Source: an uncultured Methanomassiliicoccales archaeon
Lineage (GTDB): Archaea > Thermoplasmatota > Thermoplasmata > Methanomassiliicoccales > UBA472
DNA: 64,000 bases
NCBI GenBank assembly: GCA_963695345.1
Contig: OY968769.1
Location: 2,336,001-2,400,000, forward strand
Direction: 5' to 3'
The notes under the pieces are model-generated. The model was not told where the DNA came from. It searched no databases and saw only the letters and a list, made by a program, of their open reading frames with translations. The position numbers and the translations under genes are program-made. Below are positions 1-64,000 of the stretch, piece by piece. Position 1 is the first letter of the stretch, and every line of letters starts with the position of its first letter.

Positions 1-646
1 GGACACCATCGAACTGCATCACGGAGACATCGCGGTCCGCAAGAGCGGAGTGGTGGCCATCGAGGGGCTGATGGTCGCCCGGGCCCTCATGTACACATCG
101 GTCTACTTCCATCATACCGTGCGCATAGCGGAGATGATGCTGTGCAAGGCGGTCGAGAACGCCAGCGAGAGGGTAATCGAAGACATCCAGATCCAGACTG
201 ATGCCAGTCTCTCCGAGCGGCTCCTGAAGGATGGCGGAAACTCCAGTCGGATCATGACCCTGCTGCGGTACCGGCATTTGTACAAGCGGGCGTACTCGAT
301 GCTCATCTCCGATCTTGACCCGGAACAGCTGGACTCGCTGCTTCCTCTGACGTCCTACGAGAAGCGGAAGGACGTGGAACGACAGATAGCGGAGAGGGCG
401 GAGGTGGACGGATCGGAGGTCATCCTCGACATGCCCGAAAGGGAGCTGCTCATCACCGAGCCGCGCATCGGCAAGACCGAGGTGCCGATCATCAACGGGG
501 ACCGGGTCAGGCCGCTCTCCAAGTACAGCCCCCTGGCCAAGGCGATACAGACCCGCAGCGTCAACGATTGGGCGGTCATGGTGTCGACCCCCGGGGCCAA
601 CCAGGAGAGGGTGCGAAAGGCGGCCGAAAAAGTACTTTTCTCCTGA
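1..646 (+). CDS. HD-superfamily phosphohydrolase (dNTP triphosphohydrolase-like), 5' truncated by window edge
   Basis: Frame open from position 2; contains the motif ARALMYTSVYFHHTVRIAEMML typical of archaeal HD-domain phosphohydrolases. Confidence 0.75.
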   Translation, partial: DTIELHHGDIAVRKSGVVAIEGLMVARALMYTSVYFHHTVRIAEMMLCKAVENASERVIEDIQIQTDASLSERLLKDGGNSSRIMTLLRYRHLYKRAYSMLISDLDPEQLDSLLPLTSYEKRKDVERQIAERAEVDGSEVILDMPERELLITEPRIGKTEVPIINGDRVRPLSKYSPLAKAIQTRSVNDWAVMVSTPGANQERVRKAAEKVLFS

Positions 647-746
647 ACCATCGCTATCCGGAACAGGCCTGGCCAGGGACTACTTTCATCCTTGATATCC
701 GGGTCGAAAAACGCTTCAAACCATCCCCCCTATTCTATCTGCTACG

Positions 747-2012
747 ATGTTCGATCCCCTCTTCCTGTCCCTTTCCACCGTCGTTTCCATCCTCGCCATG
801 GTCATGGGAGGTTACGTTCTTTTCAGAAACCCGCATCAGGGGATATCAAGGTCGTTCTTCGTGGTCATGGTCTTCCTGTCATTGTCATCGGCCCTTGACT
901 ATCTGTTCCTCACCGCCGCCTCGATCGAGGTCGCCACCCTGATGGTGAGATTGCTGATATTCTGCCTGGTCTGCGTGTTCGGTGGATTCCTTTACCTGGC
1001 CACCTTCTTCTCGCTGCAGAGCGATTATTCCATTTTCCGCAGGAACAGGCTGCGATACATGGTACTGGTCATCTCCAGCGGGATCATTTCCGGTCTCTTC
1101 TTCGTCAAGGTTCAGATGGGCGATTTCGGCTGGTTCATCCCCAATTCGTTCGAGATGTTGGCATTAGGCCTATTGATCCTGACCTATCTGGGCTATGCCC
1201 TGTTCCTCTTGCATGCCGCCCATCGGGCGACCCGCGATCGCTCCGTCGACAAGTCCGTGGCCAGCCTGACCTTGGCCATGTCGGTGCCTTTCTGCTATCC
1301 TCTCCTGGTCTCGCTGGTCGAGCTGTTCGGCGTGTCCTTTCCCACACCGATGGCACCAGCCATCCTGATCACCTCCACGGTGTTCTTCTACGCCATCGTC
1401 AGGGAGCGGTTCCTGGATATCCGCCCCTCGGATGACTTCACCCGGGTCAAGTTCAAACCCATTGCCACCAAGCTCGAAACCGGGCGCTCCTATGCCGTCC
1501 AGGAAAAGGGGACGGAGGCGTCCTTCCGCATCTTTGCCTCCGAGCTCAACACCGGACGCAAGGGTCTGATCATATCCCAGAAGCACCCGGAACAGATCCG
1601 CGAGCAGTTCGGCCTGAAGAACACACCGATAATCTGGCTGGCCAACCGGCCGGTCAAGGAGGCGGTGTCGCCTTCGAACCTCCCTCTCCTGGAAAGGAAG
1701 ATAAAGCGCTTCATGAGCGAGGGGAGGAACACCATTGTCCTCATCGAGGGCTTGGACAATCTGATACTGGAAACATCCAGTGAAAAGACCATGAGGTTTC
1801 TGTTCGACCTCGGGGATGAGGCGCTGGTCCGGGGCTCCAGGCTGATCCTGTCTTTCGACCCCGAGGTCCTGTCCGAGCGCGACCTCGCGCTGCTGATGAG
1901 GGACATGGTGGTCCTGGACCATATGGGATTGCCGGTCCTCTTCCGGTCCGCGGGTGGCGCTGACCTGCCCGACCGGGTCGGGATCAGCCTTTCATCACAC
2001 CGATGGGCGTGA
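747..2012 (+). CDS. Membrane sensor-like protein: N-terminal 7TM (HisKA_7TM-like) plus C-terminal DUF835 domain
   Basis: About 7 hydrophobic segments, then GLIISQKHPEQIREQFGLKNTPIIWL and VLIEGLDNL, which are DUF835 signatures. Confidence 0.75.
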   Translation: MFDPLFLSLSTVVSILAMVMGGYVLFRNPHQGISRSFFVVMVFLSLSSALDYLFLTAASIEVATLMVRLLIFCLVCVFGGFLYLATFFSLQSDYSIFRRNRLRYMVLVISSGIISGLFFVKVQMGDFGWFIPNSFEMLALGLLILTYLGYALFLLHAAHRATRDRSVDKSVASLTLAMSVPFCYPLLVSLVELFGVSFPTPMAPAILITSTVFFYAIVRERFLDIRPSDDFTRVKFKPIATKLETGRSYAVQEKGTEASFRIFASELNTGRKGLIISQKHPEQIREQFGLKNTPIIWLANRPVKEAVSPSNLPLLERKIKRFMSEGRNTIVLIEGLDNLILETSSEKTMRFLFDLGDEALVRGSRLILSFDPEVLSERDLALLMRDMVVLDHMGLPVLFRSAGGADLPDRVGISLSSHRWA

Positions 2013-3438
2013 GCTTAACCACTGGCCTGGAAAGGCCCGCCCCGCTTACCACGGCGATGACATCATCAATGTCCTTGTAGGCGCCCGGCGCTTCCTCGAT
2101 GATGCCGTCCTTGGTGCTCGCCTTGAGGTAGATGCCCTTCGACTCGAGCTGCTGCTTGACCGTCGAGGCGTTGTAGGTGTTGATCGCAGTGGCCCTCGAC
2201 ATCATGCGGCCGGCGCCATGGCAGGTGGAACCGAACGATTCCTTCATCCCCCGGTCCGTTCCCACCAGCACGTAGGTTCCCGCACCCATGTCCCCCGGGA
2301 TGATGACCGGGTGACCTACCGAGGAATATTTGGATGGGAGCTCCGGATGGCCGGCCGGGAAGGCTCGGGTGGCCCCTTTTCGGTGCACGTAGACCTTCCT
2401 CCTCCTGCCATCGACCTCGTGTTCCTCCAGCTTGGCGATGTTGTGCGCCACGTCGTAAACGTGCCGCATATCCATGTCCTCTGCCTTCCGGTGGAACACG
2501 CTCTCGAACGATTGGCGGACCCAGTGCATGATCATCTGCCGGTTCGCCCAGGCGAAGTTGGCACCGGCGCTCATGCCGTTGAAGTAATCCTGCCCGTCCT
2601 TTGAGTTGACCGGTGCGCAGGCCAGCTGGCGGTCGGGGAGGTTCAGGTTCATGGATTTCAGCGACCGTTCCATGACCTGCAGGTAGTCGGTGGCGATCTG
2701 ATGGCCGCATCCCCGGGAACCGCAATGGATGGTCACCGTGATCTGGCCCTCATGGGTCAGGCCGAACGCCTTGGCGGCCGAGGGATCGAAGATCTTGTCG
2801 ACCTTGTCGATCTCCAGGAAATGGTTCCCCGAACCCAACGAGCCGACCTGCGGGATGCCTCTCTGCTTTGCCTTCTGGGAGACCTTGGTCGGGTCGGCGT
2901 TCTCCAGCCTGCCCCCCTCTTCGGTGGTCTCCAGGTCGTCCTCCCATCCGAAGCCCTTCCGGACCGCCCATTCCGCTCCCTCGGTGAGGATGGCGTCGAT
3001 CTCGCTGGACGCCACATCGACCACGCCTTCCGAGCCGACACCGGAAGGGACATTCTTGAACAGCGTGCCGATGAGGTCCTTGACCCGGGGCTCGACGTCC
3101 TTGACCTCCAGGTTGGTGCTGAGGAGCCTCACCCCGCAGTTGATGTCGAAGCCGATGCCGCCGGGCGAGATGACTCCCTCCTCGGAATCCATCGCCGCGA
3201 CGCCGCCGATCGGAAACCCATATCCCCAATGGATATCCGGCATGGCCAATGACTTCCCGACTATGCCCGGTAGGGTGGCCACGTTGGCCGCCTGCTCCGG
3301 TGAATTGTCGCTCAGCACATGCTCGATCATCTTGTCATTGGAATAGATCATGGCGCTGGTGCGCATTCCCGGTTTGTAATCCTGCGGGATCTCCCAGCGG
3401 TAATCGTCGATCTTGTTGATGGTTCCCTTCCAAGCCAA
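1984..3438 (-). CDS. rtcB: RNA-splicing ligase RtcB
   Basis: Motifs MPDIHWGYGFPIGG, GFDINCGVR, GSGNHFLE, HCGSRG, YDVAHN, HRKGATRAF, STCHGAGR, EEAPGAYK. Confidence 0.97.
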   Translation of the reverse strand: MAWKGTINKIDDYRWEIPQDYKPGMRTSAMIYSNDKMIEHVLSDNSPEQAANVATLPGIVGKSLAMPDIHWGYGFPIGGVAAMDSEEGVISPGGIGFDINCGVRLLSTNLEVKDVEPRVKDLIGTLFKNVPSGVGSEGVVDVASSEIDAILTEGAEWAVRKGFGWEDDLETTEEGGRLENADPTKVSQKAKQRGIPQVGSLGSGNHFLEIDKVDKIFDPSAAKAFGLTHEGQITVTIHCGSRGCGHQIATDYLQVMERSLKSMNLNLPDRQLACAPVNSKDGQDYFNGMSAGANFAWANRQMIMHWVRQSFESVFHRKAEDMDMRHVYDVAHNIAKLEEHEVDGRRRKVYVHRKGATRAFPAGHPELPSKYSSVGHPVIIPGDMGAGTYVLVGTDRGMKESFGSTCHGAGRMMSRATAINTYNASTVKQQLESKGIYLKASTKDGIIEEAPGAYKDIDDVIAVVSGAGLSRPVVKLTPIGVMKG

Positions 3439-3547
3439 ATGTCACACCAGAACACGTACATGGCGGGGGTTAGATAAAGTTTTCAAATACACTACCGAAC
3501 AAAGGATAATTAGAGCATATGGGCATCGGGATGGGGCATAGGCGACT

Positions 3548-4736
3548 ATGATTCAGAATATTGCATGGTACTCAGCCTTCCCCCTGATGACGGGGGCCTT
3601 GGCACTGGTGTTGGGAATCGCGGCTCTCCGCCGGGACCGCCACATCGCCATAGCCAACGGGTTCCTGGTGCTCATGCTGGTCTTCCTCTGCGCCGGAATA
3701 TTCGATTTCCTGATGATCAACGCCTCAGATACGGAAACGGCCCTGCTGTTCGCCCGGGGGCTGATCCTTTCGATAGTCCTGATCTTTGCCGGTTTCCTCT
3801 TCCTGTCCACCAGTCTGGCCCTGATACCTCTCAACAGATGGCTGGGAAAGAACATCGTCCTGTACTCGGCGATGTCGTTCCTGGTCGGTCTGGTGCTGGC
3901 CTACAACCTGAACAGCCTGGAGCACAACCAGTACGGTTTCGGATTACCGGACACACCGGCGACATTGACGATACTGGTCGTGTTGGCGGCATTCACCGCG
4001 TATCACGCTTTCCCTGCTGGTCCGGCGTTGGCAGCAGTCCGATGATGAGATGGTAAGGGGAGTGTGCCTGCTCCTCGCCATGGCGGTCGCGGCGCCCTAT
4101 CTGTGGGGTCTGTCGCTGTTCATCATGGACCTTTACGATTTCGTTGTGCCCAGCGAGCTTTCTCCGGGATTCTTCGTCTCCATCGTGATCATCGGGTTTT
4201 CCTTCTACCGGCATCGTTTTTTCACCGTGGTGCCCGTTTCCGAGGACCGGGCCAGCATCATCGGCGCCAAAGGGCAGGAAGTGCTTCCGGAGGGAAGCTA
4301 CATTCTATTCGAGGAGGACAGGCCCGAAAGCATGTACGAGACCCTGCTGACCACGGTCTCCAACGGGGTCGAGGGCCTCATCGTCACCCGGACCTACCCC
4401 GACGATCTGCGGGAGAGGCACGGCCTGAAGCGAACCCCCGTGATATGGCTGTGCTCTCAGCCCGGTCAGGACTGGGTCGACCCCACTAACCTGTCCATCC
4501 TTGAGCACACCATCATCGAGTTCCTGAAAATGGGCCACAACACCGTGGTGGCGATCGATGGGATGGAATACCTCATCGCCAACAACGGTTCGCCCAAAGT
4601 GCTGCGCTTCCTGTATGGCCTGAGGGACGAGATACTGATGAGCCAATCCCGTCTGCTCATCACCATGAACCCCAAGGTGCTTGATGAAAAGGAGCTCGCC
4701 TTCTTCGAAAGGGACTTCATGGTGATAAAAAGATGA
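3548..4736 (+). CDS. 7TM plus DUF835 protein, split by a single-base frameshift near 4000 (ORFs 3548-4045 and 4050-4736)
   Basis: Removing one base near 4001 joins ...LAAFTA to ITLSLLVRRWQQSDDEMVRG...; C-terminal GLIVTRTYP, PVIWL, AIDGMEYL match DUF835; same architecture as 747-2012. Confidence 0.7.
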
Positions 4737-4743
4737 CAAGAAG

Positions 4744-4817
4744 GGCCGCGTCCGTGATTTGAACACGGGTCAAAGGATCCACAGTCCCACAGGATACCAG
4801 GCTACCCCAACGCGGCC
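4744..4817 (-). tRNA. tRNA-His(GTG) with genomically encoded G-1
   Basis: Reverse complement GGCCGCGTTGGGGTAGCCTGGTATCCTGTGGGACTGTGGATCCTTTGACCCGTGTTCAAATCACGGACGCGGCC: acceptor stem GCCGCGT/ACGCGGC, anticodon loop CTGTGGA, T-loop GTTCAAATC. Confidence 0.93.
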
Positions 4818-5118
4818 ATGCTGGAAGTTGTGGAACGCGTTTTGATTAATAAATGTTGCGCGTCACATTCATAAGGGAACAACCTGAAGGACAGGGGCGT
4901 TTTTTCCCAGAGTCCCATTGCGTCGACATAAGGACTTCGACCGGTCCGCCCATCTTCCGGGACGGGCGGGTCCGCCTTAACCATCCTCCGTCCAGGGGGT
5001 CCGGGGATGGATCCCTGTCCGGACCGCGCGATTCCACTAATAACTGGATTGCGCCAATATTCACATTATTTGTCCTATCGAGCGAACGGTTTAATAAAGC
5101 CACTCAAATCCAGGAGCG

Positions 5119-5955
5119 ATGCGGGACAAAATTGCGGTGGTCGTCCCATTCATTCTCATAGTCATAGCTGAGATATTCTTCTTCCTCAAGGACGCCTCCG
5201 ACACCCTTTCACTGCACGTGGTGAACATCTTCATCTGCGTTCTGATGGCCATCTTCATCGAGCGCTACTCGGATGTGTTCCAGGCGCTCATGCTCATATC
5301 GCTGCTCCGGGTCCTGAACGTCGGGATGCCGATCTTCTTCAACATGACCCTGTACTGGATGCCGTTCGTGTACGGGACAATAATCCTTTCCGGATACATC
5401 CTTTGGAAGATGGCCTTCGATACCAATGCCCAGAACGAGGGAGGTATAAGGAAACTGAAGGCTTACATCCTGGTCAATGCCAGACGCATCTGGGATTTCA
5501 TTAACCGGGGGGGAATGGAACAGAGCTCCAAATGGAACACTCTGTACGTTCCTTCGGCGATCGTCATCGGATTGGTGATGGCGAACTTCGAGTACCTCGT
5601 CCTCGGTCCCAACCCTCTCATCCCCGATCTGAGCGCGTTCAATCTCACCGTGCTCGCCGTGGTCATGATCATGTTCGTCGGTTTCGGGGAGGAGCTGGTC
5701 TTCAGAGGGTTCCTCCAGGCCCGGATAGAACGCCATTGGGGCATACCGTTGGCCCTTTTCACTTCCGCCTTCATGTTCTCCATAATGCACTCCGGATACG
5801 GCAGCATCCCGTACCTGATCTTCGTTTTCATCGTCGGTTTCATCCTGGCGGTGCTTTTCTGGAAGACCCGGAGCCTGATCTTCGTCGCGCTGATCCACGG
5901 GATCCTGAACTTCTTCCTGTTCTCGTTCCTACCCTACGGATGGGCTGTCTTCTAG
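5119..5955 (+). CDS. CPBP family (CAAX/Abi) intramembrane metalloprotease
   Basis: GFGEELVFRGFLQ, FSIMH and IHGILN motifs; multi-TM. Confidence 0.88.
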   Translation: MRDKIAVVVPFILIVIAEIFFFLKDASDTLSLHVVNIFICVLMAIFIERYSDVFQALMLISLLRVLNVGMPIFFNMTLYWMPFVYGTIILSGYILWKMAFDTNAQNEGGIRKLKAYILVNARRIWDFINRGGMEQSSKWNTLYVPSAIVIGLVMANFEYLVLGPNPLIPDLSAFNLTVLAVVMIMFVGFGEELVFRGFLQARIERHWGIPLALFTSAFMFSIMHSGYGSIPYLIFVFIVGFILAVLFWKTRSLIFVALIHGILNFFLFSFLPYGWAVF

Positions 5956-6110
5956 AGGATACAACATGGTGGACAATATGGCTGACTAGTAGCCGGATGG
6001 ACACAACGGTGTAGTTCTGTCTCCCTGGTGTCAGTTATTATAATAATTTCCTGACATTGACACTACTTCTCGGCCATACCAATGGCCATGATGATTCGAA
6101 GGTAATTCAA

Positions 6111-7040
6111 ATGGTGGTCAAGAAACGCGACGTCATCTCGATGCTAGACCTCAAGGACGATCTAGAGGACGTCTTGGAATTGGCAGCGCAGCTCAAGAAA
6201 GGGAAGTATCGCAACGCCGAGCCCCTCAAGAACATGACCATGGCCATGTTGTTCGAGAAGGCGAGCACGCGCACCCGGGTATCATTCGAGGTGGGCATGA
6301 CCCAGCTGGGCGGACACGCGATATTCCTCAGCCCCAAGGACATGCAGCTGGGAAGGGGCGAGACGGTCGCTGACACCGCAAAGGTGATGAGCCGCTATGT
6401 CGACGTGATAATGTACCGCGCCTTCAAGCACGAGATCATGTTGGAACTGGCCCAGTGCTCGACAGTTCCGGTGATAAACGCACTGGATGACCTCGAGCAC
6501 CCCTGCCAGATAATGGCCGACCTGCAGACGATCAAGGAACGCAAGGGCAAGCTGGACGGGCTCAAGCTCACCTACGTTGGCGACGGGAACAATGTCTGCA
6601 ACTCCCTAATGCTCGGCGCCGCCATGACCGGCATGGATTTCGTGGCCGGATGCCCCAAGGGATACCAGCCGAACCTCGAACTGGCCAAGAAGGCGAGGGA
6701 GATCGCCGAGGCGAAAGGTCGCACGGTCTCGGTGGTCGAGGACCCCAAGGTGGCAGCCAAGGACGCCGACGTGCTCTATACCGATGTCTGGGTTTCCATG
6801 GGCGAGGAGGACGAGGCGGCCCAGCGGGAACGGGTGTTCAAACCCTATCAGATCAATGCTGACATGTTGTCGCTGGCCAAGGATGATGCGATCGTCCTGC
6901 ACTGCATGCCCGCTCACCGCGGCATGGAGATCAGCGCCGAGGTCTTCGACGGCGAGAGGAGCGTTGTCTTCGATGAGGCGGAGAACCGCCTGCACGCCCA
7001 GAAAGCGATAATCCTGACCGTGATGGGTCACCCTAACTGA
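6111..7040 (+). CDS. argF: Ornithine carbamoyltransferase
   Basis: STRTRVSFE, HPCQ, GDGNNV, YTDVWVSMG, HCMPAHRG, EAENRLH motifs. Confidence 0.96.
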   Translation: MVVKKRDVISMLDLKDDLEDVLELAAQLKKGKYRNAEPLKNMTMAMLFEKASTRTRVSFEVGMTQLGGHAIFLSPKDMQLGRGETVADTAKVMSRYVDVIMYRAFKHEIMLELAQCSTVPVINALDDLEHPCQIMADLQTIKERKGKLDGLKLTYVGDGNNVCNSLMLGAAMTGMDFVAGCPKGYQPNLELAKKAREIAEAKGRTVSVVEDPKVAAKDADVLYTDVWVSMGEEDEAAQRERVFKPYQINADMLSLAKDDAIVLHCMPAHRGMEISAEVFDGERSVVFDEAENRLHAQKAIILTVMGHPN

Positions 7041-8521
7041 GCCGTGACGATACGGTCGATCTCAGCCAGGAAATCCTCTTCCCTTCCCGGCGGTATGGTC
7101 GCGCCGGCGGCGATGTTGTGGCCACCGCCGGTGCCTCCCACCGATTCGGAGGCGCAGCGCATCGCCGATGAAAGGTCAAGACCTCTTTCGACCAGTTCCT
7201 TCGTGCCTCGGGCGGAGGCCTTCGTCATCTCGACGCTGTCGTCATCGACGCTCACCGCGAAAGCGAGCAGCGGTCGATCGCATGGTATTTCCCCCGATCC
7301 GAGCAGCATCCCGGCCACTATGCCGACCACCGTGTCCTCTATCGGCAGACAGAAGGACCCGTCCATGTTCCTCAGGTACTGAACCGATCCAAGCACCACC
7401 CGGTCCTTTCCCTTGACCATCTCGATCGCGCCCTTCAGATTGTCCCGGTGGTTCTGCAGGTTGCGCAGCGCCTTCTGCTTCTCCCGCTTCAGCTGCGGTC
7501 CCTTGATGCAGACCTCCAGTCCGGTCGGTGCCTTCTCGTACCGGCCGCAGGAGTTGAGCAGGGTGGCGAACTCTTTGGCATCGTGCATGACCGTCCCCGG
7601 TTCCTCGCGCACCAGGGAATAGACCTCTCCCATCAGACGGGACGATGCCTCGCTCCCTTGACCGGCCTTATCCAGTATTTCTTTCAGAACACCCACGATG
7701 CGTTCCTTCTCATCGGTCCTGAGGTCCCTCCAACATCTCCAACGGCCGTCCTCCTTGAGCGGTACGCCCTGCTGCCTGAACAGCTCATAGCACAGGGACT
7801 CCTCGTTGGTGAGGTGGGGGAGCCGCGGGTCTGACGAGTACTTGAGGAAGTTCACCAGTGGCCGGGTCTCCCGGCCGAAGTACCGCACGTCCTGTGCGGT
7901 CTTGACCGAACCGACCATTTCCGCATCCTCCAGTATGCGGCGGTTCAATCCGATGAGTCGGCATTCCGAGGAGTCCTGGAAATCTCCCACCGCTCCGACG
8001 ATGGCCAAATGGGCCAAGTCCCGGTTCCTTCCGTCCATCGCCTTGGCGATGGCGTAGGCCGCCCCGGCGCCGCTCAGTTCCTTTGAACCATCGAACCCGA
8101 ACAGGTGCGGGTTGAGGTGCCGGGAATCGCCGGTATCGAAATCCAGGAGGTTCACCTGTCCTTTCTTCCTCGATCTGGGCCGTCCCGCCGGATCCACCTC
8201 ATGGTGATCGGCGATGCACAGCCCGGGATGATCCAGTTTGGACGCGTAGCCGCTCCCCAGGTCCACCAGCAGAACCCCGTCCGATTCGATCCGGTTGATC
8301 CGTTTGATCTCGTTCTCGTCGATCTTCTTGATGAAATTGTATTGAACGTCGATGCGCTGTTCCTGCAGCGACTTGAACGCGATGGACGTGGCGGTGATGC
8401 CGTCCGCGTCTATGTGCCCGACCACCGTGACCTTCCTGCATGTGAGGAGGAAATCCGCTATCTCCTTTGCCTGATTGTCGAACCCCGCCAGGTCCCTATG
8501 CTCTGTGTTCGTAGCCTGCAT
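7028..8521 (-). CDS. DHH family phosphoesterase (RecJ-like exonuclease) with DHHA1 domain
   Basis: GHIDADG, VDLG, DHH and C-terminal GGGHNIAAG motifs. Confidence 0.88.
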   Translation of the reverse strand: MQATNTEHRDLAGFDNQAKEIADFLLTCRKVTVVGHIDADGITATSIAFKSLQEQRIDVQYNFIKKIDENEIKRINRIESDGVLLVDLGSGYASKLDHPGLCIADHHEVDPAGRPRSRKKGQVNLLDFDTGDSRHLNPHLFGFDGSKELSGAGAAYAIAKAMDGRNRDLAHLAIVGAVGDFQDSSECRLIGLNRRILEDAEMVGSVKTAQDVRYFGRETRPLVNFLKYSSDPRLPHLTNEESLCYELFRQQGVPLKEDGRWRCWRDLRTDEKERIVGVLKEILDKAGQGSEASSRLMGEVYSLVREEPGTVMHDAKEFATLLNSCGRYEKAPTGLEVCIKGPQLKREKQKALRNLQNHRDNLKGAIEMVKGKDRVVLGSVQYLRNMDGSFCLPIEDTVVGIVAGMLLGSGEIPCDRPLLAFAVSVDDDSVEMTKASARGTKELVERGLDLSSAMRCASESVGGTGGGHNIAAGATIPPGREEDFLAEIDRIVTAQLG

Positions 8522-9305
8522 TGATGTCCCTCATCATCTTCTCCTTCATGATGTCGTAGACGAGCTCGGCCAACGGTTCCATGTTCTTCACATCCTCGGC
8601 GTTGTACCGGGTGAGCAGGTCCAGGGCGTTCTGATTGCCTTTCCTGCTCCAGAGATGCCACAGGTACACTGCCTGTTCTCCGGTGACATACTCGACCTCC
8701 TGCGGTCTGGAGATACCGATCTGCTGTTCCACGGACTTCAGGCCGCCGTGGTACCCCGCCTTGGGACAGACGTGGCGCAGGTCGAAGTGCGGCACCCGGG
8801 GGACGCAGAAGGGGAACTCGTGCCCTATCATGGGCAGATCGAACGAGCTGCCGTTGAAGGTGACCAGCATCTTCACCCCGTCGAGCGCTTCCTTGATCGA
8901 CGCCTGGTCGAGGCCCTGTCCCCGGACCAAAGTGGTCATCTTGCCGTTACGCATGATCCCCACCATGGTAACCACATGCCCCGGCCCGATCCCATCCGAT
9001 TCGATGTCCAGATAGGCCGTGCCCTGTTTCAGCTCGTCAAAGAGGCGCCATTGCTCGGTGGACGGCAGCAGGCCGCAGAAGTATTCGGAGCGTTCCCGGC
9101 CCAAGTAGTCCTCGGCCTCATTGAGCCGAAGGTCCAGGTCCTCCTTCCTCTTCCTGGAGAAACCGGCGATCGTATCCGTGGAAAGGAACTCGTTCCAGGT
9201 CGTGGTTCCTCGGCTCCAGATCCGCTTTTCGGTGGCCTTGCCGACGCTTGGCAGGAACAAGAAGGAACGGCGTATCATCCGTTGGCGGACGCTCTGCCTA
9301 ATCAT
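8496..9305 (-). CDS. RNase H-like (YprB-type) exonuclease with N-terminal HhH-like segment
   Basis: LPSVGKATE, YLDIESDG, TFNGSSFDLP, HFDL, GGLKSVE, YNAEDV motifs. Confidence 0.85.
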   Translation of the reverse strand: MIRQSVRQRMIRRSFLFLPSVGKATEKRIWSRGTTTWNEFLSTDTIAGFSRKRKEDLDLRLNEAEDYLGRERSEYFCGLLPSTEQWRLFDELKQGTAYLDIESDGIGPGHVVTMVGIMRNGKMTTLVRGQGLDQASIKEALDGVKMLVTFNGSSFDLPMIGHEFPFCVPRVPHFDLRHVCPKAGYHGGLKSVEQQIGISRPQEVEYVTGEQAVYLWHLWSRKGNQNALDLLTRYNAEDVKNMEPLAELVYDIMKEKMMRDINAGYEHRA

Positions 9306-9419
9306 ATCGTTTTCTATCGGTCACACGAAAGTGGCCGATCTAGATCGGACGGAACGGGCTCCCCATTGTTCAAAAGGTTCAAGTCCTGAATGCTTGTTTG
9401 TTCCGCAAGGTAGAGCCCG

Positions 9420-10148
9420 ATGTTCAACGTCCAGATATTTCCCGGGGTCAGGATCACCAACGACCTCTGCCTTTGGATGGAGGACCGGGGTACGCTGGCC
9501 ATGGCCGACCTCCATATCGGTCTGGAAGCGGCGCTGGAGCTGACCGGGGTGCACCTCCCGAGGATCCAGTCAGCCACCATGAAGGAGTCGCTCATCCGCA
9601 TCATGGACCGGTACGATCCCGACACCGTTCTGATCCTGGGCGATCTCAAGCACGAGTTCTCCGGCAATCTCGACCAGGAATGGAAGGACGTCAGGGACAT
9701 CCTTTCGATGCTCAGGGACACCGCCACGGTGAAGGTGGCCAAGGGTAACCACGACAACTATCTGGCGAACATATCGCATAGGTTGGGGATCGAGGTCGCC
9801 GACAGTTTCGAGATCGACGGAATCGCCTTCATGCACGGGCACGCCATGAGCCCGCACCGGCCCCTGGTGATCGGGCACGAGCATCCGTCCGTACGCATCT
9901 TCGACCGGGTGGGGGCGTATCTGAAGCTTCCCTGCTTCCTCCATTTTGAAAAAGAGCAGATACTGGTGCTGCCAGCGTTCTCGCCCCTTTCCTCCGGCAC
10001 GGACTTCACCAACCTGGGACGGGCCGATACCATGTCGCCGGTCCTGGAGGGCGCGGACATTGAGGACGCCAAGGTCTACGCCTGCACCGAGATAGGCCTT
10101 CTCTCCATGGGCACCATCAGGGACCTGGGCCGGATCAGGACGTTCTGA
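9420..10148 (+). CDS. Calcineurin-like metallophosphoesterase
   Basis: ADLHIG, LGDLKH, GNHD, HGH, GHEHP, LPAFS motifs. Confidence 0.9.
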   Translation: MFNVQIFPGVRITNDLCLWMEDRGTLAMADLHIGLEAALELTGVHLPRIQSATMKESLIRIMDRYDPDTVLILGDLKHEFSGNLDQEWKDVRDILSMLRDTATVKVAKGNHDNYLANISHRLGIEVADSFEIDGIAFMHGHAMSPHRPLVIGHEHPSVRIFDRVGAYLKLPCFLHFEKEQILVLPAFSPLSSGTDFTNLGRADTMSPVLEGADIEDAKVYACTEIGLLSMGTIRDLGRIRTF

Positions 10149-10163
10149 TCGAGCGTCAGTGGG

Positions 10164-10511
10164 TCATGACTTCTCGTTCTTTGGTTCGTTCCTGACCTCC
10201 CAGGCCAGGAACACGCTCAGCACCGTCCTGATACCAACCACGACGGCCAGCAGCAACAGGTCGTTGAAGGTGGGGGCCACGAACGATGTCAATATGTCTC
10301 CGGCAATGAAGAAGTCAAGTCCGAGCACGATCAGCTGGGTGAACCGGCGCTTGATATCGGAATATTCCATCGGTCTCCGCAGGAGAGCGTTGTACGTGAG
10401 CCTCCCGGCCGCCCAGAACCCTCCCAGCGATACTATCACCACCCCGATGGCGCTGAAGATGAGGGTAAGGAAGTTGGTCACGTCCGTCAGCGGGGTGAAT
10501 GTGATGGCCAT
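10164..10511 (-). CDS. DUF1622 family membrane protein
   Basis: LGLDFFIAGDIL and IRTVLSVFL motifs; three hydrophobic segments; immediately downstream of echF. Confidence 0.7.
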   Translation of the reverse strand: MAITFTPLTDVTNFLTLIFSAIGVVIVSLGGFWAAGRLTYNALLRRPMEYSDIKRRFTQLIVLGLDFFIAGDILTSFVAPTFNDLLLLAVVVGIRTVLSVFLAWEVRNEPKNEKS

Positions 10512-10519
10512 GGCGACAC

Positions 10520-10990
10520 CTACTCCGGGCCGGGCTCCGAGGCCGGTTCGGTGACTGCAGGCTCCGGGAGCGCGCCGTTGACCTCCGGCTCATCCGGTCG
10601 TTTCCTCAGCCTCAATTTCTCGCTCGGCGGTATCTGGATCACCTGATACTCGAACGGTTTCATTTCCAGCCCGTAGACGTGCGTCTCCCTCAGGTAGACC
10701 GCGTCCGAATACTTGGGCTCCATGGAGATGGTGTTGGTGGGGCAGACATCGACGCAGGTGCGGCAGGCTATGCACTTGGCGCGGACGATGGTCTGGGTCT
10801 TGCGCGTCTTGTCGGTGGTGATGGCCAGCGTGGGGCAGTTCTTCTCGCAGAGGCGGCACCAGATGCACTTCTTCATGTCCCACACCACCCGGCCCCGGTT
10901 GCTGTCCGGTATGTCCGCCTTCTCGTATGGATACAGCACGGTCTTGGGGCGGGAGAACAGGTTCTTCAGTGTGCTCTTCAGCATCGACAT
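10520..10990 (-). CDS. echF: Ech hydrogenase subunit F (2x[4Fe-4S])
   Basis: CIWCRLCEKNCP and CIACRTCVDVCP ferredoxin motifs; TVLYP N-terminal motif; operon position. Confidence 0.85.
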   Translation of the reverse strand: MSMLKSTLKNLFSRPKTVLYPYEKADIPDSNRGRVVWDMKKCIWCRLCEKNCPTLAITTDKTRKTQTIVRAKCIACRTCVDVCPTNTISMEPKYSDAVYLRETHVYGLEMKPFEYQVIQIPPSEKLRLRKRPDEPEVNGALPEPAVTEPASEPGPE

Positions 10991-10995
10991 GTGGA

Positions 10996-12078
10996 TCACC
11001 TATCACAGCAGCATATGCACGGATCGACCGACACCGCGATCGGCGCCACGTCCGCCAGCTGCGCCCCGCCGATCATCGCCGCGATGGCCGGGATGTTGAC
11101 GAAGGCCGGGGTCCGTACATTAATGCAATCAAGCTTGACCTCTCCCTTGGCCTTGACGAAGTAAAAGAGCTCCCCTCTTGGCGCCTCGACCCTGCCCACG
11201 CCCTCGGCGGTCGGTATTCCCTTAACCGGCGTCAGGAACGGCTCGTCGCGTATCAGGTTCAAGGCCTGCCGGATCAGGTCGACGGATTGAATGACCTCGT
11301 CCATGCGGACCATGTTGCGGGCGTAGACATCGCCCTCCTCGTAGCATATCGGCTGGAACTTCATGCCGTCCACCCCGTATCCGGCGAATCCGGTCAGGCG
11401 GATATCGTGGGGCATGCCGCTTCCCCGTCCCACCGGACCGACCACGCAATAGCTCTCCGCCTCCGGTTTCTTCAGGATGCCCACTCCCCTCGTCCTCTTC
11501 CGGAACGTGCTGTCCCTGCGGATGACCTTCTGCAGCTCCAGGAACTTCGGCTCAATGAGGTCCATGGTCTTCTCGACGTCCCTCAGCTGCTCATAGGTGA
11601 CATCCTTCCTCAGGCCGCCGATCGCGTTCATGCTGTAGTGGACCCGGTTGCCCGAGACCCGGTTCACCAGCATCATGATCTCCTCCCTCTCCCGGAAGAA
11701 CTGCATGAACAGGTTCTCGTAGCCCAGCGCCTCCGCGGTGTGGCCCAGGGCCAGCAGGTGCGAGGTCAGCCTTTGGCATTCCATCATGATGGTGCGGACC
11801 AGGTTGGCCCGGTCGCTCACCTTCACGCCGAACGCGTTCTCCATGGCCTGGACATAGGCCGATGAGTGATGGTAGGAACAGATCCCGCAGATCCTTTCGC
11901 AGAGGAACAAGGTGCGCTTGTAGTCCTGGGCCATGGCGTGTTCCATTCCCCGGTGGTTATAGCCGATGTTGATGGTGGCACCGACCACCTTCTCCTCCTC
12001 CAGGACCAGCTTGAGGTTCATCGGCTCCAGGAAACTGGAGTGCTGGGGTCCGAACGGGATCACGCTGGTGCGGCTCAT
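10996..12078 (-). CDS. echE: Ech [NiFe]-hydrogenase large subunit (group 4)
   Basis: GPQH, HRGME, ERICGIC (L1) and DPCICC (L2) Ni-binding motifs, EAPRGE; ends in DR with no cleavable extension. Confidence 0.9.
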   Translation of the reverse strand: MSRTSVIPFGPQHSSFLEPMNLKLVLEEEKVVGATINIGYNHRGMEHAMAQDYKRTLFLCERICGICSYHHSSAYVQAMENAFGVKVSDRANLVRTIMMECQRLTSHLLALGHTAEALGYENLFMQFFREREEIMMLVNRVSGNRVHYSMNAIGGLRKDVTYEQLRDVEKTMDLIEPKFLELQKVIRRDSTFRKRTRGVGILKKPEAESYCVVGPVGRGSGMPHDIRLTGFAGYGVDGMKFQPICYEEGDVYARNMVRMDEVIQSVDLIRQALNLIRDEPFLTPVKGIPTAEGVGRVEAPRGELFYFVKAKGEVKLDCINVRTPAFVNIPAIAAMIGGAQLADVAPIAVSVDPCICCCDR

Positions 12079-12515
12079 TTTTCGGCCTCCTTGGCAACCG
12101 CAGACGGGATCGGTGCCGCCGGCGATGCCCCGGGGGCCGGTGGGGGCGGCACCGCCTGCTTGAGCGGTTTCCGGAGCGGGGCCACGATTCCCTTTCCCGG
12201 TGTGAGCAGAAGGCCCCCTTCTATCCCCTTGAAATGAAGCCCCATCATGTCCACGACCTCCCGCTCCATGTTCACCGCCGCGGCATAATATGAGGAGAGG
12301 CTGTCGAGCTCGTCCTCGGCCTTGACCAGGTAACGTACGTCGGTATACTGGTTGTTGTAGTGGAAGCCGTAGATCAGTTCGAAGGTCCCATCGGTGTTAT
12401 CGATGGCGATGATGGTGATCAGCCTCGGTCTGGGGAACTTCAGCTCCATCCGGTCTATCCTGGCCTTTATGTCATTGACCGGTTTCGGTTCCTTGACGCT
12501 TGATCCATCGCTCAT
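12075..12515 (-). CDS. echD: Ech subunit D (NuoC-like)
   Basis: SLSSYYAAAVNMEREVVDMMGLHF NuoC-like motif; between echC and echE with overlapping stop/start codons. Confidence 0.78.
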   Translation of the reverse strand: MSDGSSVKEPKPVNDIKARIDRMELKFPRPRLITIIAIDNTDGTFELIYGFHYNNQYTDVRYLVKAEDELDSLSSYYAAAVNMEREVVDMMGLHFKGIEGGLLLTPGKGIVAPLRKPLKQAVPPPPAPGASPAAPIPSAVAKEAEK

Positions 12516-13012
12516 TGCTTGACCTCCGGAGACGTGACCGCACCCTCATCCGCATTCTCCCCCGATCCCTGTTCGGGGCTTTGCGCCGCCGCCTTCTCCT
12601 TCCATTTCGATATCGCCAGCACGACGCCGTCGATTATCGCCTCGGGACGGCAGGCGCATCCCGGAACATAGACGTCGACCGGAATGACCCGGTCGATGCC
12701 GCCATCCACGTTGTAGCAATCAAAGAACGGCACCCCGTTCGTGGCGCAGTTGCCGCATGCCACCACCACCTTCGGTCCGGGCGTCTGGTTGTATAGGGTC
12801 ATCAGTCGGTCCTCGGTCTTCTTGGTGACCGGTCCGGTGAGCAGGAGGATGTCCGCGTGCTTGGGGTTGGCCTTGTTGACCATGCCGAACCGTTCCACGT
12901 CGTACTTCGGAGTGAGCAGTGCCCACACCTCCAGGTCGCATCCGTTGCAGCTCCCGGTATCGAAGTGCAGTATCCATGGGCTTCTCATCCGCATTCTGTC
13001 CATCAAGGCCAT
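12512..13012 (-). CDS. echC: Ech small subunit C (NuoB-like)
   Basis: GSCNGCDLE, ERFG, PKHAD, GNCA, VDVYVPGC motifs. Confidence 0.9.
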   Translation of the reverse strand: MALMDRMRMRSPWILHFDTGSCNGCDLEVWALLTPKYDVERFGMVNKANPKHADILLLTGPVTKKTEDRLMTLYNQTPGPKVVVACGNCATNGVPFFDCYNVDGGIDRVIPVDVYVPGCACRPEAIIDGVVLAISKWKEKAAAQSPEQGSGENADEGAVTSPEVKQ

Positions 13013-13881
13013 CTGAACACCCCTTTGTCCGCCAGGAACACTATCAGTATGTTGGCCGCCGTCAAGCTAATTCCGAAAGCCAAGGTGAACCGCACCATCC
13101 TGTTCCGGGTAAGCCTGGCGGAGCTGTTGTCGATGATCAGCGCCACCAGGAAGAAAGCCAGTACGATGATCGTTTTCCCGATCACGCTTACGTAGAAGTT
13201 CGGGTCGTGGAAGAACAGCGTCATGATGCCGAACACGATGCCCAGCTCGAACCAGTGGGCGATCTCGGTATACGCCAGGTACCGTCCGGAATACTCCACG
13301 TAGGGTCCGGATATGATCTCGGTATGCGCCACGGCGATATCGTACGGTGATTTCTCCATCTTTATGAGCACGACCGGAAGAAGGGACAGCAGCGCCAGAG
13401 GGAGGACCACGATAAGGTTCTGGGTTACCCCGTTGGAGAGGAAGGTTCCCTGCCGATAGCCGATGGCGAAGATCGCCAGGAACAGGACCGGTTCATACGC
13501 CAGTATCTGCAGCAGTTCCCTTTGCGCCCCGAAGTACGAGAATGGGGAGCGGGCGCTGAAGGCGCCCATCACCAGGGAGAATGAACCCGCTCCGGAAACG
13601 AAGAATACGATCAGGAGGTCACCGCCGGTGATCAATAGGACCAGGGCCGCCACCTGAAGCAGCATCGCCGCCACACCGAACACCGCCTGGCTGTTGTTCA
13701 TCACCCTTCGTTCCTTTCCGAACAGTTTTATCAGGTCATAGAACGGCTGAAGTATCGGGGGGCCGACGCGGTTCTGCATGCGGGCGGTGAGCTTCCGGTC
13801 AATGCCCATCAGCAATCCGACCGCGAAGGGTGAGGCGAAGATCAGCAGAAGCATCACCATCAGGTCCTCCGTCGTGCTCAT
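13003..13881 (-). CDS. echB: Ech membrane subunit B (NuoH-like)
   Basis: DRKLTARMQNRVGPPILQPFYDLIKL, SPYD and EYSG motifs; ATG overlaps the echA stop (ATGA). Confidence 0.9.
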   Translation of the reverse strand: MSTTEDLMVMLLLIFASPFAVGLLMGIDRKLTARMQNRVGPPILQPFYDLIKLFGKERRVMNNSQAVFGVAAMLLQVAALVLLITGGDLLIVFFVSGAGSFSLVMGAFSARSPFSYFGAQRELLQILAYEPVLFLAIFAIGYRQGTFLSNGVTQNLIVVLPLALLSLLPVVLIKMEKSPYDIAVAHTEIISGPYVEYSGRYLAYTEIAHWFELGIVFGIMTLFFHDPNFYVSVIGKTIIVLAFFLVALIIDNSSARLTRNRMVRFTLAFGISLTAANILIVFLADKGVFRWP

Positions 13882-15764
13882 TTGAACACCTCCAATGCGA
13901 GCGGCAATGAGATCAGGGCGATGAGCAGAAGGACCGCCGTCACGTTGGTCGCCCGGGTCATGAGCCTCTCCGTCCCCTCGTCCGCGTAGTACAGGCCGCC
14001 CAGCTCGAAGACCGGGTCTTCCCCGCCAGCATAGGCTTGGCTGAGGTCCTTCCGGTCCGGCCTCAGAAGGAATCCCAGGCCCAGGAATATCAGGCCGACC
14101 ACGATGAGCACCAGGACGATGGGGAACGCGCCCAGGCCGGTGGTCAGGGAGATGGTCTCGTCCCCGATCGGTGCAATGTAGTACCTGGTCACGAAGGGGT
14201 CCACCAGGTATTTGGTCACCAGGTTGACGGCGAAGGAGAGGACGATCCCCGCGACAAGCAGCGCCCCCAAGGTGAATAGGTAGAGCACCGGTACCTTCTC
14301 CCTCAGGATGGTCCTCCTTTCCGTCGTCGGCCCGGTGGCGAAGATCCGGCCCAGCCATTTGCCGTAGTAGACGATAGAGGCGGCAAATCCCACCGACAGG
14401 ATGATGCCGATCAACGGGAACGATATGTTCGCCTCAGACACGATCCACTTCCCGGCGAACATACCGAACGGCGGGAGCAGGATCATGAATACCCCGACGA
14501 AAATGGCCATCGAGACGAAAGGCATACGGTCCCGGAGGTTGGCCATGTTCTCGATGTCCTCCGATCCGGTCTCGTCCTTCACCACCCCGACGGCCATGAA
14601 CAGCAGGGCCTTCGATATCGCATGGAACAACAGAATGATGATCGCGGCGGTGATGGACAGGGGAGTGTTCAGCCCGACGCAGACAATGATCAGGCCGAGA
14701 TTCCCGATCGTTGAATAGGCCAGCACCCGCTTGGAATTGCTCTGGGCGATCGCCAGCAGGGATGTGGCCAGGAAAGATGCCGCTCCCACGATCCCGATGA
14801 TCCACAGCAGGAGGTCCTGGCCCAGCAGGTTGGGGGAGAGGCGGAGCAGCAGGTAGACCCCCAGGTTGACCATGGTGGCAGAATGGAGCAGGGCGGACAC
14901 CGGAGTGGGGGCCACCATGGCTCCGAGAAGCCACTTCTGGAACGGAACCTGGGCCGACTTGGTGAACGCGGCCACCGCCATCAAGGCGAACGGCAGGAGC
15001 TGCAGCCCCAGGATGCTGGTACCTGTCGGGAGCGCGGAGATGGTGAGGGTGTTGAAGTAATAGTATATGAGGACGATCGAGGCGAGCAATAGCATACCGC
15101 CTCCCAGGGTGATCTCGGCGGCTATCCGGGCAGACCTCTTGGCCTCAACCGTCTTGGTATGTCCGATGAGCAGGAAGGAGGTCAGCGTGGTGACCTCCCA
15201 GAAGAAGAATAGCCAGAGGAGGTCGTTGCAGAAGACCGCACCGTTCATGGCTCCCACGAAGATGAGCATCGCCGCGAAGAAGCGGGGCTGGTTCCCGTCG
15301 TTCTTCATGTATCGCAGCGCGTAGAGGATAATGGCCGTTCCGACCAGCGAGGTGATGAGCATCATGACGATGCTGAGATAATCGGCGAAGATGGCCGGGT
15401 CCGCCTCCTTGCCCATGATCGCAGATTGAAAGATGGCCATCGGCGCGATCTGCAGGAACGAGAACAGGACTATCCACTTGCTCTTCTCCCTGACCCCTAT
15501 GTAGAGGAAATACGCCATCAGGACAAGGTCGAGGAACAGTATGATCCATTCCATGGGGAAGAGGTCGGCGGCGTTGACCGCCACCGTCTCGATGCCATTG
15601 ACCGCCATATACCCTAAAAGGCCTATCGCCAGCAGGACAGTGATGAACGATGTGACGGCCACTATGACCCAGGGCGAGGTACCTCGCCTCCTGGTCATGC
15701 ATAAGATACCTCCCAGGGTTGGGGCGGCGATCAAAAGGAGGAGATACAAGGTAGTGGCCTGCAT
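13878..15764 (-). CDS. echA: Ech membrane subunit A (NuoL/MrpA-like antiporter subunit)
   Basis: FFWEVTT, KSAQVPFQKWLLGAMVAPTPVSALLHSATMV, KRVLAYST, HAISKALLF motifs. Confidence 0.9.
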   Translation of the reverse strand: MQATTLYLLLLIAAPTLGGILCMTRRRGTSPWVIVAVTSFITVLLAIGLLGYMAVNGIETVAVNAADLFPMEWIILFLDLVLMAYFLYIGVREKSKWIVLFSFLQIAPMAIFQSAIMGKEADPAIFADYLSIVMMLITSLVGTAIILYALRYMKNDGNQPRFFAAMLIFVGAMNGAVFCNDLLWLFFFWEVTTLTSFLLIGHTKTVEAKRSARIAAEITLGGGMLLLASIVLIYYYFNTLTISALPTGTSILGLQLLPFALMAVAAFTKSAQVPFQKWLLGAMVAPTPVSALLHSATMVNLGVYLLLRLSPNLLGQDLLLWIIGIVGAASFLATSLLAIAQSNSKRVLAYSTIGNLGLIIVCVGLNTPLSITAAIIILLFHAISKALLFMAVGVVKDETGSEDIENMANLRDRMPFVSMAIFVGVFMILLPPFGMFAGKWIVSEANISFPLIGIILSVGFAASIVYYGKWLGRIFATGPTTERRTILREKVPVLYLFTLGALLVAGIVLSFAVNLVTKYLVDPFVTRYYIAPIGDETISLTTGLGAFPIVLVLIVVGLIFLGLGFLLRPDRKDLSQAYAGGEDPVFELGGLYYADEGTERLMTRATNVTAVLLLIALISLPLALEVFK

Positions 15765-15993
15765 ATAACCAGGACACCATTCCAATGCCACCCATATTAT
15801 GTTTGCCATGCGGGACATAAAAACCAATTCGAGCTGGCCGAGATCGTCATGACCTGACTTTCGTGGGAAATCTAATTAGTTGATAACGCGTTGGAGGGAT
15901 GGGGTCGTCCATTGGCAGAATGCATCGTGTGTGGTTCGGTCATGAAGAAGAATCAGAAAAAGTGCCCAAACTGTGGTGCATCGCAGGATGAGG

Positions 15994-17097
15994 ATGACGA
16001 TTATTGAGCGCGAGCCGGAAGCGCACAGAGCCAGATGGTGGCAGCCGGAAGGCGATGGAATTCTATGTCGGTTATGCCCTCGCAGATGCCGAATACCAGA
16101 TGGGGCGGTCGGATTCTGCAATGCCCGGGCGAATCACTCCGGACAACTGGTGGCCTTGACCTACGGTCGGGTATGCGCCTCAGCGGTCGATCCGGTGGAA
16201 AAGAAACCGGTATTTCACTACCGTCCCGGAGCTAGGCTGTATTCTGTCGGCACGTTCGGATGTAATCTTGACTGCGGTTTCTGTCAGAACGCCGTCATGG
16301 CCCGTTCCCGGTTCGACAACATCCCATCCCAATATATGCCGCCGGAAGAACTGGTCCGCACCGCCCTGGAAAAGAAGGTCGATGGTATCGGGTGGACCTT
16401 CAACGACCCGGTGGTGTGGTCCGAATACGTCATCGACGTCTCCGGTCTCGCTCATTCCCAAGGATTGTTCAATCTGCTGAACACCAATGGATACATCGAA
16501 CCGGAGGCAAGGGACGATCTTCTTGAGAACATAGACGTGGTCAAAGTGGACATCAAAGGATTCACCGAGGCCACCTACAATGATCTTTGCCAGGGTCAAC
16601 TGGCCCCGGTCCTCGACACATGCAGGAGCATTAACGACAAGGGGATACACCTTGAGCTGGCATATCCGGTCATCCCGGGCCTGACCGGCGCCAAGGAGAT
16701 GATGGCCAGATTCGGTGAATGGGTCGTGGAGGAACTGGGAAATGAAACACCGATACACCTTTTCCGTTTCCAGCCGGCCTATCGATTGTCGAACCTGGAT
16801 AGTCCTGACATCACGTATCTGCAAGAGGTCCGCGAGCTGCTGCTGAAATTGGGTTTGAGATTCGTGTACCTGGGAGGCGTGACCGGTGTGGGGCAGGATA
16901 CCATTTGTCCGAAATGCGGGACGGTCGTGATCTACCGGGCATCGGAGGAAGCTAGCGAGAAAATATTCGTCAAGAAAGAGCAGGTAAGTCGCTTCTGCCC
17001 GACGTTCGCGAAAGTCCGAAATCTGATGGTCAACGGATGTTGTCCGCGATGCGGTGAGTCATTACCGATTCAAGAAAAAGACGTATCTGGCTCGTGA
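15994..17097 (+). CDS. AmmeMemoRadiSam-type radical SAM enzyme (PFL-activase-like)
   Basis: CRLCPRRC, DPVEKKP, CNLDCGFCQN (CxxxCxxC) and C-terminal CPKCG motifs. Confidence 0.82.
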   Translation: MTIIEREPEAHRARWWQPEGDGILCRLCPRRCRIPDGAVGFCNARANHSGQLVALTYGRVCASAVDPVEKKPVFHYRPGARLYSVGTFGCNLDCGFCQNAVMARSRFDNIPSQYMPPEELVRTALEKKVDGIGWTFNDPVVWSEYVIDVSGLAHSQGLFNLLNTNGYIEPEARDDLLENIDVVKVDIKGFTEATYNDLCQGQLAPVLDTCRSINDKGIHLELAYPVIPGLTGAKEMMARFGEWVVEELGNETPIHLFRFQPAYRLSNLDSPDITYLQEVRELLLKLGLRFVYLGGVTGVGQDTICPKCGTVVIYRASEEASEKIFVKKEQVSRFCPTFAKVRNLMVNGCCPRCGESLPIQEKDVSGS

Positions 17098-17120
17098 AAA
17101 CAATTTTCAGGAACAAATTT

Positions 17121-17153
17121 TGGATGGTACATCCATCATAAAAGGATTTAATA
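17121..17153 (+). promoter_or_regulatory. Palindrome TGGATG-GTA-CATCCA upstream of the TATA box (TTTAATA) of the corrinoid protein gene
   Basis: Perfect 6-bp inverted repeat 17121-17135, followed by a TATA-like element at 17147. Confidence 0.55.
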
Positions 17154-17208
17154 CAATCCTTTAGCATCCGAGGATTAGATTTCTTATTCCATTTGGGAGG
17201 ATAGGCGC

Positions 17209-17847
17209 ATGAGTGAGACTCTACAGAATCTGATTGATATTGTAATCAAGGGAAAGATCAAAGAGGCCAAGCCATTGGCCGAGAAGGCCCTCGCCGAAGG
17301 AATAACCGCGAAGGTAATCATCTTTGAAGGACTCAACAAGGCCATGGAGATCGTGGGACAGAAATACGAGAAGAAGGAGTATTTCCTGCCCCAGGTCCTG
17401 CTTTCCGCCCAGACTCTCTACCAGGCCCTCGATGTGGCCCTGCCAAGGCTCGATAAGGCCTCCATCGGAGCGCAAGGGAAGATCGTCATCGCGGTCGTGG
17501 AAGGGGACGTTCATGACATCGGCAAGAACATCGTAAAGGCGATGCTGACCGGTTCCGGCCTCACCATTCTGGACCTGGGCAGGGACATCCCGGTCAAGAA
17601 CATCGTCGATAAGGCAAAGGCGGAGAACGCGAGCATCATCGCCACCTCCACCCTCATGACGCCCACCCTGGCCGGAATGAAGGACCTCGAGAGAATGGCC
17701 AAGGAAGGCAACCTGAAACCGAAGATCAAGACCATTGTCGGCGGCGGCGCGACCTCCAAGGAATTTGCCAACCAGATCGGGGCCGACGGTTGGGCATATG
17801 ACGCGAACGAGGCAGTCAAGGTTATCACGGAACTGTTGAAGCGTTGA
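17209..17847 (+). CDS. Methyltransferase cognate corrinoid protein (MtaC/MtbC/MttC family)
   Basis: B12-binding DVHDIGKNIV (DxHxxG), EYFLPQVLLSA cap domain, IVGGGA; GGAGG RBS. Confidence 0.92.
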   Translation: MSETLQNLIDIVIKGKIKEAKPLAEKALAEGITAKVIIFEGLNKAMEIVGQKYEKKEYFLPQVLLSAQTLYQALDVALPRLDKASIGAQGKIVIAVVEGDVHDIGKNIVKAMLTGSGLTILDLGRDIPVKNIVDKAKAENASIIATSTLMTPTLAGMKDLERMAKEGNLKPKIKTIVGGGATSKEFANQIGADGWAYDANEAVKVITELLKR

Positions 17848-17887
17848 GGCGTAACAATTCCTAACCTTTTTCCTGTTTCCGAGACCC

Positions 17888-18619
17888 TCACGGGATACGG
17901 AACGGTCGTTTTGAACCATCGAAACCGCCGCTCCACATGCGGTGGTTCACCAATCCTCCCGCCAAAGCCGCCAACCCGACCATCACGTTCTGATCGCCGG
18001 AGGTACTGCCGTAGAGTGGATTGCCCAACGAGAGAGCGCCGAACACTATCGCAACCACGCCCATCGCCGCAAGCAGAAGTGCCAGGTTTCTAACCACCCG
18101 AGGGGCGAACCTTTCGGTCGGTTCCTTCAGCCTTGCGGTCCTGTCCCTGAACGTGAACAATAGCATGGAGACGGCGGAAACTCCAAAGACCCACTCGTAC
18201 GCGTTTCCGATCTCTTTGGAAAGCGAATCGGCCACATAATTCGGGAAGTGATGCTGGCCGAAATCACCGAGCAGGGGATAGAATACGGTCACCGGCATCT
18301 CCCACATGGAATCGAGTATCAAATGGGAAAGGAGTCCGGCTACCAGCGCCATCATTATCCAGGAACCTTTCTTCCTGTGGTAGGCGAGACCGATTACCAG
18401 GATCGCCATGAAGAAGAGGCCGCTGTGGGCATAGATGCGGCCAAAATCGATCGAACCGTTCAGGAGGATATGCCCCAGTGGCTTGTCGATAAGGTCAGGC
18501 AATATGCTGCCGATCGCCGCCAGGAGGATGACCTTCCGGTCCTGCAGAAACTGGAAGATCACCAGCCCGATCACGAGGCCTATGAAGAGGTGGCACATCA
18601 GCAGCATGTTCAACGCCAA
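17888..18619 (-). CDS. Membrane-bound metal-dependent hydrolase (YdjM-like)
   Basis: GSILPDLIDKP, RIYAHS, SHLILD motifs; multi-TM. Confidence 0.75.
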   Translation of the reverse strand: MALNMLLMCHLFIGLVIGLVIFQFLQDRKVILLAAIGSILPDLIDKPLGHILLNGSIDFGRIYAHSGLFFMAILVIGLAYHRKKGSWIMMALVAGLLSHLILDSMWEMPVTVFYPLLGDFGQHHFPNYVADSLSKEIGNAYEWVFGVSAVSMLLFTFRDRTARLKEPTERFAPRVVRNLALLLAAMGVVAIVFGALSLGNPLYGSTSGDQNVMVGLAALAGGLVNHRMWSGGFDGSKRPFRIP

Positions 18620-18781
18620 TCCTTGGAGAGCTATAAAAGGGGAACCGAGTAACTAACCAAGGGTAGGATAATGACCACATCCAAATTCGATTTTGAGGGA
18701 ATTGGATGGAATCTTTAATATCGGTATTGGTAATTCAATAGGATAGAGCCTGTCCCGACCGGGACGTGTTTCGAGCGGGCC

Positions 18782-20161
18782 ATGGTGGGGCTGAGAACTA
18801 TTAGAACCGGGAAACGAGTCGTTGGTATTCTCCTTGGCATGATGGTATTCATCGAGGGGATTTTCGCCATTTACATGGCCAAACCCACTTGGATTACTGG
18901 ATATGGGGGAATCACCCAATCGGCCTTGGTCCTGGCAGGGGCCCAACTTGCCATTATCGGAGCCTTGACGATTCTGGTCTGGGCCATCTACAAGGACAAG
19001 AAAATGGAAGGAACGATGGGGAAAGTGATTCCCCTCGTGATGCTGTCCGCCTCATTATTATTGATCATCGAAGGCATAATGGTAACATTCCTTTCCAACG
19101 ACATATTGATCGGCGCCACCCGCGGCGTTTCAAAGAAATACGTGGCCCTGATCGGCGTACAATTGTTCGTCATCGGGATGACCCAGCTGAGCCTTTGGAT
19201 CCGCCGCGAAAAGGAGCAAACCAACTGGCTGTTCGGCTGGGCGGCACTTTTCTTCTCCATCGTCCTGGTGGCCGAAGGACTATTCACTGCCTGCATTTCT
19301 GGGGACATCATCATCGCCGGCGTCGGCACGATCCCAAAGGGAACCGTGTTCCTATTGGGCCTTCAATTGTGCCTTCTGTCCGGGGTGTTGTACTTCATAC
19401 AGTTGTTCAAGGATGACGGCTTCCTTACTGGCCGACTGAGCAGGAAATGGATGAACCATATCATCGCCATCCTTGTGCTGGTCATCGCTCTTGAGAGCGT
19501 GGTCCTGGCCTATTTCACTGAGCCGATGGTCCTGGCATATTCAGATTCACAGGTGGAAGGGTTCGGAAAGCTATTCCTCAGCCCCATCGCCGCACAGCTG
19601 CTCGCGATCAGCCTGTTGGTGCTTTCCTCCTGGAAGTTGGCAGAGGCAAAGCTGGACCGGAAGTCATTGGTCGAGTTCTTGGGCATGGGCGCGGGAATCG
19701 CCCTCGCCGCCGAAGGCGCATTTGTGTTAGCGATCTCCGGCCGCATGCGGGTCCTGAACGAGATCGGTGGGATAAGGACAGGCACCGTCATGGCCGCCGG
19801 CCTGGTGCTGTTGCTGATCGGCATGGTGGTCCTTTTCTGCTGGCATTTCCGGAACGAAGGAATAGTGAAGAGGTTCGCAGGAAAAGGAAGACTGGACCTT
19901 TTCATGATGGTCATGGGTCTGATAACCGGCATCGCAGGAGTGGCGCTGTCGGCACTATCTGCCCGGGTGGTCATCGATGAAGTAGGCAGCATAGCCGCGA
20001 GATACATCGAACTCGCCGGTATCCAGCTTATTATTTTGGCATCGGTGATGGTTCTGATGTGGGTAATGCGGGTGGACGGGGTTACCTACAGGATGAAGCG
20101 CCTGTCCCTCATGACCGCGCTCTTCCTGATGCTCCTCATCCCGCCGGCCATCCTAATGTAG
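18782..20161 (+). CDS. Uncharacterised polytopic membrane protein with six internal repeats of about 70 aa
   Basis: Long hydrophobic ORF; recurring EG..-..G.I....V...G.QL units. Confidence 0.7.
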   Translation: MVGLRTIRTGKRVVGILLGMMVFIEGIFAIYMAKPTWITGYGGITQSALVLAGAQLAIIGALTILVWAIYKDKKMEGTMGKVIPLVMLSASLLLIIEGIMVTFLSNDILIGATRGVSKKYVALIGVQLFVIGMTQLSLWIRREKEQTNWLFGWAALFFSIVLVAEGLFTACISGDIIIAGVGTIPKGTVFLLGLQLCLLSGVLYFIQLFKDDGFLTGRLSRKWMNHIIAILVLVIALESVVLAYFTEPMVLAYSDSQVEGFGKLFLSPIAAQLLAISLLVLSSWKLAEAKLDRKSLVEFLGMGAGIALAAEGAFVLAISGRMRVLNEIGGIRTGTVMAAGLVLLLIGMVVLFCWHFRNEGIVKRFAGKGRLDLFMMVMGLITGIAGVALSALSARVVIDEVGSIAARYIELAGIQLIILASVMVLMWVMRVDGVTYRMKRLSLMTALFLMLLIPPAILM

Positions 20162-20233
20162 GCTCTATAGAGGGCTCAGAAACTATATTGACCCTCTATT
20201 CCCTTTTCCCTCATTCTACGGAGTGTATTATCC

Positions 20234-22189
20234 ATGGCACCGGAGGACAAGAGGATCTTAGGACTTGGGATCGACACGGGTGGAACATTCACCGATGCGG
20301 CAATTATCGACATGAAGACCATGGAGGTACTGACCAAGGCGAAATCTCCGACCACCTATCAGGACCTGTCCATAGGTCTTCTGGGCGCGGTCGATGGGGT
20401 AATCGCCTCGGGCCTGTTCGACGTGGACGAGATCAAGATCGTGGGACTTTCCACCACTCTTGCCACCAACTCGATCCTGACCGGCAAGGGCGGTCAGGTA
20501 GGCCTCATCTGCATCGGCTGGTCCCCTGACCGGGATTGGGACATGGGGACCAAGATAATCGAGACCGTGGAGGGCGGTCACACCGTAAGGGGCTATGAGA
20601 ACCAGCCACTGGATGTCGCGGCCCTCGAGAGGGCGATATCCTCGATGGCCTCAAAGGTCGACGCCATAGCCATCTCCAGCATCTTCAGCGTATACAACCC
20701 GGACCACGAGGTGCGCGCCCGCAAGGCCATCCTGGAGAGGGCGAACATGCTCACCGTCACCGGTCATGACCTGACCACCCAGCTGGGCATAAAAGAAAGG
20801 ACCATCACCGCCGTGCTGAACGCCAAGCTGATACCGATCATCGGGGACTTCCTGAACAGCGTGGAACATTCGATGGAGAAGAGGGGGATCAAGGGCCAGA
20901 TCATGGTGTATAAGGGTGACGGGTCGCTGATGAACATAGCAGTGGCCAGGACCAGGCCGGTGGACACCATCCTTTCCGGACCCGCCGCCAGCCTTATGGG
21001 GGGCAGGTTGCTGTCCAAACTGGAGAACTGCATTGTCCTGGACATCGGCGGAACGTCCACCGACATCGCTTATCTGGACAAGGGATTCCCGCGCATCAAC
21101 CGGGAAGGCGCCTCGGTCGGGAACTGGAGGACCCGGGTCAGGGCCATCGATATCTGGACCAGCGGACTCGGAGGGGACTCCGACATGCAGGTGGACCGCT
21201 ATGGACACCTGGAGATAGGGCCGGAAAGGGTCATGCCGCTGGCCTTGGCCTCGAAGAAGGACCCGGCGATCCTGGACAAACTGCGCCTGACCAGGCAGAC
21301 CACCTATTATATGGTGTACGACAGGGACACCGCCAAACTGAGCCACGAGGACCGTCTGGTGTACAACTTCCTCAAGGAGAACAAGGTGAGCACGTTCAAT
21401 GAGGCCAACGAGGGTGTTCCGGAGCTCTATTTCGTGACCGAGAACCTGCGCTCCCTCAAGGCCAAGGGATTCATTCTGCAGACCGGTCTGACCCCCACCG
21501 ACATCATGCACGTCAAAGGGATCTATACGCCCGGGGACGTCCTGGCATCAAGGGAGGGAGTGGAGATATTCTCCAATCTGGCGTGCGTGACCGTGGACCA
21601 TTTCATCGAGAACTTCATGGACGTGATGGTCACCAATATCGGCGGCGAAGTGGTAAAGAAGATCATATCGGACGAGGCCGGGGACATTATTCCGTCCCGC
21701 GCTTTGGACTATCTCATCAAGGCCATTCTGGGGGCCGCCGGATTCCGGACCATGTCCATCCAAGCCTCCCTCGACCGGCCGATAGTGGGGATCGGGGCGC
21801 CGGCACACGTGTTCGTCCCGGAACTGGAGAAGAGGATGAACGTCAAGGTCATCATCCCTCCGAACCATGACGTCGGGAATGCCGTCGGCGCGGTGTGCAG
21901 CAAGGTGTCGGAGATGATATCGGTGCAGGTCTACCCCCGAGACTACAAGTTCTGGGTGTTCACGCCTTTCGCCGACCCGCTGGAGTTCCACCACCGCGAG
22001 GAGGCCATCGAGAAGGCCAAGGAGGTCGCCTGCGATTACGTCAAAGAAAGGGCGCTGGCCGCCGGTGCCAAGAACGTCGAGGTCATGGTCGACGTGGACG
22101 AGAAGCGTTTCGCGCCAGGCTCGACCACGACCACTCCCACCTCCAACTGGACCGAGGTTAGGGCCAGAGCGACAGGAGACCCAATTTAG
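20234..22189 (+). CDS. Hydantoinase/oxoprolinase family (ASKHA ATPase) protein
   Basis: GIDTGGTFTD, STTLATN, TILSGPAAS, DIGGTSTD, GLGGDS, TPTD, GNAVGA motifs. Confidence 0.88.
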   Translation: MAPEDKRILGLGIDTGGTFTDAAIIDMKTMEVLTKAKSPTTYQDLSIGLLGAVDGVIASGLFDVDEIKIVGLSTTLATNSILTGKGGQVGLICIGWSPDRDWDMGTKIIETVEGGHTVRGYENQPLDVAALERAISSMASKVDAIAISSIFSVYNPDHEVRARKAILERANMLTVTGHDLTTQLGIKERTITAVLNAKLIPIIGDFLNSVEHSMEKRGIKGQIMVYKGDGSLMNIAVARTRPVDTILSGPAASLMGGRLLSKLENCIVLDIGGTSTDIAYLDKGFPRINREGASVGNWRTRVRAIDIWTSGLGGDSDMQVDRYGHLEIGPERVMPLALASKKDPAILDKLRLTRQTTYYMVYDRDTAKLSHEDRLVYNFLKENKVSTFNEANEGVPELYFVTENLRSLKAKGFILQTGLTPTDIMHVKGIYTPGDVLASREGVEIFSNLACVTVDHFIENFMDVMVTNIGGEVVKKIISDEAGDIIPSRALDYLIKAILGAAGFRTMSIQASLDRPIVGIGAPAHVFVPELEKRMNVKVIIPPNHDVGNAVGAVCSKVSEMISVQVYPRDYKFWVFTPFADPLEFHHREEAIEKAKEVACDYVKERALAAGAKNVEVMVDVDEKRFAPGSTTTTPTSNWTEVRARATGDPI

Positions 22190-22267
22190 GCCGGAGAAAC
22201 ATTGAAGTAATATAATCAAGATAATGCGGCTGAATATCTTATTTAAGATGTTATTGGAGGGAATTTA

Positions 22268-23278
22268 GTGGCTAGCAAAATGACTCCGAGGGAGCGCGTT
22301 CTCGCCGCTCTTGATTTGAAGGAAGTTGACAGGCCTCCAGTTGTATGCTTCACACAGAGCGCAACTGTTGATGTGATGGACGCGGTCAAGGTATATTGGC
22401 CCGAAGCCCACACCGACGCACACAAGATGGCTGAGTTGGCCATGGGTGTCCCGACGGTATTGGGTCTTGAGTCCGTCAGGATGCCGTACTGCCTGACCGT
22501 CGAGGCTGAGATCATGGGTTGCGTCGTAAACCTGGGTGGCCAGGACAGGACCCCAATGGTCAAGAAGCACGCGTTCGATGAGGACTCCGAGGTAGTAATC
22601 CCGGATGACATAACCTCAAAGGGCAGAATGAAGACCGTCATCGAGGCTGTAAAGATCGCCAAGGCAAAGGTCGGAAATGAATACCCGATCGTTGTCGGAA
22701 CCACCGGCCCAGTCACCATCGCGGGACACCTGGTCGGAACCGAGAACCTGCTCCTGTGGATGATCGTCAACCCGAGCGCCGTCCAGAAGTTCGTGGACAT
22801 AGCGACCAAGATCGAGAAGGAATACTGTACCGCACTGGCAGCCGCCGGCGCAGATGTCATCGTCATGAGCGACCCATCGTCCTCGACCGACATGATGTCC
22901 GCCGAACTGTTCGACCAGTACAGCAAGCCGTCGATCCGCGAGTGCTTCACCGACGTCGGTGAGACCAAGACCGTCCTGCACATCTGTGGCAACACCACCG
23001 TCCTGCTGGACCACATGATCGACACTGGCGTCAACGGCCTGTCGATCGAGGAGAAGGTCGAGCCGGAAGAGGCTGTCAGGCTGGTAGGCGGAAGGGCCGC
23101 TCTCGTCGGAAACGTCGGAGTGGTCAGGCCGTTGCTGCAGGGCACCCCTGAGGAATGCTACGAGGCAGGCAAGAGATGCAAGGAAGCCGGCTTCAACCTC
23201 GTCGCACCGGGATGCGGACTCGCGGCACGTGTGCCTCTGGCCAACATCCAGGCATTGGTCAAGGCAGTCAAGGAGTGA
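22268..23278 (+). CDS. mtaA: Methylcobamide:CoM methyltransferase (MtaA/MtbA family, UroD fold)
   Basis: RMPYCLTVEAE, Zn-binding LHICG and APGCG motifs. Confidence 0.85.
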   Translation: MASKMTPRERVLAALDLKEVDRPPVVCFTQSATVDVMDAVKVYWPEAHTDAHKMAELAMGVPTVLGLESVRMPYCLTVEAEIMGCVVNLGGQDRTPMVKKHAFDEDSEVVIPDDITSKGRMKTVIEAVKIAKAKVGNEYPIVVGTTGPVTIAGHLVGTENLLLWMIVNPSAVQKFVDIATKIEKEYCTALAAAGADVIVMSDPSSSTDMMSAELFDQYSKPSIRECFTDVGETKTVLHICGNTTVLLDHMIDTGVNGLSIEEKVEPEEAVRLVGGRAALVGNVGVVRPLLQGTPEECYEAGKRCKEAGFNLVAPGCGLAARVPLANIQALVKAVKE

Positions 23279-23286
23279 ACTTCTTA

Positions 23287-23320
23287 AGGGGGAGAGATCC
23301 CCCTATCAACGATTTTTTTC
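23287..23320 (+). terminator. Hairpin plus T-tract terminator after mtaA
   Basis: AGGGGGA-GAGA-TCCCCCT (7-bp stem, GNRA loop) followed by TTTTTTT. Confidence 0.6.
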
Positions 23321-23756
23321 TACATTTCAGTCCCGGATTATGAATATCGGATTTTTCAGTAGCCCAGCTACATAGCGATGCTCGGTGCCTTGAGGATCAC
23401 CTGTTTCTGCTGAGCCATTCGTAACCTGGGCGAAACGAAACCAGTCATGCTGTCATCGAGGAGGGCCGATAGGCCATTGGGTCCAGGGACTGGAATCACC
23501 CCGGGCCCCATTGATTCAACGATCGATGCTGCCCCGAGATAACAGAACTTACCACCGCCGTCCGGTCCACCGTACGAAGTCATAGGTCGTTCAGAACGGT
23601 TGATCTCAGTCCTCTACCAAGCCGACGCGGCAGGCTTCATGAAACAACCTTGGACCCTTCCATGTGGACGTTATTGGATCCATCCAGTCTTTCAGTGATG
23701 TGTACAGTTTTAAGAAAGCTGATATATAGACAGTATGCAATCTTCGAACGATTTTC

Positions 23757-25406
23757 ATGGCATACGGTGTTGCTCTAGACCTGGGAACCAGTGGATATCG
23801 TTCTCATCTGGTTGACCTTTCTAACAAAGGTAAGATAGTGTCGACCTCAATCACAATGAGACATCCGTTGCCGGGCGCGAACATCATGGACCATCTCCAT
23901 TTTTGGATGGAGAACGGGAGCGAGGTCGGACACAGCATTATAACGGAGACAGTGGACCACCTGATCGAATTGCATGGTGCCAAACCAGATGAGATAGAGA
24001 GGATCGCGGTCTGCGGCAATCCGGCCCAGCTCTCCATGTTCGAGAACATCGAGATCCGCGACCTGGCCTATGCTGGGCAATCGCTCCTCAGTCGGCTCAA
24101 CATCAAGGTTCCGGAACGGCGGGCACACGTGATCAAGGCCGATGAGCTGGGCCTCAGATCGGTCAATAAGGCCGCCGACATCCGTATCCCGCCATCCATC
24201 CGCCATGAGATCGGCGCTGATGCGCTGGCCATGATCATCAAGACCAAGCTCCTGGATAAAGATGAGACCTGCATGGTCACCGACTACGGCACGAACGCCG
24301 AGATGGGTCTTTACCATGAAGGGGAGCTCTACACCGGATCCGCCGCCGCCGGACCGGCAATGGAAGGGCAGTCGATCAAGTTCGGAATGCTGGCAGCCCC
24401 GGAGGCCATCTCTGATCTGGCGATAGGGCCGGATGAGATGTGGTACAATTACGTCCTCGACAAACACCTCCATCCGTGCAAGGCGGCGATGGTCGGGCCC
24501 CGGAACAACAAGGTCCAGGTCATCGAGAACCTGACCGCCCGGGGCATCACCGGAACCGGAGTGGTGGCCGCCGTGGCGATGGGCCTGGAGACCGGGATCA
24601 TCAAATTGCCCGGTATCGACACGCCAGACCACATGATACACTTGATGAACGGGATCACCTTCACCGAGCATGACCTGAAGGAAGCGGGAAAGGCCATGGG
24701 CGCCATCCGGGCGGGTCACCGGACGCTCATCCAGAATGTCGGAATAGACGATGCCGAGGTCAAGACCATGTACCTGGCCGGAGCGTCCGGAACATACGTG
24801 GATCCGATAAAGGCACAAAGGGTGGGCCTCTTGCCCCGGGTACTGGAGAGAACGGTCCAGGCAGGCAACACGTCGCTCATGATGGCCTATGATATCCTGG
24901 TGGACGACAACGGCCTGGACCACATGCAGGATGTGGCCAACTCGATCGCCTCCAAGCACATCATGTTCGCCACCAGCGAGGTCTTCGAGGATCACTACGT
25001 CAACGAACTGGCCTACTGGGATGAGGGTATGCCCTTCGACATGGTCAACACCATGCTGAAGAAGGCCGGATACCGGCCCATGCCCGAGATCGTACGCCCG
25101 AAGGAGATGATACGATTGGTAAGCAGCGACATCCCGGTCATCGGGGACCGAGGGCTTAAGACACTGGAGGATGTCGGGGTGTACCTCATCGGTTCCTTCG
25201 AGGGCTGCATTGGCTGCCAGAAATGCGAGCTGGAGTGTCCGGAGCGGGCCTTGAAGATCCTGCCGATGGGAGATGACAAGTTCAAGGTCAGGATAGCAAC
25301 CGAGTTCTGCCTTGGGACGGCGTGCAAGCATTGTGAAAATGTATGTCCCAAGAAGGTCTATAATCTCAGCAAGCTCGCGGTGGTAAGAAGAGGAGATGAC
25401 CAGTAA
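23757..25406 (+). CDS. ramA: Corrinoid protein reductive activase RamA/RamM family
   Basis: ALDLGTSG, HPLPGANIMDHL, TDYGTNAEM, SAAAGPAMEG, GITGTG; C-terminal CIGCQKCELECP and CLGTACKHCENVCP. Confidence 0.9.
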   Translation: MAYGVALDLGTSGYRSHLVDLSNKGKIVSTSITMRHPLPGANIMDHLHFWMENGSEVGHSIITETVDHLIELHGAKPDEIERIAVCGNPAQLSMFENIEIRDLAYAGQSLLSRLNIKVPERRAHVIKADELGLRSVNKAADIRIPPSIRHEIGADALAMIIKTKLLDKDETCMVTDYGTNAEMGLYHEGELYTGSAAAGPAMEGQSIKFGMLAAPEAISDLAIGPDEMWYNYVLDKHLHPCKAAMVGPRNNKVQVIENLTARGITGTGVVAAVAMGLETGIIKLPGIDTPDHMIHLMNGITFTEHDLKEAGKAMGAIRAGHRTLIQNVGIDDAEVKTMYLAGASGTYVDPIKAQRVGLLPRVLERTVQAGNTSLMMAYDILVDDNGLDHMQDVANSIASKHIMFATSEVFEDHYVNELAYWDEGMPFDMVNTMLKKAGYRPMPEIVRPKEMIRLVSSDIPVIGDRGLKTLEDVGVYLIGSFEGCIGCQKCELECPERALKILPMGDDKFKVRIATEFCLGTACKHCENVCPKKVYNLSKLAVVRRGDDQ

Positions 25407-26270
25407 GTGCGCATAATATCTGTCGTTGACAACATGTCGGGCACGTCCTTCAACTACTCCAAGTTGGTCAAGCGCCTGGACAGGCCGGACCGGCACTTCC
25501 TTTCGGAGCATGGGCTGTCAATACTGATCGAGACCGATGACGGCAAGAGGGTACTGGTGGACACCGGTGCCTCAAACATGGTTTTCTCCCATAATCTCAA
25601 TCTGCTGGGATTCAAACCGAACGACATCGATGCGGTCTTCATATCCCATGGCCACTATGATCATATGGGCGGCCTCATACCGATGATCGACGCCGGAAAA
25701 CCCATCTACGGCGACCCGAAACTGTTCTCCTCGAAGCGCTTCGCCGTCGCCATTGATGGCACCAAGAGGGACATCAGCGCCCCGAGGGAGCTAATCGACG
25801 CCCTGCCCCGGGCCAATCTCCACCTTTCCTCTTCCAGCGTGGAGATAGTACCAGGCGTGAAGACATCCGGGCAGATCGTCCGGGAGTCGAAGTTCGAGGT
25901 CCAGGACCGGTTCCTCAAGGAGGAGGAGATCGGTTGTCCGGTCAATGACGAGGTCTTCGAGGAGCAGGCGCTCTTCATCCAGACCAAGAAGGGCCTGGTG
26001 ATCGTGTCGGGATGCGGTCACCCCGGCATCGTGAACGTGGTCACCCAGGCGAAGAGAAGCTTCGACAAGAGGATATACATGGTCATCGGCGGGTTCCATC
26101 TCAGCTCAGCCAGCAAGGACCGGATCCTGAAGACCATGGACGGACTCAAGGCACTGGGCGTTGACCGAATAGCTCCCACCCACTGCACCGGTTTCGAGGC
26201 ATTGAAGATGATGTCCGACCGATTCGTCGGGTTCGATATGCTTCCCTCCGGCAGCGAGATCACGATCTGA
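25407..26270 (+). CDS. MBL-fold metallo-hydrolase
   Basis: EHGLS, SHGHYDH (HxHxDH), GCGHPG, GGFHL, HCTG motifs; GTG start abuts the ramA stop. Confidence 0.85.
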   Translation: MRIISVVDNMSGTSFNYSKLVKRLDRPDRHFLSEHGLSILIETDDGKRVLVDTGASNMVFSHNLNLLGFKPNDIDAVFISHGHYDHMGGLIPMIDAGKPIYGDPKLFSSKRFAVAIDGTKRDISAPRELIDALPRANLHLSSSSVEIVPGVKTSGQIVRESKFEVQDRFLKEEEIGCPVNDEVFEEQALFIQTKKGLVIVSGCGHPGIVNVVTQAKRSFDKRIYMVIGGFHLSSASKDRILKTMDGLKALGVDRIAPTHCTGFEALKMMSDRFVGFDMLPSGSEITI

Positions 26271-26330
26271 GATCGTCAGGATCGCCGGAACGAGCTTTTT
26301 TATCCTCGTTCCGACAACGTTCTTTACGAC

Positions 26331-26876
26331 ATGTTTGTGGAGAGGCCGGACGATTGGCAATGGCAGGAACTGGTCACCACCTATGGACATCCAACGTTCG
26401 CCGATCAGGAACGGAGGATCCATGGAAGTGCCGAGGACAAGGACGCCATGACGCGCCGAGGGGACGTGATCCTGCTCATTTTCAATCTTGGCGGTTCGTG
26501 TGTCTTTGTCAAAAGGAAAGGAGCGATGGACTGGTCCTTTCCGACAGGCCCGATCGGGCCGGGGGAAGGGATCATCGAGGCAGCACATCGAGAGGCGATG
26601 GAACAGGCCGGGGTCACGATAGTTCCGATCGGGGTTCCGCTCTGCCAAAGGGTGAATGCGACATCCAGGGACACGACCTCCCAGAGATGGCGTTTGGTGG
26701 TGGTGGCGGAGACCGCCACGTCCGACCTGCGTCCGGAGGATCAAGGAGGTGTCGAAGCCAGGCTTTTCGACATTCCTCCGACCGTGCATGATCATGACAA
26801 AGCGGCATGGATGGCAGAATTGCACGGTGTCGCCACCCGCTTCATGCGGTCGATGGACGCCATGGACGGGATATGA
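26331..26876 (+). CDS. NUDIX hydrolase-like protein
   Basis: Nudix box-like GPIGPGEGIIEAAHREAMEQAGV. Confidence 0.65.
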   Translation: MFVERPDDWQWQELVTTYGHPTFADQERRIHGSAEDKDAMTRRGDVILLIFNLGGSCVFVKRKGAMDWSFPTGPIGPGEGIIEAAHREAMEQAGVTIVPIGVPLCQRVNATSRDTTSQRWRLVVVAETATSDLRPEDQGGVEARLFDIPPTVHDHDKAAWMAELHGVATRFMRSMDAMDGI

Positions 26877-26959
26877 GCGTCACCGAACGAACAATATATC
26901 TTCCACCGACGCAAATAATACAAGTCACCCTGAACAGAAGAGCCCTGTGAGGAGGTGTT

Positions 26960-27247
26960 TTGATGGCCGAAGATGAAAAGAGATTGGAATGTAAGGATTG
27001 CGGAGATACCGGTCCCGGCCCAGAGAAGACCAGTAAAATATGGGTGAAGGACAGGTTCGTTGACGCTTACGGTATCGATGACATCATTGAGGATGTTTTC
27101 CACATGAACATCAAGGACCGCAACCGTATCGCTGATGAGCTGATGTCCCGGTTCCTAGAGAACAACCAGATACCTGATGGTCTGGAGAAGGACTACCGGA
27201 CCGCATTGGTCGATGAATATGAAATAAGGCTGCTGCCGTATCTCTGA
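26960..27247 (+). CDS. Small conserved archaeal protein with N-terminal CxxCG
   Basis: GGAGGTG RBS; CKDCG...GIDDII...NQIP..LEKDYRTAL pattern resembles small methanogen proteins of unknown function. Confidence 0.55.
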   Translation: MMAEDEKRLECKDCGDTGPGPEKTSKIWVKDRFVDAYGIDDIIEDVFHMNIKDRNRIADELMSRFLENNQIPDGLEKDYRTALVDEYEIRLLPYL

Positions 27248-27304
27248 GAAGTCGGATATTCGATGGACTTATAGGGGCGCAGAGCTTGTCGAACCCGATC
27301 AAGA

Positions 27305-28141
27305 ATGACCTGGGCATCCGATCTTTTTGAGCTGTTCGAAGGCATGGACTTTCTCGAGCAGTCATACGAGCAAATGATTGACGACCGGTTCACGGAAGAG
27401 ATCAGGCTGATCGACGCCTCCGAGAGCCGCATGCTCATCGACGAGGACGAATGGCCGCTGTCGTTCGCGGTCAAGACCCCGAAGGGATGGAGGGCGACCA
27501 GCTTTCTTCTCCGGAAACCCCGGGTGGAGATCGTTGAGCGGTATGAGGCATTGGGCGGAGAGATATTCCAGACCGACAAGGCCGAGTTCGCCGCCGCGAT
27601 GAGGGAACATTTCTCCGAGAGATTGCTCCAGCAGGTGCAGACCGCGGTGGAGGATTTCTCCGCCGAGAGATGCACCAAGGTGCAGGATCTGATCACCGAT
27701 GTCTGGGGCGAGAGGATCGGCCAAGGCTGTTTGGATGTGGCGTGCGGCTCGGGTCTCGGATCGGCCGCCTTGAGACAGTTGGGTATGATCCCCATATCCT
27801 ATGACAACGATCCCGGGCTGCTGGCCTTGGGCATGAGGAAGGGCCGTCTGATGCCAGAGGGTACGATGTGCATCGACGCCACCAGGGCGAGCCTGCTGGC
27901 TCCCAGGGCCCCGCTCGGCCTGATCCTGATGGCCGGTTCCATCAACAACTTCAACGAGTATGTTTGGAAGGCCATAGTACAGGAGACCCTCAAGTTGACA
28001 TCGATGACGTTGATCACGGTGGAGACGAAGAACGAAGCGGAACGGGTCAAAGGCTGGTGCGTCCCCAAAGGCCGCGATGTCAACCTGTTCGAGAACGACC
28101 GTGACCCGTTCTATGACCGTTGGGTGTGCTCGATCTCCTGA
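27305..28141 (+). CDS. Class I SAM-dependent methyltransferase-like protein
   Basis: SAM-binding motif I LDVACGSGLG followed by ISYDND. Confidence 0.7.
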   Translation: MTWASDLFELFEGMDFLEQSYEQMIDDRFTEEIRLIDASESRMLIDEDEWPLSFAVKTPKGWRATSFLLRKPRVEIVERYEALGGEIFQTDKAEFAAAMREHFSERLLQQVQTAVEDFSAERCTKVQDLITDVWGERIGQGCLDVACGSGLGSAALRQLGMIPISYDNDPGLLALGMRKGRLMPEGTMCIDATRASLLAPRAPLGLILMAGSINNFNEYVWKAIVQETLKLTSMTLITVETKNEAERVKGWCVPKGRDVNLFENDRDPFYDRWVCSIS

Positions 28142-28328
28142 TCACGCCGATCTGGTCATGGGTCCGAGCAAGAGTGGGACAATGGTGATATAGCCGCCAT
28201 TGGCACCATCCTTTTTTCCGTCCCTTTATTGTGAACCGTCAATGATTTATATTATTGACATTGATTGGTGAAACATTGTAACACGAATCGTTTAGAAAAC
28301 GTTCGATTATTGCAATGGAGGGTGCTAA

Positions 28329-28799
28329 ATGGACGAAACGGACCTGAAGATCCTGAAGATGCTGAAGCAAGACTCCAGAGTAAGCCTCGGCAAGATCGCT
28401 GAAAAGCTAGAGATATCCAAGGCAACCGTCTCGCGCCGGATCTCCAAGATGGAGAACGACGACCTGATCTCCGGATATACCTTAATCACCAATTCCACCA
28501 AGCTCGGCCTGATGCGTGCCATCATCGGGATAGAGGTGGTCGGGTCGTCCCTGACCGAGGTCATCGAGGAGCTGAAGAGGTTCGAGGAGATCCAGAACAT
28601 CTTCAAGGTCTTTGGAGACCACAGCCTGATCTGCGAGGTCTATACCAAGAACGTAGACTCCCTCTACGACCTGATCCAGAGCCGAATCCTCAAGGTGGCA
28701 AGCATCCATAATGTCGAGGTGGACATTCTTATCGAGAAGATATCGTTGAACCCCGACGCCGAGTTGGACATGCTCAGCAAGGCCACATCCATTGTCTGA
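28329..28799 (+). CDS. Lrp/AsnC family transcriptional regulator
   Basis: MDETDLKILKML..DSR..LGKIAEKL.ISKATVSRRI HTH with C-terminal RAM domain. Confidence 0.92.
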   Translation: MDETDLKILKMLKQDSRVSLGKIAEKLEISKATVSRRISKMENDDLISGYTLITNSTKLGLMRAIIGIEVVGSSLTEVIEELKRFEEIQNIFKVFGDHSLICEVYTKNVDSLYDLIQSRILKVASIHNVEVDILIEKISLNPDAELDMLSKATSIV

Positions 28800-28856
28800 C
28801 AGCAGTCCAGGAGCGAACTGCACAACCGTTATAATCGGCAAGCGCATCCACCGTTC

Positions 28857-30075
28857 ATGAGCCGCAAGGCGAAGGTGGCCGCGCCCGGCCCGGAAGGCTA
28901 TCGCACCGAGGACCCGGAGGAGACCCTGTCCCGCATAGAACCCCTCACCAAGAAGGCAGGGATAAGCCGTGTCGCCGACATCACCGGGCTGGACCGTATC
29001 GGTATTCCGGTTTTCTCCACCATCCGTCCGTCCGCCGAGACTGGTGCCATATCCATCTACAACGGAAAGGGCCTGACCCCGGCCCAGGCCAGGATATCGG
29101 CGATAATGGAAGGCATCGAAAGATACAGCGCGGAAGTGCACGGCGACGTCCTGGTCAGGGAACTCATGGAGGATATGCTGAGCGGTGGGAACGCTCTCGA
29201 TCCGCGCGAGCTTATCCTTCCCATCTACACCAAAATGAGGCTGAAGGACATGCCTGTCGCCTGGGTGAAGGGAAGGGAGATCGGGAGCGAAAAGGAGATC
29301 ATGGTTCCGGCCAGCGCCGTCTATCATCCCTATGGCTCAGCGGCGGACCTGCCCTTGTTCCGTTCCAACACCAACGGGCTCGCCTCCGGCAATACCCTGA
29401 ATGAGGCGATATTGCACGGACTCTGCGAGGTCATCGAGAGGGACGCTTGGTCCCTGACGGAGGTAAAGAGGAAGGTCATCTCGGATATATCAATAGATGA
29501 AGAGGGCGGACTGCTGAGGGAGACCCTGGACCGGTTCACCTCCAAGGGGGTGGAGGTGCATCTCAAGAACCTCACCAGCGACATTGGCATGCCGGTCATC
29601 GCAGCGGCGGCGGACGACGTGCAGCTGCAGGATGCGGGTCTGCTGACCCTTGGCATAGGGGCGCACCCGTCCCCCAAGGTGGCGGCCCTGAAGGCTTTGA
29701 CGGAGGTGGCCCAGAGCAGGCTAACCCAGATACACGGGGCGAGGGAGGATGCGGTCATGGCGGACGGCAACCGGAAGCTTGGCTATGACCGTGTGAAGCG
29801 GATGAACCAGCTATGGTTCGGGAAGGCCGCCGCGATCAGGAACATAGAGGATATGGAAGTCTATCGACAAAGGGGACATCGAGGCCAATATTGCAGAGGT
29901 GGTTGACCGTGTCCACGCAGTGGGATTAAGGTCGGCCATCGTCACCGATCTGACCAGAAAGGAGATCGGCATACCGGTCGTTAGGGTGCTTGTCCCGGGT
30001 CTCGAGGTGTTCTCCATCGATTCTGACCGGGTGGGAAGAAGGTTGATGGAAGCGGAAAGGAGCCTTCGCGGATGA
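28857..30075 (+). CDS. ycaO: YcaO McrA-glycine thioamidation enzyme (methanogenesis marker 1), with a frameshift near 29855
   Basis: GISRVADITGLDRIGIPV, GKG, MEGIER, TNGLASGN, EVIERDA, TEVAQSR; the conserved tail IGIPVVRVLVPGLE continues in another frame to TGA 30075, overlapping the tfuA ATG. Confidence 0.88.
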
Positions 30076-30749
30076 AACCGGTCATCTTCCTGGGAATGAG
30101 CCTGCCTCTGGACGAGGCCAGAAAGATCCTTGACGCCGACTACCGTCCGCCCATCAGAAGAGGTGACCTGCCCCGGCTGGACGAAAGGACCCGGTGGGTC
30201 GGGATCATAGATGGGGTTTTCATGAACGACTGTTCGGTAGGTCACCGAGAGATCATTGCCCTGCTGAAGAGAGGGGTGACGGTGGTCGGAGGAGGCAGCA
30301 TGGGCGCGCTGAGGGCGTCCGAGCTGGGAGACCTCGGGATGATCGGGGTCGGCAGGGTCTATGAGATGTATCTCAATGGCGAGATCGAGGGCGATGATGA
30401 AGTGGCGATCATATTCAATCCGGAGACGAACGATCCCCTGTCAGAACCGCTCGTGAATATCCGCGCGACGCTGGCACTCGCCGTGGAAAGAGGGGTGCTG
30501 GAGGCGGACGCATCGAACCAGATTCTGGAAAAGGTCCGGGCGGAATACTTCCCTAGGCGTTCAATCCCGAGAACGGTCGAGCTAGCAAGGGAAATCTTGG
30601 ACCATCGAACGTTCAAGGATTTTACTGAATTCGTAAACATTTCAACGGTAGACCTCAAAAGAAGGGATGCTATCGCCGTATTGCAGAAAATCGAGAAAAT
30701 CCGAAAAAACGCAATCCTCGAAAAATCCGAAAAAACGAAAATTTCGTAA
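30072..30749 (+). CDS. tfuA: TfuA McrA thioamidation partner
   Basis: PPIRRGDL, IIDGVF, SMGALRASEL, DDEVA, SEPLVNIR, DLKRRDA motifs. Confidence 0.92.
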   Translation: MKPVIFLGMSLPLDEARKILDADYRPPIRRGDLPRLDERTRWVGIIDGVFMNDCSVGHREIIALLKRGVTVVGGGSMGALRASELGDLGMIGVGRVYEMYLNGEIEGDDEVAIIFNPETNDPLSEPLVNIRATLALAVERGVLEADASNQILEKVRAEYFPRRSIPRTVELAREILDHRTFKDFTEFVNISTVDLKRRDAIAVLQKIEKIRKNAILEKSEKTKIS

Positions 30750-30852
30750 AAATCGAAACCTCCGTCAACACCTTAAAAACCAAAAAAATTAACGCCGTTA
30801 ATGTTCATCATCTGACCATCTGGATGATGTTTTTGCGTTTACCGTCGTTTAG

Positions 30853-30890
30853 GATGGATGGATTCTCCATCCATCATCAAGCTTAAATCA
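30853..30890 (+). promoter_or_regulatory. mcr promoter: 10-bp perfect inverted repeat GATGGATGGA-TTC-TCCATCCATC directly upstream of a TATA-like TTAAAT
   Basis: Inverted repeat 30853-30875; TATA-like element 30883-30888; GGAGG RBS before mcrB. Confidence 0.6.
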
Positions 30891-30986
30891 TATTTGCTGA
30901 TACTATACCCTCGCAAGGGGAGCCGATTTTCACTAGATTGATGCAAATCTCTTGTGAAAATTGAGTTATTAAAAAGGAGGTAAAAC

Positions 30987-32318
30987 ATGGCAAAGTACAA
31001 GGACAAGGTGGACTTGTATGACGACAGGGGCAAGGTTATCGAAAAGCAAGTGCCCCTCGAGGCAATAAGTCCTCTATACAACCCAGCCATAAAGCGAACA
31101 GTTTCTCTAGCTAAGAGAACGATCGCGGTCGACCTAGGCGCTATTGAGAAAGGTCTCAAGACCGGCCGCGTCGGCGGCGGAGTTCTGCGCGGAAGAGAGA
31201 TGAACCTCGCGATTGTGGCAAACGCAGAGAAAATCGCAAAGAAGACCAAGGAAATCCTGAAGACCAGCAAGGATGATGACACTGAAGTCAGAACCTTGAT
31301 GGAAGGGAAGAAGATGATCGTCATCGTCCCGGAGACCAGGTTGGACGCTGGTGTAGAGTACACCACCGGATTCACCGCGGCCGCCGCAGCAGTGACGCAG
31401 GTCATCCTCGACGAGTTCGACGTTGACATGTTCCAGGCGAGCATGGTCAAGGCGGCCGTATGGGGAAGGTACCCGCAGACCATCAACTTCCAGAACTCCA
31501 ACCTGAAGTCTATTCTGGATGTCCCGCAGCTGAACGAGGGTGCTGGATACGCCCTCAGGAACATCATGGCCAACCACATTGTTGCCCTATCCGGCAAGAG
31601 CGCCATGAACGCCGCAGCACTGTCCTCGATATTCGAGCATGCCGCGTCATTCGAGATGGGCGACGCAATCGGCCCGTTCGAAAGGCAGCAGCTACTCGGT
31701 CTCGCATACCAGGGACTGAACGCCAACAACATCGTCTACGGCATAACCAAGGACAACGGCAAGACCGGAACAGTCGGTACCGTCGTCGAGTCCATCGTCG
31801 GCCGTGCGATCGAAGACAAGGTCATAAAGGTCAAGGAGAAGTTGCCGTCGGGATTCAAGATCTACACAACCAACGACTTCCCGCTGTGGAACGCATATGC
31901 CGCCGCAGGAATGCTCGCCGCAATCATGGTCAACATCGGTGCCGCAAGAGCATCCCAGGGTATCCCGTCAACCATCCTATACTACAACGACCTGCTTGAG
32001 CATGAGACCAGCCTGCCCGGTGTGGACTATGGCCGATCGATGGGTACGTCCGTCGGTATGTCATTCTTCTCGCACTCGATCTATGGTGGCGGCGGCCCCG
32101 GCCTGTTCCACGGTAACCACGTCGTTACCAGGCACTCGAAGGGATTCGTCAACCCAGTGATCGCAGCCGGTTGCTGTCTTGATGCTGGAACCCAGATGTT
32201 CTCTCCGGAACACACCTCTTCACTGGTGAAGGATGTATTCGGTGACATACCTGAGTTCAAGACACCGTTGAAAGTGGTCGGCAAGGAGGCCAAGAAAATC
32301 AAGGACCTGGTGGCCTGA
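30987..32318 (+). CDS. mcrB: Methyl-coenzyme M reductase beta subunit
   Basis: [41 protein letters not shown] motifs. Confidence 0.98.
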
Positions 32319-32320
32319 AA

Positions 32321-32740
32321 ATGAGTTCTGCTTCCGCTTCGGAGCAAGTTCCGTTACCGGAGATCCTGATCTTCCCGGCCAGGCTCTTAAAGGCCGAGAC
32401 CACCGAGAAACTCCTCAACAGGGTCTACTCGATTCCGAACGTCAGACACATCACCGTAAGCGGAGAGAACCTTCCAGAAGTCTTGAACGCAGGTCCTGGC
32501 AAGGGACAGCCGGTCAACCACCCCGAACGCCACATCATAACCATAAAGGGGGAAGAGGTCGAGCTCAGGCTGCTCGTAGGCAGGATATTTGTCGAGATCA
32601 ATGATATCGACAATGTGCCCAAGGCAATGGAGGATATCGAAGAGGTTTGCAAGGAATTGCTGCCTTTCGGATTCAACCTCGAAGTGGGGCGGTACTCAAA
32701 ATTCAGACCAACAGTCACCGACTACAAGAAGAACAGGTGA
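32321..32740 (+). CDS. mcrD: MCR operon protein D
   Basis: [32 protein letters not shown]; located between mcrB and mcrG. Confidence 0.93.
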
Positions 32741-32745
32741 TTCAC

Positions 32746-33522
32746 ATGGCAAAGTACGAAAGACAATTCTATCCAGGTATGACTGTGCCGGCGAAGAACA
32801 GGCGCAGGTTCATCGACCCGAGCAAGAAGCTCGAAAAGCTTCGCGATGTCGCGATGGATGACGTAGTCAAGATCATGGGCCACAGGGCACCGGGATCGGA
32901 CTACAGGTCAATCCACCCGCCACTGGACGAGGGCACAGAGCCCGACTGCTCAATAAGACAGATCGTCACACCGATCGAGGGAGCGAAGAAGGGAGACAGG
33001 ATCAGATATATCCAGTTCACCGACTCCGTCTATTTCGCCCCGGCCATCCCGTACCTCAGGGCCCAGATGTACATGTCCAGGCTCCGTGGGATCGATACCG
33101 GTACCCTGTCCGGCAGACAGATCATCGAAATGAGAGAGAGGGACCTCGAGAAGGTAGCAAAGGAGTACATCGACAACGAGACCTTCGACCCGGCCAGGAC
33201 TGGTATCCGTGGCGCAACTGTGCACGGACACGCATGCAGGCTGGACGAGAACGGGCTCATGTTCGACGCGTGGCAGAGATACAGGTTCAACGCCAAGACC
33301 GGAATGGTCGAGTACGTCAAGGACCAGGTCGCTATCCCGTTGGACAAGCCGATCTCCGTCGGCAAGCCGATGGACGAGAAGTGGCTCAAGGCGCACACCA
33401 CGATGTTCCGCGCGGACGATGTGGACATGAGGGCTGACCCAGAGGTCATGGCCCAGAACCTGAGGCTACACACACTTAGGACCCTGTGCGGCTACAAGCC
33501 GTTCGATGTCAAGGGGGAGTAA
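32746..33522 (+). CDS. mcrG: Methyl-coenzyme M reductase gamma subunit
   Basis: [41 protein letters not shown] motifs. Confidence 0.98.
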
Positions 33523-33525
33523 ACA

Positions 33526-35190
33526 ATGGCAAAGGAAAAGGAGAAGCTGTTCATGGCCGCCATGAAGAAGAAGTTCAAGGAGGACCCGACCGACGTCAAC
33601 ACCACTTACTACTCCTTCGGCGGCTGGAAGCAGTCCAAGAGGAAGAGGGAATGGGTCGAGCAGGCGAACAAGATCGCCAAAGAGCGCGGCATCCCGATGA
33701 TGAACCAAGACATCGGTGTCCCGATGGGACAGCGTGTCTTGATGCCGTACCAGCTCTCCCACACCGACATGTACGCTGAGGCAGATGACCTGCACTTCGT
33801 CAACAACGCCGCTATGCAGCAGGCCTGGGACGATATCAGGAGGACCGTAATATCCGGTCTGGACACCGCCCACAACGTCATCGAGAAGAGACTGCAGAAG
33901 GAAGTTACCCCAGAGACCATCAACCACTACCTGGAGACCGTCAACCACGCAATGCCTGGTGGCGCAGTCGTTCAGGAGCACATGGCAGAGTGTTCCCCGG
34001 CACTGACCGCGGACTGCTACGTGAAGGTCTTCTCCGGTGACGACGAGCTCATCGACGAGATCGACAAGCCGTACAGGATCGACGTCAACAAGGAATTCCC
34101 GGCAGACCAGGCCAAACAGCTGAAGGAAGCCGTCGGAAAGTCCCTGTGGCAGGTCATCCGTTGCCCGACCATCGTCGGAAGGGTATGCGACGGCGGTACG
34201 ATGTCCAGATGGTCTGCCATGCAGATCTCGATGTCCTTCATCAGCAGCTACAAGCTGGCTGCCGGTGAGGCTGCGATCGCAGACTTCGCGTACGCCGCGA
34301 AGCACGCGTCGGTCGTAGAGATGGGTACCATGATGCCAGCAAGGAGGGCCCGTGGCCCGAACGAGCCGGGCGGAATTCCGTTCGGATTCCTGGCAGACAT
34401 GGTCCAGTCCCAGAGGAAATACCCGGACGACCCGTGCAGGCAGGCATTGGAGACGGTTGCACTCGGTGCAGTCATCTTCGATCAGATCTACCTCGGATCG
34501 TACATGTCCGGCGGTGTCGGTTTCACACAGTACGCAACCGCAGCCTACACCGACAACATCCTCGAGGACTACACCTACTGGGCAGCTGACCTGATCAAGA
34601 CCAAGTACGGTGGACTCTGCAAGAGCAAGCCGACCATGGACCTCGTCAACAAGCTCGGAACCGAGATCAACTCCTACGCACTGGAGCAGTACGAAAGGTA
34701 CCCGGCAGCAATGGAATCCCACTTCGGTGGCTCGCAGAGAGCGACCGTTGCAGCCGCAGCAACTGGTATCGGTGTCGCGATGGCAACCGCCAACGCCAAC
34801 GCCGGTGTCAACGCATGGTACCTGTCCATGCTCCAGCACAGGGAGAGGCTCGGAAGACTCGGATTCTACGGTTACGACCTGCAGGATATGTGCGGCGCGT
34901 CCAACTCGCTGTCGTACAGGTCCGATGAGGGTCTCCCGCACGAACTCCGTGGCCCGAACTACCCCAACTACGCCATGAACGTCGGTCACCTGCCAGGTTA
35001 CGCCGGAATCGCTTCCGCCCCGCACGCCGCGAGGGGAGACGCTTTCGCCTGCAACCCGCTGATCAAGATCGCGTTCGCTGACAAGAACCTCCCGTTCGAC
35101 TTCGCCAACATCACGAAGGAGATCGGCCGCGGCGCTCTGCGCGAGTTCATGCCAGCCGGCGAGAGGTCGACCATCATACCCCCGATGTGA
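33526..35190 (+). CDS. mcrA: Methyl-coenzyme M reductase alpha subunit
   Basis: [70 protein letters not shown]. Confidence 0.99.
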
Positions 35191-35196
35191 TCCTGA

Positions 35197-35472
35197 ATGA
35201 ACGTCGGAGACTACGCCAGGTACAAGAACACCGGGACCGTCGGAAAGGTCTTGGAGGTCAAGCAAGAGGCAGGGGTCGAGTGGATTCTGCTCGACACCTA
35301 CAACCTCTACTACGACGCCACGACCCTCGAGCCGGGCTCGGCGCAGGAGTACAAGACGTTCTCCGTCAAAGAAAGGACAACCGGGCTGACGGTGGAAGAC
35401 ATCGAGGCCATGAAGGAAGAGATCGCCAAGGTTGAGCGGTATGGTTCGATCACCGCCTCCGGCGGCGGTTGA
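35197..35472 (+). CDS. DUF2098 family protein (mcr-associated)
   Basis: VGDYARYKNTGTVGKV...ASGGG; directly downstream of mcrA and followed by a T-tract near 35503. Confidence 0.75.
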   Translation: MNVGDYARYKNTGTVGKVLEVKQEAGVEWILLDTYNLYYDATTLEPGSAQEYKTFSVKERTTGLTVEDIEAMKEEIAKVERYGSITASGGG

Positions 35473-35591
35473 ACTTCCTTCCAACAAACCCTTTAACTTC
35501 CATTTTTTTATTATGTTCTTGACCGTCACTTACTGATTATCCGACACCGGTCCATGCTTGTATGGAACCAATTTTCAAAACACAATTCTGT

Positions 35592-35912
35592 TCAATGGGT
35601 GCTTTGCATAAGCCCGATGACGCCACCGATGGCGACGAGGAAACCGCCCGCACTTCCGCCCGCCACCCCGACTATGCCAACGACTATCAGGACGATCGAC
35701 CAAGTTAGTATTTCGACCTTGTTCGACCAAACCATTGCCAGGGATCCGCAGAGCAGTGAAAGTAACATTTCAACGATGAAGCCATATCCCATATGGTATC
35801 CTCCGAGCGTCGCCATGATCAAGCCATACGCCCCAAAGGCGATCATGAGGATACTTCCTGCCAAAATGAGCAAGTAGGCAACTTTCGATATCGATAGCTC
35901 TGCCACGTCCAA
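35592..35912 (-). CDS. Small membrane protein (start uncertain)
   Basis: Three to four Gly-rich hydrophobic segments. Confidence 0.5.
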   Translation of the reverse strand: MDVAELSISKVAYLLILAGSILMIAFGAYGLIMATLGGYHMGYGFIVEMLLSLLCGSLAMVWSNKVEILTWSIVLIVVGIVGVAGGSAGGFLVAIGGVIGLMQSTH

Positions 35913-35962
35913 TCCCGCACCGTCCGCGTTCCCCTTCGCGGAATGGCTATTGAACGAGAGTA

Positions 35963-36214
35963 TCACTTCTTGTTCTTTTCGAACCAATCCTGGGCTTTGG
36001 AAATGGTCCACCCTCTATCCTTGGCGAACAGATAGCTTACGACATGGGTGCCAACGTCGCACTTCTTCACATCATAATGGCCCTTCCGGCACGCCACTAT
36101 CGCCTTGATGCCTTTGCCCTCATCTATGCCGATGGTGCGGAAGGACTCCTTGTCGTAGTCGTCCGTGCTCTCATGTCCGCTCCTGATGTATTCCTTCGTC
36201 TCCTCCCAGGGCAT
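35963..36214 (-). CDS. Small hypothetical protein (MPWEET...SFRTI...GIKAIV...SYLF...GWT..KA..WF family)
   Basis: GGTGA RBS; compact conserved-looking domain. Confidence 0.65.
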   Translation of the reverse strand: MPWEETKEYIRSGHESTDDYDKESFRTIGIDEGKGIKAIVACRKGHYDVKKCDVGTHVVSYLFAKDRGWTISKAQDWFEKNKK

Positions 36215-36347
36215 ACTTATCACCGTTTTCGACTTCGAACACGGTGTACATCAAATCGCTCCTCCGAGTCGGCGGAGGTGGGGCCGATATGGTGAATAAA
36301 AATGGCCCGCCCGGGGCCTATCACCAAAAGAAGGACAATGGTTTCGT

Positions 36348-36902
36348 TCACTGGTGGGCGTCTTCGCTGTAAAAGCCGACCAGGATGGACGCCAGCTTCG
36401 GGTCGTCCTCAAGGCCATAGTTGGCCTTGATGATCATATCGCTTGGAGGCGATGGGCTGCAGGACACCACACCGGTTACACCCTTCATCGTGGTCAGTTC
36501 CGGGAAAGAGACCGGCGGCATCATCCAGTGCTCCCTCGACTTTTGGTTCTTGTCCGTGAACACGATGAAATCCTGGCAAAGGAACAGCACGTTCTGCATC
36601 TCTTTGTATTTCTTGTGCTCGCCCGGCAATACCTCGGTGCCCAGGATCTCCCCGTCGTCATCCAGCATATACACCGTCGGTTCAGGTGGCGGTCGGAAGG
36701 TGACGTCCTTGATTATGCATATGACGTGGTCCCTCTTCACTGTCTCCTCGAGACCCACATTGAAGACCTTTGTCCCCATCTGGGACTTCACGCCCCTTTC
36801 GGTGGTGAGCACTTCCTCGATATCCTTCTTGTTTAGAGGTATCACTATCCGGGTGCCCTTCATCCCCTTGATGATCTCAAGAGCCTCGTCGATCGCTGCC
36901 AT
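36348..36902 (-). CDS. Hypothetical protein, paralog of 41159-41740
   Basis: Typical codon usage; aligns by eye with 41159-41740. Confidence 0.7.
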   Translation of the reverse strand: MAAIDEALEIIKGMKGTRIVIPLNKKDIEEVLTTERGVKSQMGTKVFNVGLEETVKRDHVICIIKDVTFRPPPEPTVYMLDDDGEILGTEVLPGEHKKYKEMQNVLFLCQDFIVFTDKNQKSREHWMMPPVSFPELTTMKGVTGVVSCSPSPPSDMIIKANYGLEDDPKLASILVGFYSEDAHQ

Positions 36903-36993
36903 TATCGCGCTAATGTCTTCTCGAATAGTTTACCCTTTCCATTCAATGGCTCGAAGATGGTTATATATGCCAGTGTGGACGTTACAGAAATCC

Positions 36994-37284
36994 ATGAGTC
37001 TGGACCTCATATCGAAACAGCAGCCAGAGGTCATCGCCGCGCTCTACCGGCTCAAGGGGGCCGTTTTCAAGGAAGGGGCGCTGAGCGTAAAGGAGAAGGA
37101 ACTGATAGCCGTGGCCGTTACGGCGCTGCTCAGATGCGATGAATGTCTGTTAGTGCACGCCAACAAGGCAAAAGAAGCGGGAGCCACCAAGGACGAGCTC
37201 AGGGAGTCGCTATTGGTGGCGATGTACCTCGCCGGCCCTACCACCGTCATTTGGACGGACAAGGTCGACGAGATCATCGGGTGA
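36994..37284 (+). CDS. Carboxymuconolactone decarboxylase/AhpD-like protein
   Basis: GALSVKEKELIAVAV..LLRCDECLLVH...AKEAGAT..EL.E motif with CxxC. Confidence 0.85.
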   Translation: MSLDLISKQQPEVIAALYRLKGAVFKEGALSVKEKELIAVAVTALLRCDECLLVHANKAKEAGATKDELRESLLVAMYLAGPTTVIWTDKVDEIIG

Positions 37285-37289
37285 ATGGT

Positions 37290-37676
37290 TTAGCCTTCGA
37301 AGGACACGGACACGCTTCTTTTCAGTCCCAACCCGGTCACGACCTCCCCCGCCTTGATCATGGCCATCGGTATCGGGCATGCTGCGTGTTTCAGGTGTAT
37401 TCCGGCATGCTGATAGATTGGGTTGTTGCAGAAAGGCATCGTAATGATATCGAACATTCCGAAGAGGGGCATTTCTTCCGTCATTTTCTTGCTATAGGGG
37501 CACTGGGTTTCGATCGTGTAGGTCAGCTGCCGGTCCTCGTCCATCGTGACGCTGATACGGCTCTTGAACTGACACACTCCGGGATCGAGGGCCACTACCG
37601 TGACCGGACCCTTGGTCTTGGGGACTTCGTCCATGCCTCCAGGAATGGATGAAGGGGATAGAAATGCCTTTGGCAT
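37290..37676 (-). CDS. DUF6951-like Cys-containing protein
   Basis: DPGVC, TQCP, HAACPIP..MIKA.EV..GL pattern. Confidence 0.55.
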   Translation of the reverse strand: MPKAFLSPSSIPGGMDEVPKTKGPVTVVALDPGVCQFKSRISVTMDEDRQLTYTIETQCPYSKKMTEEMPLFGMFDIITMPFCNNPIYQHAGIHLKHAACPIPMAMIKAGEVVTGLGLKRSVSVSFEG

Positions 37677-37713
37677 CCATCCCTGGAAAGGCGGAAGGAT
37701 GCCATGGACCGGA

Positions 37714-38679
37714 TCAGGAGTTGTTCTTCCTCGTCTTGTTCAGCATCTCGAAGACCGAACCCTTGCCCACATCCAAGGTGCCAATGACGGCGATCGCTTC
37801 CTTCTTGCGCATGATGGGAACGACGACCACCGGAAGTCCGCGGAAGGGCCCGGTCGTGGCGGTCTTTCTAATGATGGTGTTCCGCTTCAACGATTCCTCC
37901 AGCAGTGGGCCGGTGAAATTGGTGTCCACCACCTCGCCCTCGTCGCACCTTACGCCATAGTGGTTCTTGCTCCTCATCGTGACCGGCAACCGGCCGAGGA
38001 GCTCATGAAGGGCAAGCGTCAGGCATTTCAGCTCATCCGCCTCGGTATCCTGGGACAGCAGGTTGGTTCCTTCGTTCCAGCACCGGCGTGATTGGTTTCC
38101 CAAGGCGAGCGCGGAGGTGACCGCGCCTTTCTCGGCCGCCTCGTAGGAGAACGCGGAACCGATGATGATCACGTCCCCGTCCTCGATCTTGAACTTGCTG
38201 CGGAGCGGGTCGACGGCCTCCTGGTCGGGAAAGTCCTCGTCCCCCGGGAATACGATCTTCCCTTCCTTGACGATCAGCGTGGTAGCTCCGACCGCTCCCG
38301 CCCTGACCGCCTCATCGCGCTGCTCACAACCGGTCTTGATCCTGTGGGACATCCCCTTCACAAGCACCGCACAGTTGTGTTTGCCGAGGGTGAGGTCGGA
38401 CATGTCCACCGACGCCACCTCCACCCCGGAGGTTTCCAGTTTCTTACGTCCCCGGTCGGTGATGACCGTTCCCATCCTGGTGTTCTCCACCGAACCCTCG
38501 CGGACCATCTTGTCCAATATGGTCCTGATGCTGCCTTCACCTATCTGGAGCGCATCGGCCAAGGCCTTTCGCCCTATCGGCCCCTGGCTGTCAATGACCT
38601 GATAGGCCTTCCAAATGTGGAAGAGACTGAATTTCGGTGTCGGGCCCCCGGCAAAATAAGAGTTGAACGCCAATGACAT
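37714..38679 (-). CDS. Putative transcription regulator: wHTH plus DUF4443 plus DUF2111
   Basis: GPIGRKALADALQIGEGSIRTIL HTH; QRDEAVRAGAVGA (DUF4443-like); ALHELLGRLPVTMRS..GVR..G.VVD.NFTGPLLE (DUF2111-like). Confidence 0.72.
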   Translation of the reverse strand: MSLAFNSYFAGGPTPKFSLFHIWKAYQVIDSQGPIGRKALADALQIGEGSIRTILDKMVREGSVENTRMGTVITDRGRKKLETSGVEVASVDMSDLTLGKHNCAVLVKGMSHRIKTGCEQRDEAVRAGAVGATTLIVKEGKIVFPGDEDFPDQEAVDPLRSKFKIEDGDVIIIGSAFSYEAAEKGAVTSALALGNQSRRCWNEGTNLLSQDTEADELKCLTLALHELLGRLPVTMRSKNHYGVRCDEGEVVDTNFTGPLLEESLKRNTIIRKTATTGPFRGLPVVVVPIMRKKEAIAVIGTLDVGKGSVFEMLNKTRKNNS

Positions 38680-38680
38680 T

Positions 38681-38738
38681 ATGGATGGATATATAATCCA
38701 TCCATTTAAACTTTTTATTAAACGGGCACCAGATGGTC
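38681..38738 (-). promoter_or_regulatory. Promoter of the wHTH-DUF2111 gene with perfect palindrome ATGGATGGAT-ATATA-ATCCATCCAT between TATA and start codon
   Basis: Inverted repeat 38681-38705; TTTAATAA on the minus strand from 38722; GACCATCTGG box 38738-38729. Confidence 0.6.
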
Positions 38739-38921
38739 CTATCCGCCTGCTCGCAGGATGCAATCATCGTTCCTCTTTGTCGACATTACATCGCAAGATA
38801 GATGATACTGTTACTAGATACCCTCATGCGTCTAGTCTTGTTGCCGATAGTTAACGAACTTAACGATAATTGACCATCTGGAGCAAGTATATTAAGGCCG
38901 TTTAATCATCCGGGAGAGAAT

Positions 38922-40557
38922 ATGTCCGAGAACAACGAGGTTTTCGTCACCGTGGACAATATCAGCAAGAGTTTCGACGATAGCCAGGTGCTTAGGGACA
39001 TCAGCACCACCATTAGGGTCGGCGAGGTTCTAGGGCTGATAGGGAGAAGTGGATCCGGCAAGTCCGTCCTTATTCACGCGTTGAGAGGTTCGGAAGAGTA
39101 CAGACCTTCTTCCGGCAAGATAATCTATCGTGTCAATCACTGCGAGAAATGCAACCGTGTCGACCTTCCCGCTCCGGGAAAGCTCTGCACCAGATGCGGG
39201 GAGCCAACCCACATAGAGGAAGTTGACTTCTGGGGCCTGGACGAGAGAGACCCCTTGAGGATGGCGGTCAAGGAACGCATCGCGATCATGCTGCAGAGGT
39301 CGTTCGCGTTGTACGGCGACCTTTCTGTCATCGAGAATATTTTCGAGGCGTTCCCGGCCAATTTCGACGAGAAGCATAAGATCCAGAGGGCGATCGAACT
39401 GCTTCAGATGGTCCACATGACCCACCGTACCACTCACATCGCGCGGGATCTTTCCGGCGGTGAGAAACAGAGATGCGTCCTGGCCCGACAGCTCGCGCGC
39501 GAACCCATCCTCTTCCTGGCGGACGAACCCACCGGAACCCTCGACCCGCAGACGGCGGATATCGTACACAAAGCCCTCTCGGAGGCGGTCAAGTGCACCG
39601 GCATGACCATGGTGGTCACCTCGCATTGGCCGAAGGCCATCACCCGCCTCTCCGACAAGGCCATTTGGCTGGAGTCCGGGGAGATGGTTGAAGAGGGGGG
39701 CCCCCGAGGACGTGGTCAAGGAGTTCGAGGTCAGCTTTGATAAGCCGCCAGAGATGTCGGTCGCGGTCGGTCAACCGATAATCAGATGCACGGATGCCAA
39801 GAAATACTTCTACTCGATCGTCCGCGGTGTGGTCAAGGCGGTCGACGGGGTCACCTTCGACGTCAAGGAAAAGGAGATATTCGGACTGGTCGGGCTGAGC
39901 GGAGCGGGCAAGACCACGATGTCCAACATGATATCTGGCCTGTCGCCGGCCACCGGCGGGATGGTCGAGGTCCGGATCGGCGATGATTGGATCAACATGT
40001 CCGAGATGGGCGAGTTCGGCCGTGGTAGGGCCACCCCCTACATCGGCATGCTGCACCAGGAGTACAGCCTCTATCCTTTCAACACCATACTGCAGAACCT
40101 CACCGTCTGCATCGGCATAAAGATGCCCGCCGAGCTGGCCAAGATGAAGGCCATCCAAGTGCTCAGCGGCGTGGGATTCCTGCAGAAGGAGATCGACCGC
40201 ATCCTTTACGCCTTCCCGGAGACGCTGAGCGTCGGGGAGAAGCAGAGAGTGGCGATGGCCAGGGTGCTGATCGCCGAACCGCGGTTCGTGATCCTCGATG
40301 AACCGACCGGGACCATGGACCCGATAACCAAATTATCGGTCGCCAAATCCGTCCTGAACGCCAGGAAGGAACTGGGAGAGACCTTCATGATAGTCAGTCA
40401 CGATATGGACTTCGTGATCGACTGCTGTGACCGGGTCGCGCTCATGAAGGGAGGAAAGCTCATCGCCCTTGGAGACCCCAAGGAAGTGGTGGCGAATCTG
40501 ACCGAAGCCGACCTATTGGGAGAACCAGAAACGGAATCCTGCGAGGTTAACCATTGA
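38922..40557 (+). CDS. atwA: MCR activation component A2 (ABC-type ATPase), frameshift in the G/C run near 39700
   Basis: Two ABC cassettes ([25 protein letters not shown]; [25 protein letters not shown]) with a CxxC..CxxC insert; split at GAGGGGGGCCCCC. Confidence 0.9.
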
Positions 40558-41156
40558 AAGAGAGCATCGGTCGTAAGACCCGCTTCGTGGAATGCCGTGA
40601 GGCACGCGGCCTCGGGGTCGGCGGCAGTTTGGCCCAGAAGGCCACCATTTCGGAGAGCGGCAGGCAAGTGGTCGCGGTGGCCATGGGTCCAGGGAAGCGC
40701 CATATCACCAAGCCGGTGTGCGAGATAACCTATGAGCTCAGAGAGGAAGGTATCGATACCAGCGTGATCGTGATCAACGCCGGTTCGGGGGTTCCGCTCG
40801 ACGCACCAGATGCCTCCACCGGATCCATTTTCGGTCTGGACGAGATCGAGATCAAGAGGATGCAGCAGTTCAGGATCGCCTTGATCCACCTGGGGAACGT
40901 GAAGGCCCACATAATCTACAAGGCCAGGCTGATCCTTAGGAATGTGGACATGCCGGCAGTCGTGGTCTGTCAGGCGCCGGTGGATTTCGAGGACTTCGCC
41001 CGGATCGGAGTGAAGACCAGATACGTCCTGCCCAGGCCGGAGAACGTGGGCACCAAGGGGGAGATCGTGGAGATCGTCACCGGAGTGATCCGCGGGTCGA
41101 CCATCTCGCAGTCCAAGCTCGACGAGATCGTGTCCAAGGTCAAAAAGCACCTTTGA
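40554..41156 (+). CDS. mcrC: MCR operon protein C
   Basis: [42 protein letters not shown] motifs. Confidence 0.92.
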
Positions 41157-41158
41157 TA

Positions 41159-41740
41159 TCATTCTACCGATAGGTTGTAACCGACGATATGGGTCCAGTG
41201 CTTGGTCTCCACATATCCTAGCCTCTCCCTTATCCAGTCATCCGCCATGGTGGATATGCTGCCGGAGGTGACATCGGTTACCTCCTTGATGAAATCCAGG
41301 AAATGGAACTCCAGCGCCGGAAGCACGAAGTACGGCTCCCCGACCATCGATTTGTCGCCATAGATGATGAAGTCAGGGCCGATCCTGCATACGTCCGTGC
41401 GGTCCTTGAACTCCTCCTGCCTTGCCGGTGTCAGGTACTCGCCTATGACCTGTTTGTTCTGATCCTCTATGTAGACGATGTTGAACTGGTCGCCGATGAG
41501 CGGTATCGATGAGCCGATGACGATCACGACCACCACTTCCCGGCTCATGGTGGCCCACACGCCCCTATTGACAAAAGGCATCAGACCGCCGCAGGCCCCG
41601 TGGGATTCCGCCTCCCTCTCGATGGCCTCGAGCTTCGACCTCTCCTGCGGTTCCAGGAACCACACGTCCATGACACCGGGAATGGCACGGAGCGTTTCCT
41701 CCACCCTTTTTTGGACCGCCAGATTATCCATGAAAAACAT
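41159..41740 (-). CDS. Hypothetical protein, paralog of 36348-36902
   Basis: Aligns by eye with 36348-36902. Confidence 0.68.
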   Translation of the reverse strand: MFFMDNLAVQKRVEETLRAIPGVMDVWFLEPQERSKLEAIEREAESHGACGGLMPFVNRGVWATMSREVVVVIVIGSSIPLIGDQFNIVYIEDQNKQVIGEYLTPARQEEFKDRTDVCRIGPDFIIYGDKSMVGEPYFVLPALEFHFLDFIKEVTDVTSGSISTMADDWIRERLGYVETKHWTHIVGYNLSVE

Positions 41741-41989
41741 GAGCGGTTGTTAAGGTATTAAAAACTTCCAGATTCGCTATGAACCGCTATGCATATTCGT
41801 TCCGAACAGCTCGATTTATCCGGTCAGTAGCGGAGACGAACCAGCATGGGAAGATAAACATCGAAGGCGGTCGGGACCAAGGACCCATTCCGGTCTCCTC
41901 GGCGGTCCATATCTGGCCGGATGCCCTGGTGTCCTAGATACTCAAATAAAAAGCTTATTAACGGGCCAGAGCATCTCTCGGTGGACCAG

Positions 41990-43618
41990 ATGAGAATAAT
42001 TGTCAACGGAAGACCGGTGGAAGCCCCGGAAGGAGCGGTGGTCGGCGACGTCATCGCCGGAGAACCGTACAGGCACGGCACAATGCTGGCGGTCATCCGG
42101 CCGATGGACAAGGTAAGGAAGGGGACCGATGAATTCAAGTTCACCACAACCAGAGGGGCGTTCGTCCTCAAGTTGAACGGTTCGATCGAGGCCAACGCCT
42201 GGAAGGAGGTCTTTTCGGCGACCGCCGGCAAGTCGGTCCGCTGGGCCACCTCCAAGGTCATCGCGGTCGGGTCCTTCCCGACCAGTCTGACCTCGACCAA
42301 GGGGAGGGCCAAGTACTCCCGGCACGAGGCTTTCCTATCCTTGGGTGGGTTCGACTCCAACACCACATATGTGATGTTCGCCCGGAATGACCATGAAGGC
42401 GAATACGGCCTCGCCGGCGGGGTCATCGGTCATGTCACACGGGGACGCCATGTGATCACCGCACTGAAAGAGGCCGACAAGATACTCGACGTCACTCCCG
42501 TGGTCCTGGAGATGAGCTCCAAGGACGCTTTCGCCACCGCCGACCTGACCACCAAGCTGGAGGACGGCATGAGCGTGGAGACCTACGTCCGGGTCAAGCT
42601 CGATCATCGCTCGCCGATCAGCTGCGAGCATTTCCTGGTGACGATCACGGGCGGCACGCTGAAGCTCACCGAACGAACCGCCGCGTACACCGCCAGCTCG
42701 ACCAACATGGACGTCTCCCTGATCGCCGAGGCGAACGACATCCGACTGCCCGACATGGTCACCGTCAGGCACACGGGCGCCGGTACCGGCAGGGTATACA
42801 TCTACAAGCTCCGAAGACAGGTGAATCCCAGCCACAACACCGCGGGGATGCTCATCGCCGGAGAGCAACTGATCCATCTGGTCCCGGACCATTCCGAGGT
42901 CACCATCATCAGCGATCCGGTCCGGATCATGACCATCGGCATGACCCAGGCCCAAGCCGGTTCATTCCTTGATTCCCTTGGTCTGAAACAGAAACGGACC
43001 GGGGATGGGGCGGACGACGCCATGGTGGTGGAACAGGAGCCGGAGTTCACCATGGATGCCAGGGCGTCCGCCGAGGTGGAGACCTTCGGCATCGGGGCCG
43101 AAAAGATACGCGACGTCTCGTTCGCCGACGACGTGGCCCCTACCACATCCCGCTACATCCGCAAGATGGCCGGACTGGACCACAAGCCGGTCGGCACCCT
43201 GAAGGTCCATTTCACATTCGAGGGAATGCCGCTGGTGACCTTCGAGGGCAACGCCACGGTGGCCTCGAGCCTGGTTCCCGAGAACGGATTCACCATCGAG
43301 AAAGGGGTGGCCCGCGGCGAGATCGGGGTCACCAACATGGCGAGGCCCAACCGCGGACTCATCGGCATACGATTGGAACCCAGTAACGAGTTCGGCCCCA
43401 CCGGGGAGGAGGACCACGGCACGAACATGTCAGGTATCGTGGTCTCCGACCTCGGTGCCTTGATGTCCGGGCTCAAGGACGGCGACATCGTGTACATCCG
43501 GGAGGCACCGAGACCGGCCCCGGCGCCGAAGGTCAAGAGAGCCCGGGCAGCCCCGTCGGAAGTCAAGAAGAAGCCAGCAGCAAAGAAGAAGGTGAAGAAG
43601 GATGTCACAGACCAGTGA
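41990..43618 (+). CDS. mmp3: Methanogenesis marker protein 3
   Basis: TTRG, SLGGFD, G.GRVYIY, VVEQEP, GEIGVTN, IGIRL..SNEFGPTGE motifs; first gene of the marker operon. Confidence 0.85.
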   Translation: MRIIVNGRPVEAPEGAVVGDVIAGEPYRHGTMLAVIRPMDKVRKGTDEFKFTTTRGAFVLKLNGSIEANAWKEVFSATAGKSVRWATSKVIAVGSFPTSLTSTKGRAKYSRHEAFLSLGGFDSNTTYVMFARNDHEGEYGLAGGVIGHVTRGRHVITALKEADKILDVTPVVLEMSSKDAFATADLTTKLEDGMSVETYVRVKLDHRSPISCEHFLVTITGGTLKLTERTAAYTASSTNMDVSLIAEANDIRLPDMVTVRHTGAGTGRVYIYKLRRQVNPSHNTAGMLIAGEQLIHLVPDHSEVTIISDPVRIMTIGMTQAQAGSFLDSLGLKQKRTGDGADDAMVVEQEPEFTMDARASAEVETFGIGAEKIRDVSFADDVAPTTSRYIRKMAGLDHKPVGTLKVHFTFEGMPLVTFEGNATVASSLVPENGFTIEKGVARGEIGVTNMARPNRGLIGIRLEPSNEFGPTGEEDHGTNMSGIVVSDLGALMSGLKDGDIVYIREAPRPAPAPKVKRARAAPSEVKKKPAAKKKVKKDVTDQ

Positions 43619-44030
43619 GACCAGGTACATCGTCATCGCACCGAGCTCTTCCATCACTCCTGACCAGATCACCCGGTTCATCCACACGATGGCGGTGGAC
43701 ATCCAGATCAAGGAGACCTGTTTCGGGGTCATCATCCAGGGGCACCGGAGGTGGTGGCCAAGGTGCTGGCCGAGGTCAGGAAGCTGGACCCGAACCGTCT
43801 GTTCTCCAAGGTCCGCGGCTACCCCATCGGCGACGGAAGGAGATGCCGGGCCGAGCACGGCTCCAGGCCCGGGTTCACCCAGCTGGAGAAGGAGTGGAAG
43901 GACCTGCCGATGTTCGAGGCCGGTCTGGTATGCGCCGAGACGGATGGCAAGGTATGCGAGCGTTCCGAAACGGAAGAAGATCCCGGTCTCGGAACTCAAG
44001 AAGATTTGCGACGAGGTGTGTCAACAATGA
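43602..44030 (+). CDS. mmp6: Methanogenesis marker protein 6 (two compensating indels)
   Basis: IKETCFG in one frame and RGYPIGD.RRCRA..GSRPGF.QLE.E in the shifted frame. Confidence 0.8.
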   Translation: MSQTSETRYIVIAPSSSITPDQITRFIHTMAVDIQIKETCFGVIIQGHRRWWPRCWPRSGSWTRTVCSPRSAATPSATEGDAGPSTAPGPGSPSWRRSGRTCRCSRPVWYAPRRMARYASVPKRKKIPVSELKKICDEVCQQ

Positions 44031-44461
44031 AGGTTTTCATAGTCCCCCCGAACAGCCTGATACTGTTCGATCTCGTGGAACGTTTCGGGCACAAGCCGCT
44101 CAGCATAATGGGGGCGCTGTCGGAGAAGGTGACCTCGAAGGAGATCGAGTCCCCTCCGCTGAACGTCACCGTCGACGACGTCAAGAAGGGGCTCAAGTAC
44201 GCGGGAATCGAGGTCCCGTCTGGCATACGCGGGAGGCTGGCGGTATACGGACCGCTCATCGACGAGGCCGAGGCGGCCATATTCATGGAGGACGCGCCCT
44301 ACATGTTCGGCTGCGTCGGCTGCGCCCGGACCAACGAGATGGTCAAGCTGCTGGTCCGGAAGAGGAAGATCCCGCTCCTGGAGCTGGACTACCCGACCAG
44401 CGATGAAGAGGCCAAGGTCGTGGTCAAGAAGGTAAAGGCGTTCCTGGAGGGACTGAAATGA
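44027..44461 (+). CDS. mmp5: Methanogenesis marker protein 5
   Basis: [46 protein letters not shown]. Confidence 0.9.
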
Positions 44462-45690
44462 TCAAGATCGCACAACTGTCCTGCGGGACCGAGTACTCTG
44501 GAGTGCAGGACGAGATAGAGCGGGCCGCCGGAGCGGTCGGGGGCAAGATGGTCTATCCGGACGTGGACCTGGAGAACATCAACTCGGCCATCGAGAAGTT
44601 CGGTTTCAACCCGGTCTCCCCGCAGCTGAAATTGATGATCGCCCGGGCGGTGAACGTGGCCGAAGGTCACTACGATGCCGACGCGGTGTTCATCGCCTCC
44701 TGCTTCCGCTGCGCCGAGGCGGCGCTGGTGAGGACGGAGCTCAGGAAGTACATCCAGGAGCATACCCGGCTTCCGGTGGTCACCTACTCGTTCACCGAGA
44801 GGACCAAGTCCGCCCAGCTGCTCACCAGGATGGAAGCGCTGGTCACCATTGTGGAACGCAAGGAACTGCTGGCCAGGGAACGGCAGGTCGGACTCACCGC
44901 CGGCATAGACTCCGGTTCTTCCACCACCAAGGCCATGATCATGCGGGACAACGAGATCATCGGGAAGTTCTGGTTGCCGACGCAGGACGTATTCAGTTCG
45001 GCCGAGACGGCTCTGAACAATGCGCTCGCAGAGGCGGGGGTCAAGACGGGAGCAGCTGGAGGCCATCGGGACCACCGGATACGGACGTTTCACATTGGGC
45101 AAGAAGTTCAACGCCAAGCTGGTCCAGGAAGAGCTGACCGTCAACTCGAAGGGAGCGGTATGGCTGGCGGACCGTCAGAAGGGCGAGGCCACCATCATCG
45201 ACATCGGAGGAATGGACAACAAGGCCATCACCGTCCGGGACGGCATACCGGACAACTTCACCATGGGCGGCATCTGCGCCGGGGCGTCCGGAAGGTTCCT
45301 GGAGATGGTCTCGAAGCGTCTTCACGTGGAGATAACCGAACTGGGTCAGCTGGCCGACAAGGGCGACTATAGGAAGGTGCCCATGAACTCCTACTGCTCG
45401 GTGTTCGGCATCCAGGACCTGGTCACCTCGCTCGCCGCGGGCAACACCATGGAGGACGTGGCGTCCGCCGCCTGTCACTCGGTGGCGGAACAGATATTCG
45501 AGCAGCAGCTGCAGGAGATCGAGGTGCGCTATCCGGTCATCCAGGTCGGCGGCACCTCGCTGATCAGCGGCATGGTCCGGGCAATGGAGGACACCCTCGG
45601 GACAGAGGCCGATCGTTCCGCCCGCACTCCCAGTACATCGGAGCCGCCGGCGCGGCATTGCTGGCATCCGGATTCCTAGAGGGACACTGA
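44458..45690 (+). CDS. mmp15: Methanogenesis marker protein 15 (BadF/BcrA-type ATPase), frameshifted
   Basis: [30 protein letters not shown]; then [27 protein letters not shown] and [15 protein letters not shown] in shifted frames. Confidence 0.85.
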
Positions 45691-45691
45691 G

Positions 45692-46256
45692 ATGGAGATC
45701 ATAGCGGAAGGGCCGGAAAGCTTCGCGAACGACAGCTACACGTTGCTGCTGGAGCGGACGCTGGTGGACATGGGCATCACCACCTCCATCGAGAAGGTGC
45801 AGGTTGATCATCCGATCCGGCCGAGCCGCTCTTCATCATATCCATCCGCACCCGGCAAGGCGGGGGGTTCGAGAATGGTCTCCGAGATATCGCACCATCG
45901 AGGAGAAGGAGGGAGGGACCTTCATCACCATCATCGATGAGAACTACGCCCCGCGCCTGCTCTCGCCTGCTGTGGAGGACGTTCGGCCGGGATAGGATCG
46001 AACAGGTCACCCGGCTGGAGATCTATGCCAAAGGGATAACCGCCAAGGACCTCGAATCCCTGCGAGCTGGACCCGGAAGAGGAGCTCAAGAAGAAGCTGC
46101 TCGACGCGGTCTGGAGGATCATGCCCGGAAGGGTTCAAGGTAAGGCAGGAGTGGGTTTCCGAGACGGCCATGACCATCACCGCCACCGAGCGGACCCTGA
46201 CCCCGGAGCAGATCGCCCTGGGTGCGGCCACCCAGAAGGATATGGAGGCGCCCTGA
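45692..46256 (+). CDS. mmp17: Methanogenesis marker protein 17, with multiple indels
   Basis: Fragments EPLFIIS, IIDENYAPRLL, FGRDRIEQ.TR, RIMPEGF across frames; operon position between mmp15 and mmp7. Confidence 0.65.
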
Positions 46257-47185
46257 TGTACAAGGTACTGTTGTTCGACGGTGGGGTCTACCGCATCAAC
46301 GAGCTGTACGAGCTTATCGAGGACATCGGCGGATTCATCATCCAGAAGACCACCATCCAGGTCATGATAACGGTGACCATGGCCATCCCCGAGGAGGACC
46401 AGCCGATCATCGAGGCGAAGATCGCGGGAACTGGGGGCGAAGCTGGTCGACGTTCCGCTGGCGGGCACGGAGATAGCGTCGTCGGTCCGACACTGGGACG
46501 TCATCACATGCCCCATCCTATCTGCGACATCGCCGAGCAGCTGCGCCGTTACGGCGCCATCACGGTGGTCATGGGTCTGGCCCGGGGAAAGGGAAGGGCC
46601 ACTGCGCAGATATCCGCGGACGAGAAGGCCATCATCGACGAATATGACGCGGCGATCTTCGTGCTGGGCAATTTCAAGGATTGCATCATCAACGACAAGG
46701 TCCGGCTATTCCAGGACATATCCGTCCCGGTCACCGTGGTATGCGGCCCGGACATCCCGGAGCTCCCCAACTGCGAGGCGCTCGTGTCCGGGGTGGGCCG
46801 CAAGGTGGAGAGGATGAGACGGGCCGAGGAGATCGAGAAGCTGGAAGAGGTATCCAATGCCGTCGACCGGACCATCGGCATACGCCGCCGGGAGATCGAT
46901 GAGGACCCTCTGTTCGTCCACCCTTCCGAGATCAAGGAACAGCTGGAGAAGATACAGGCGGTCAGCGAATCCCTGCGCCCGGCACCGATCGTATTGCACC
47001 TGGATGGTCTCAGGGTCAAAGTGCCGTTCGAGGAGTACGGCAGTCAGATCGCCGACCTCGAAGTGTACGGGCGGAAGCTTGGGGAGATAGCGCGCATTAC
47101 CGGTTCAAGGATGAAAGGCAGCACGCTGATCCGCATCATGACCGAATGCGAGGTCAAGGCAAGGGACTCGCTAAAGCAGAAATGA
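46256..47185 (+). CDS. mmp7: Methanogenesis marker protein 7 (compensating indels near 46425-46478)
   Basis: GGVYR..EL.ELIEDIGG, PTLGRHHMPHPICDIAE.LRR.GA, GLARG.G, LDGLRVK. Confidence 0.87.
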   Translation: MYKVLLFDGGVYRINELYELIEDIGGFIIQKTTIQVMITVTMAIPEEDQPIIEAKIAGTGGEAGRRSAGGHGDSVVGPTLGRHHMPHPICDIAEQLRRYGAITVVMGLARGKGRATAQISADEKAIIDEYDAAIFVLGNFKDCIINDKVRLFQDISVPVTVVCGPDIPELPNCEALVSGVGRKVERMRRAEEIEKLEEVSNAVDRTIGIRRREIDEDPLFVHPSEIKEQLEKIQAVSESLRPAPIVLHLDGLRVKVPFEEYGSQIADLEVYGRKLGEIARITGSRMKGSTLIRIMTECEVKARDSLKQK

Positions 47186-47243
47186 CCCTCGCCAATGCGA
47201 TACCGTTTATAGTCCAATGAATGAATACTCCTCAGGGTTAGCA

Positions 47244-47810
47244 ATGAAGATCATCGGTATCTCGGGGAGTCCCAGGGTCGACGGCAACACGGAGGTCCTG
47301 GTCAAAGAGGCGTTGGAAGGGGCCAGACAGAAAGGCGCGGAGATCGAGTTCGTAGCGCTCTCCGGCCGGAAGATCCAAGGCTGCCTGGCATGCACGGAAT
47401 GCGGCCGAAACGGCAAATGCGTCATCGATGATGAGATGCAGGAGATCTACCCCGGGCTGATGGCGGCCGATGGCGTGATCATAGGAACCCCGATCTATTT
47501 TGGGCAGATGACATCGCAGACCAAGGCATTCATCGACCGGACCTACCTGCTCTCCAAGCTGGGGAAGAAATTGGAGGGGAAGGTCGGTGGGGTAATCGCG
47601 GTCGGCGGGCGGGCCGGGCACGAGTTCACCACCGCGGCTCTGATGGACTTCATGACCCTACAAGGGTTGATCCTCCCCCCGAAGGCGTTCGCCCATTCTT
47701 ACGCCCGGGAGCTGGGGGCGGCCCGGTCGGACGAGAAGGGATTGAAGGAGGCCAGGGCCCTGGGTGAACGGGTGGTATCGCTGGCGGTCCGGCTGGCCCC
47801 GACCAAGTGA
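47244..47810 (+). CDS. Iron-sulfur flavoprotein (flavodoxin family)
   Basis: ISGSPR..GNT, CLACTEC..NGKC, GTPIYFG motifs. Confidence 0.9.
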   Translation: MKIIGISGSPRVDGNTEVLVKEALEGARQKGAEIEFVALSGRKIQGCLACTECGRNGKCVIDDEMQEIYPGLMAADGVIIGTPIYFGQMTSQTKAFIDRTYLLSKLGKKLEGKVGGVIAVGGRAGHEFTTAALMDFMTLQGLILPPKAFAHSYARELGAARSDEKGLKEARALGERVVSLAVRLAPTK

Positions 47811-48312
47811 GGAGGGATCACCGATCCCTGGAGAGCCAGATAACGAACGGGGGACCTACATCCTGTTGGCCTACCTGCGCCGTGACCAGACGATCACGAT
47901 AGGCAGGCTGGGCCCGATTCATTTCCTGGCCGGGACCTATGCCTATTGCGGCTCGGCCATGGCTGGCTACCGGGGGAGGGTGGGCCGGCATTTCTCCAGG
48001 GACAAGAAGCTGCGATGGCATATCGACTTCCTGCTGGAAGAGGCCGAACCGATGGCCGCATACCTGGCGCCGGGAGGAAAGGGCGTGGAATGCGCGCTCG
48101 GAATGCTCCTGTCCGGTTTGGAGGGCTCCCAACCCATCAAGGGATTCGGCTGTTCCGATTGCGGATGCATTTCACATCTCTTCTGGATCGAAGGCTCGTC
48201 TATTCCGGACCTGTCTGGAAAAAATGAAGGCGGCCCGGTTCGGGATATGTACCGCTGCGCAAAATCATTAATAGACTGGATACCCCTATCAATGGCAATA
48301 CTGGTATGGTGA
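47764..48312 (+). CDS. DUF123/GIY-YIG family nuclease-like protein (true start probably near 47824)
   Basis: GTYIL, YAYCGSA, RVGRH, WHIDFL, EC, GFGCSDC.C.SHL motifs. Confidence 0.75.
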   Translation: MNGWYRWRSGWPRPSEEGSPIPGEPDNERGTYILLAYLRRDQTITIGRLGPIHFLAGTYAYCGSAMAGYRGRVGRHFSRDKKLRWHIDFLLEEAEPMAAYLAPGGKGVECALGMLLSGLEGSQPIKGFGCSDCGCISHLFWIEGSSIPDLSGKNEGGPVRDMYRCAKSLIDWIPLSMAILVW

Positions 48313-48318
48313 TCTGTC

Positions 48319-48549
48319 GTGGTGGACCCTAAGGTGGAAAAGATCGAGCATAAGATCAAAGAACTGAACGCCATCAGGGGAGAGTACCGGGCCGAGGTCG
48401 ATGAGGCGGAGGCCCATTTCAAGAAACGCAAGATATCCAAAGAGGAATTTGACCGTATCAAGTCCAAGTGCGAAGAGAAGATGGGCCACATCAATGACAA
48501 GGTGAAGGCATGCCATGAGGAGCTTCACGCACTGCGTGACAAGAAATGA
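48319..48549 (+). CDS. Small coiled-coil protein
   Basis: GGTGA RBS; Lys/Glu-rich helical sequence. Confidence 0.55.
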   Translation: MVDPKVEKIEHKIKELNAIRGEYRAEVDEAEAHFKKRKISKEEFDRIKSKCEEKMGHINDKVKACHEELHALRDKK

Positions 48550-49146
48550 ACGGGATCGGCCCGTCCGATCCGTTCGTCGCGAGGCGATCCCGATCCCCGG
48601 GGTACGATACATCGATTTTTCTCGGTCCTCCGCTATAACGCTGGATGAGGTTAGGCATGGCCGTCAGGTATAATCCTAATTTACTTATACTCAATAAACC
48701 AAATGCATATATTGCCCGGAGGCGGAATGCGGGTCCGGACAGGAAGAGTTCAGGATGACACCGATGTCCCTGCTCGATCCTGATCCCTTTCGTGGTTGCG
48801 ACCACGGGCGTCATAGAAATGGACTTGGGTATTACCCATATCCAGGCGCACCTGCTCTAGAAGGGTAGTCCTGTTCATTCTGAACGGACCATCCCGCGGC
48901 AGAAAGAGAATACGGCCGCCTCGAGGGGACGGTCATTTTGTGGAATGACCTCCGCAGGTCGTCGGAATCCGGTCCGTACCGAAAACTCCGGGCATCATTC
49001 TTAATCGATGATTGACCAGTATTCTTAATTTTGTCCATACATCTGGGCTTGACGTATCTCAAATCTGTATGAAATCAAAGGATCTCGTTCTAACGAAGAA
49101 TAGAAATAGTCTGTAATGTCTAGTAATATATTGGCCCGGAGGCGGA

Positions 49147-49368
49147 ATGCATCTGGGGAAAACAGTGAAGGTGCCCTGCATCGTTTGTGGACGATGTCTT
49201 AGGAAACTGTCCCTGTTCCGGCGAGAGCTGGGTCTATGCAATGTGGTCGTTGCCTGCAGGCAACGGTTGATGCATGGATTCGCGAACGGAAAGACTCTCC
49301 TAACAAGAGAGAACCTACCAAGCGATACAGAGCGTTCGGGGTTCGATCGGATTCATCTGCAGATTTGA
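49147..49368 (+). CDS. Possible small Cys-rich protein
   Basis: GGAGG RBS; CIVCGRC...CNVVVAC. Confidence 0.35.
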   Translation: MHLGKTVKVPCIVCGRCLRKLSLFRRELGLCNVVVACRQRLMHGFANGKTLLTRENLPSDTERSGFDRIHLQI

Positions 49369-49571
49369 CCCGACCTAACCGGAGAACGAAGTACCCAGCG
49401 GCCCTGTAAACCCCGGGCCATCTACTCATCCTGCTAGAATGGAAATTATGGGCCGAAAATACCCTTAACATACCTATACTTTTCACTAGCCATTGCATTA
49501 GATAGATTTTTAATATGTTGATATGCTTCGGGGTTGTAATCTCGTTTATATTATCTTCGAGGGTTTCGATC

Positions 49572-51155
49572 ATGGAAGCCGCTGAGCACATACCCAAGAA
49601 CCTCCAGGCAGCCGTAGCCAAATTGGAGGATGCCATAGGAAAGGCGAACGTTAAGACCAGCAAGATGGAGAGATTGATTTACAGCCACGATCTTGCCCCA
49701 CTGCCGAACATGGCCCAGCTCGGTTTCAAGAACGTTCCGGACATCGTGGTCCGTCCGTCATCGACCGAGGACCTTCAGAATATCGTGAAGATCGCCGCCG
49801 AGGAAGGTATCCCGATCACCCCGAGAGGCTCGTCCACATGGGGACTGGCCGGCTCTGTGCCGGTGTTCGCGGGTCTCCTGATCGATTTCACCGGCGCCAT
49901 GAACAAGATCCTGAAGATCGATGAGGTCAACCTCGAAGTGACGGCCCAGGCGGGCTGCACCTGGAAGCAGGTCTATGAGGCCTGTCTGGAGAAAGGAATG
50001 CTCCTCGGGTCCTATCCGAGCAGCTACCCGAGCGCCACCATCGGAGGATGGACCTCCACCGGAGGCATCGGCGTAGGCACCTACAAGTATGGTGGCGCGG
50101 CCGATAACATCCGCGACATGGAGGTCGTGATGCCGGATGGGACCATCGTCAACACCGGTTTCAAAGGCCTCTGCGACAACATGACCGGCTACAACCTGAC
50201 CCGCATCATCAGCGGCGCCGAGGGTACACTGGGTGTAATCTCCAATATAACTTTCAAGCTAACTCCGGCACCGGAGATCTTCAGGCCTCTCACCTACTTC
50301 TTCAAGGACCTGCCCTCCATCGGCGCCCCCTTGTTCGAGATCGCCCACAAGCGCGTCGTCCCCCTGCACATAAGTTTCTCCGACGGCAACCACTTCGAAC
50401 TGCTGAAGAAGGCAGGCAAGCACGTGACCGAGGTCGCCACGGCCATGAACGTCGTTCTCGAGGGCGACAAAGAGACGGTCGCGCACGAGGAAGCGGTCAT
50501 AGACGCAGTGGTCGCCAAGTTCGGTGGCAGGAAGGCGGATGACGCCACCGCAGCCCATGAATGGGCAGAGAACTGCTACGAGTTCAGGTGCCGCGAGGTC
50601 GGATTGGGATGCATACCCGGTGAGGTAGTCGTCCCGGTCAAGGACTATGCGGTATTCGCCAACCGCCTGTACGAGCTCATGGACAACATGAAGATGACCG
50701 GGGCCATCATCGGCATAATGGCCGATCGGAACACCGTCATGTTCATGCCCTACTTCCTGTTCAACCCGGACGACCTGGTCCAGTTGACCGCACTGTCGTT
50801 CAGCAAGAAGTGCGGGGACATGGCCATGGAATACGGCGGCCGGCCGCTCGGATTCGGCGCCTTCTTCGCCTCCAACCTGGACGCGATACGCGGAAACGGG
50901 GCCAAATACATCCGTGCGATCAAGAAGACCATTGACCCGCAGGACATCATGAACCCGGGCAAGCTCACCGGAACGACGCTGCGATACGGCATCAAGATCC
51001 CGCCGATCCTGTTCGACAAGGGCATGGACGCGATGGCTTTGGCAAAGATCATGCTCCCTCGCGACACCCAGTTCGATGACAAGGCGGCGGCGTACGCCAA
51101 CGAGCGTATGATCAAGGAGCGGGCCGAGAAAGAGCACCAGCACCCGAAGCACTAA
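49572..51155 (+). CDS. FAD-binding oxidoreductase (GlcD/D-lactate dehydrogenase-like fold)
   Basis: PDIVVRP, TPRGSST, ATIGG, YG, SGAEGTLGVI, DPQDIMNPGK motifs. Confidence 0.85.
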   Translation: MEAAEHIPKNLQAAVAKLEDAIGKANVKTSKMERLIYSHDLAPLPNMAQLGFKNVPDIVVRPSSTEDLQNIVKIAAEEGIPITPRGSSTWGLAGSVPVFAGLLIDFTGAMNKILKIDEVNLEVTAQAGCTWKQVYEACLEKGMLLGSYPSSYPSATIGGWTSTGGIGVGTYKYGGAADNIRDMEVVMPDGTIVNTGFKGLCDNMTGYNLTRIISGAEGTLGVISNITFKLTPAPEIFRPLTYFFKDLPSIGAPLFEIAHKRVVPLHISFSDGNHFELLKKAGKHVTEVATAMNVVLEGDKETVAHEEAVIDAVVAKFGGRKADDATAAHEWAENCYEFRCREVGLGCIPGEVVVPVKDYAVFANRLYELMDNMKMTGAIIGIMADRNTVMFMPYFLFNPDDLVQLTALSFSKKCGDMAMEYGGRPLGFGAFFASNLDAIRGNGAKYIRAIKKTIDPQDIMNPGKLTGTTLRYGIKIPPILFDKGMDAMALAKIMLPRDTQFDDKAAAYANERMIKERAEKEHQHPKH

Positions 51156-51283
51156 ACCTTTCAGATATACATCGGCGGGCAACGCCCGTCCCTTCACATT
51201 TTTCCATATTCTAGCACTTCTTTTGTTTTCACACTAAACATACATCCGCCGGGTTCGGTCGGATAGAAAGAAGAAAGCGTTTG

Positions 51284-51430
51284 TTACTTCGTGGCGTACT
51301 TATCCGGGCTTGCGTCGAACTTCTTCTTGCATCCCGGCGCGCAGAAGTAGTAGGTCTTTCCCTTGTACTCCGACTTCCACTTGGCGGTCTTCTCATCGAC
51401 CTGCATCTTGCATATCACGTCTTCAGCCAT
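51284..51430 (-). CDS. YHS/TRASH domain copper chaperone-like protein (48 aa, below the ORF-track cutoff)
   Basis: Translates MAEDVICKMQVDEKTAKWKSEYKGKTYYFCAPGCKKKFDASPDKYATK; directly downstream of copA. Confidence 0.88.
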   Translation of the reverse strand: MAEDVICKMQVDEKTAKWKSEYKGKTYYFCAPGCKKKFDASPDKYATK

Positions 51431-51446
51431 TTTTTCATTATCTCCC

Positions 51447-53945
51447 TTATTTCTTCCGTTTTATCTCTGGAGTATACCTCTTTAGCAGAGCGGCGTTGGA
51501 GACCACGGAAACGGACGACAACGCCATTGCCCCGGCGGCGATGATCGGGCTAAGCAGCCAACCGGTGACCGGGAACAATACGCCGGCGGCGATGGGGATG
51601 CCGGCGACGTTGTATCCGAACGCCCAGAACAGGTTCTGCCGGATCTTCCTCATCGTCTGCCGGCTCAACTGGATCGTGGCCACGACGTCCTTCAGGTCAT
51701 CCCTGATGAGGACCACGTCGCCTGTCTCCATGGCCACGTCGGTCCCGGAACCGATGGCCACGCCGATGTCCGCCTGGGCCAGTGCCGGCGCGTCATTGAC
51801 ACCGTCCCCGACCATCATTACCACCTTTCCCTGCTCCTGGAGCCTTGACACCTCCCTGACCTTGTCCTCGGGAAGCACCTCCGCCAGGATGTTGGTGATC
51901 CCCAACTGCTCGCCTATCGCCTTGGCGGTGCGGGCGTTGTCCCCGGTGATCATGAAGACCTCGATCCTCATTTCCTTGAGCGCCTCGACCGCTTCCTTCG
52001 CCGAGTCCTTAGCGACATCCGCGATGGCGATGACCCCGACCGGTACGCCCTCAATGGCCACGATTACGGCGGTCTTTCCCCGGGCCTCGAAATCGGTCAC
52101 CTTGGTGTCGACTTTCCCTACATCAATCTTATGCGAGGCCATGAGCTTGCGGCTGCCCACCAGCACTTCCTTTCCCTCCACCGAAGCGCGGATGCCCATG
52201 CCGGGAACATTCTCGAAGGCATCGGCGTCAGGCAGCTCCCCGTTCTTCTCCTTCGCCCTCCGGACGACCGCTTCCGCCAGTGGATGTTCCGATCCCTTCT
52301 CCGCGATCCCGGCGAGCCTTACCAGTTCCTCTTCCGGCATTCCGAACACCGCCACATCGGTGACCTGCGGCTCGCCCCTGGTCAGGGTGCCGGTCTTGTC
52401 GAAGACCACCGCGGTGATCCGGCCGGCGTTCTCCAGCGATTCGCTGCTCTTGATCAGTATCCCGTTCTCCGCGCCCTTTCCCGTGCCGACCATGATGGCG
52501 GTGGGTGTGGCCAGGCCCAACGCGCACGGGCAGGCTATGACCATCACGGAGATGAAAACGGTCAGGGAGAATATGAACTGGGGCTGGGTCACTCCGAACA
52601 GTCCGTATCCGATGAAGAACCAGAACAGGAAGGTGATCACCGCTATCGATATCACCGCCGGTACGAAGACGCCTGCCACCTTGTCCGCCAGCCTTTGTAT
52701 CGGGGCCTTGGAGGCCTGGGCGTTCTCCACCAGGCGCACTATCTGGGCCAACGCCGTGTCCTTGCCCACCTTGGTGGCCCTGACCTTGAGCAGACCGTTC
52801 TTGTTGATCGTCCCTCCGATCACGTTCGAGTTCTCGGACTTGGAGACCGGCATGCTCTCCCCGGTGAGAAGCGACTCGTCGACCGATGAGACGCCCTCGA
52901 TGACGACCCCGTCCGTGGGGACCTTCTCCCCCGGCCGGACCACCATCACATCGCTGACGTCCAGCTCGTCGGCCTGGACCTGCACCTCGACGCCGTCCCT
53001 GATGATCACCGCGGTCTTGGCCTGGAGGTCGATCAGCCTGCGGATAGCCTCGGAGGTCCTGCTCTTGGCCTTGGCCTCGAGGTATTTGCCGAACAGGATC
53101 AGCGCGATGATCATCGTCGACGTGTCGTAGTATACGCTCGGATCGATGAACGAGGAAGGGAAGAAGGTGACCGCCACGCTATAGAAGTACGCCGCCGAAG
53201 TGCCCACCGCGATCAAGGTGTCCATGTTCGCCCTTCTGTTACGGAGAGCCTTGTAGGTGCCGGAATAGAACTGATACCCGATGATGAACTGGACCGGAGT
53301 GGCCACCAGGAACAGGATCAGGTTCCCCCACTCCATGAGGAAATGGACCTCCCCCAACGGGGTGAACTGCATCAGGAGCATGAACACCATGATAGGTATC
53401 GCCGTCGAGAGAGCGGCGATGAGCAACACCTTCTGCCGTTTCAGCTCCTTGGCCCGGACCTCTTTCTCCTGGTCCGAGTCCGTGGATTCCAAGACCTCAT
53501 AGCCTGCGTCCATGATGGCCTTCTTCATCTGCGGGACCCGCACCCTCTGGGGGTCGTACCGGACAGTGAGCTTCTCGGTGGCCAGGTTGACCGATGCGCT
53601 CAGCACGCCATCGAGCGCCTGGACCGCCTCCTCGACGGTGGAGGAACAGGAGGCGCAGCTCATGCCCCCGATGGATATCGTGACCTCATTGATTATGACA
53701 TCGTAACCTGCGTCGATGACCGCCTTCTTCATCTCCTCGATGTTGACCTTGGTCGGATCGTACGTGACCGTCGCCTTTTCGGTGGCCAGATTCACGTTCG
53801 CATTCTCGATCCCGTCGAGGCCGGAAAGGCTGTCGGAGATGGTCTGCGCACAACTGGCGCAGGTCATGCCAGTCAGCCCGAATGAGGCGGTCCTCTTGCC
53901 TTTCTGCGGGACCGGTTCAGCGCCATCGGTGTCATTTTCGCTCAT
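51447..53945 (-). CDS. copA: Cu(I)-translocating P1B-type ATPase
   Basis: Two GM(T/S)CASC HMA domains, TGES, CPC, DKTGT, SEHPL, GDGVND, YN and MxxSS motifs. Confidence 0.95.
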   Translation of the reverse strand: MSENDTDGAEPVPQKGKRTASFGLTGMTCASCAQTISDSLSGLDGIENANVNLATEKATVTYDPTKVNIEEMKKAVIDAGYDVIINEVTISIGGMSCASCSSTVEEAVQALDGVLSASVNLATEKLTVRYDPQRVRVPQMKKAIMDAGYEVLESTDSDQEKEVRAKELKRQKVLLIAALSTAIPIMVFMLLMQFTPLGEVHFLMEWGNLILFLVATPVQFIIGYQFYSGTYKALRNRRANMDTLIAVGTSAAYFYSVAVTFFPSSFIDPSVYYDTSTMIIALILFGKYLEAKAKSRTSEAIRRLIDLQAKTAVIIRDGVEVQVQADELDVSDVMVVRPGEKVPTDGVVIEGVSSVDESLLTGESMPVSKSENSNVIGGTINKNGLLKVRATKVGKDTALAQIVRLVENAQASKAPIQRLADKVAGVFVPAVISIAVITFLFWFFIGYGLFGVTQPQFIFSLTVFISVMVIACPCALGLATPTAIMVGTGKGAENGILIKSSESLENAGRITAVVFDKTGTLTRGEPQVTDVAVFGMPEEELVRLAGIAEKGSEHPLAEAVVRRAKEKNGELPDADAFENVPGMGIRASVEGKEVLVGSRKLMASHKIDVGKVDTKVTDFEARGKTAVIVAIEGVPVGVIAIADVAKDSAKEAVEALKEMRIEVFMITGDNARTAKAIGEQLGITNILAEVLPEDKVREVSRLQEQGKVVMMVGDGVNDAPALAQADIGVAIGSGTDVAMETGDVVLIRDDLKDVVATIQLSRQTMRKIRQNLFWAFGYNVAGIPIAAGVLFPVTGWLLSPIIAAGAMALSSVSVVSNAALLKRYTPEIKRKK

Positions 53946-54122
53946 CGTTTAATAACATATAGCCCATCGTTCAAGTATATAGCGATATACGATTGGCATG
54001 TCAATTATCCGGTAAAACCATCAATTGTTAAAACCGTTGACTCGCATTTTCGGACATTACATTTCGAACGGAAGATTGTCGGACAGGAAATCTTATAAAT
54101 TTAATGACGTAATTCGGGCGCT

Positions 54123-54722
54123 ATGAACTTGGATGCAACTGATATCAAGATCCTCAAGGTCCTTCAATCTAACGGTCGCCTCTCATTCAGGCAAATAGCG
54201 GAAAAGGTCAAGGTCAGCGTTCCGACCGTGAGCAGCAAGATCAACAGCATGGAGAGCATGGGGGTCATCAAGGGATATCAGGCCGAGCTCGATTCAGAGA
54301 AGCTCGGAGGCATCAGCGTTGTGCTGGACATCAAGACCCGGCCTGCCGACATCAGAAAGGTCTCCGACCGGTTCGCCGGCGACGAGCATGTCCGCAAGGC
54401 GTACATACTGAGCAACAGCCGCATTCTGATCGTCGTCACTTTCACCCAACAGCATCTCATCAACGAATTCGTGATGAACCTGTCGGACATCCCGGAGATC
54501 GTAGAATACGAGCTCACCAACATCATTACCGTTGTCAAAGAGGAACAGAGGGCGGTCATCAACCCCGAGGTCAATGTGGTGCTGACCTGCGCCTATTGCC
54601 GCAAGGAGATCCGTGACGATGCCTTCAAAGTGAAAGAAGGCGACAAGGAGTACTACGTCTGCTGCCCCGTGTGCCAGAAGAACCTGGAGCAGAAGATAGA
54701 CGCCTTGAAGTCCAAAGCCTGA
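54123..54722 (+). CDS. Lrp/AsnC-TRASH copper-responsive regulator (CopR/CopT-like)
   Basis: Lrp HTH plus C-terminal CAYC...YYVCCPVC; divergent from copA. Confidence 0.85.
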   Translation: MNLDATDIKILKVLQSNGRLSFRQIAEKVKVSVPTVSSKINSMESMGVIKGYQAELDSEKLGGISVVLDIKTRPADIRKVSDRFAGDEHVRKAYILSNSRILIVVTFTQQHLINEFVMNLSDIPEIVEYELTNIITVVKEEQRAVINPEVNVVLTCAYCRKEIRDDAFKVKEGDKEYYVCCPVCQKNLEQKIDALKSKA

Positions 54723-55097
54723 TCAGAGCGACGCCATTACGTCGATCTCGATGGTGGCCCCGAGAGGCAGGCGGGCCACCCCCACGGTGGTCCTGGCCGG
54801 GAACGGTTCCTGGAAGCTTTCCGCGAATATCGCGTTGACCTCCTTGAACCGGTCCAGATCGGTCATGAAGATCGTGACCTTCACCACATTTCTTATGGAG
54901 GAACCGGCCGCCTCAAGCACCGACCGGATGTTCTCGATGCTTTGTCTGGCCTCGTCCAGGGTGCCGGTGCTGACCAATCTGTTCGTCCTCGGGTCGATGC
55001 CAAGCTGCCCGGAACAGAATACGATCTGGTCAAGAATGATCGCCTGGGAATATGGACCTATAGGCAGGGGCGCCCTCTCCGTCCTGATATCTCTCAT
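54723..55097 (-). CDS. ridA: RidA family enamine deaminase
   Basis: PIGPYSQA, SGQLG, VVKVTIF, FPART, LPLG..IEID motifs. Confidence 0.88.
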   Translation of the reverse strand: MRDIRTERAPLPIGPYSQAIILDQIVFCSGQLGIDPRTNRLVSTGTLDEARQSIENIRSVLEAAGSSIRNVVKVTIFMTDLDRFKEVNAIFAESFQEPFPARTTVGVARLPLGATIEIDVMASL

Positions 55098-55142
55098 GAA
55101 ACCTTCAAGGACGGGGATGCAAATCAATCTAACGATGATCGC

Positions 55143-55841
55143 TCAGATCTTTGTCAGGAATTCTGGCAGGAACGACACGTCAGGAATGATCTTGACCACG
55201 CCGAGACTGCTCCATGTCGGGCGATCGGTGGCTCCGGAAAGCACCCCTATGAATCCTGAACCGGCTGATCGAGCGCATTCCATATCCATCATATGATCTC
55301 CCACAAGGAGGCATTCCTCGTTCGTCATCCCTAGCTTTCCCGCCGCCCTGGAAAGCGAGATAGGGTTGGGTTTGGCCTCATCGTCCGGGTAATCATCCCT
55401 GCAAACTCTCTTTTCAAAAAGTTCCGACAATCCTGCCGCCCTCAGTGCCGCCTCCGTGTATCGTCTCGAACCTCGGGTGAGGACCGCCATGGCGTAGCCG
55501 TCATCCCTCAATTGGCATATCGCCTCGCTGACCCTTGGAACGGCCACAGTCTTTCCGACATCGCGCATTTCGATCTCGTTCATTATGTTCCCAGCATCCG
55601 ATAGTAAAGATTCTGCCGCCTCCTCGGACCCGTTTATTGACAGATAATCGAGGCAAGCCTGCAGGTTGTTCGCCAGGCTCTTCTTCTGATCAAGAACATT
55701 CTCAGGGATACAGGACGCTCGCATACGCTCAAACGTTAATGTTCTCATGAGGAAGAAATCAATCGTGCTATGAACTAACGTACCGTCAAGGTCGAAGACA
55801 AGTCCTCGGATGTCACCGATATCGGAATCCATTGCAGTCAT
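55143..55841 (-). CDS. HAD family hydrolase
   Basis: FDLDGTL, KP.P, VGDH..D motifs. Confidence 0.88.
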   Translation of the reverse strand: MTAMDSDIGDIRGLVFDLDGTLVHSTIDFFLMRTLTFERMRASCIPENVLDQKKSLANNLQACLDYLSINGSEEAAESLLSDAGNIMNEIEMRDVGKTVAVPRVSEAICQLRDDGYAMAVLTRGSRRYTEAALRAAGLSELFEKRVCRDDYPDDEAKPNPISLSRAAGKLGMTNEECLLVGDHMMDMECARSAGSGFIGVLSGATDRPTWSSLGVVKIIPDVSFLPEFLTKI

Positions 55842-56053
55842 TCCTAACCTTCTCAGAAGTCAATCCTCAATAAATATGATTGTTACGGTTCAAACATCGC
55901 TGATGGATAATCTTACCGAAAATCAAATCTAGTAATTAGTATCTGGCCAGTATTCTTTCATTTTTTGATATATAACTTTAACTGTAGCATGCTCCAAGAC
56001 TCTTTTAATATCCTCAAAACGACACGTATACAACGAATCCTGGGGTATTATTA

Positions 56054-56491
56054 ATGAGAATCAAGTCCACTGAAAATTACGGCAATGCAAGGAACCTTGG
56101 AAAGACGAACCAAACACCGCTCCCAGGTGTAGGCCCATACAATGCACCGCTCCCAGGTGTAGGCCCATACAATGCACCGCTCCCAGGTGTAGGCCCATAC
56201 AATGCACCGCTCCCAGGTGTAGGCCCATACAATGCACCGCTCCCAGGTGTAGGCCCATACAATGCACCGCTCCCAGGTGTAGGCCCATACAATGCACCGC
56301 TCCCAGGTGTAGGCCCATACAATGCACCGCTCCCAGGTGTAGGCCCATACAATGCACCGCTCCCAGGTGTAGGCCCATACAATGCACCGCTCCCAGGTGT
56401 AGGCCCATACAATGCACCGCTCCCAGGTGTAGGCCCATACAATGCACCGCTCCCAGGTGTAGGCCCATACAATGCACCGCTATGTGGGTAA
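56054..56491 (+). CDS. Repeat-encoded peptide ORF: 21-aa leader plus ([10 protein letters not shown])x12 plus PLCG
   Basis: ATG-initiated ORF spanning the array, AT-rich upstream region and plus-strand hairpin downstream. Confidence 0.45.
56115..56481. repeat. Perfect tandem repeat, 12 x 30 bp CACCGCTCCCAGGTGTAGGCCCATACAATG plus a 7-bp partial unit
   Basis: Identical units read directly, with no spacers and no mismatches. Confidence 0.98.
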
Positions 56492-56519
56492 GTGCTAAAC
56501 AAATACTATTCCTTACAAC

Positions 56520-56570
56520 TCCTTCTTGCTCGACTGATGGGCAGGAAGGAAGAATCCAATCTTTTTATTA
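56520..56570 (+). terminator. Hairpin plus T-tract between the repeat ORF and the convergent TPR gene
   Basis: CCTTCTTGCTC-GACTGAT-GGGCAGGAAGG: 11-bp stem with two G:U pairs on the plus strand, then CTTTTTA. Confidence 0.55.
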
Positions 56571-59279
56571 CTGGACAACGCACATTCTCTCAATGTTGTT
56601 CATCGTGTCCTTCATCAACTTCTCATGTCCGATGCTCTCAGCCACTCGGTAAGCTTCTTGGAGCAATACCAATGCCTGGTCCAACTCATCGTTTTCGGCA
56701 TAGGCTTGGGCGACCTCAAAAAGCCATTCACTCAATCTGACAGGCATGTCGATGGAGCGGATGATGTCGATGCTTTCCTTGAACTCCACCTTCGCCCAAT
56801 CCCATTCCTTCTTCTTGGCGTAGAGGTAACCACGGTACAAGTGGAGCGTGGAGAGCATGAGCAGGTCATTCAGTTTCTTGAATATCGAGGAAGCGTTGTC
56901 GATCATCTCCTCGCCCCGCAACCAGTTACCTTCCTCGATATATATGGCGGCTGAGTTGGCCAGGGCAAATCCGAGGGAGTTGAGGTCACCCGCCATGCGC
57001 GCCAGCTTCACTGCCGATTCCTGGTATTCGATCGCCTCTTCGAACTTCTTCATCTGCCTGAGGTCGTTGCCCAGGCTGGTGCTTACCTTCGAGATCATGG
57101 TGATATCGCCAGAACGTTCCAGGATGCGGAGGACCTCTTTCTTGGTGGCTATCGATTCATCGAACCTATGTTGCCCGTCTAGAGTTTGTGACAGGCCGTA
57201 CATGGATTTGCCCAGGCTGGTGTCATCACCTATGGATCGTGATATGTCGATGGACCGGTGGAAATTCGCAGACGCATCCTCAAACCTGCCATGCCTTTCG
57301 CAAACCCCTCCCAATCCATACAGGACGTCTGCCAGGGTCTGCTTCTCATCAGCTTTTTCCGCAAGCCCCAATGCCAGACCGAGGTACCTTCCCGCCTCTT
57401 CCAGTCTTGACCGCCCGAGGTTTATCATGCCTATGCGTCGATTCATCTCTGCCAGGAGACGGATGTCGGATACCGGAGAGGCTATGCGGATGATCTCGGA
57501 GAACCTGGATATCGCCGCATCCCAGTCCCCCTGGATCTCCATGATGTCTCCCTGAAGGCTCAATATCTCCATACGATCCCGGTGTTCGATCTTGGGGGCG
57601 GAGGTGAGCAGGGTCTTGAGCAGGGGGCTGAATTGAACCGCATAGCCTTTGTTGATTATGTCGCGGCCATTTCCCGCCGCGATGTCGATCGCGGTTTGAT
57701 ACTCCTTGCCCATGAGACAATGGTACAGGGCCTCCACCGATGAGGGGGCGGAGCTGTCCTGGAGATAGAACCTGGCCGCTGCCTTGTGGTATATGTTGCG
57801 CTGGCGAGGGGTCAGTCTGGAATACACGAACTCCCTCATCAGATCATGCATGCCAATCATCCTTCCGACCGATTCATGCAGGATCGATTTGGAGATCAGC
57901 GAATCGACGGTCTCATAGGAGATGCTGTAATCGGAAGGTTCTCTTTCCACCTCCTTGCCCAGGCTCTCGCTTTGGATCTCCTCTTCCATGGTGAAGAAAG
58001 CGTCAATCATCACTGGATATCTGAAGATGGCCGCGATGCCCATTATGCGTCTTTCCGAGATGTCCAATCTGGAGAAGACCTCCTGCTCGATGAACATGCG
58101 TATGTTCTTTCCCAATGCCAACTTGGGATCTTCGATGAGCTCCAGGAACAGAGGATGGCCATTGGTGATGCTGAAAAGGGAATCCAGGTCCACCTCGCGG
58201 AGGGAGCGGGTCCTCATCATTTGGAAGCTGCTTTCCCGGTCCAATCCCTCCAGCTGCATCTCCACGACAAAGCCGCGATGAACCGCCCCACGGTCGTAGA
58301 AGGATTGCATCTCCCTTGCCGAACCGATCATCCAAGCGCCCGGGAGGCCTTCTATCGAGTTCAGAATCGCCCCAAGAAGGTCTTTCACCCCTTTGTCCGC
58401 TTTGTGTATATCATCGAAGATCAGGAGGGAGTTCGATCCCCGCATGTCGGTTTCAATGATATGGCAGACCTCGCTCAGTTGAGGTTTATCCGTCTGTGTC
58501 AGATAATACTCTAAGTTCTTTTTGCCAATCTGGGAAAGGAATTCCGATAGGGGCTTCAGCACTCCCTTGTAGTCCACCCATTCATGGATTTTGAACCAGA
58601 ATACATTGATCCGGTCGCGGATGTCCTGGGTGAACTTCGCCAGAAGTGTGGTCTTACCTATCCCCGGCACACCATAGATCATTATCGCCTTTTCAGTCTG
58701 GGAGGTCAGAAGGTCTAGGAGGCTCCCCATTTCCTTATCCCTTCCAAAGAAGTTGCGGATCGCTGGTTTCTTGTCCGAATAATCGACAAATCTCCTTTCT
58801 TCCTTCACCTTGCCCTCATGGAACGATGCGCAGTCGAACGTCCCTCGGGAAACGCCCATGGCAAGTTCCAGGAGCGAATAGCGGTTGGGAAGGTAAACGC
58901 CGAGCCTGCCGACCTCATCGACCTGGTCCTTGCCGTTCAGGTCCATCACTTGTACCTTGGTGGACTCGATTGCGGTCTTCAGCTTCTTCCCCTCTTCAAA
59001 ACCCTTAGGGGAAAGGAAATAGACCAGCCGAACCGAGGGCAGGCCTTTGACATGCTTGCTTTGGGTATCGACCACTCCTTCCGTGGCCATGACCGTCATG
59101 ATCTTCGCCACGTTGTTCCGGCCAACTTCGATTATCGATGCGATCCCGTCCTGGGTGACCGCCTTTGGAGCATCAGTGTCCTGACAGTACTTATGCTGGG
59201 CAAGGAGGTGTAATATCACCCTCTCCCTGACGGTGAGCAAAGACTTTCGGGAGCTGCGATTCACAGTCAACAATCGCAA
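56568..59279 (-). CDS. STAND-like protein: N-terminal wHTH, P-loop NTPase, C-terminal TPR array
   Basis: VTQDGIASIIEVGRNNVAK (HTH-like), FFGRDKE, GVPGIGKT (Walker A), LLIFDDIH (Walker B), GHPLFLEL, MHDLMREF, multiple TPR-like repeats. Confidence 0.85.
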   Translation of the reverse strand: MRLLTVNRSSRKSLLTVRERVILHLLAQHKYCQDTDAPKAVTQDGIASIIEVGRNNVAKIMTVMATEGVVDTQSKHVKGLPSVRLVYFLSPKGFEEGKKLKTAIESTKVQVMDLNGKDQVDEVGRLGVYLPNRYSLLELAMGVSRGTFDCASFHEGKVKEERRFVDYSDKKPAIRNFFGRDKEMGSLLDLLTSQTEKAIMIYGVPGIGKTTLLAKFTQDIRDRINVFWFKIHEWVDYKGVLKPLSEFLSQIGKKNLEYYLTQTDKPQLSEVCHIIETDMRGSNSLLIFDDIHKADKGVKDLLGAILNSIEGLPGAWMIGSAREMQSFYDRGAVHRGFVVEMQLEGLDRESSFQMMRTRSLREVDLDSLFSITNGHPLFLELIEDPKLALGKNIRMFIEQEVFSRLDISERRIMGIAAIFRYPVMIDAFFTMEEEIQSESLGKEVEREPSDYSISYETVDSLISKSILHESVGRMIGMHDLMREFVYSRLTPRQRNIYHKAAARFYLQDSSAPSSVEALYHCLMGKEYQTAIDIAAGNGRDIINKGYAVQFSPLLKTLLTSAPKIEHRDRMEILSLQGDIMEIQGDWDAAISRFSEIIRIASPVSDIRLLAEMNRRIGMINLGRSRLEEAGRYLGLALGLAEKADEKQTLADVLYGLGGVCERHGRFEDASANFHRSIDISRSIGDDTSLGKSMYGLSQTLDGQHRFDESIATKKEVLRILERSGDITMISKVSTSLGNDLRQMKKFEEAIEYQESAVKLARMAGDLNSLGFALANSAAIYIEEGNWLRGEEMIDNASSIFKKLNDLLMLSTLHLYRGYLYAKKKEWDWAKVEFKESIDIIRSIDMPVRLSEWLFEVAQAYAENDELDQALVLLQEAYRVAESIGHEKLMKDTMNNIERMCVVQ

Positions 59280-59400
59280 CAGTACAATAATACTTTACTC
59301 CAAAAAAAACGCTATGTGAGACCGAAAGGAGCACTACATCGCAAAATGAGCATGCTCAAATCGGGTTTAAATACGCACTGTACCGAATTGCTCTTAGGAT

Positions 59401-59952
59401 TTGGAGAGTGTACAATTGGCAGTCAATCACGAAAATTCACGCATCTCACTGCTTGTTGAAGGATATCCGAGGTCAGGTTTCAAAGTGTTTTCTCACCTGT
59501 CCAAGATAAACGAGAACAGCATCTGTCTGACCCGGCTTCACCCCGACTATGTGGCGGAAAAGTTCAATGTCAGGGCACGGAAATGCTACTGGCTTAGCGG
59601 TTGCAAGGGTAAGGACATAATCTCTCCGAAGTCACTGTCGCAGATCGTGAAGGCGGTCAGGGCAGACTCGAAGGCTGGAAAGCCAGTCGTATTCCTGGAC
59701 GGCCTCGAGTATCTGTTGCTGTGGAACGAGATGAACAAGATCATCGCGGCACTGCAAGAGATCAACGATGTCATGGTGGCCAATGACGGCGTCATGGTCA
59801 TCTGCTTCGACCCTCTCACCCTGGAACAGAACGATCTCAAGAAGCTGTGGGCCTTGTACCCGATTATGGACCCGATCACGGAGTCAGAACAGGTCGAGGC
59901 CGGAAACACCATGAAGATCAAGGAGCCGACGAAAAGAGGAGCGATCGCTTGA
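59401..59952 (+). CDS. Stand-alone DUF835 protein
   Basis: ICLTRLHP, YWLS, VFLDGLEYL motifs. Confidence 0.78.
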   Translation: MESVQLAVNHENSRISLLVEGYPRSGFKVFSHLSKINENSICLTRLHPDYVAEKFNVRARKCYWLSGCKGKDIISPKSLSQIVKAVRADSKAGKPVVFLDGLEYLLLWNEMNKIIAALQEINDVMVANDGVMVICFDPLTLEQNDLKKLWALYPIMDPITESEQVEAGNTMKIKEPTKRGAIA

Positions 59953-59976
59953 TAGAAACCCTTAACCGGTTTCCGT

Positions 59977-60471
59977 TCAGATTATTTCCGCGTATCTCTT
60001 GAGTCGGGCGATTTCTGAAGGTTCGATGAGGCGCTCATCTATGGGAACGAAAAGCACCGCCCGGTTTTCCATAACGATATCGTTCAATTCTTCATAGAAC
60101 ATGTTCAGCCTGCGGAAGTCAGTGAAGAGGGCCAGGTACTCCAGGCCATCGATGACTATAATTCCGTTCTTGTGCTCTTTTGCGAATAGGGCGATCTTGT
60201 GCTTTAACTTGGCCAGATTGTCCGGGGGCGTCCAATCCCCTCCCGCCCTTTCACCCAGCCATATGAACTTCATGTTCCGCAAAGGCAACCTGCCGGCCAT
60301 GATGCTGGGATGGTAGCGGGAGATGCAAAGGACATCCTTTCCAGTTTCCGCGACCGACCTGGTGATGGAGCAGGTCTTCTCAAGACGTTCGTCCCTGAGC
60401 AGGTATATCCGGCCAAAATCGATGGTATGTTCCGTTTTGCCTGAGCGGATGCTGACTGAAGGAAATGCCAT
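59977..60471 (-). CDS. Stand-alone DUF835 protein
   Basis: LCISRYHP, FIWL, IVIDGLEYL, L.D motifs. Confidence 0.78.
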   Translation of the reverse strand: MAFPSVSIRSGKTEHTIDFGRIYLLRDERLEKTCSITRSVAETGKDVLCISRYHPSIMAGRLPLRNMKFIWLGERAGGDWTPPDNLAKLKHKIALFAKEHKNGIIVIDGLEYLALFTDFRRLNMFYEELNDIVMENRAVLFVPIDERLIEPSEIARLKRYAEII

Positions 60472-60805
60472 AATAGCATATTCGGTGGGATGGGATTGCA
60501 CCAGACAGCACCTTCAACTGAAATAATGTTGGCTCTACAACTCGAAAGGGGCTAATAAAACTTCGCCATCGGCAGGTTAAATATCCAGAAGGTTTCATCG
60601 AAAGAACGAAGCGGGAGGTTGCAGAACTGCCCCTTGGTTTGCTTTACAGCTGCTGCTCCATCGTGGCACATCAGGGCCTTCCATGACATGATCCCATTCC
60701 TTCGACGATGGTTTTCTTCAGGAAAAGTATCAGCCTTGGCATTGTTCTTGAATGGAAAAATGAGAAAGGAGTTTGGTTGGTGTTTTTATCATGACCGCTG
60801 ACCGA

Positions 60806-62125
60806 TCATCCGTTCGTCATCTTGCCGCTGGTGTACTGGGCGTACCCGTTCATGTCCATGAGTCCGTGTCCGGACAGGTTGAACACGATGACCTTCTCCT
60901 CGTTCTTCTTCTTGGCCTCGAGGGCGAGGTCGATGGCACACTTGATGGCGTGGTTCGATTCCGGGGCAGGGATTATTCCCTCGGCCCTGGCGAAGGTCAC
61001 TCCAGCCTCGAACGTCTCCAGCTGGTCATAGGACCTGGCCTTGACGTAGCCTAGTTTGGTCATCAGGCTCACGGTCGGTGCCATTCCATGGTAGCGCAGT
61101 CCGCCGGCGTGGATCGGGGACGGCATGAAGTCGTGACCCAGCGTGTACATCTTGAACATCGGGGTCATCCCGGCGGTGTCTCCGAAGTCGTAGCGGTATT
61201 CGCCCTCCGTCAGGGACGGGACAGATGTCGGCTCGCAGGCGATGAACTCGGTGTCGCACTTCTTCTGGATCTTCTGTCCCAGCATGGGGAAGGCGAATCC
61301 AGCGAAGTTGCTGCCGCCGCCGACGCAGCCGATCATGTAGTCCGGGACCGTCTCGATCTTCTTCAGCTGGGCCATGACCTCCTCGCCGATCACTGTCTGA
61401 TGCAGCATGACGTGGTTGGCAACGCTCCCTAGCGAGTACTTGGTGTTCGGTGTGGTCACGGCCATCTCGATCGCCTCAGAGATGGCGATGCCCAGGGAAC
61501 CGGTGTTGTTAGGATTCGCCTTCAGGCATTCCCTGCCGTAGTTGGTCACCGGGCTGGGGGATGCGTGGACGGTCGAACCGTAGGTCTCCATGACGTAACG
61601 CCGGTAGGGCTTCTGGTCATGGCTGGCCCGGACCATGAAGACGGTGCACTTCAAGTCGAACAGGGCGCAGGAAAGGGCCAATGACGATCCCCATTGCCCC
61701 GCTCCGGTCTCGGTGGTCAGATTCTCTGTACCGGCCTTCATGTTGTAATATGCCTGAGGGATGGCCGAGTTCGGCTTGTGGCTCCCGGTCGGGCTGAGGT
61801 CCTCGCGCTTGAAATAGATCTTGGCCGGGGTCTTCAATACCTGCTCCAGTCTGATCGCCCTCTGCAAGGGGCTCGGCCTGCACAACCTGGCATATGCAGT
61901 TCTGACCTCTTCCGGAATGGTGATGTACCTTTCCGTGGAGACCTCCTGCTCGATGATGTTCTTGGGGAATATCGCTTCCAGGGCCGCCGCCGGTACTGGC
62001 ATGCCGGTCTTCGGGTCCGCCGGTGGCGGAATCGGTTCCGGAGAATCGGCGGCGATATTGTACCACTTCCTGGGAAGCTCTTCCATTCCCAGATTGATCC
62101 TGATATCTTCTGGTTTGAGAGTCAT
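60806..62125 (-). CDS. trpB2: TrpB2-type PLP-dependent tryptophan synthase beta subunit
   Basis: [57 protein letters not shown]. Confidence 0.92.
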
Positions 62126-62417
62126 GCTCCGGATAATGAAAAGGGGAATATATAACAATTTTGAGTAATGATGTATTTTTATGTACATTAGAAGCAGGCG
62201 TGGTACGTTTCGTCGAAAATCAATCATTCAATTTGACTTCGACAATTGCCATACCCATTGACCGATTTAAATACCAAGTGTGAATTCAATGTTCTGGACA
62301 CTCCAAGAGCAATCAGCAAAATGATATATGGTATGCCACGGAGATGTATGGAAGTTAGTTGAGAGAAGTTATATAGCTCAGGCCAAATGCAAGCTCACCC
62401 CTAAATTGGTGTCATTC

Positions 62418-63137
62418 ATGCCGATCATCCATACCGAGGAAGTCAAGAAGACGTACGTCACCGGAAACGTCACCGTAGAGGCCCTTAAAGGGCTCAGCAT
62501 CGATATCGAAAAAGGCGAAATGGTAGCGATCATGGGTCCATCCGGGTGCGGGAAGACCACGCTGTTGAATTGCCTGTCAGGGATCGATGACGTGACCTCG
62601 GGCAAGATCCTGATCGATGGAAGCGACCTAACATCGATGAATGACGATGCCAAGACCAACTTCCGGGCCAAGAAGATGGGGTTCGTATTCCAATTCTACA
62701 ACCTACTGCCGGTACTGACCGCCAGCGAGAACGTGGAACTCCCGCTTCTGATCTGCGGCGAGGACCCCTCCGTGGCGAAGAGCAGGGCTATGGAGCTCCT
62801 CGAACTGGTAGGCCTCAAGGAAAGGGCGATCCTGAGGCCGGCGTCGCTATCGGGCGGTGAGAGGCAGAGGGTCACGATCGCCCGTGCCCTGGCGAACCGG
62901 CCAGCCCTGGTATGGGCGGACGAACCCACCGGAGACCTGGACAAGAAGACCGCCGACGACATCGTGGCATTGATGAGGCGGCTGAACAAGGACATCGGCG
63001 AAACGTTCGTCATCGTCACCCACGACCCTGAGGTGGGGGCGAAATGCGATCGCATCATCCACATGCGCGACGGACAGGTCGTTTCGACCAACGGCCACGT
63101 AGAGAACATCGCCCAAGAGATCAAAGAGATGGGGTGA
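62418..63137 (+). CDS. ABC transporter ATP-binding protein (LolD/MacB type)
   Basis: [34 protein letters not shown] motifs. Confidence 0.92.
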
Positions 63138-63141
63138 GCCT

Positions 63142-64000
63142 TTGAAGGTCCGGTCGATTCTGTTCCTGGTGATATCGGCTATCGCGCTGATGTCGCCATT
63201 CCTCCTATTGCCGATGGCCTTTGCCATGGTGGCCGCTGTCGGCGTACTCATAGTGCTGATCCTGGTCGACGCCAGCAGTAACCGGATATTGTTCCGCATG
63301 TCCATAAGGAACATCATCCGCCGTCCCGGGACGACCGCCCTGGTGATCGGTGGCCTGATGGTCGGGACCGCCATCATCTCCGCCTCCTTCGTGGTCGGGG
63401 ACACGATGGACAACATGATAACCGACCAGGTCACAAAGGGAATGGGCTTCGTTGATTTCGAGCTGCAGACCAGCAACGTCGGTTCGCTGGTCTATTACAA
63501 TTCTACCGAGATCGCACCCCTGACAACGAACATCAGCTCGACACCGCACGTCCGGGCCGTGGACACTCTCATCCTCGCCTCGGTGCCGTTGGTGGATTCA
63601 AGGACACGTCTGTCCTCGCCATCGGTGGTATTGATAGGTCTGGACAGCAGCACCGTCTCCAATTTCGGAGGGTTTGTCGATCAGGATGGATCGCAGGTCG
63701 TATCGTCACCGACGATCGGTACCATCATCCTCAATCAGAAGGCGGCGGTGGACCTCAATGCCAAGGTCGGAGATGCGATCATCGTATACTCACCGAACAT
63801 TGTGGACAAGAACGACCTGGTCAACAACTCCATGATCGTGACCGTGGAACGCATCGTTACCGCCGATGGATTGGGCGGGTTCAATTCGAACTCCAATGTC
63901 TTCATGAGCCTTGAGCAGGCCCAGGCCCTGACCCATAACGCTGGCAAAGTGAATACCGTCTTCGTTTCCGTCGAGCCAAAGGGAAACGACCCCTTCGGTT
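63142..64000 (+). CDS. FtsX/MacB-like ABC transporter permease, 3' truncated by window edge
   Basis: Frame from TTG 63142 reads ...LFRMSIRNIIRRPGTTALVIGGLMVGTAIISASFVVGDTM...; follows the ATPase gene. Confidence 0.8.
   Translation, partial: MKVRSILFLVISAIALMSPFLLLPMAFAMVAAVGVLIVLILVDASSNRILFRMSIRNIIRRPGTTALVIGGLMVGTAIISASFVVGDTMDNMITDQVTKGMGFVDFELQTSNVGSLVYYNSTEIAPLTTNISSTPHVRAVDTLILASVPLVDSRTRLSSPSVVLIGLDSSTVSNFGGFVDQDGSQVVSSPTIGTIILNQKAAVDLNAKVGDAIIVYSPNIVDKNDLVNNSMIVTVERIVTADGLGGFNSNSNVFMSLEQAQALTHNAGKVNTVFVSVEPKGNDPFG

Follow-up and report, generated by a model that had tools for sequence, protein, structure and literature searches.

Genes and Dyads at the Locus

The window (the whole 64,000-nucleotide stretch analyzed here) belongs to a 2.56-Mb Methanomassiliicoccales genome (G000) and carries the mcrBDGA operon on the plus strand at 30987-35190, with Pfam matches to MCR_beta, MCR_D, MCR_gamma, and MCR_alpha. 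The genes are mcrB (30987-32318), mcrD (32321-32740), mcrG, which lies within an open reading frame at 32647-33522, and mcrA (33526-35190); mcrC is absent from the operon. An Lrp/AsnC-type regulator gene (28329-28799, plus strand; Pfam HTH_24, HTH_AsnC-type, and AsnC_trans_reg) adjoins ycaO-tfuA-mcr. Upstream of these, a corrinoid (B12-binding) protein gene (17209-17847, plus strand; Pfam B12-binding and B12-binding_2) leads a cluster that continues with a 459-aa protein of no assigned function, a hydantoinase-like protein, an MtaA-type methyltransferase (NCBIfam), and a RACo/RamA-like activase. On the minus strand, at 37714-38679, lies the gene for a 321-aa candidate regulator that combines a Pfam winged helix-turn-helix (HTH; PH0730-like_N / CggR_N) with DUF4443 and DUF2111.

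The three dyads that a sequence-only reading had placed in front of the corrinoid gene, mcrB, and the HTH gene are all present. The corrinoid dyad, TGGATGGTACATCCA (17121-17135), lies 73 nt before the ATG at 17209 and is followed after 11 nt by a putative TATA box, TTTAATA (17147-17153, plus strand), itself preceded by the A-rich, BRE-like ATAAAAGG. The mcrB dyad, GATGGATGGATTCTCCATCCATC (30853-30875), has 10-bp arms and a 3-bp spacer and is located 111 nt before the ATG at 30987; two overlapping TGGAT-N5-ATCCA units can be discerned in its conserved core, GGATGG-N5-CCATCC (30856-30872), in agreement with the earlier reading. Seven nt separate this dyad from a putative TATA box, TTAAAT (30883-30888, plus strand), which was assigned by position and conservation only and lies in a conserved CAAGCTTAtAT block. 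At the HTH gene, the dyad ATGGATGGATATATAATCCATCCAT (38681-38705; 10-bp arms, 5-bp spacer) ends 1 nt before the ATG (38679, minus strand), and it fills the gap between that codon and an abutting putative TATA box, TTTAAAT (38710-38704, minus strand). This box, kept in relatives as TTTAAAT or TTTATAT, lies 31 nt before the ATG, so that a leaderless or near-leaderless mRNA is predicted. A separate conserved block, CAATyGTTTA / TTAACGATTGT, adjoins the dyads.

The mcrB transcript would begin with a conserved leader (30913-30962, plus strand) made up of GCAAGGGGAGCCGATTTTC (30913-30931) and a 9-bp stem (30925-30933 paired with 30954-30962). RNAalifold on 11 sequences found compensatory changes in 6 of the 9 pairs, and the stem matched no Rfam family. 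The RNA data consist of contigs of relatives and cover the coding region only.

Enrichment and Genome-Wide Distribution

Promoters hold more copies of the motif than the background does, far more than chance would give, in line with the regulon proposed earlier. TGGA-N7-TCCA occurs 8 times in the window against 1.99 expected (sd 1.55), a count reached in 1 of 100 shuffles, and four of the eight matches fall within the three promoters. The half-site GGATGGA by itself shows no enrichment there (26 matches, with 22.25 expected). Across the genome, TGGAT-N5-ATCCA has 17 exact matches; 14 of them lie in non-coding DNA or in the first 90 nt of open reading frames, a compartment that makes up 26% of the genome. 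Control arrangements of TGGAT/ATCCA (13 other spacings, everted, and direct) gave 1-12 matches each, typically 3-6 and about 4.5. The longer pattern GGATGGA-N(0-12)-TCCATCC was found genome-wide at the mcrB and HTH loci only.

A matrix built from mcrB sites scored highest in this genome at mcrB itself (34.3), followed by mtaCB (26.7), the HTH gene (25.6), and a DUF255 gene (23.7), with noise at 20 or below. The corrinoid dyad of this genome, a degenerate copy of the conserved TGGATGnTACATCCATCCA, reached 13.1 on that matrix, which is within noise. The HTH-gene dyad was the top match (39.9) of a matrix built from HTH-gene sites. Exact GGATGG-N5-CCATCC has 15 matches in five other genomes, all 15 promoter-proximal: mcrB (5), corrinoid-protein genes (6), a DUF255 thioredoxin gene (1), the divergent cfbA/sirC region (1), and BtuF-like binding-protein genes (2).

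Conservation of Sites and Their Geometry

Comparison with 40 related Methanomassiliicoccales genomes (41 in all) disclosed that the dyads are conserved throughout the order ahead of orthologs of each of the three genes, amid diverged flanks. Enrichment and conservation were both named in the earlier reading as points on which the idea could fail, and it passed on both. The motif precedes several methanogenesis operons in several lineages. Exact GGATGG-N5-CCATCC occurs at 24 of 30 mcrB loci, with its center 119-159 nt upstream of the start codon and with 7-11 nt between the element and the TATA box; the other six comprise two loci with less than 60 nt of upstream sequence, one variant (family f2), and three single-arm sites (family f6). 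Orthologs of the corrinoid gene, present in 38 of 41 genomes, carry TGGATGnTACATCCATCCA abutting BRE/TATA at 26 of 30 loci, where TGGAT-N5-ATCCA is followed by TCCA and directly by the conserved block tAAAAGGnTTTATTA. A site precedes mtaCB at only 12 of the 30 loci examined, 4 of the 30 having less than 1000 nt of upstream sequence.

The HTH gene is present in all 41 genomes. At each of its 29 usable loci (a 30th, incomplete, was left out), GGATGGAT-N5-ATCCATCC stands between the TATA box and the ATG, centered 13-16 nt before the start codon and ending 2-4 nt before it. The operator is thus conserved at the gene's own promoter among orthologs whose protein identities run from 100% down to 56% and whose DNA further upstream is unalignable. 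The geometry described in the sequence-only reading is kept in relatives: at mcrB and at the corrinoid gene the dyad precedes the TATA box, and at the HTH gene it falls between that box and the ATG. The string CATCCATCAT, which that reading took as a TATA-region feature common to the mcrB and corrinoid promoters, proved peculiar to this genome: it occurs 6 + 9 times genome-wide, and relatives have ATCCATCCA at the corrinoid site.

Arm spacing differs between loci, with GGATGG-N5-CCATCC at mcrB against GGATGG-N9-CCATCC at the HTH gene. A single rigid dimer could fit both spacings only by reading TGGAT-N5-ATCCA units, whether inner or overlapping.

Of the 40 genomes with both genes, about 30 have the HTH gene on the same contig as mcrB, within approximately 9 kb. 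Linkage, sites, and protein co-vary: in family f6, where the HTH gene and mcr are not linked (0.93 Mb separates them in G029), none of the three promoters retains more than one arm. A search for GGATGG..CCATCC dyads gave no match in the two genomes of genus g14, family f7 (G030 and G034); their own-promoter site reads TTGGATA-N7-TATCCAA, and the wing of their HTH protein reads VKKNG instead of ENTR(R/M)G. Another member of family f7 (G038) has 10 pattern matches and no clear site before its own HTH gene.

The Candidate Regulator Protein

The three domains of the candidate regulator score above their Pfam cut-offs: PF22167 (PH0730-like winged HTH), 44.6 bits against 30.2; PF14544 (DUF4443), 104.3 against 27; and PF09884 (DUF2111), 99.9 against 27, covering positions 1-82 of the 83 in the profile. 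The winged HTH at the N terminus is MarR/CggR-like. Modeled alone, DUF2111 (pLDDT 89.1) returned PAS, GAF, Cache, and IclR sensor domains as nearly all of the top fold matches listed; these matches were modest (Foldseek E 1.3e-4 to 3e-3; VIA Z up to 8.0; TM about 0.5), and a PAS/GAF-like sensor fold is predicted for this domain. A homodimer model reached an ipSAE of 0.71, with 0.00 for the best control; among proteins solved as same-chain pairs, 20 of 30 attain this mark, as does 1 of 23 single-chain proteins. Between runs, at least 48% of contacts agreed, partner pLDDT was at least 78, and the interface fell at residues 200-305, which correspond to DUF2111. Dimerization is therefore predicted to be mediated by this domain.

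PH0730 of Pyrococcus horikoshii (PDB: 2p8t) shares the winged HTH + DUF4443 module (phmmer E 5.5e-15), and its structure superimposes on residues 16-198 of the candidate regulator with a VIA Z of 19.2 and an rmsd of 2.9 over 173 aligned residues (28% identity). It differs in having no DUF2111. The structure is a structural-genomics entry deposited as a 'hypothetical protein', and neither a regulon nor a DNA site for the protein turned up in a literature search. The IclR family is similar in outline: it joins an N-terminal winged HTH to a C-terminal PAS/GAF-like small-molecule domain and forms oligomers on palindromic operators; however, in the candidate regulator an additional DUF4443 separates the HTH from the predicted sensor. 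The fold matches include IclR chains, both for the whole model (Foldseek E 2.4e-5 to 1.2e-3) and for DUF2111 (VIA Z 5.8-6.8), and no IclR-family Pfam match was obtained at E up to 0.001. These model-based scores support only a common arrangement.

A Sister Motif and a Short Paralog

The genome encodes a second winged HTH-DUF4443 protein, a short paralog of 194 aa (genome positions 2459654-2460238), directly behind a SAM-synthetase gene. It also contains a related palindrome, TTGGATG-N3-CATCCAA, which marks a set of cobalamin/cobalt genes, a putative regulon. This sister motif lies in the divergent sirC/cbiT region in G000 and G023, and GGATGGATAATCCATCC takes the corresponding place in the sirC/cfbA region of G012. 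Among 72 genomes of the class outside Methanomassiliicoccales, only 2 gave a match to the exact sister motif. Archaea are not known to have B12 riboswitches. Rodionov et al. in 2003 reportedly predicted a palindromic 'CBL-box' upstream of archaeal cobalamin genes, with a hypothetical B12 regulator. TTGGATG-N3-CATCCAA resembles a signal of that general description.

Discussion

Taken together, the three dyads are best read as operators of one transcription-factor system common to Methanomassiliicoccales, the likeliest binder of which is predicted to be the 37714-38679 product; we place the probability of this reading at roughly 0.58. On this reading, the candidate factor would be a ligand-sensing, autorepressing dimer that also acts at mcr and methyltransferase promoters, probably as an activator. 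The analysis shows the cis-elements, their conservation and positions, the protein domains, and the linkage to mcr. That the 37714-38679 protein and not its short paralog binds the dyads, whether it activates or represses, and that it responds to a ligand are inferred.

The common operator unit would be TGGAT-N5-ATCCA, composed of GGAT/ATCC repeats. At its own promoter, the dimer would occupy DNA between the TATA box and the point where a leaderless mRNA begins, and for this reason we propose that it represses itself. At the promoters of mcrBDGA and of the corrinoid/methyltransferase cluster, it would sit directly upstream of BRE/TATA, most likely helping to recruit TFB/TBP, so that it probably acts there as an activator. 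The alternative at these promoters would be repression through occlusion of the BRE: with only 7 nt between it and the TATA box, the mcrB dyad overlaps the BRE, a placement that would suit repression as well. In some lineages, the same mode may apply at mtaCB, other corrinoid genes, and cfbA. Occupancy might be set by a small molecule or a redox signal, sensed via DUF4443/DUF2111. Weighing against this reading are the unequal arm spacings at mcrB and the HTH gene, the noise-level corrinoid score in G000, the changes of motif class between genera, the presence of mtaCB sites at 12 of 30 loci only, the recognition helix common to both paralogs, and the Lrp-type gene linked to mcr.

Such position-dependent action has precedents among archaeal regulators. 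For Ptr2, SurR, and TrmBL1, a site upstream of BRE/TATA activates and a site downstream of TATA represses. Together with TrmB, these dual-function proteins resemble the proposed system in position-dependent sign and autoregulation; however, they belong to unrelated families (Lrp, ArsR-like, and TrmB) and read other motifs, and we know of none that controls mcr. In Methanosarcina, the Msr proteins and MreA regulate expression of methyltransferase/corrinoid genes; they come from another lineage and other families (winged HTH-DUF1724 and TrmB-like), and we know of no mcr operator described for them. A literature search found no published mcr regulator for Methanomassiliicoccales and no description of the dyad/regulator system.

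The paralogs invite a broader scheme, which we offer tentatively. The two winged HTH-DUF4443 proteins may form a small, lineage-specific, cofactor-sensing family that reads a TGGAT-N5-ATCCA core. The long form, having gained a dimerizing PAS/GAF-like DUF2111 sensor, would be a direct master regulator of mcr and methyl-transfer genes, and the short form would be a protein substitute for the B12 riboswitch that controls cobalamin/cobalt supply. Hybrid sites at corrinoid genes would match the methyl-transfer machinery to cofactor availability. The conserved corrinoid site is a hybrid of the GGATGG-type and TTGGATG-N3-CATCCAA classes, and in G000 it lies one mismatch from each.

It is less probable, and on balance doubtful, that the short paralog binds every TGGAT-N5-ATCCA-type site, alone or in competition, with the long gene mainly a target and with mcr, corrinoid proteins, and B12/F430 synthesis and uptake forming one cofactor-linked regulon. 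A recognition helix of the form GEGSxRTIL is common to the long protein, the short paralog, and PH0730, the two paralogs having the same type (GEGSMRTII against GEGSIRTIL), and for that reason sequence cannot tell which paralog reads the sites. The short paralog is present in nearly all 41 genomes, the sister motif has the same core and register as TGGAT-N5-ATCCA, and a copy lies directly behind the short-paralog gene in four genomes (G000, G028, G035, and G039). The hybrid nature of the corrinoid site also counts in favor of this view. Since orthologous promoters switch motif class from genus to genus, the two classes are not cleanly separate regulons. Yet the best-conserved site of all lies at the long gene's own promoter, the linkage to mcr belongs to the long gene and not to its paralog, and about 250 nt upstream of the SAM-synthetase and short-paralog operon in G000 contain no dyad. 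Moreover, the paralogs differ in their wings (VKQTG against ENTRMG), and GGATGG-type sites are confined to families in which the long protein carries the ENTR wing.

We consider it improbable that the dyads are bound by the Lrp/AsnC-type protein (28329-28799) encoded directly upstream of ycaO-tfuA-mcrBDGA. Its gene is more tightly linked to mcr than the HTH gene, being present in 35 of 41 genomes and always 2-3 kb from mcrB, family f6 included, and no match to it turned up in G030 and G034, where the search for GGATGG dyads was negative too. Lrp-like proteins bind 13-17-bp dyads with an AT-rich center and can activate from upstream of TATA; by analogy, the format of the dyads here is like that of Lrp boxes. 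However, the promoter of the Lrp-type gene has no GGAT dyad and carries a different palindrome, GTCAAT-N10-ATTGAC, and the CAATyGTTTA / TTAACGATTGT block would make a more natural Lrp site. In genus g7 (G013 and G019, 91% and 80% complete), the mcrB and HTH-gene dyads are kept and no Lrp match was found. Binding by the Lrp-type protein would also leave the strongest site, at the start of the HTH gene, unexplained.

That the dyads are not protein operators at all, arising instead by chance, from a dispersed repeat or mobile-element end, or as an RNA-level hairpin, is very improbable: the arms are low-complexity and (GGAT)n-like, with a half-site that is by itself not enriched in the window, but enrichment depends on their spacing and orientation, conservation is limited to approximately 20 bp between unrelated flanks, the placement relative to the TATA box is fixed, and the mcrB and corrinoid elements, being upstream of the putative TATA boxes, would not be transcribed.

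Methyl-coenzyme M reductase catalyzes the methane-forming step, and control of its genes is poorly understood. For the gut- and wetland-dwelling Methanomassiliicoccales, the analysis yields a defined operator of approximately 20 bp and a small conserved set of targets (mcrBDGA and the corrinoid/methyltransferase cluster, joined in some lineages by mtaCB and cfbA). It also yields a single candidate protein with a predicted sensor domain, the first candidate regulator of methane formation in this order. If the assignment to the 37714-38679 protein is true, DUF4443, DUF2111, and the PH0730 fold would each gain a first function; were the two-paralog scheme also true, the long form would rank as the first direct mcr regulator for any methanogen. 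Control of methane formation would then be tied to a sister regulon for cobalamin supply.

The dyads and their genes

The window is part of one 2.56-Mb contig with a G+C content of 56%, which the labels of close homologues assign to the order Methanomassiliicoccales. Re-reading it confirmed the positions that the sequence-only reading had given for the three palindromic dyads: 17121-17135 upstream of the corrinoid-protein gene (TGGATGGTACATCCA), 30853-30875 upstream of mcrB (GATGGATGGATTCTCCATCCATC; arms of 10 bp, spacer of 3 bp), and 38681-38705 at the HTH gene (ATGGATGGATATATAATCCATCCAT; arms of 10 bp, spacer of 5 bp). Pfam searches identified the genes behind them as a B12-binding corrinoid protein gene (17209-17847), mcrB-mcrD-mcrG-mcrA without mcrC (30987-35190), and, on the minus strand, a gene (37714-38679) for a 321-aa protein consisting of a PH0730-like winged HTH, DUF4443, and DUF2111, referred to here as the long protein.

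The corrinoid gene belongs to a cluster (15973-26270) that is conserved near mcr and encodes a radical SAM protein, the corrinoid protein, a 459-aa protein (18782-20161) without a Pfam or NCBIfam match, a hydantoinase-like protein, an MtaA-type methyltransferase, a RACo/RamA-like activase, and an MBL-fold protein. Directly 5' of mcrBDGA lie ycaO and tfuA (28857-30749), whose role is presumably the thioamidation of McrA. A NiFe-hydrogenase large-subunit signal was broken across overlapping ORFs (4932-6929 of the source-genome stretch 2464001-2473000, locus L065), and the source genome, a single contig, was rated only 85% complete, which together suggest frameshift errors in the assembly.

Conservation in orthologous promoters

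The three genes were searched in 40 related genomes from 17 genera and seven families. The HTH gene was found in 41 of 41 genomes. Its promoter set comprised 30 loci, one of them truncated, and in all 29 usable loci a TTTAAAT or TTTATAT box was followed directly by GGATGGAT-N5-ATCCATCC. At least six of the eight arm pairs were kept in every usable locus, and all eight in 24. The centre of the dyad lies 13-16 nt 5' of the ATG, and the element is kept across protein identities from 100% down to 56%, while the more distal upstream sequence is unalignable.

At mcrB, the exact GGATGG-N5-CCATCC element was present in 24/30 loci, mostly as GGATGGAT-N1-ATCCATCC, 7-11 nt 5' of a conserved CAAGCTTAtAT block. 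Of the six remaining loci, two have <60 nt of sequence 5' of the gene, one (family f2) has a variant, and three (family f6) retain a single arm. A true orthologue of the corrinoid gene (63-91% identity) was found in 38/41 genomes, usually 10-20 kb from mcrB, with TGGATGnTACATCCATCCA adjoining tAAAAGGnTTTATTA kept in 26/30 loci. The source-genome site reads ATCCATCAT, without the final CCA of the conserved form. This loss explains why CATCCATCAT had been seen at two promoters. It also accounts for the low score of the site, 13.1, on the matrix derived from the mcrB sites, a value within the noise of that matrix.

Further conserved blocks accompany these dyads in loci L035-L063 and L158-L185: taatCAATyGTTTA 3-5 nt 5' of the mcrB dyad (window 30841-30850), TTAACGATTGT approximately 15-25 nt 5' of the corrinoid dyad, and CTGG approximately 35-40 nt upstream in most genomes. 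A second factor may bind these blocks.

Enrichment over chance

The pattern TGGA-N7-TCCA matched the window eight times versus 1.99 expected, a count reached by one of 100 shuffles, and four of the eight matches fall inside the three promoters. The bare half-site GGATGGA was not enriched in the window (26 versus 22.25 expected). Genome-wide, TGGAT-N5-ATCCA had 17 matches, 14 of which were non-coding or within the first 90 nt of ORFs; by rough ORF calls, 26% of the genome falls into this compartment. Control arrangements of the half-sites (13 other spacings, everted, direct) gave 1-12 matches each, mostly 3-6. One of the 17 matches appears from its sequence to lie inside a tRNA anticodon arm. 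Rfam scans returned no match in loci L064 and L065, and only a tRNA (4744-4816) in the whole window.

Promoter geometry and transcription start

The dyad lies immediately 5' of the BRE/TATA at mcrB and the corrinoid gene, and at the HTH gene it occupies the gap between TATA and ATG. These are 31 nt apart, implying that the mRNA is leaderless or nearly so. Among the archaeal regulators Ptr2, SurR, and TrmBL1, the position of the site relative to the promoter goes with activation or repression. By analogy, the position at mcrB and the corrinoid gene would suit an activator, and that at the HTH gene a repressor. A repressor occluding the BRE would also fit at mcrB, since the dyad there ends only 7 nt from TATA. 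The spacing of equivalent arms is 4 bp wider at the HTH gene than in the mcrB dyad. What the sites have in common is therefore the TGGAT-N5-ATCCA unit, which forms the centre of the HTH-gene dyad and occurs twice at mcrB, in overlapping copies shifted by 4 bp, as the sequence-only reading had described.

Parts of the mcr stretch occurred in 20 metatranscriptome runs; the four examined held relatives' contigs with coding sequence only, the furthest 5' piece starting at 30942 and leaving the promoter uncovered. We predict transcription of mcrB to begin near 30910-30915, at the conserved GCAAGGGG, and that of the regulator gene no more than a few nt from its ATG. The mcrB leader (30913-30962) opens with the conserved GCAAGGGGAGCCGATTTTC approximately 25 nt after TATA and can form a 9-bp stem (30925-30933 with 30954-30962) showing compensatory changes at six of nine pairs across 11 sequences; this leader matched no Rfam family.

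The long protein as candidate regulator

The N-terminal 85 residues of the long protein superposed on MarR/CggR-type winged helices (Z 10-12), and residues 16-198 on PH0730 (Z 19.2). DUF2111 modelled alone reached a pLDDT of 89.1; nearly all of its best fold matches were PAS, GAF, Cache, or IclR-type sensor domains, at modest scores (Foldseek E of 1.3e-4 and upward, VIA Z ≤8.0). A homodimer model passed the test of the modelling tool with an ipSAE of 0.71 versus 0.00 for the best control; 20 of 30 solved homo-pairs and one of 23 single chains reach this mark. Contact agreement between runs was at least 48%, pLDDT was at least 78, and the modelled contacts between the two copies all fall within DUF2111 (residues 200-305), where His-225 and Cys-245 are among the invariant residues.

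Outside the order, DUF2111 is a stand-alone protein of approximately 120 aa (116-166 aa) in the seven outgroup loci opened from 80 DUF2111-relative loci (L256-L262; archaeal MAGs of Methanomicrobiales, Archaeoglobi, Methanomethylicales, and others), none of which had an HTH or an upstream GGAT dyad. Among the loci opened, its fusion to wHTH-DUF4443 was confined to Methanomassiliicoccales. NCBIfam has no family for the long protein or for its short paralogue, a wHTH-DUF4443 protein. In the literature searched, nothing was found on DUF4443, DUF2111, or the 'CBL-box', and no account of this operator/regulator system; titles and abstracts on Methanomassiliicoccales promoters and regulators contained nothing on it.

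Other sites and a sister motif

An unbiased scan of five other genomes for exact GGATGG-N5-CCATCC returned 15 sites, every one promoter-proximal: five at mcrB, six at corrinoid-protein genes, one at a DUF255 thioredoxin-like gene, one between cfbA and a sirC-like gene, and two at BtuF-like binding-protein genes. The assignment of cfbA, the F430 nickel chelatase, was above the NCBIfam cut-off. Matrix scores in the source genome were 34.3 for mcrB, 26.7 for the promoter of mtaCB (methanol methyltransferase), 25.6 for the HTH gene, and 23.7 for the DUF255 gene, with noise at ≤20. The mtaCB site was present in only 12/30 loci examined. The site at genome position 2468673 lies 336 nt 5' of the DUF255 gene and is also conserved in G007, a related genome; its target is uncertain. 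Another, at 1828893 (score 20.1), 5' of an aquaporin-type gene, has a single arm and is treated as doubtful.

A sister motif, TTGGATG-N3-CATCCAA, shares the TGGAT-N5-ATCCA core in register with the GGATGG-type motif. The source genome has six exact and three one-mismatch copies, versus approximately 0.01 and 0.4 expected for a 14-base pattern by our own arithmetic. They lie outside the window at genome positions 221366, 338077, 1622435, 1963280, 1972066, 2144911, 2144944, and 2460641, with a hybrid copy at window 17120-17136; the conserved corrinoid site combines the sister-motif core with a GGATGG-type arm. The exact motif occurs in 29/41 genomes of the order, with no matches to the reversed control, and outside the order in only 2/72 genomes of the class. 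It sits 5' of cobalamin/cobalt genes: those for CobQ, CobT, CobN, NicO, BtuF-like binding proteins, a PQQ-like propeller, and CbiT-like and SirC-like proteins.

The class of promoter motif switches between genera. The divergent sirC-like/cbiT-like region carries sister-motif sites in the source genome and G023; in G012 (genus g6), the partner of the sirC-like gene is cfbA, and this region carries GGATGGATAATCCATCC. GGATGG-type dyads occur at cfbA/sirC or BtuF-like genes in G012 and G017 (genus g5). A second long paralogue (45-53% identity) is present in these two genera (G017:C2:39029, G023:C10:29450, G024:C63:248, G018:C18:594), with no dyad before its genes (L090-L093).

Which protein binds the dyads

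The best-conserved dyad is the one at the start of the HTH gene itself, and an operator in this position is the usual signature of autoregulation. The gene is also linked to mcrB: about 30 of the 40 genomes that carry both have them on one contig, within approximately 9 kb of each other. In family f6, a distance of 0.93 Mb separates the HTH gene from mcrB in G029, a complete genome, and each of the three promoters retains one arm at most. In genus g14 of family f7 (G030, G034), the GGATGG..CCATCC dyad was looked for and not found; the own-promoter site is TTGGATA-N7-TATCCAA, and the wing reads VKKNG, not ENTR(R/M)G. In G038, also of f7, the pattern matched ten times, and the HTH gene has no clear site in front of it. 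This co-variation of sites with regulator linkage and wing is suggestive and not proof, the lineages being few and related.

The main rival, which we consider unlikely, is that the short paralogue binds, alone or in cross-talk. This 194-aa protein has a recognition helix of the same type (GEGSxRTI) as that of the long protein, and in at least four genomes a sister-motif site lies 3' of its gene, which itself stands immediately 3' of a SAM-synthetase gene. Less probable again is the Lrp/AsnC-type protein encoded at 28329-28799 (+), 2-3 kb from mcrB in 35/41 genomes: its own promoter lacks the dyad, having GTCAAT-N10-ATTGAC around the TATA box (approximately 28229-28254), and genus g7 retains the dyads yet gave no Lrp match in genomes 80% and 91% complete. 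A repeat or mobile-element origin of the dyads was rejected, since the sequences flanking them share no relationship.

The best-supported model, to which we give somewhat better than even odds, is that the wHTH-DUF4443-DUF2111 protein binds the dyads, represses its own gene, and regulates mcr together with the corrinoid cluster. The sister motif may mark a protein-based B12 regulon. The dyads themselves are very likely (probability about 0.9) functional, conserved cis-regulatory elements of a regulon centred on methanogenesis.
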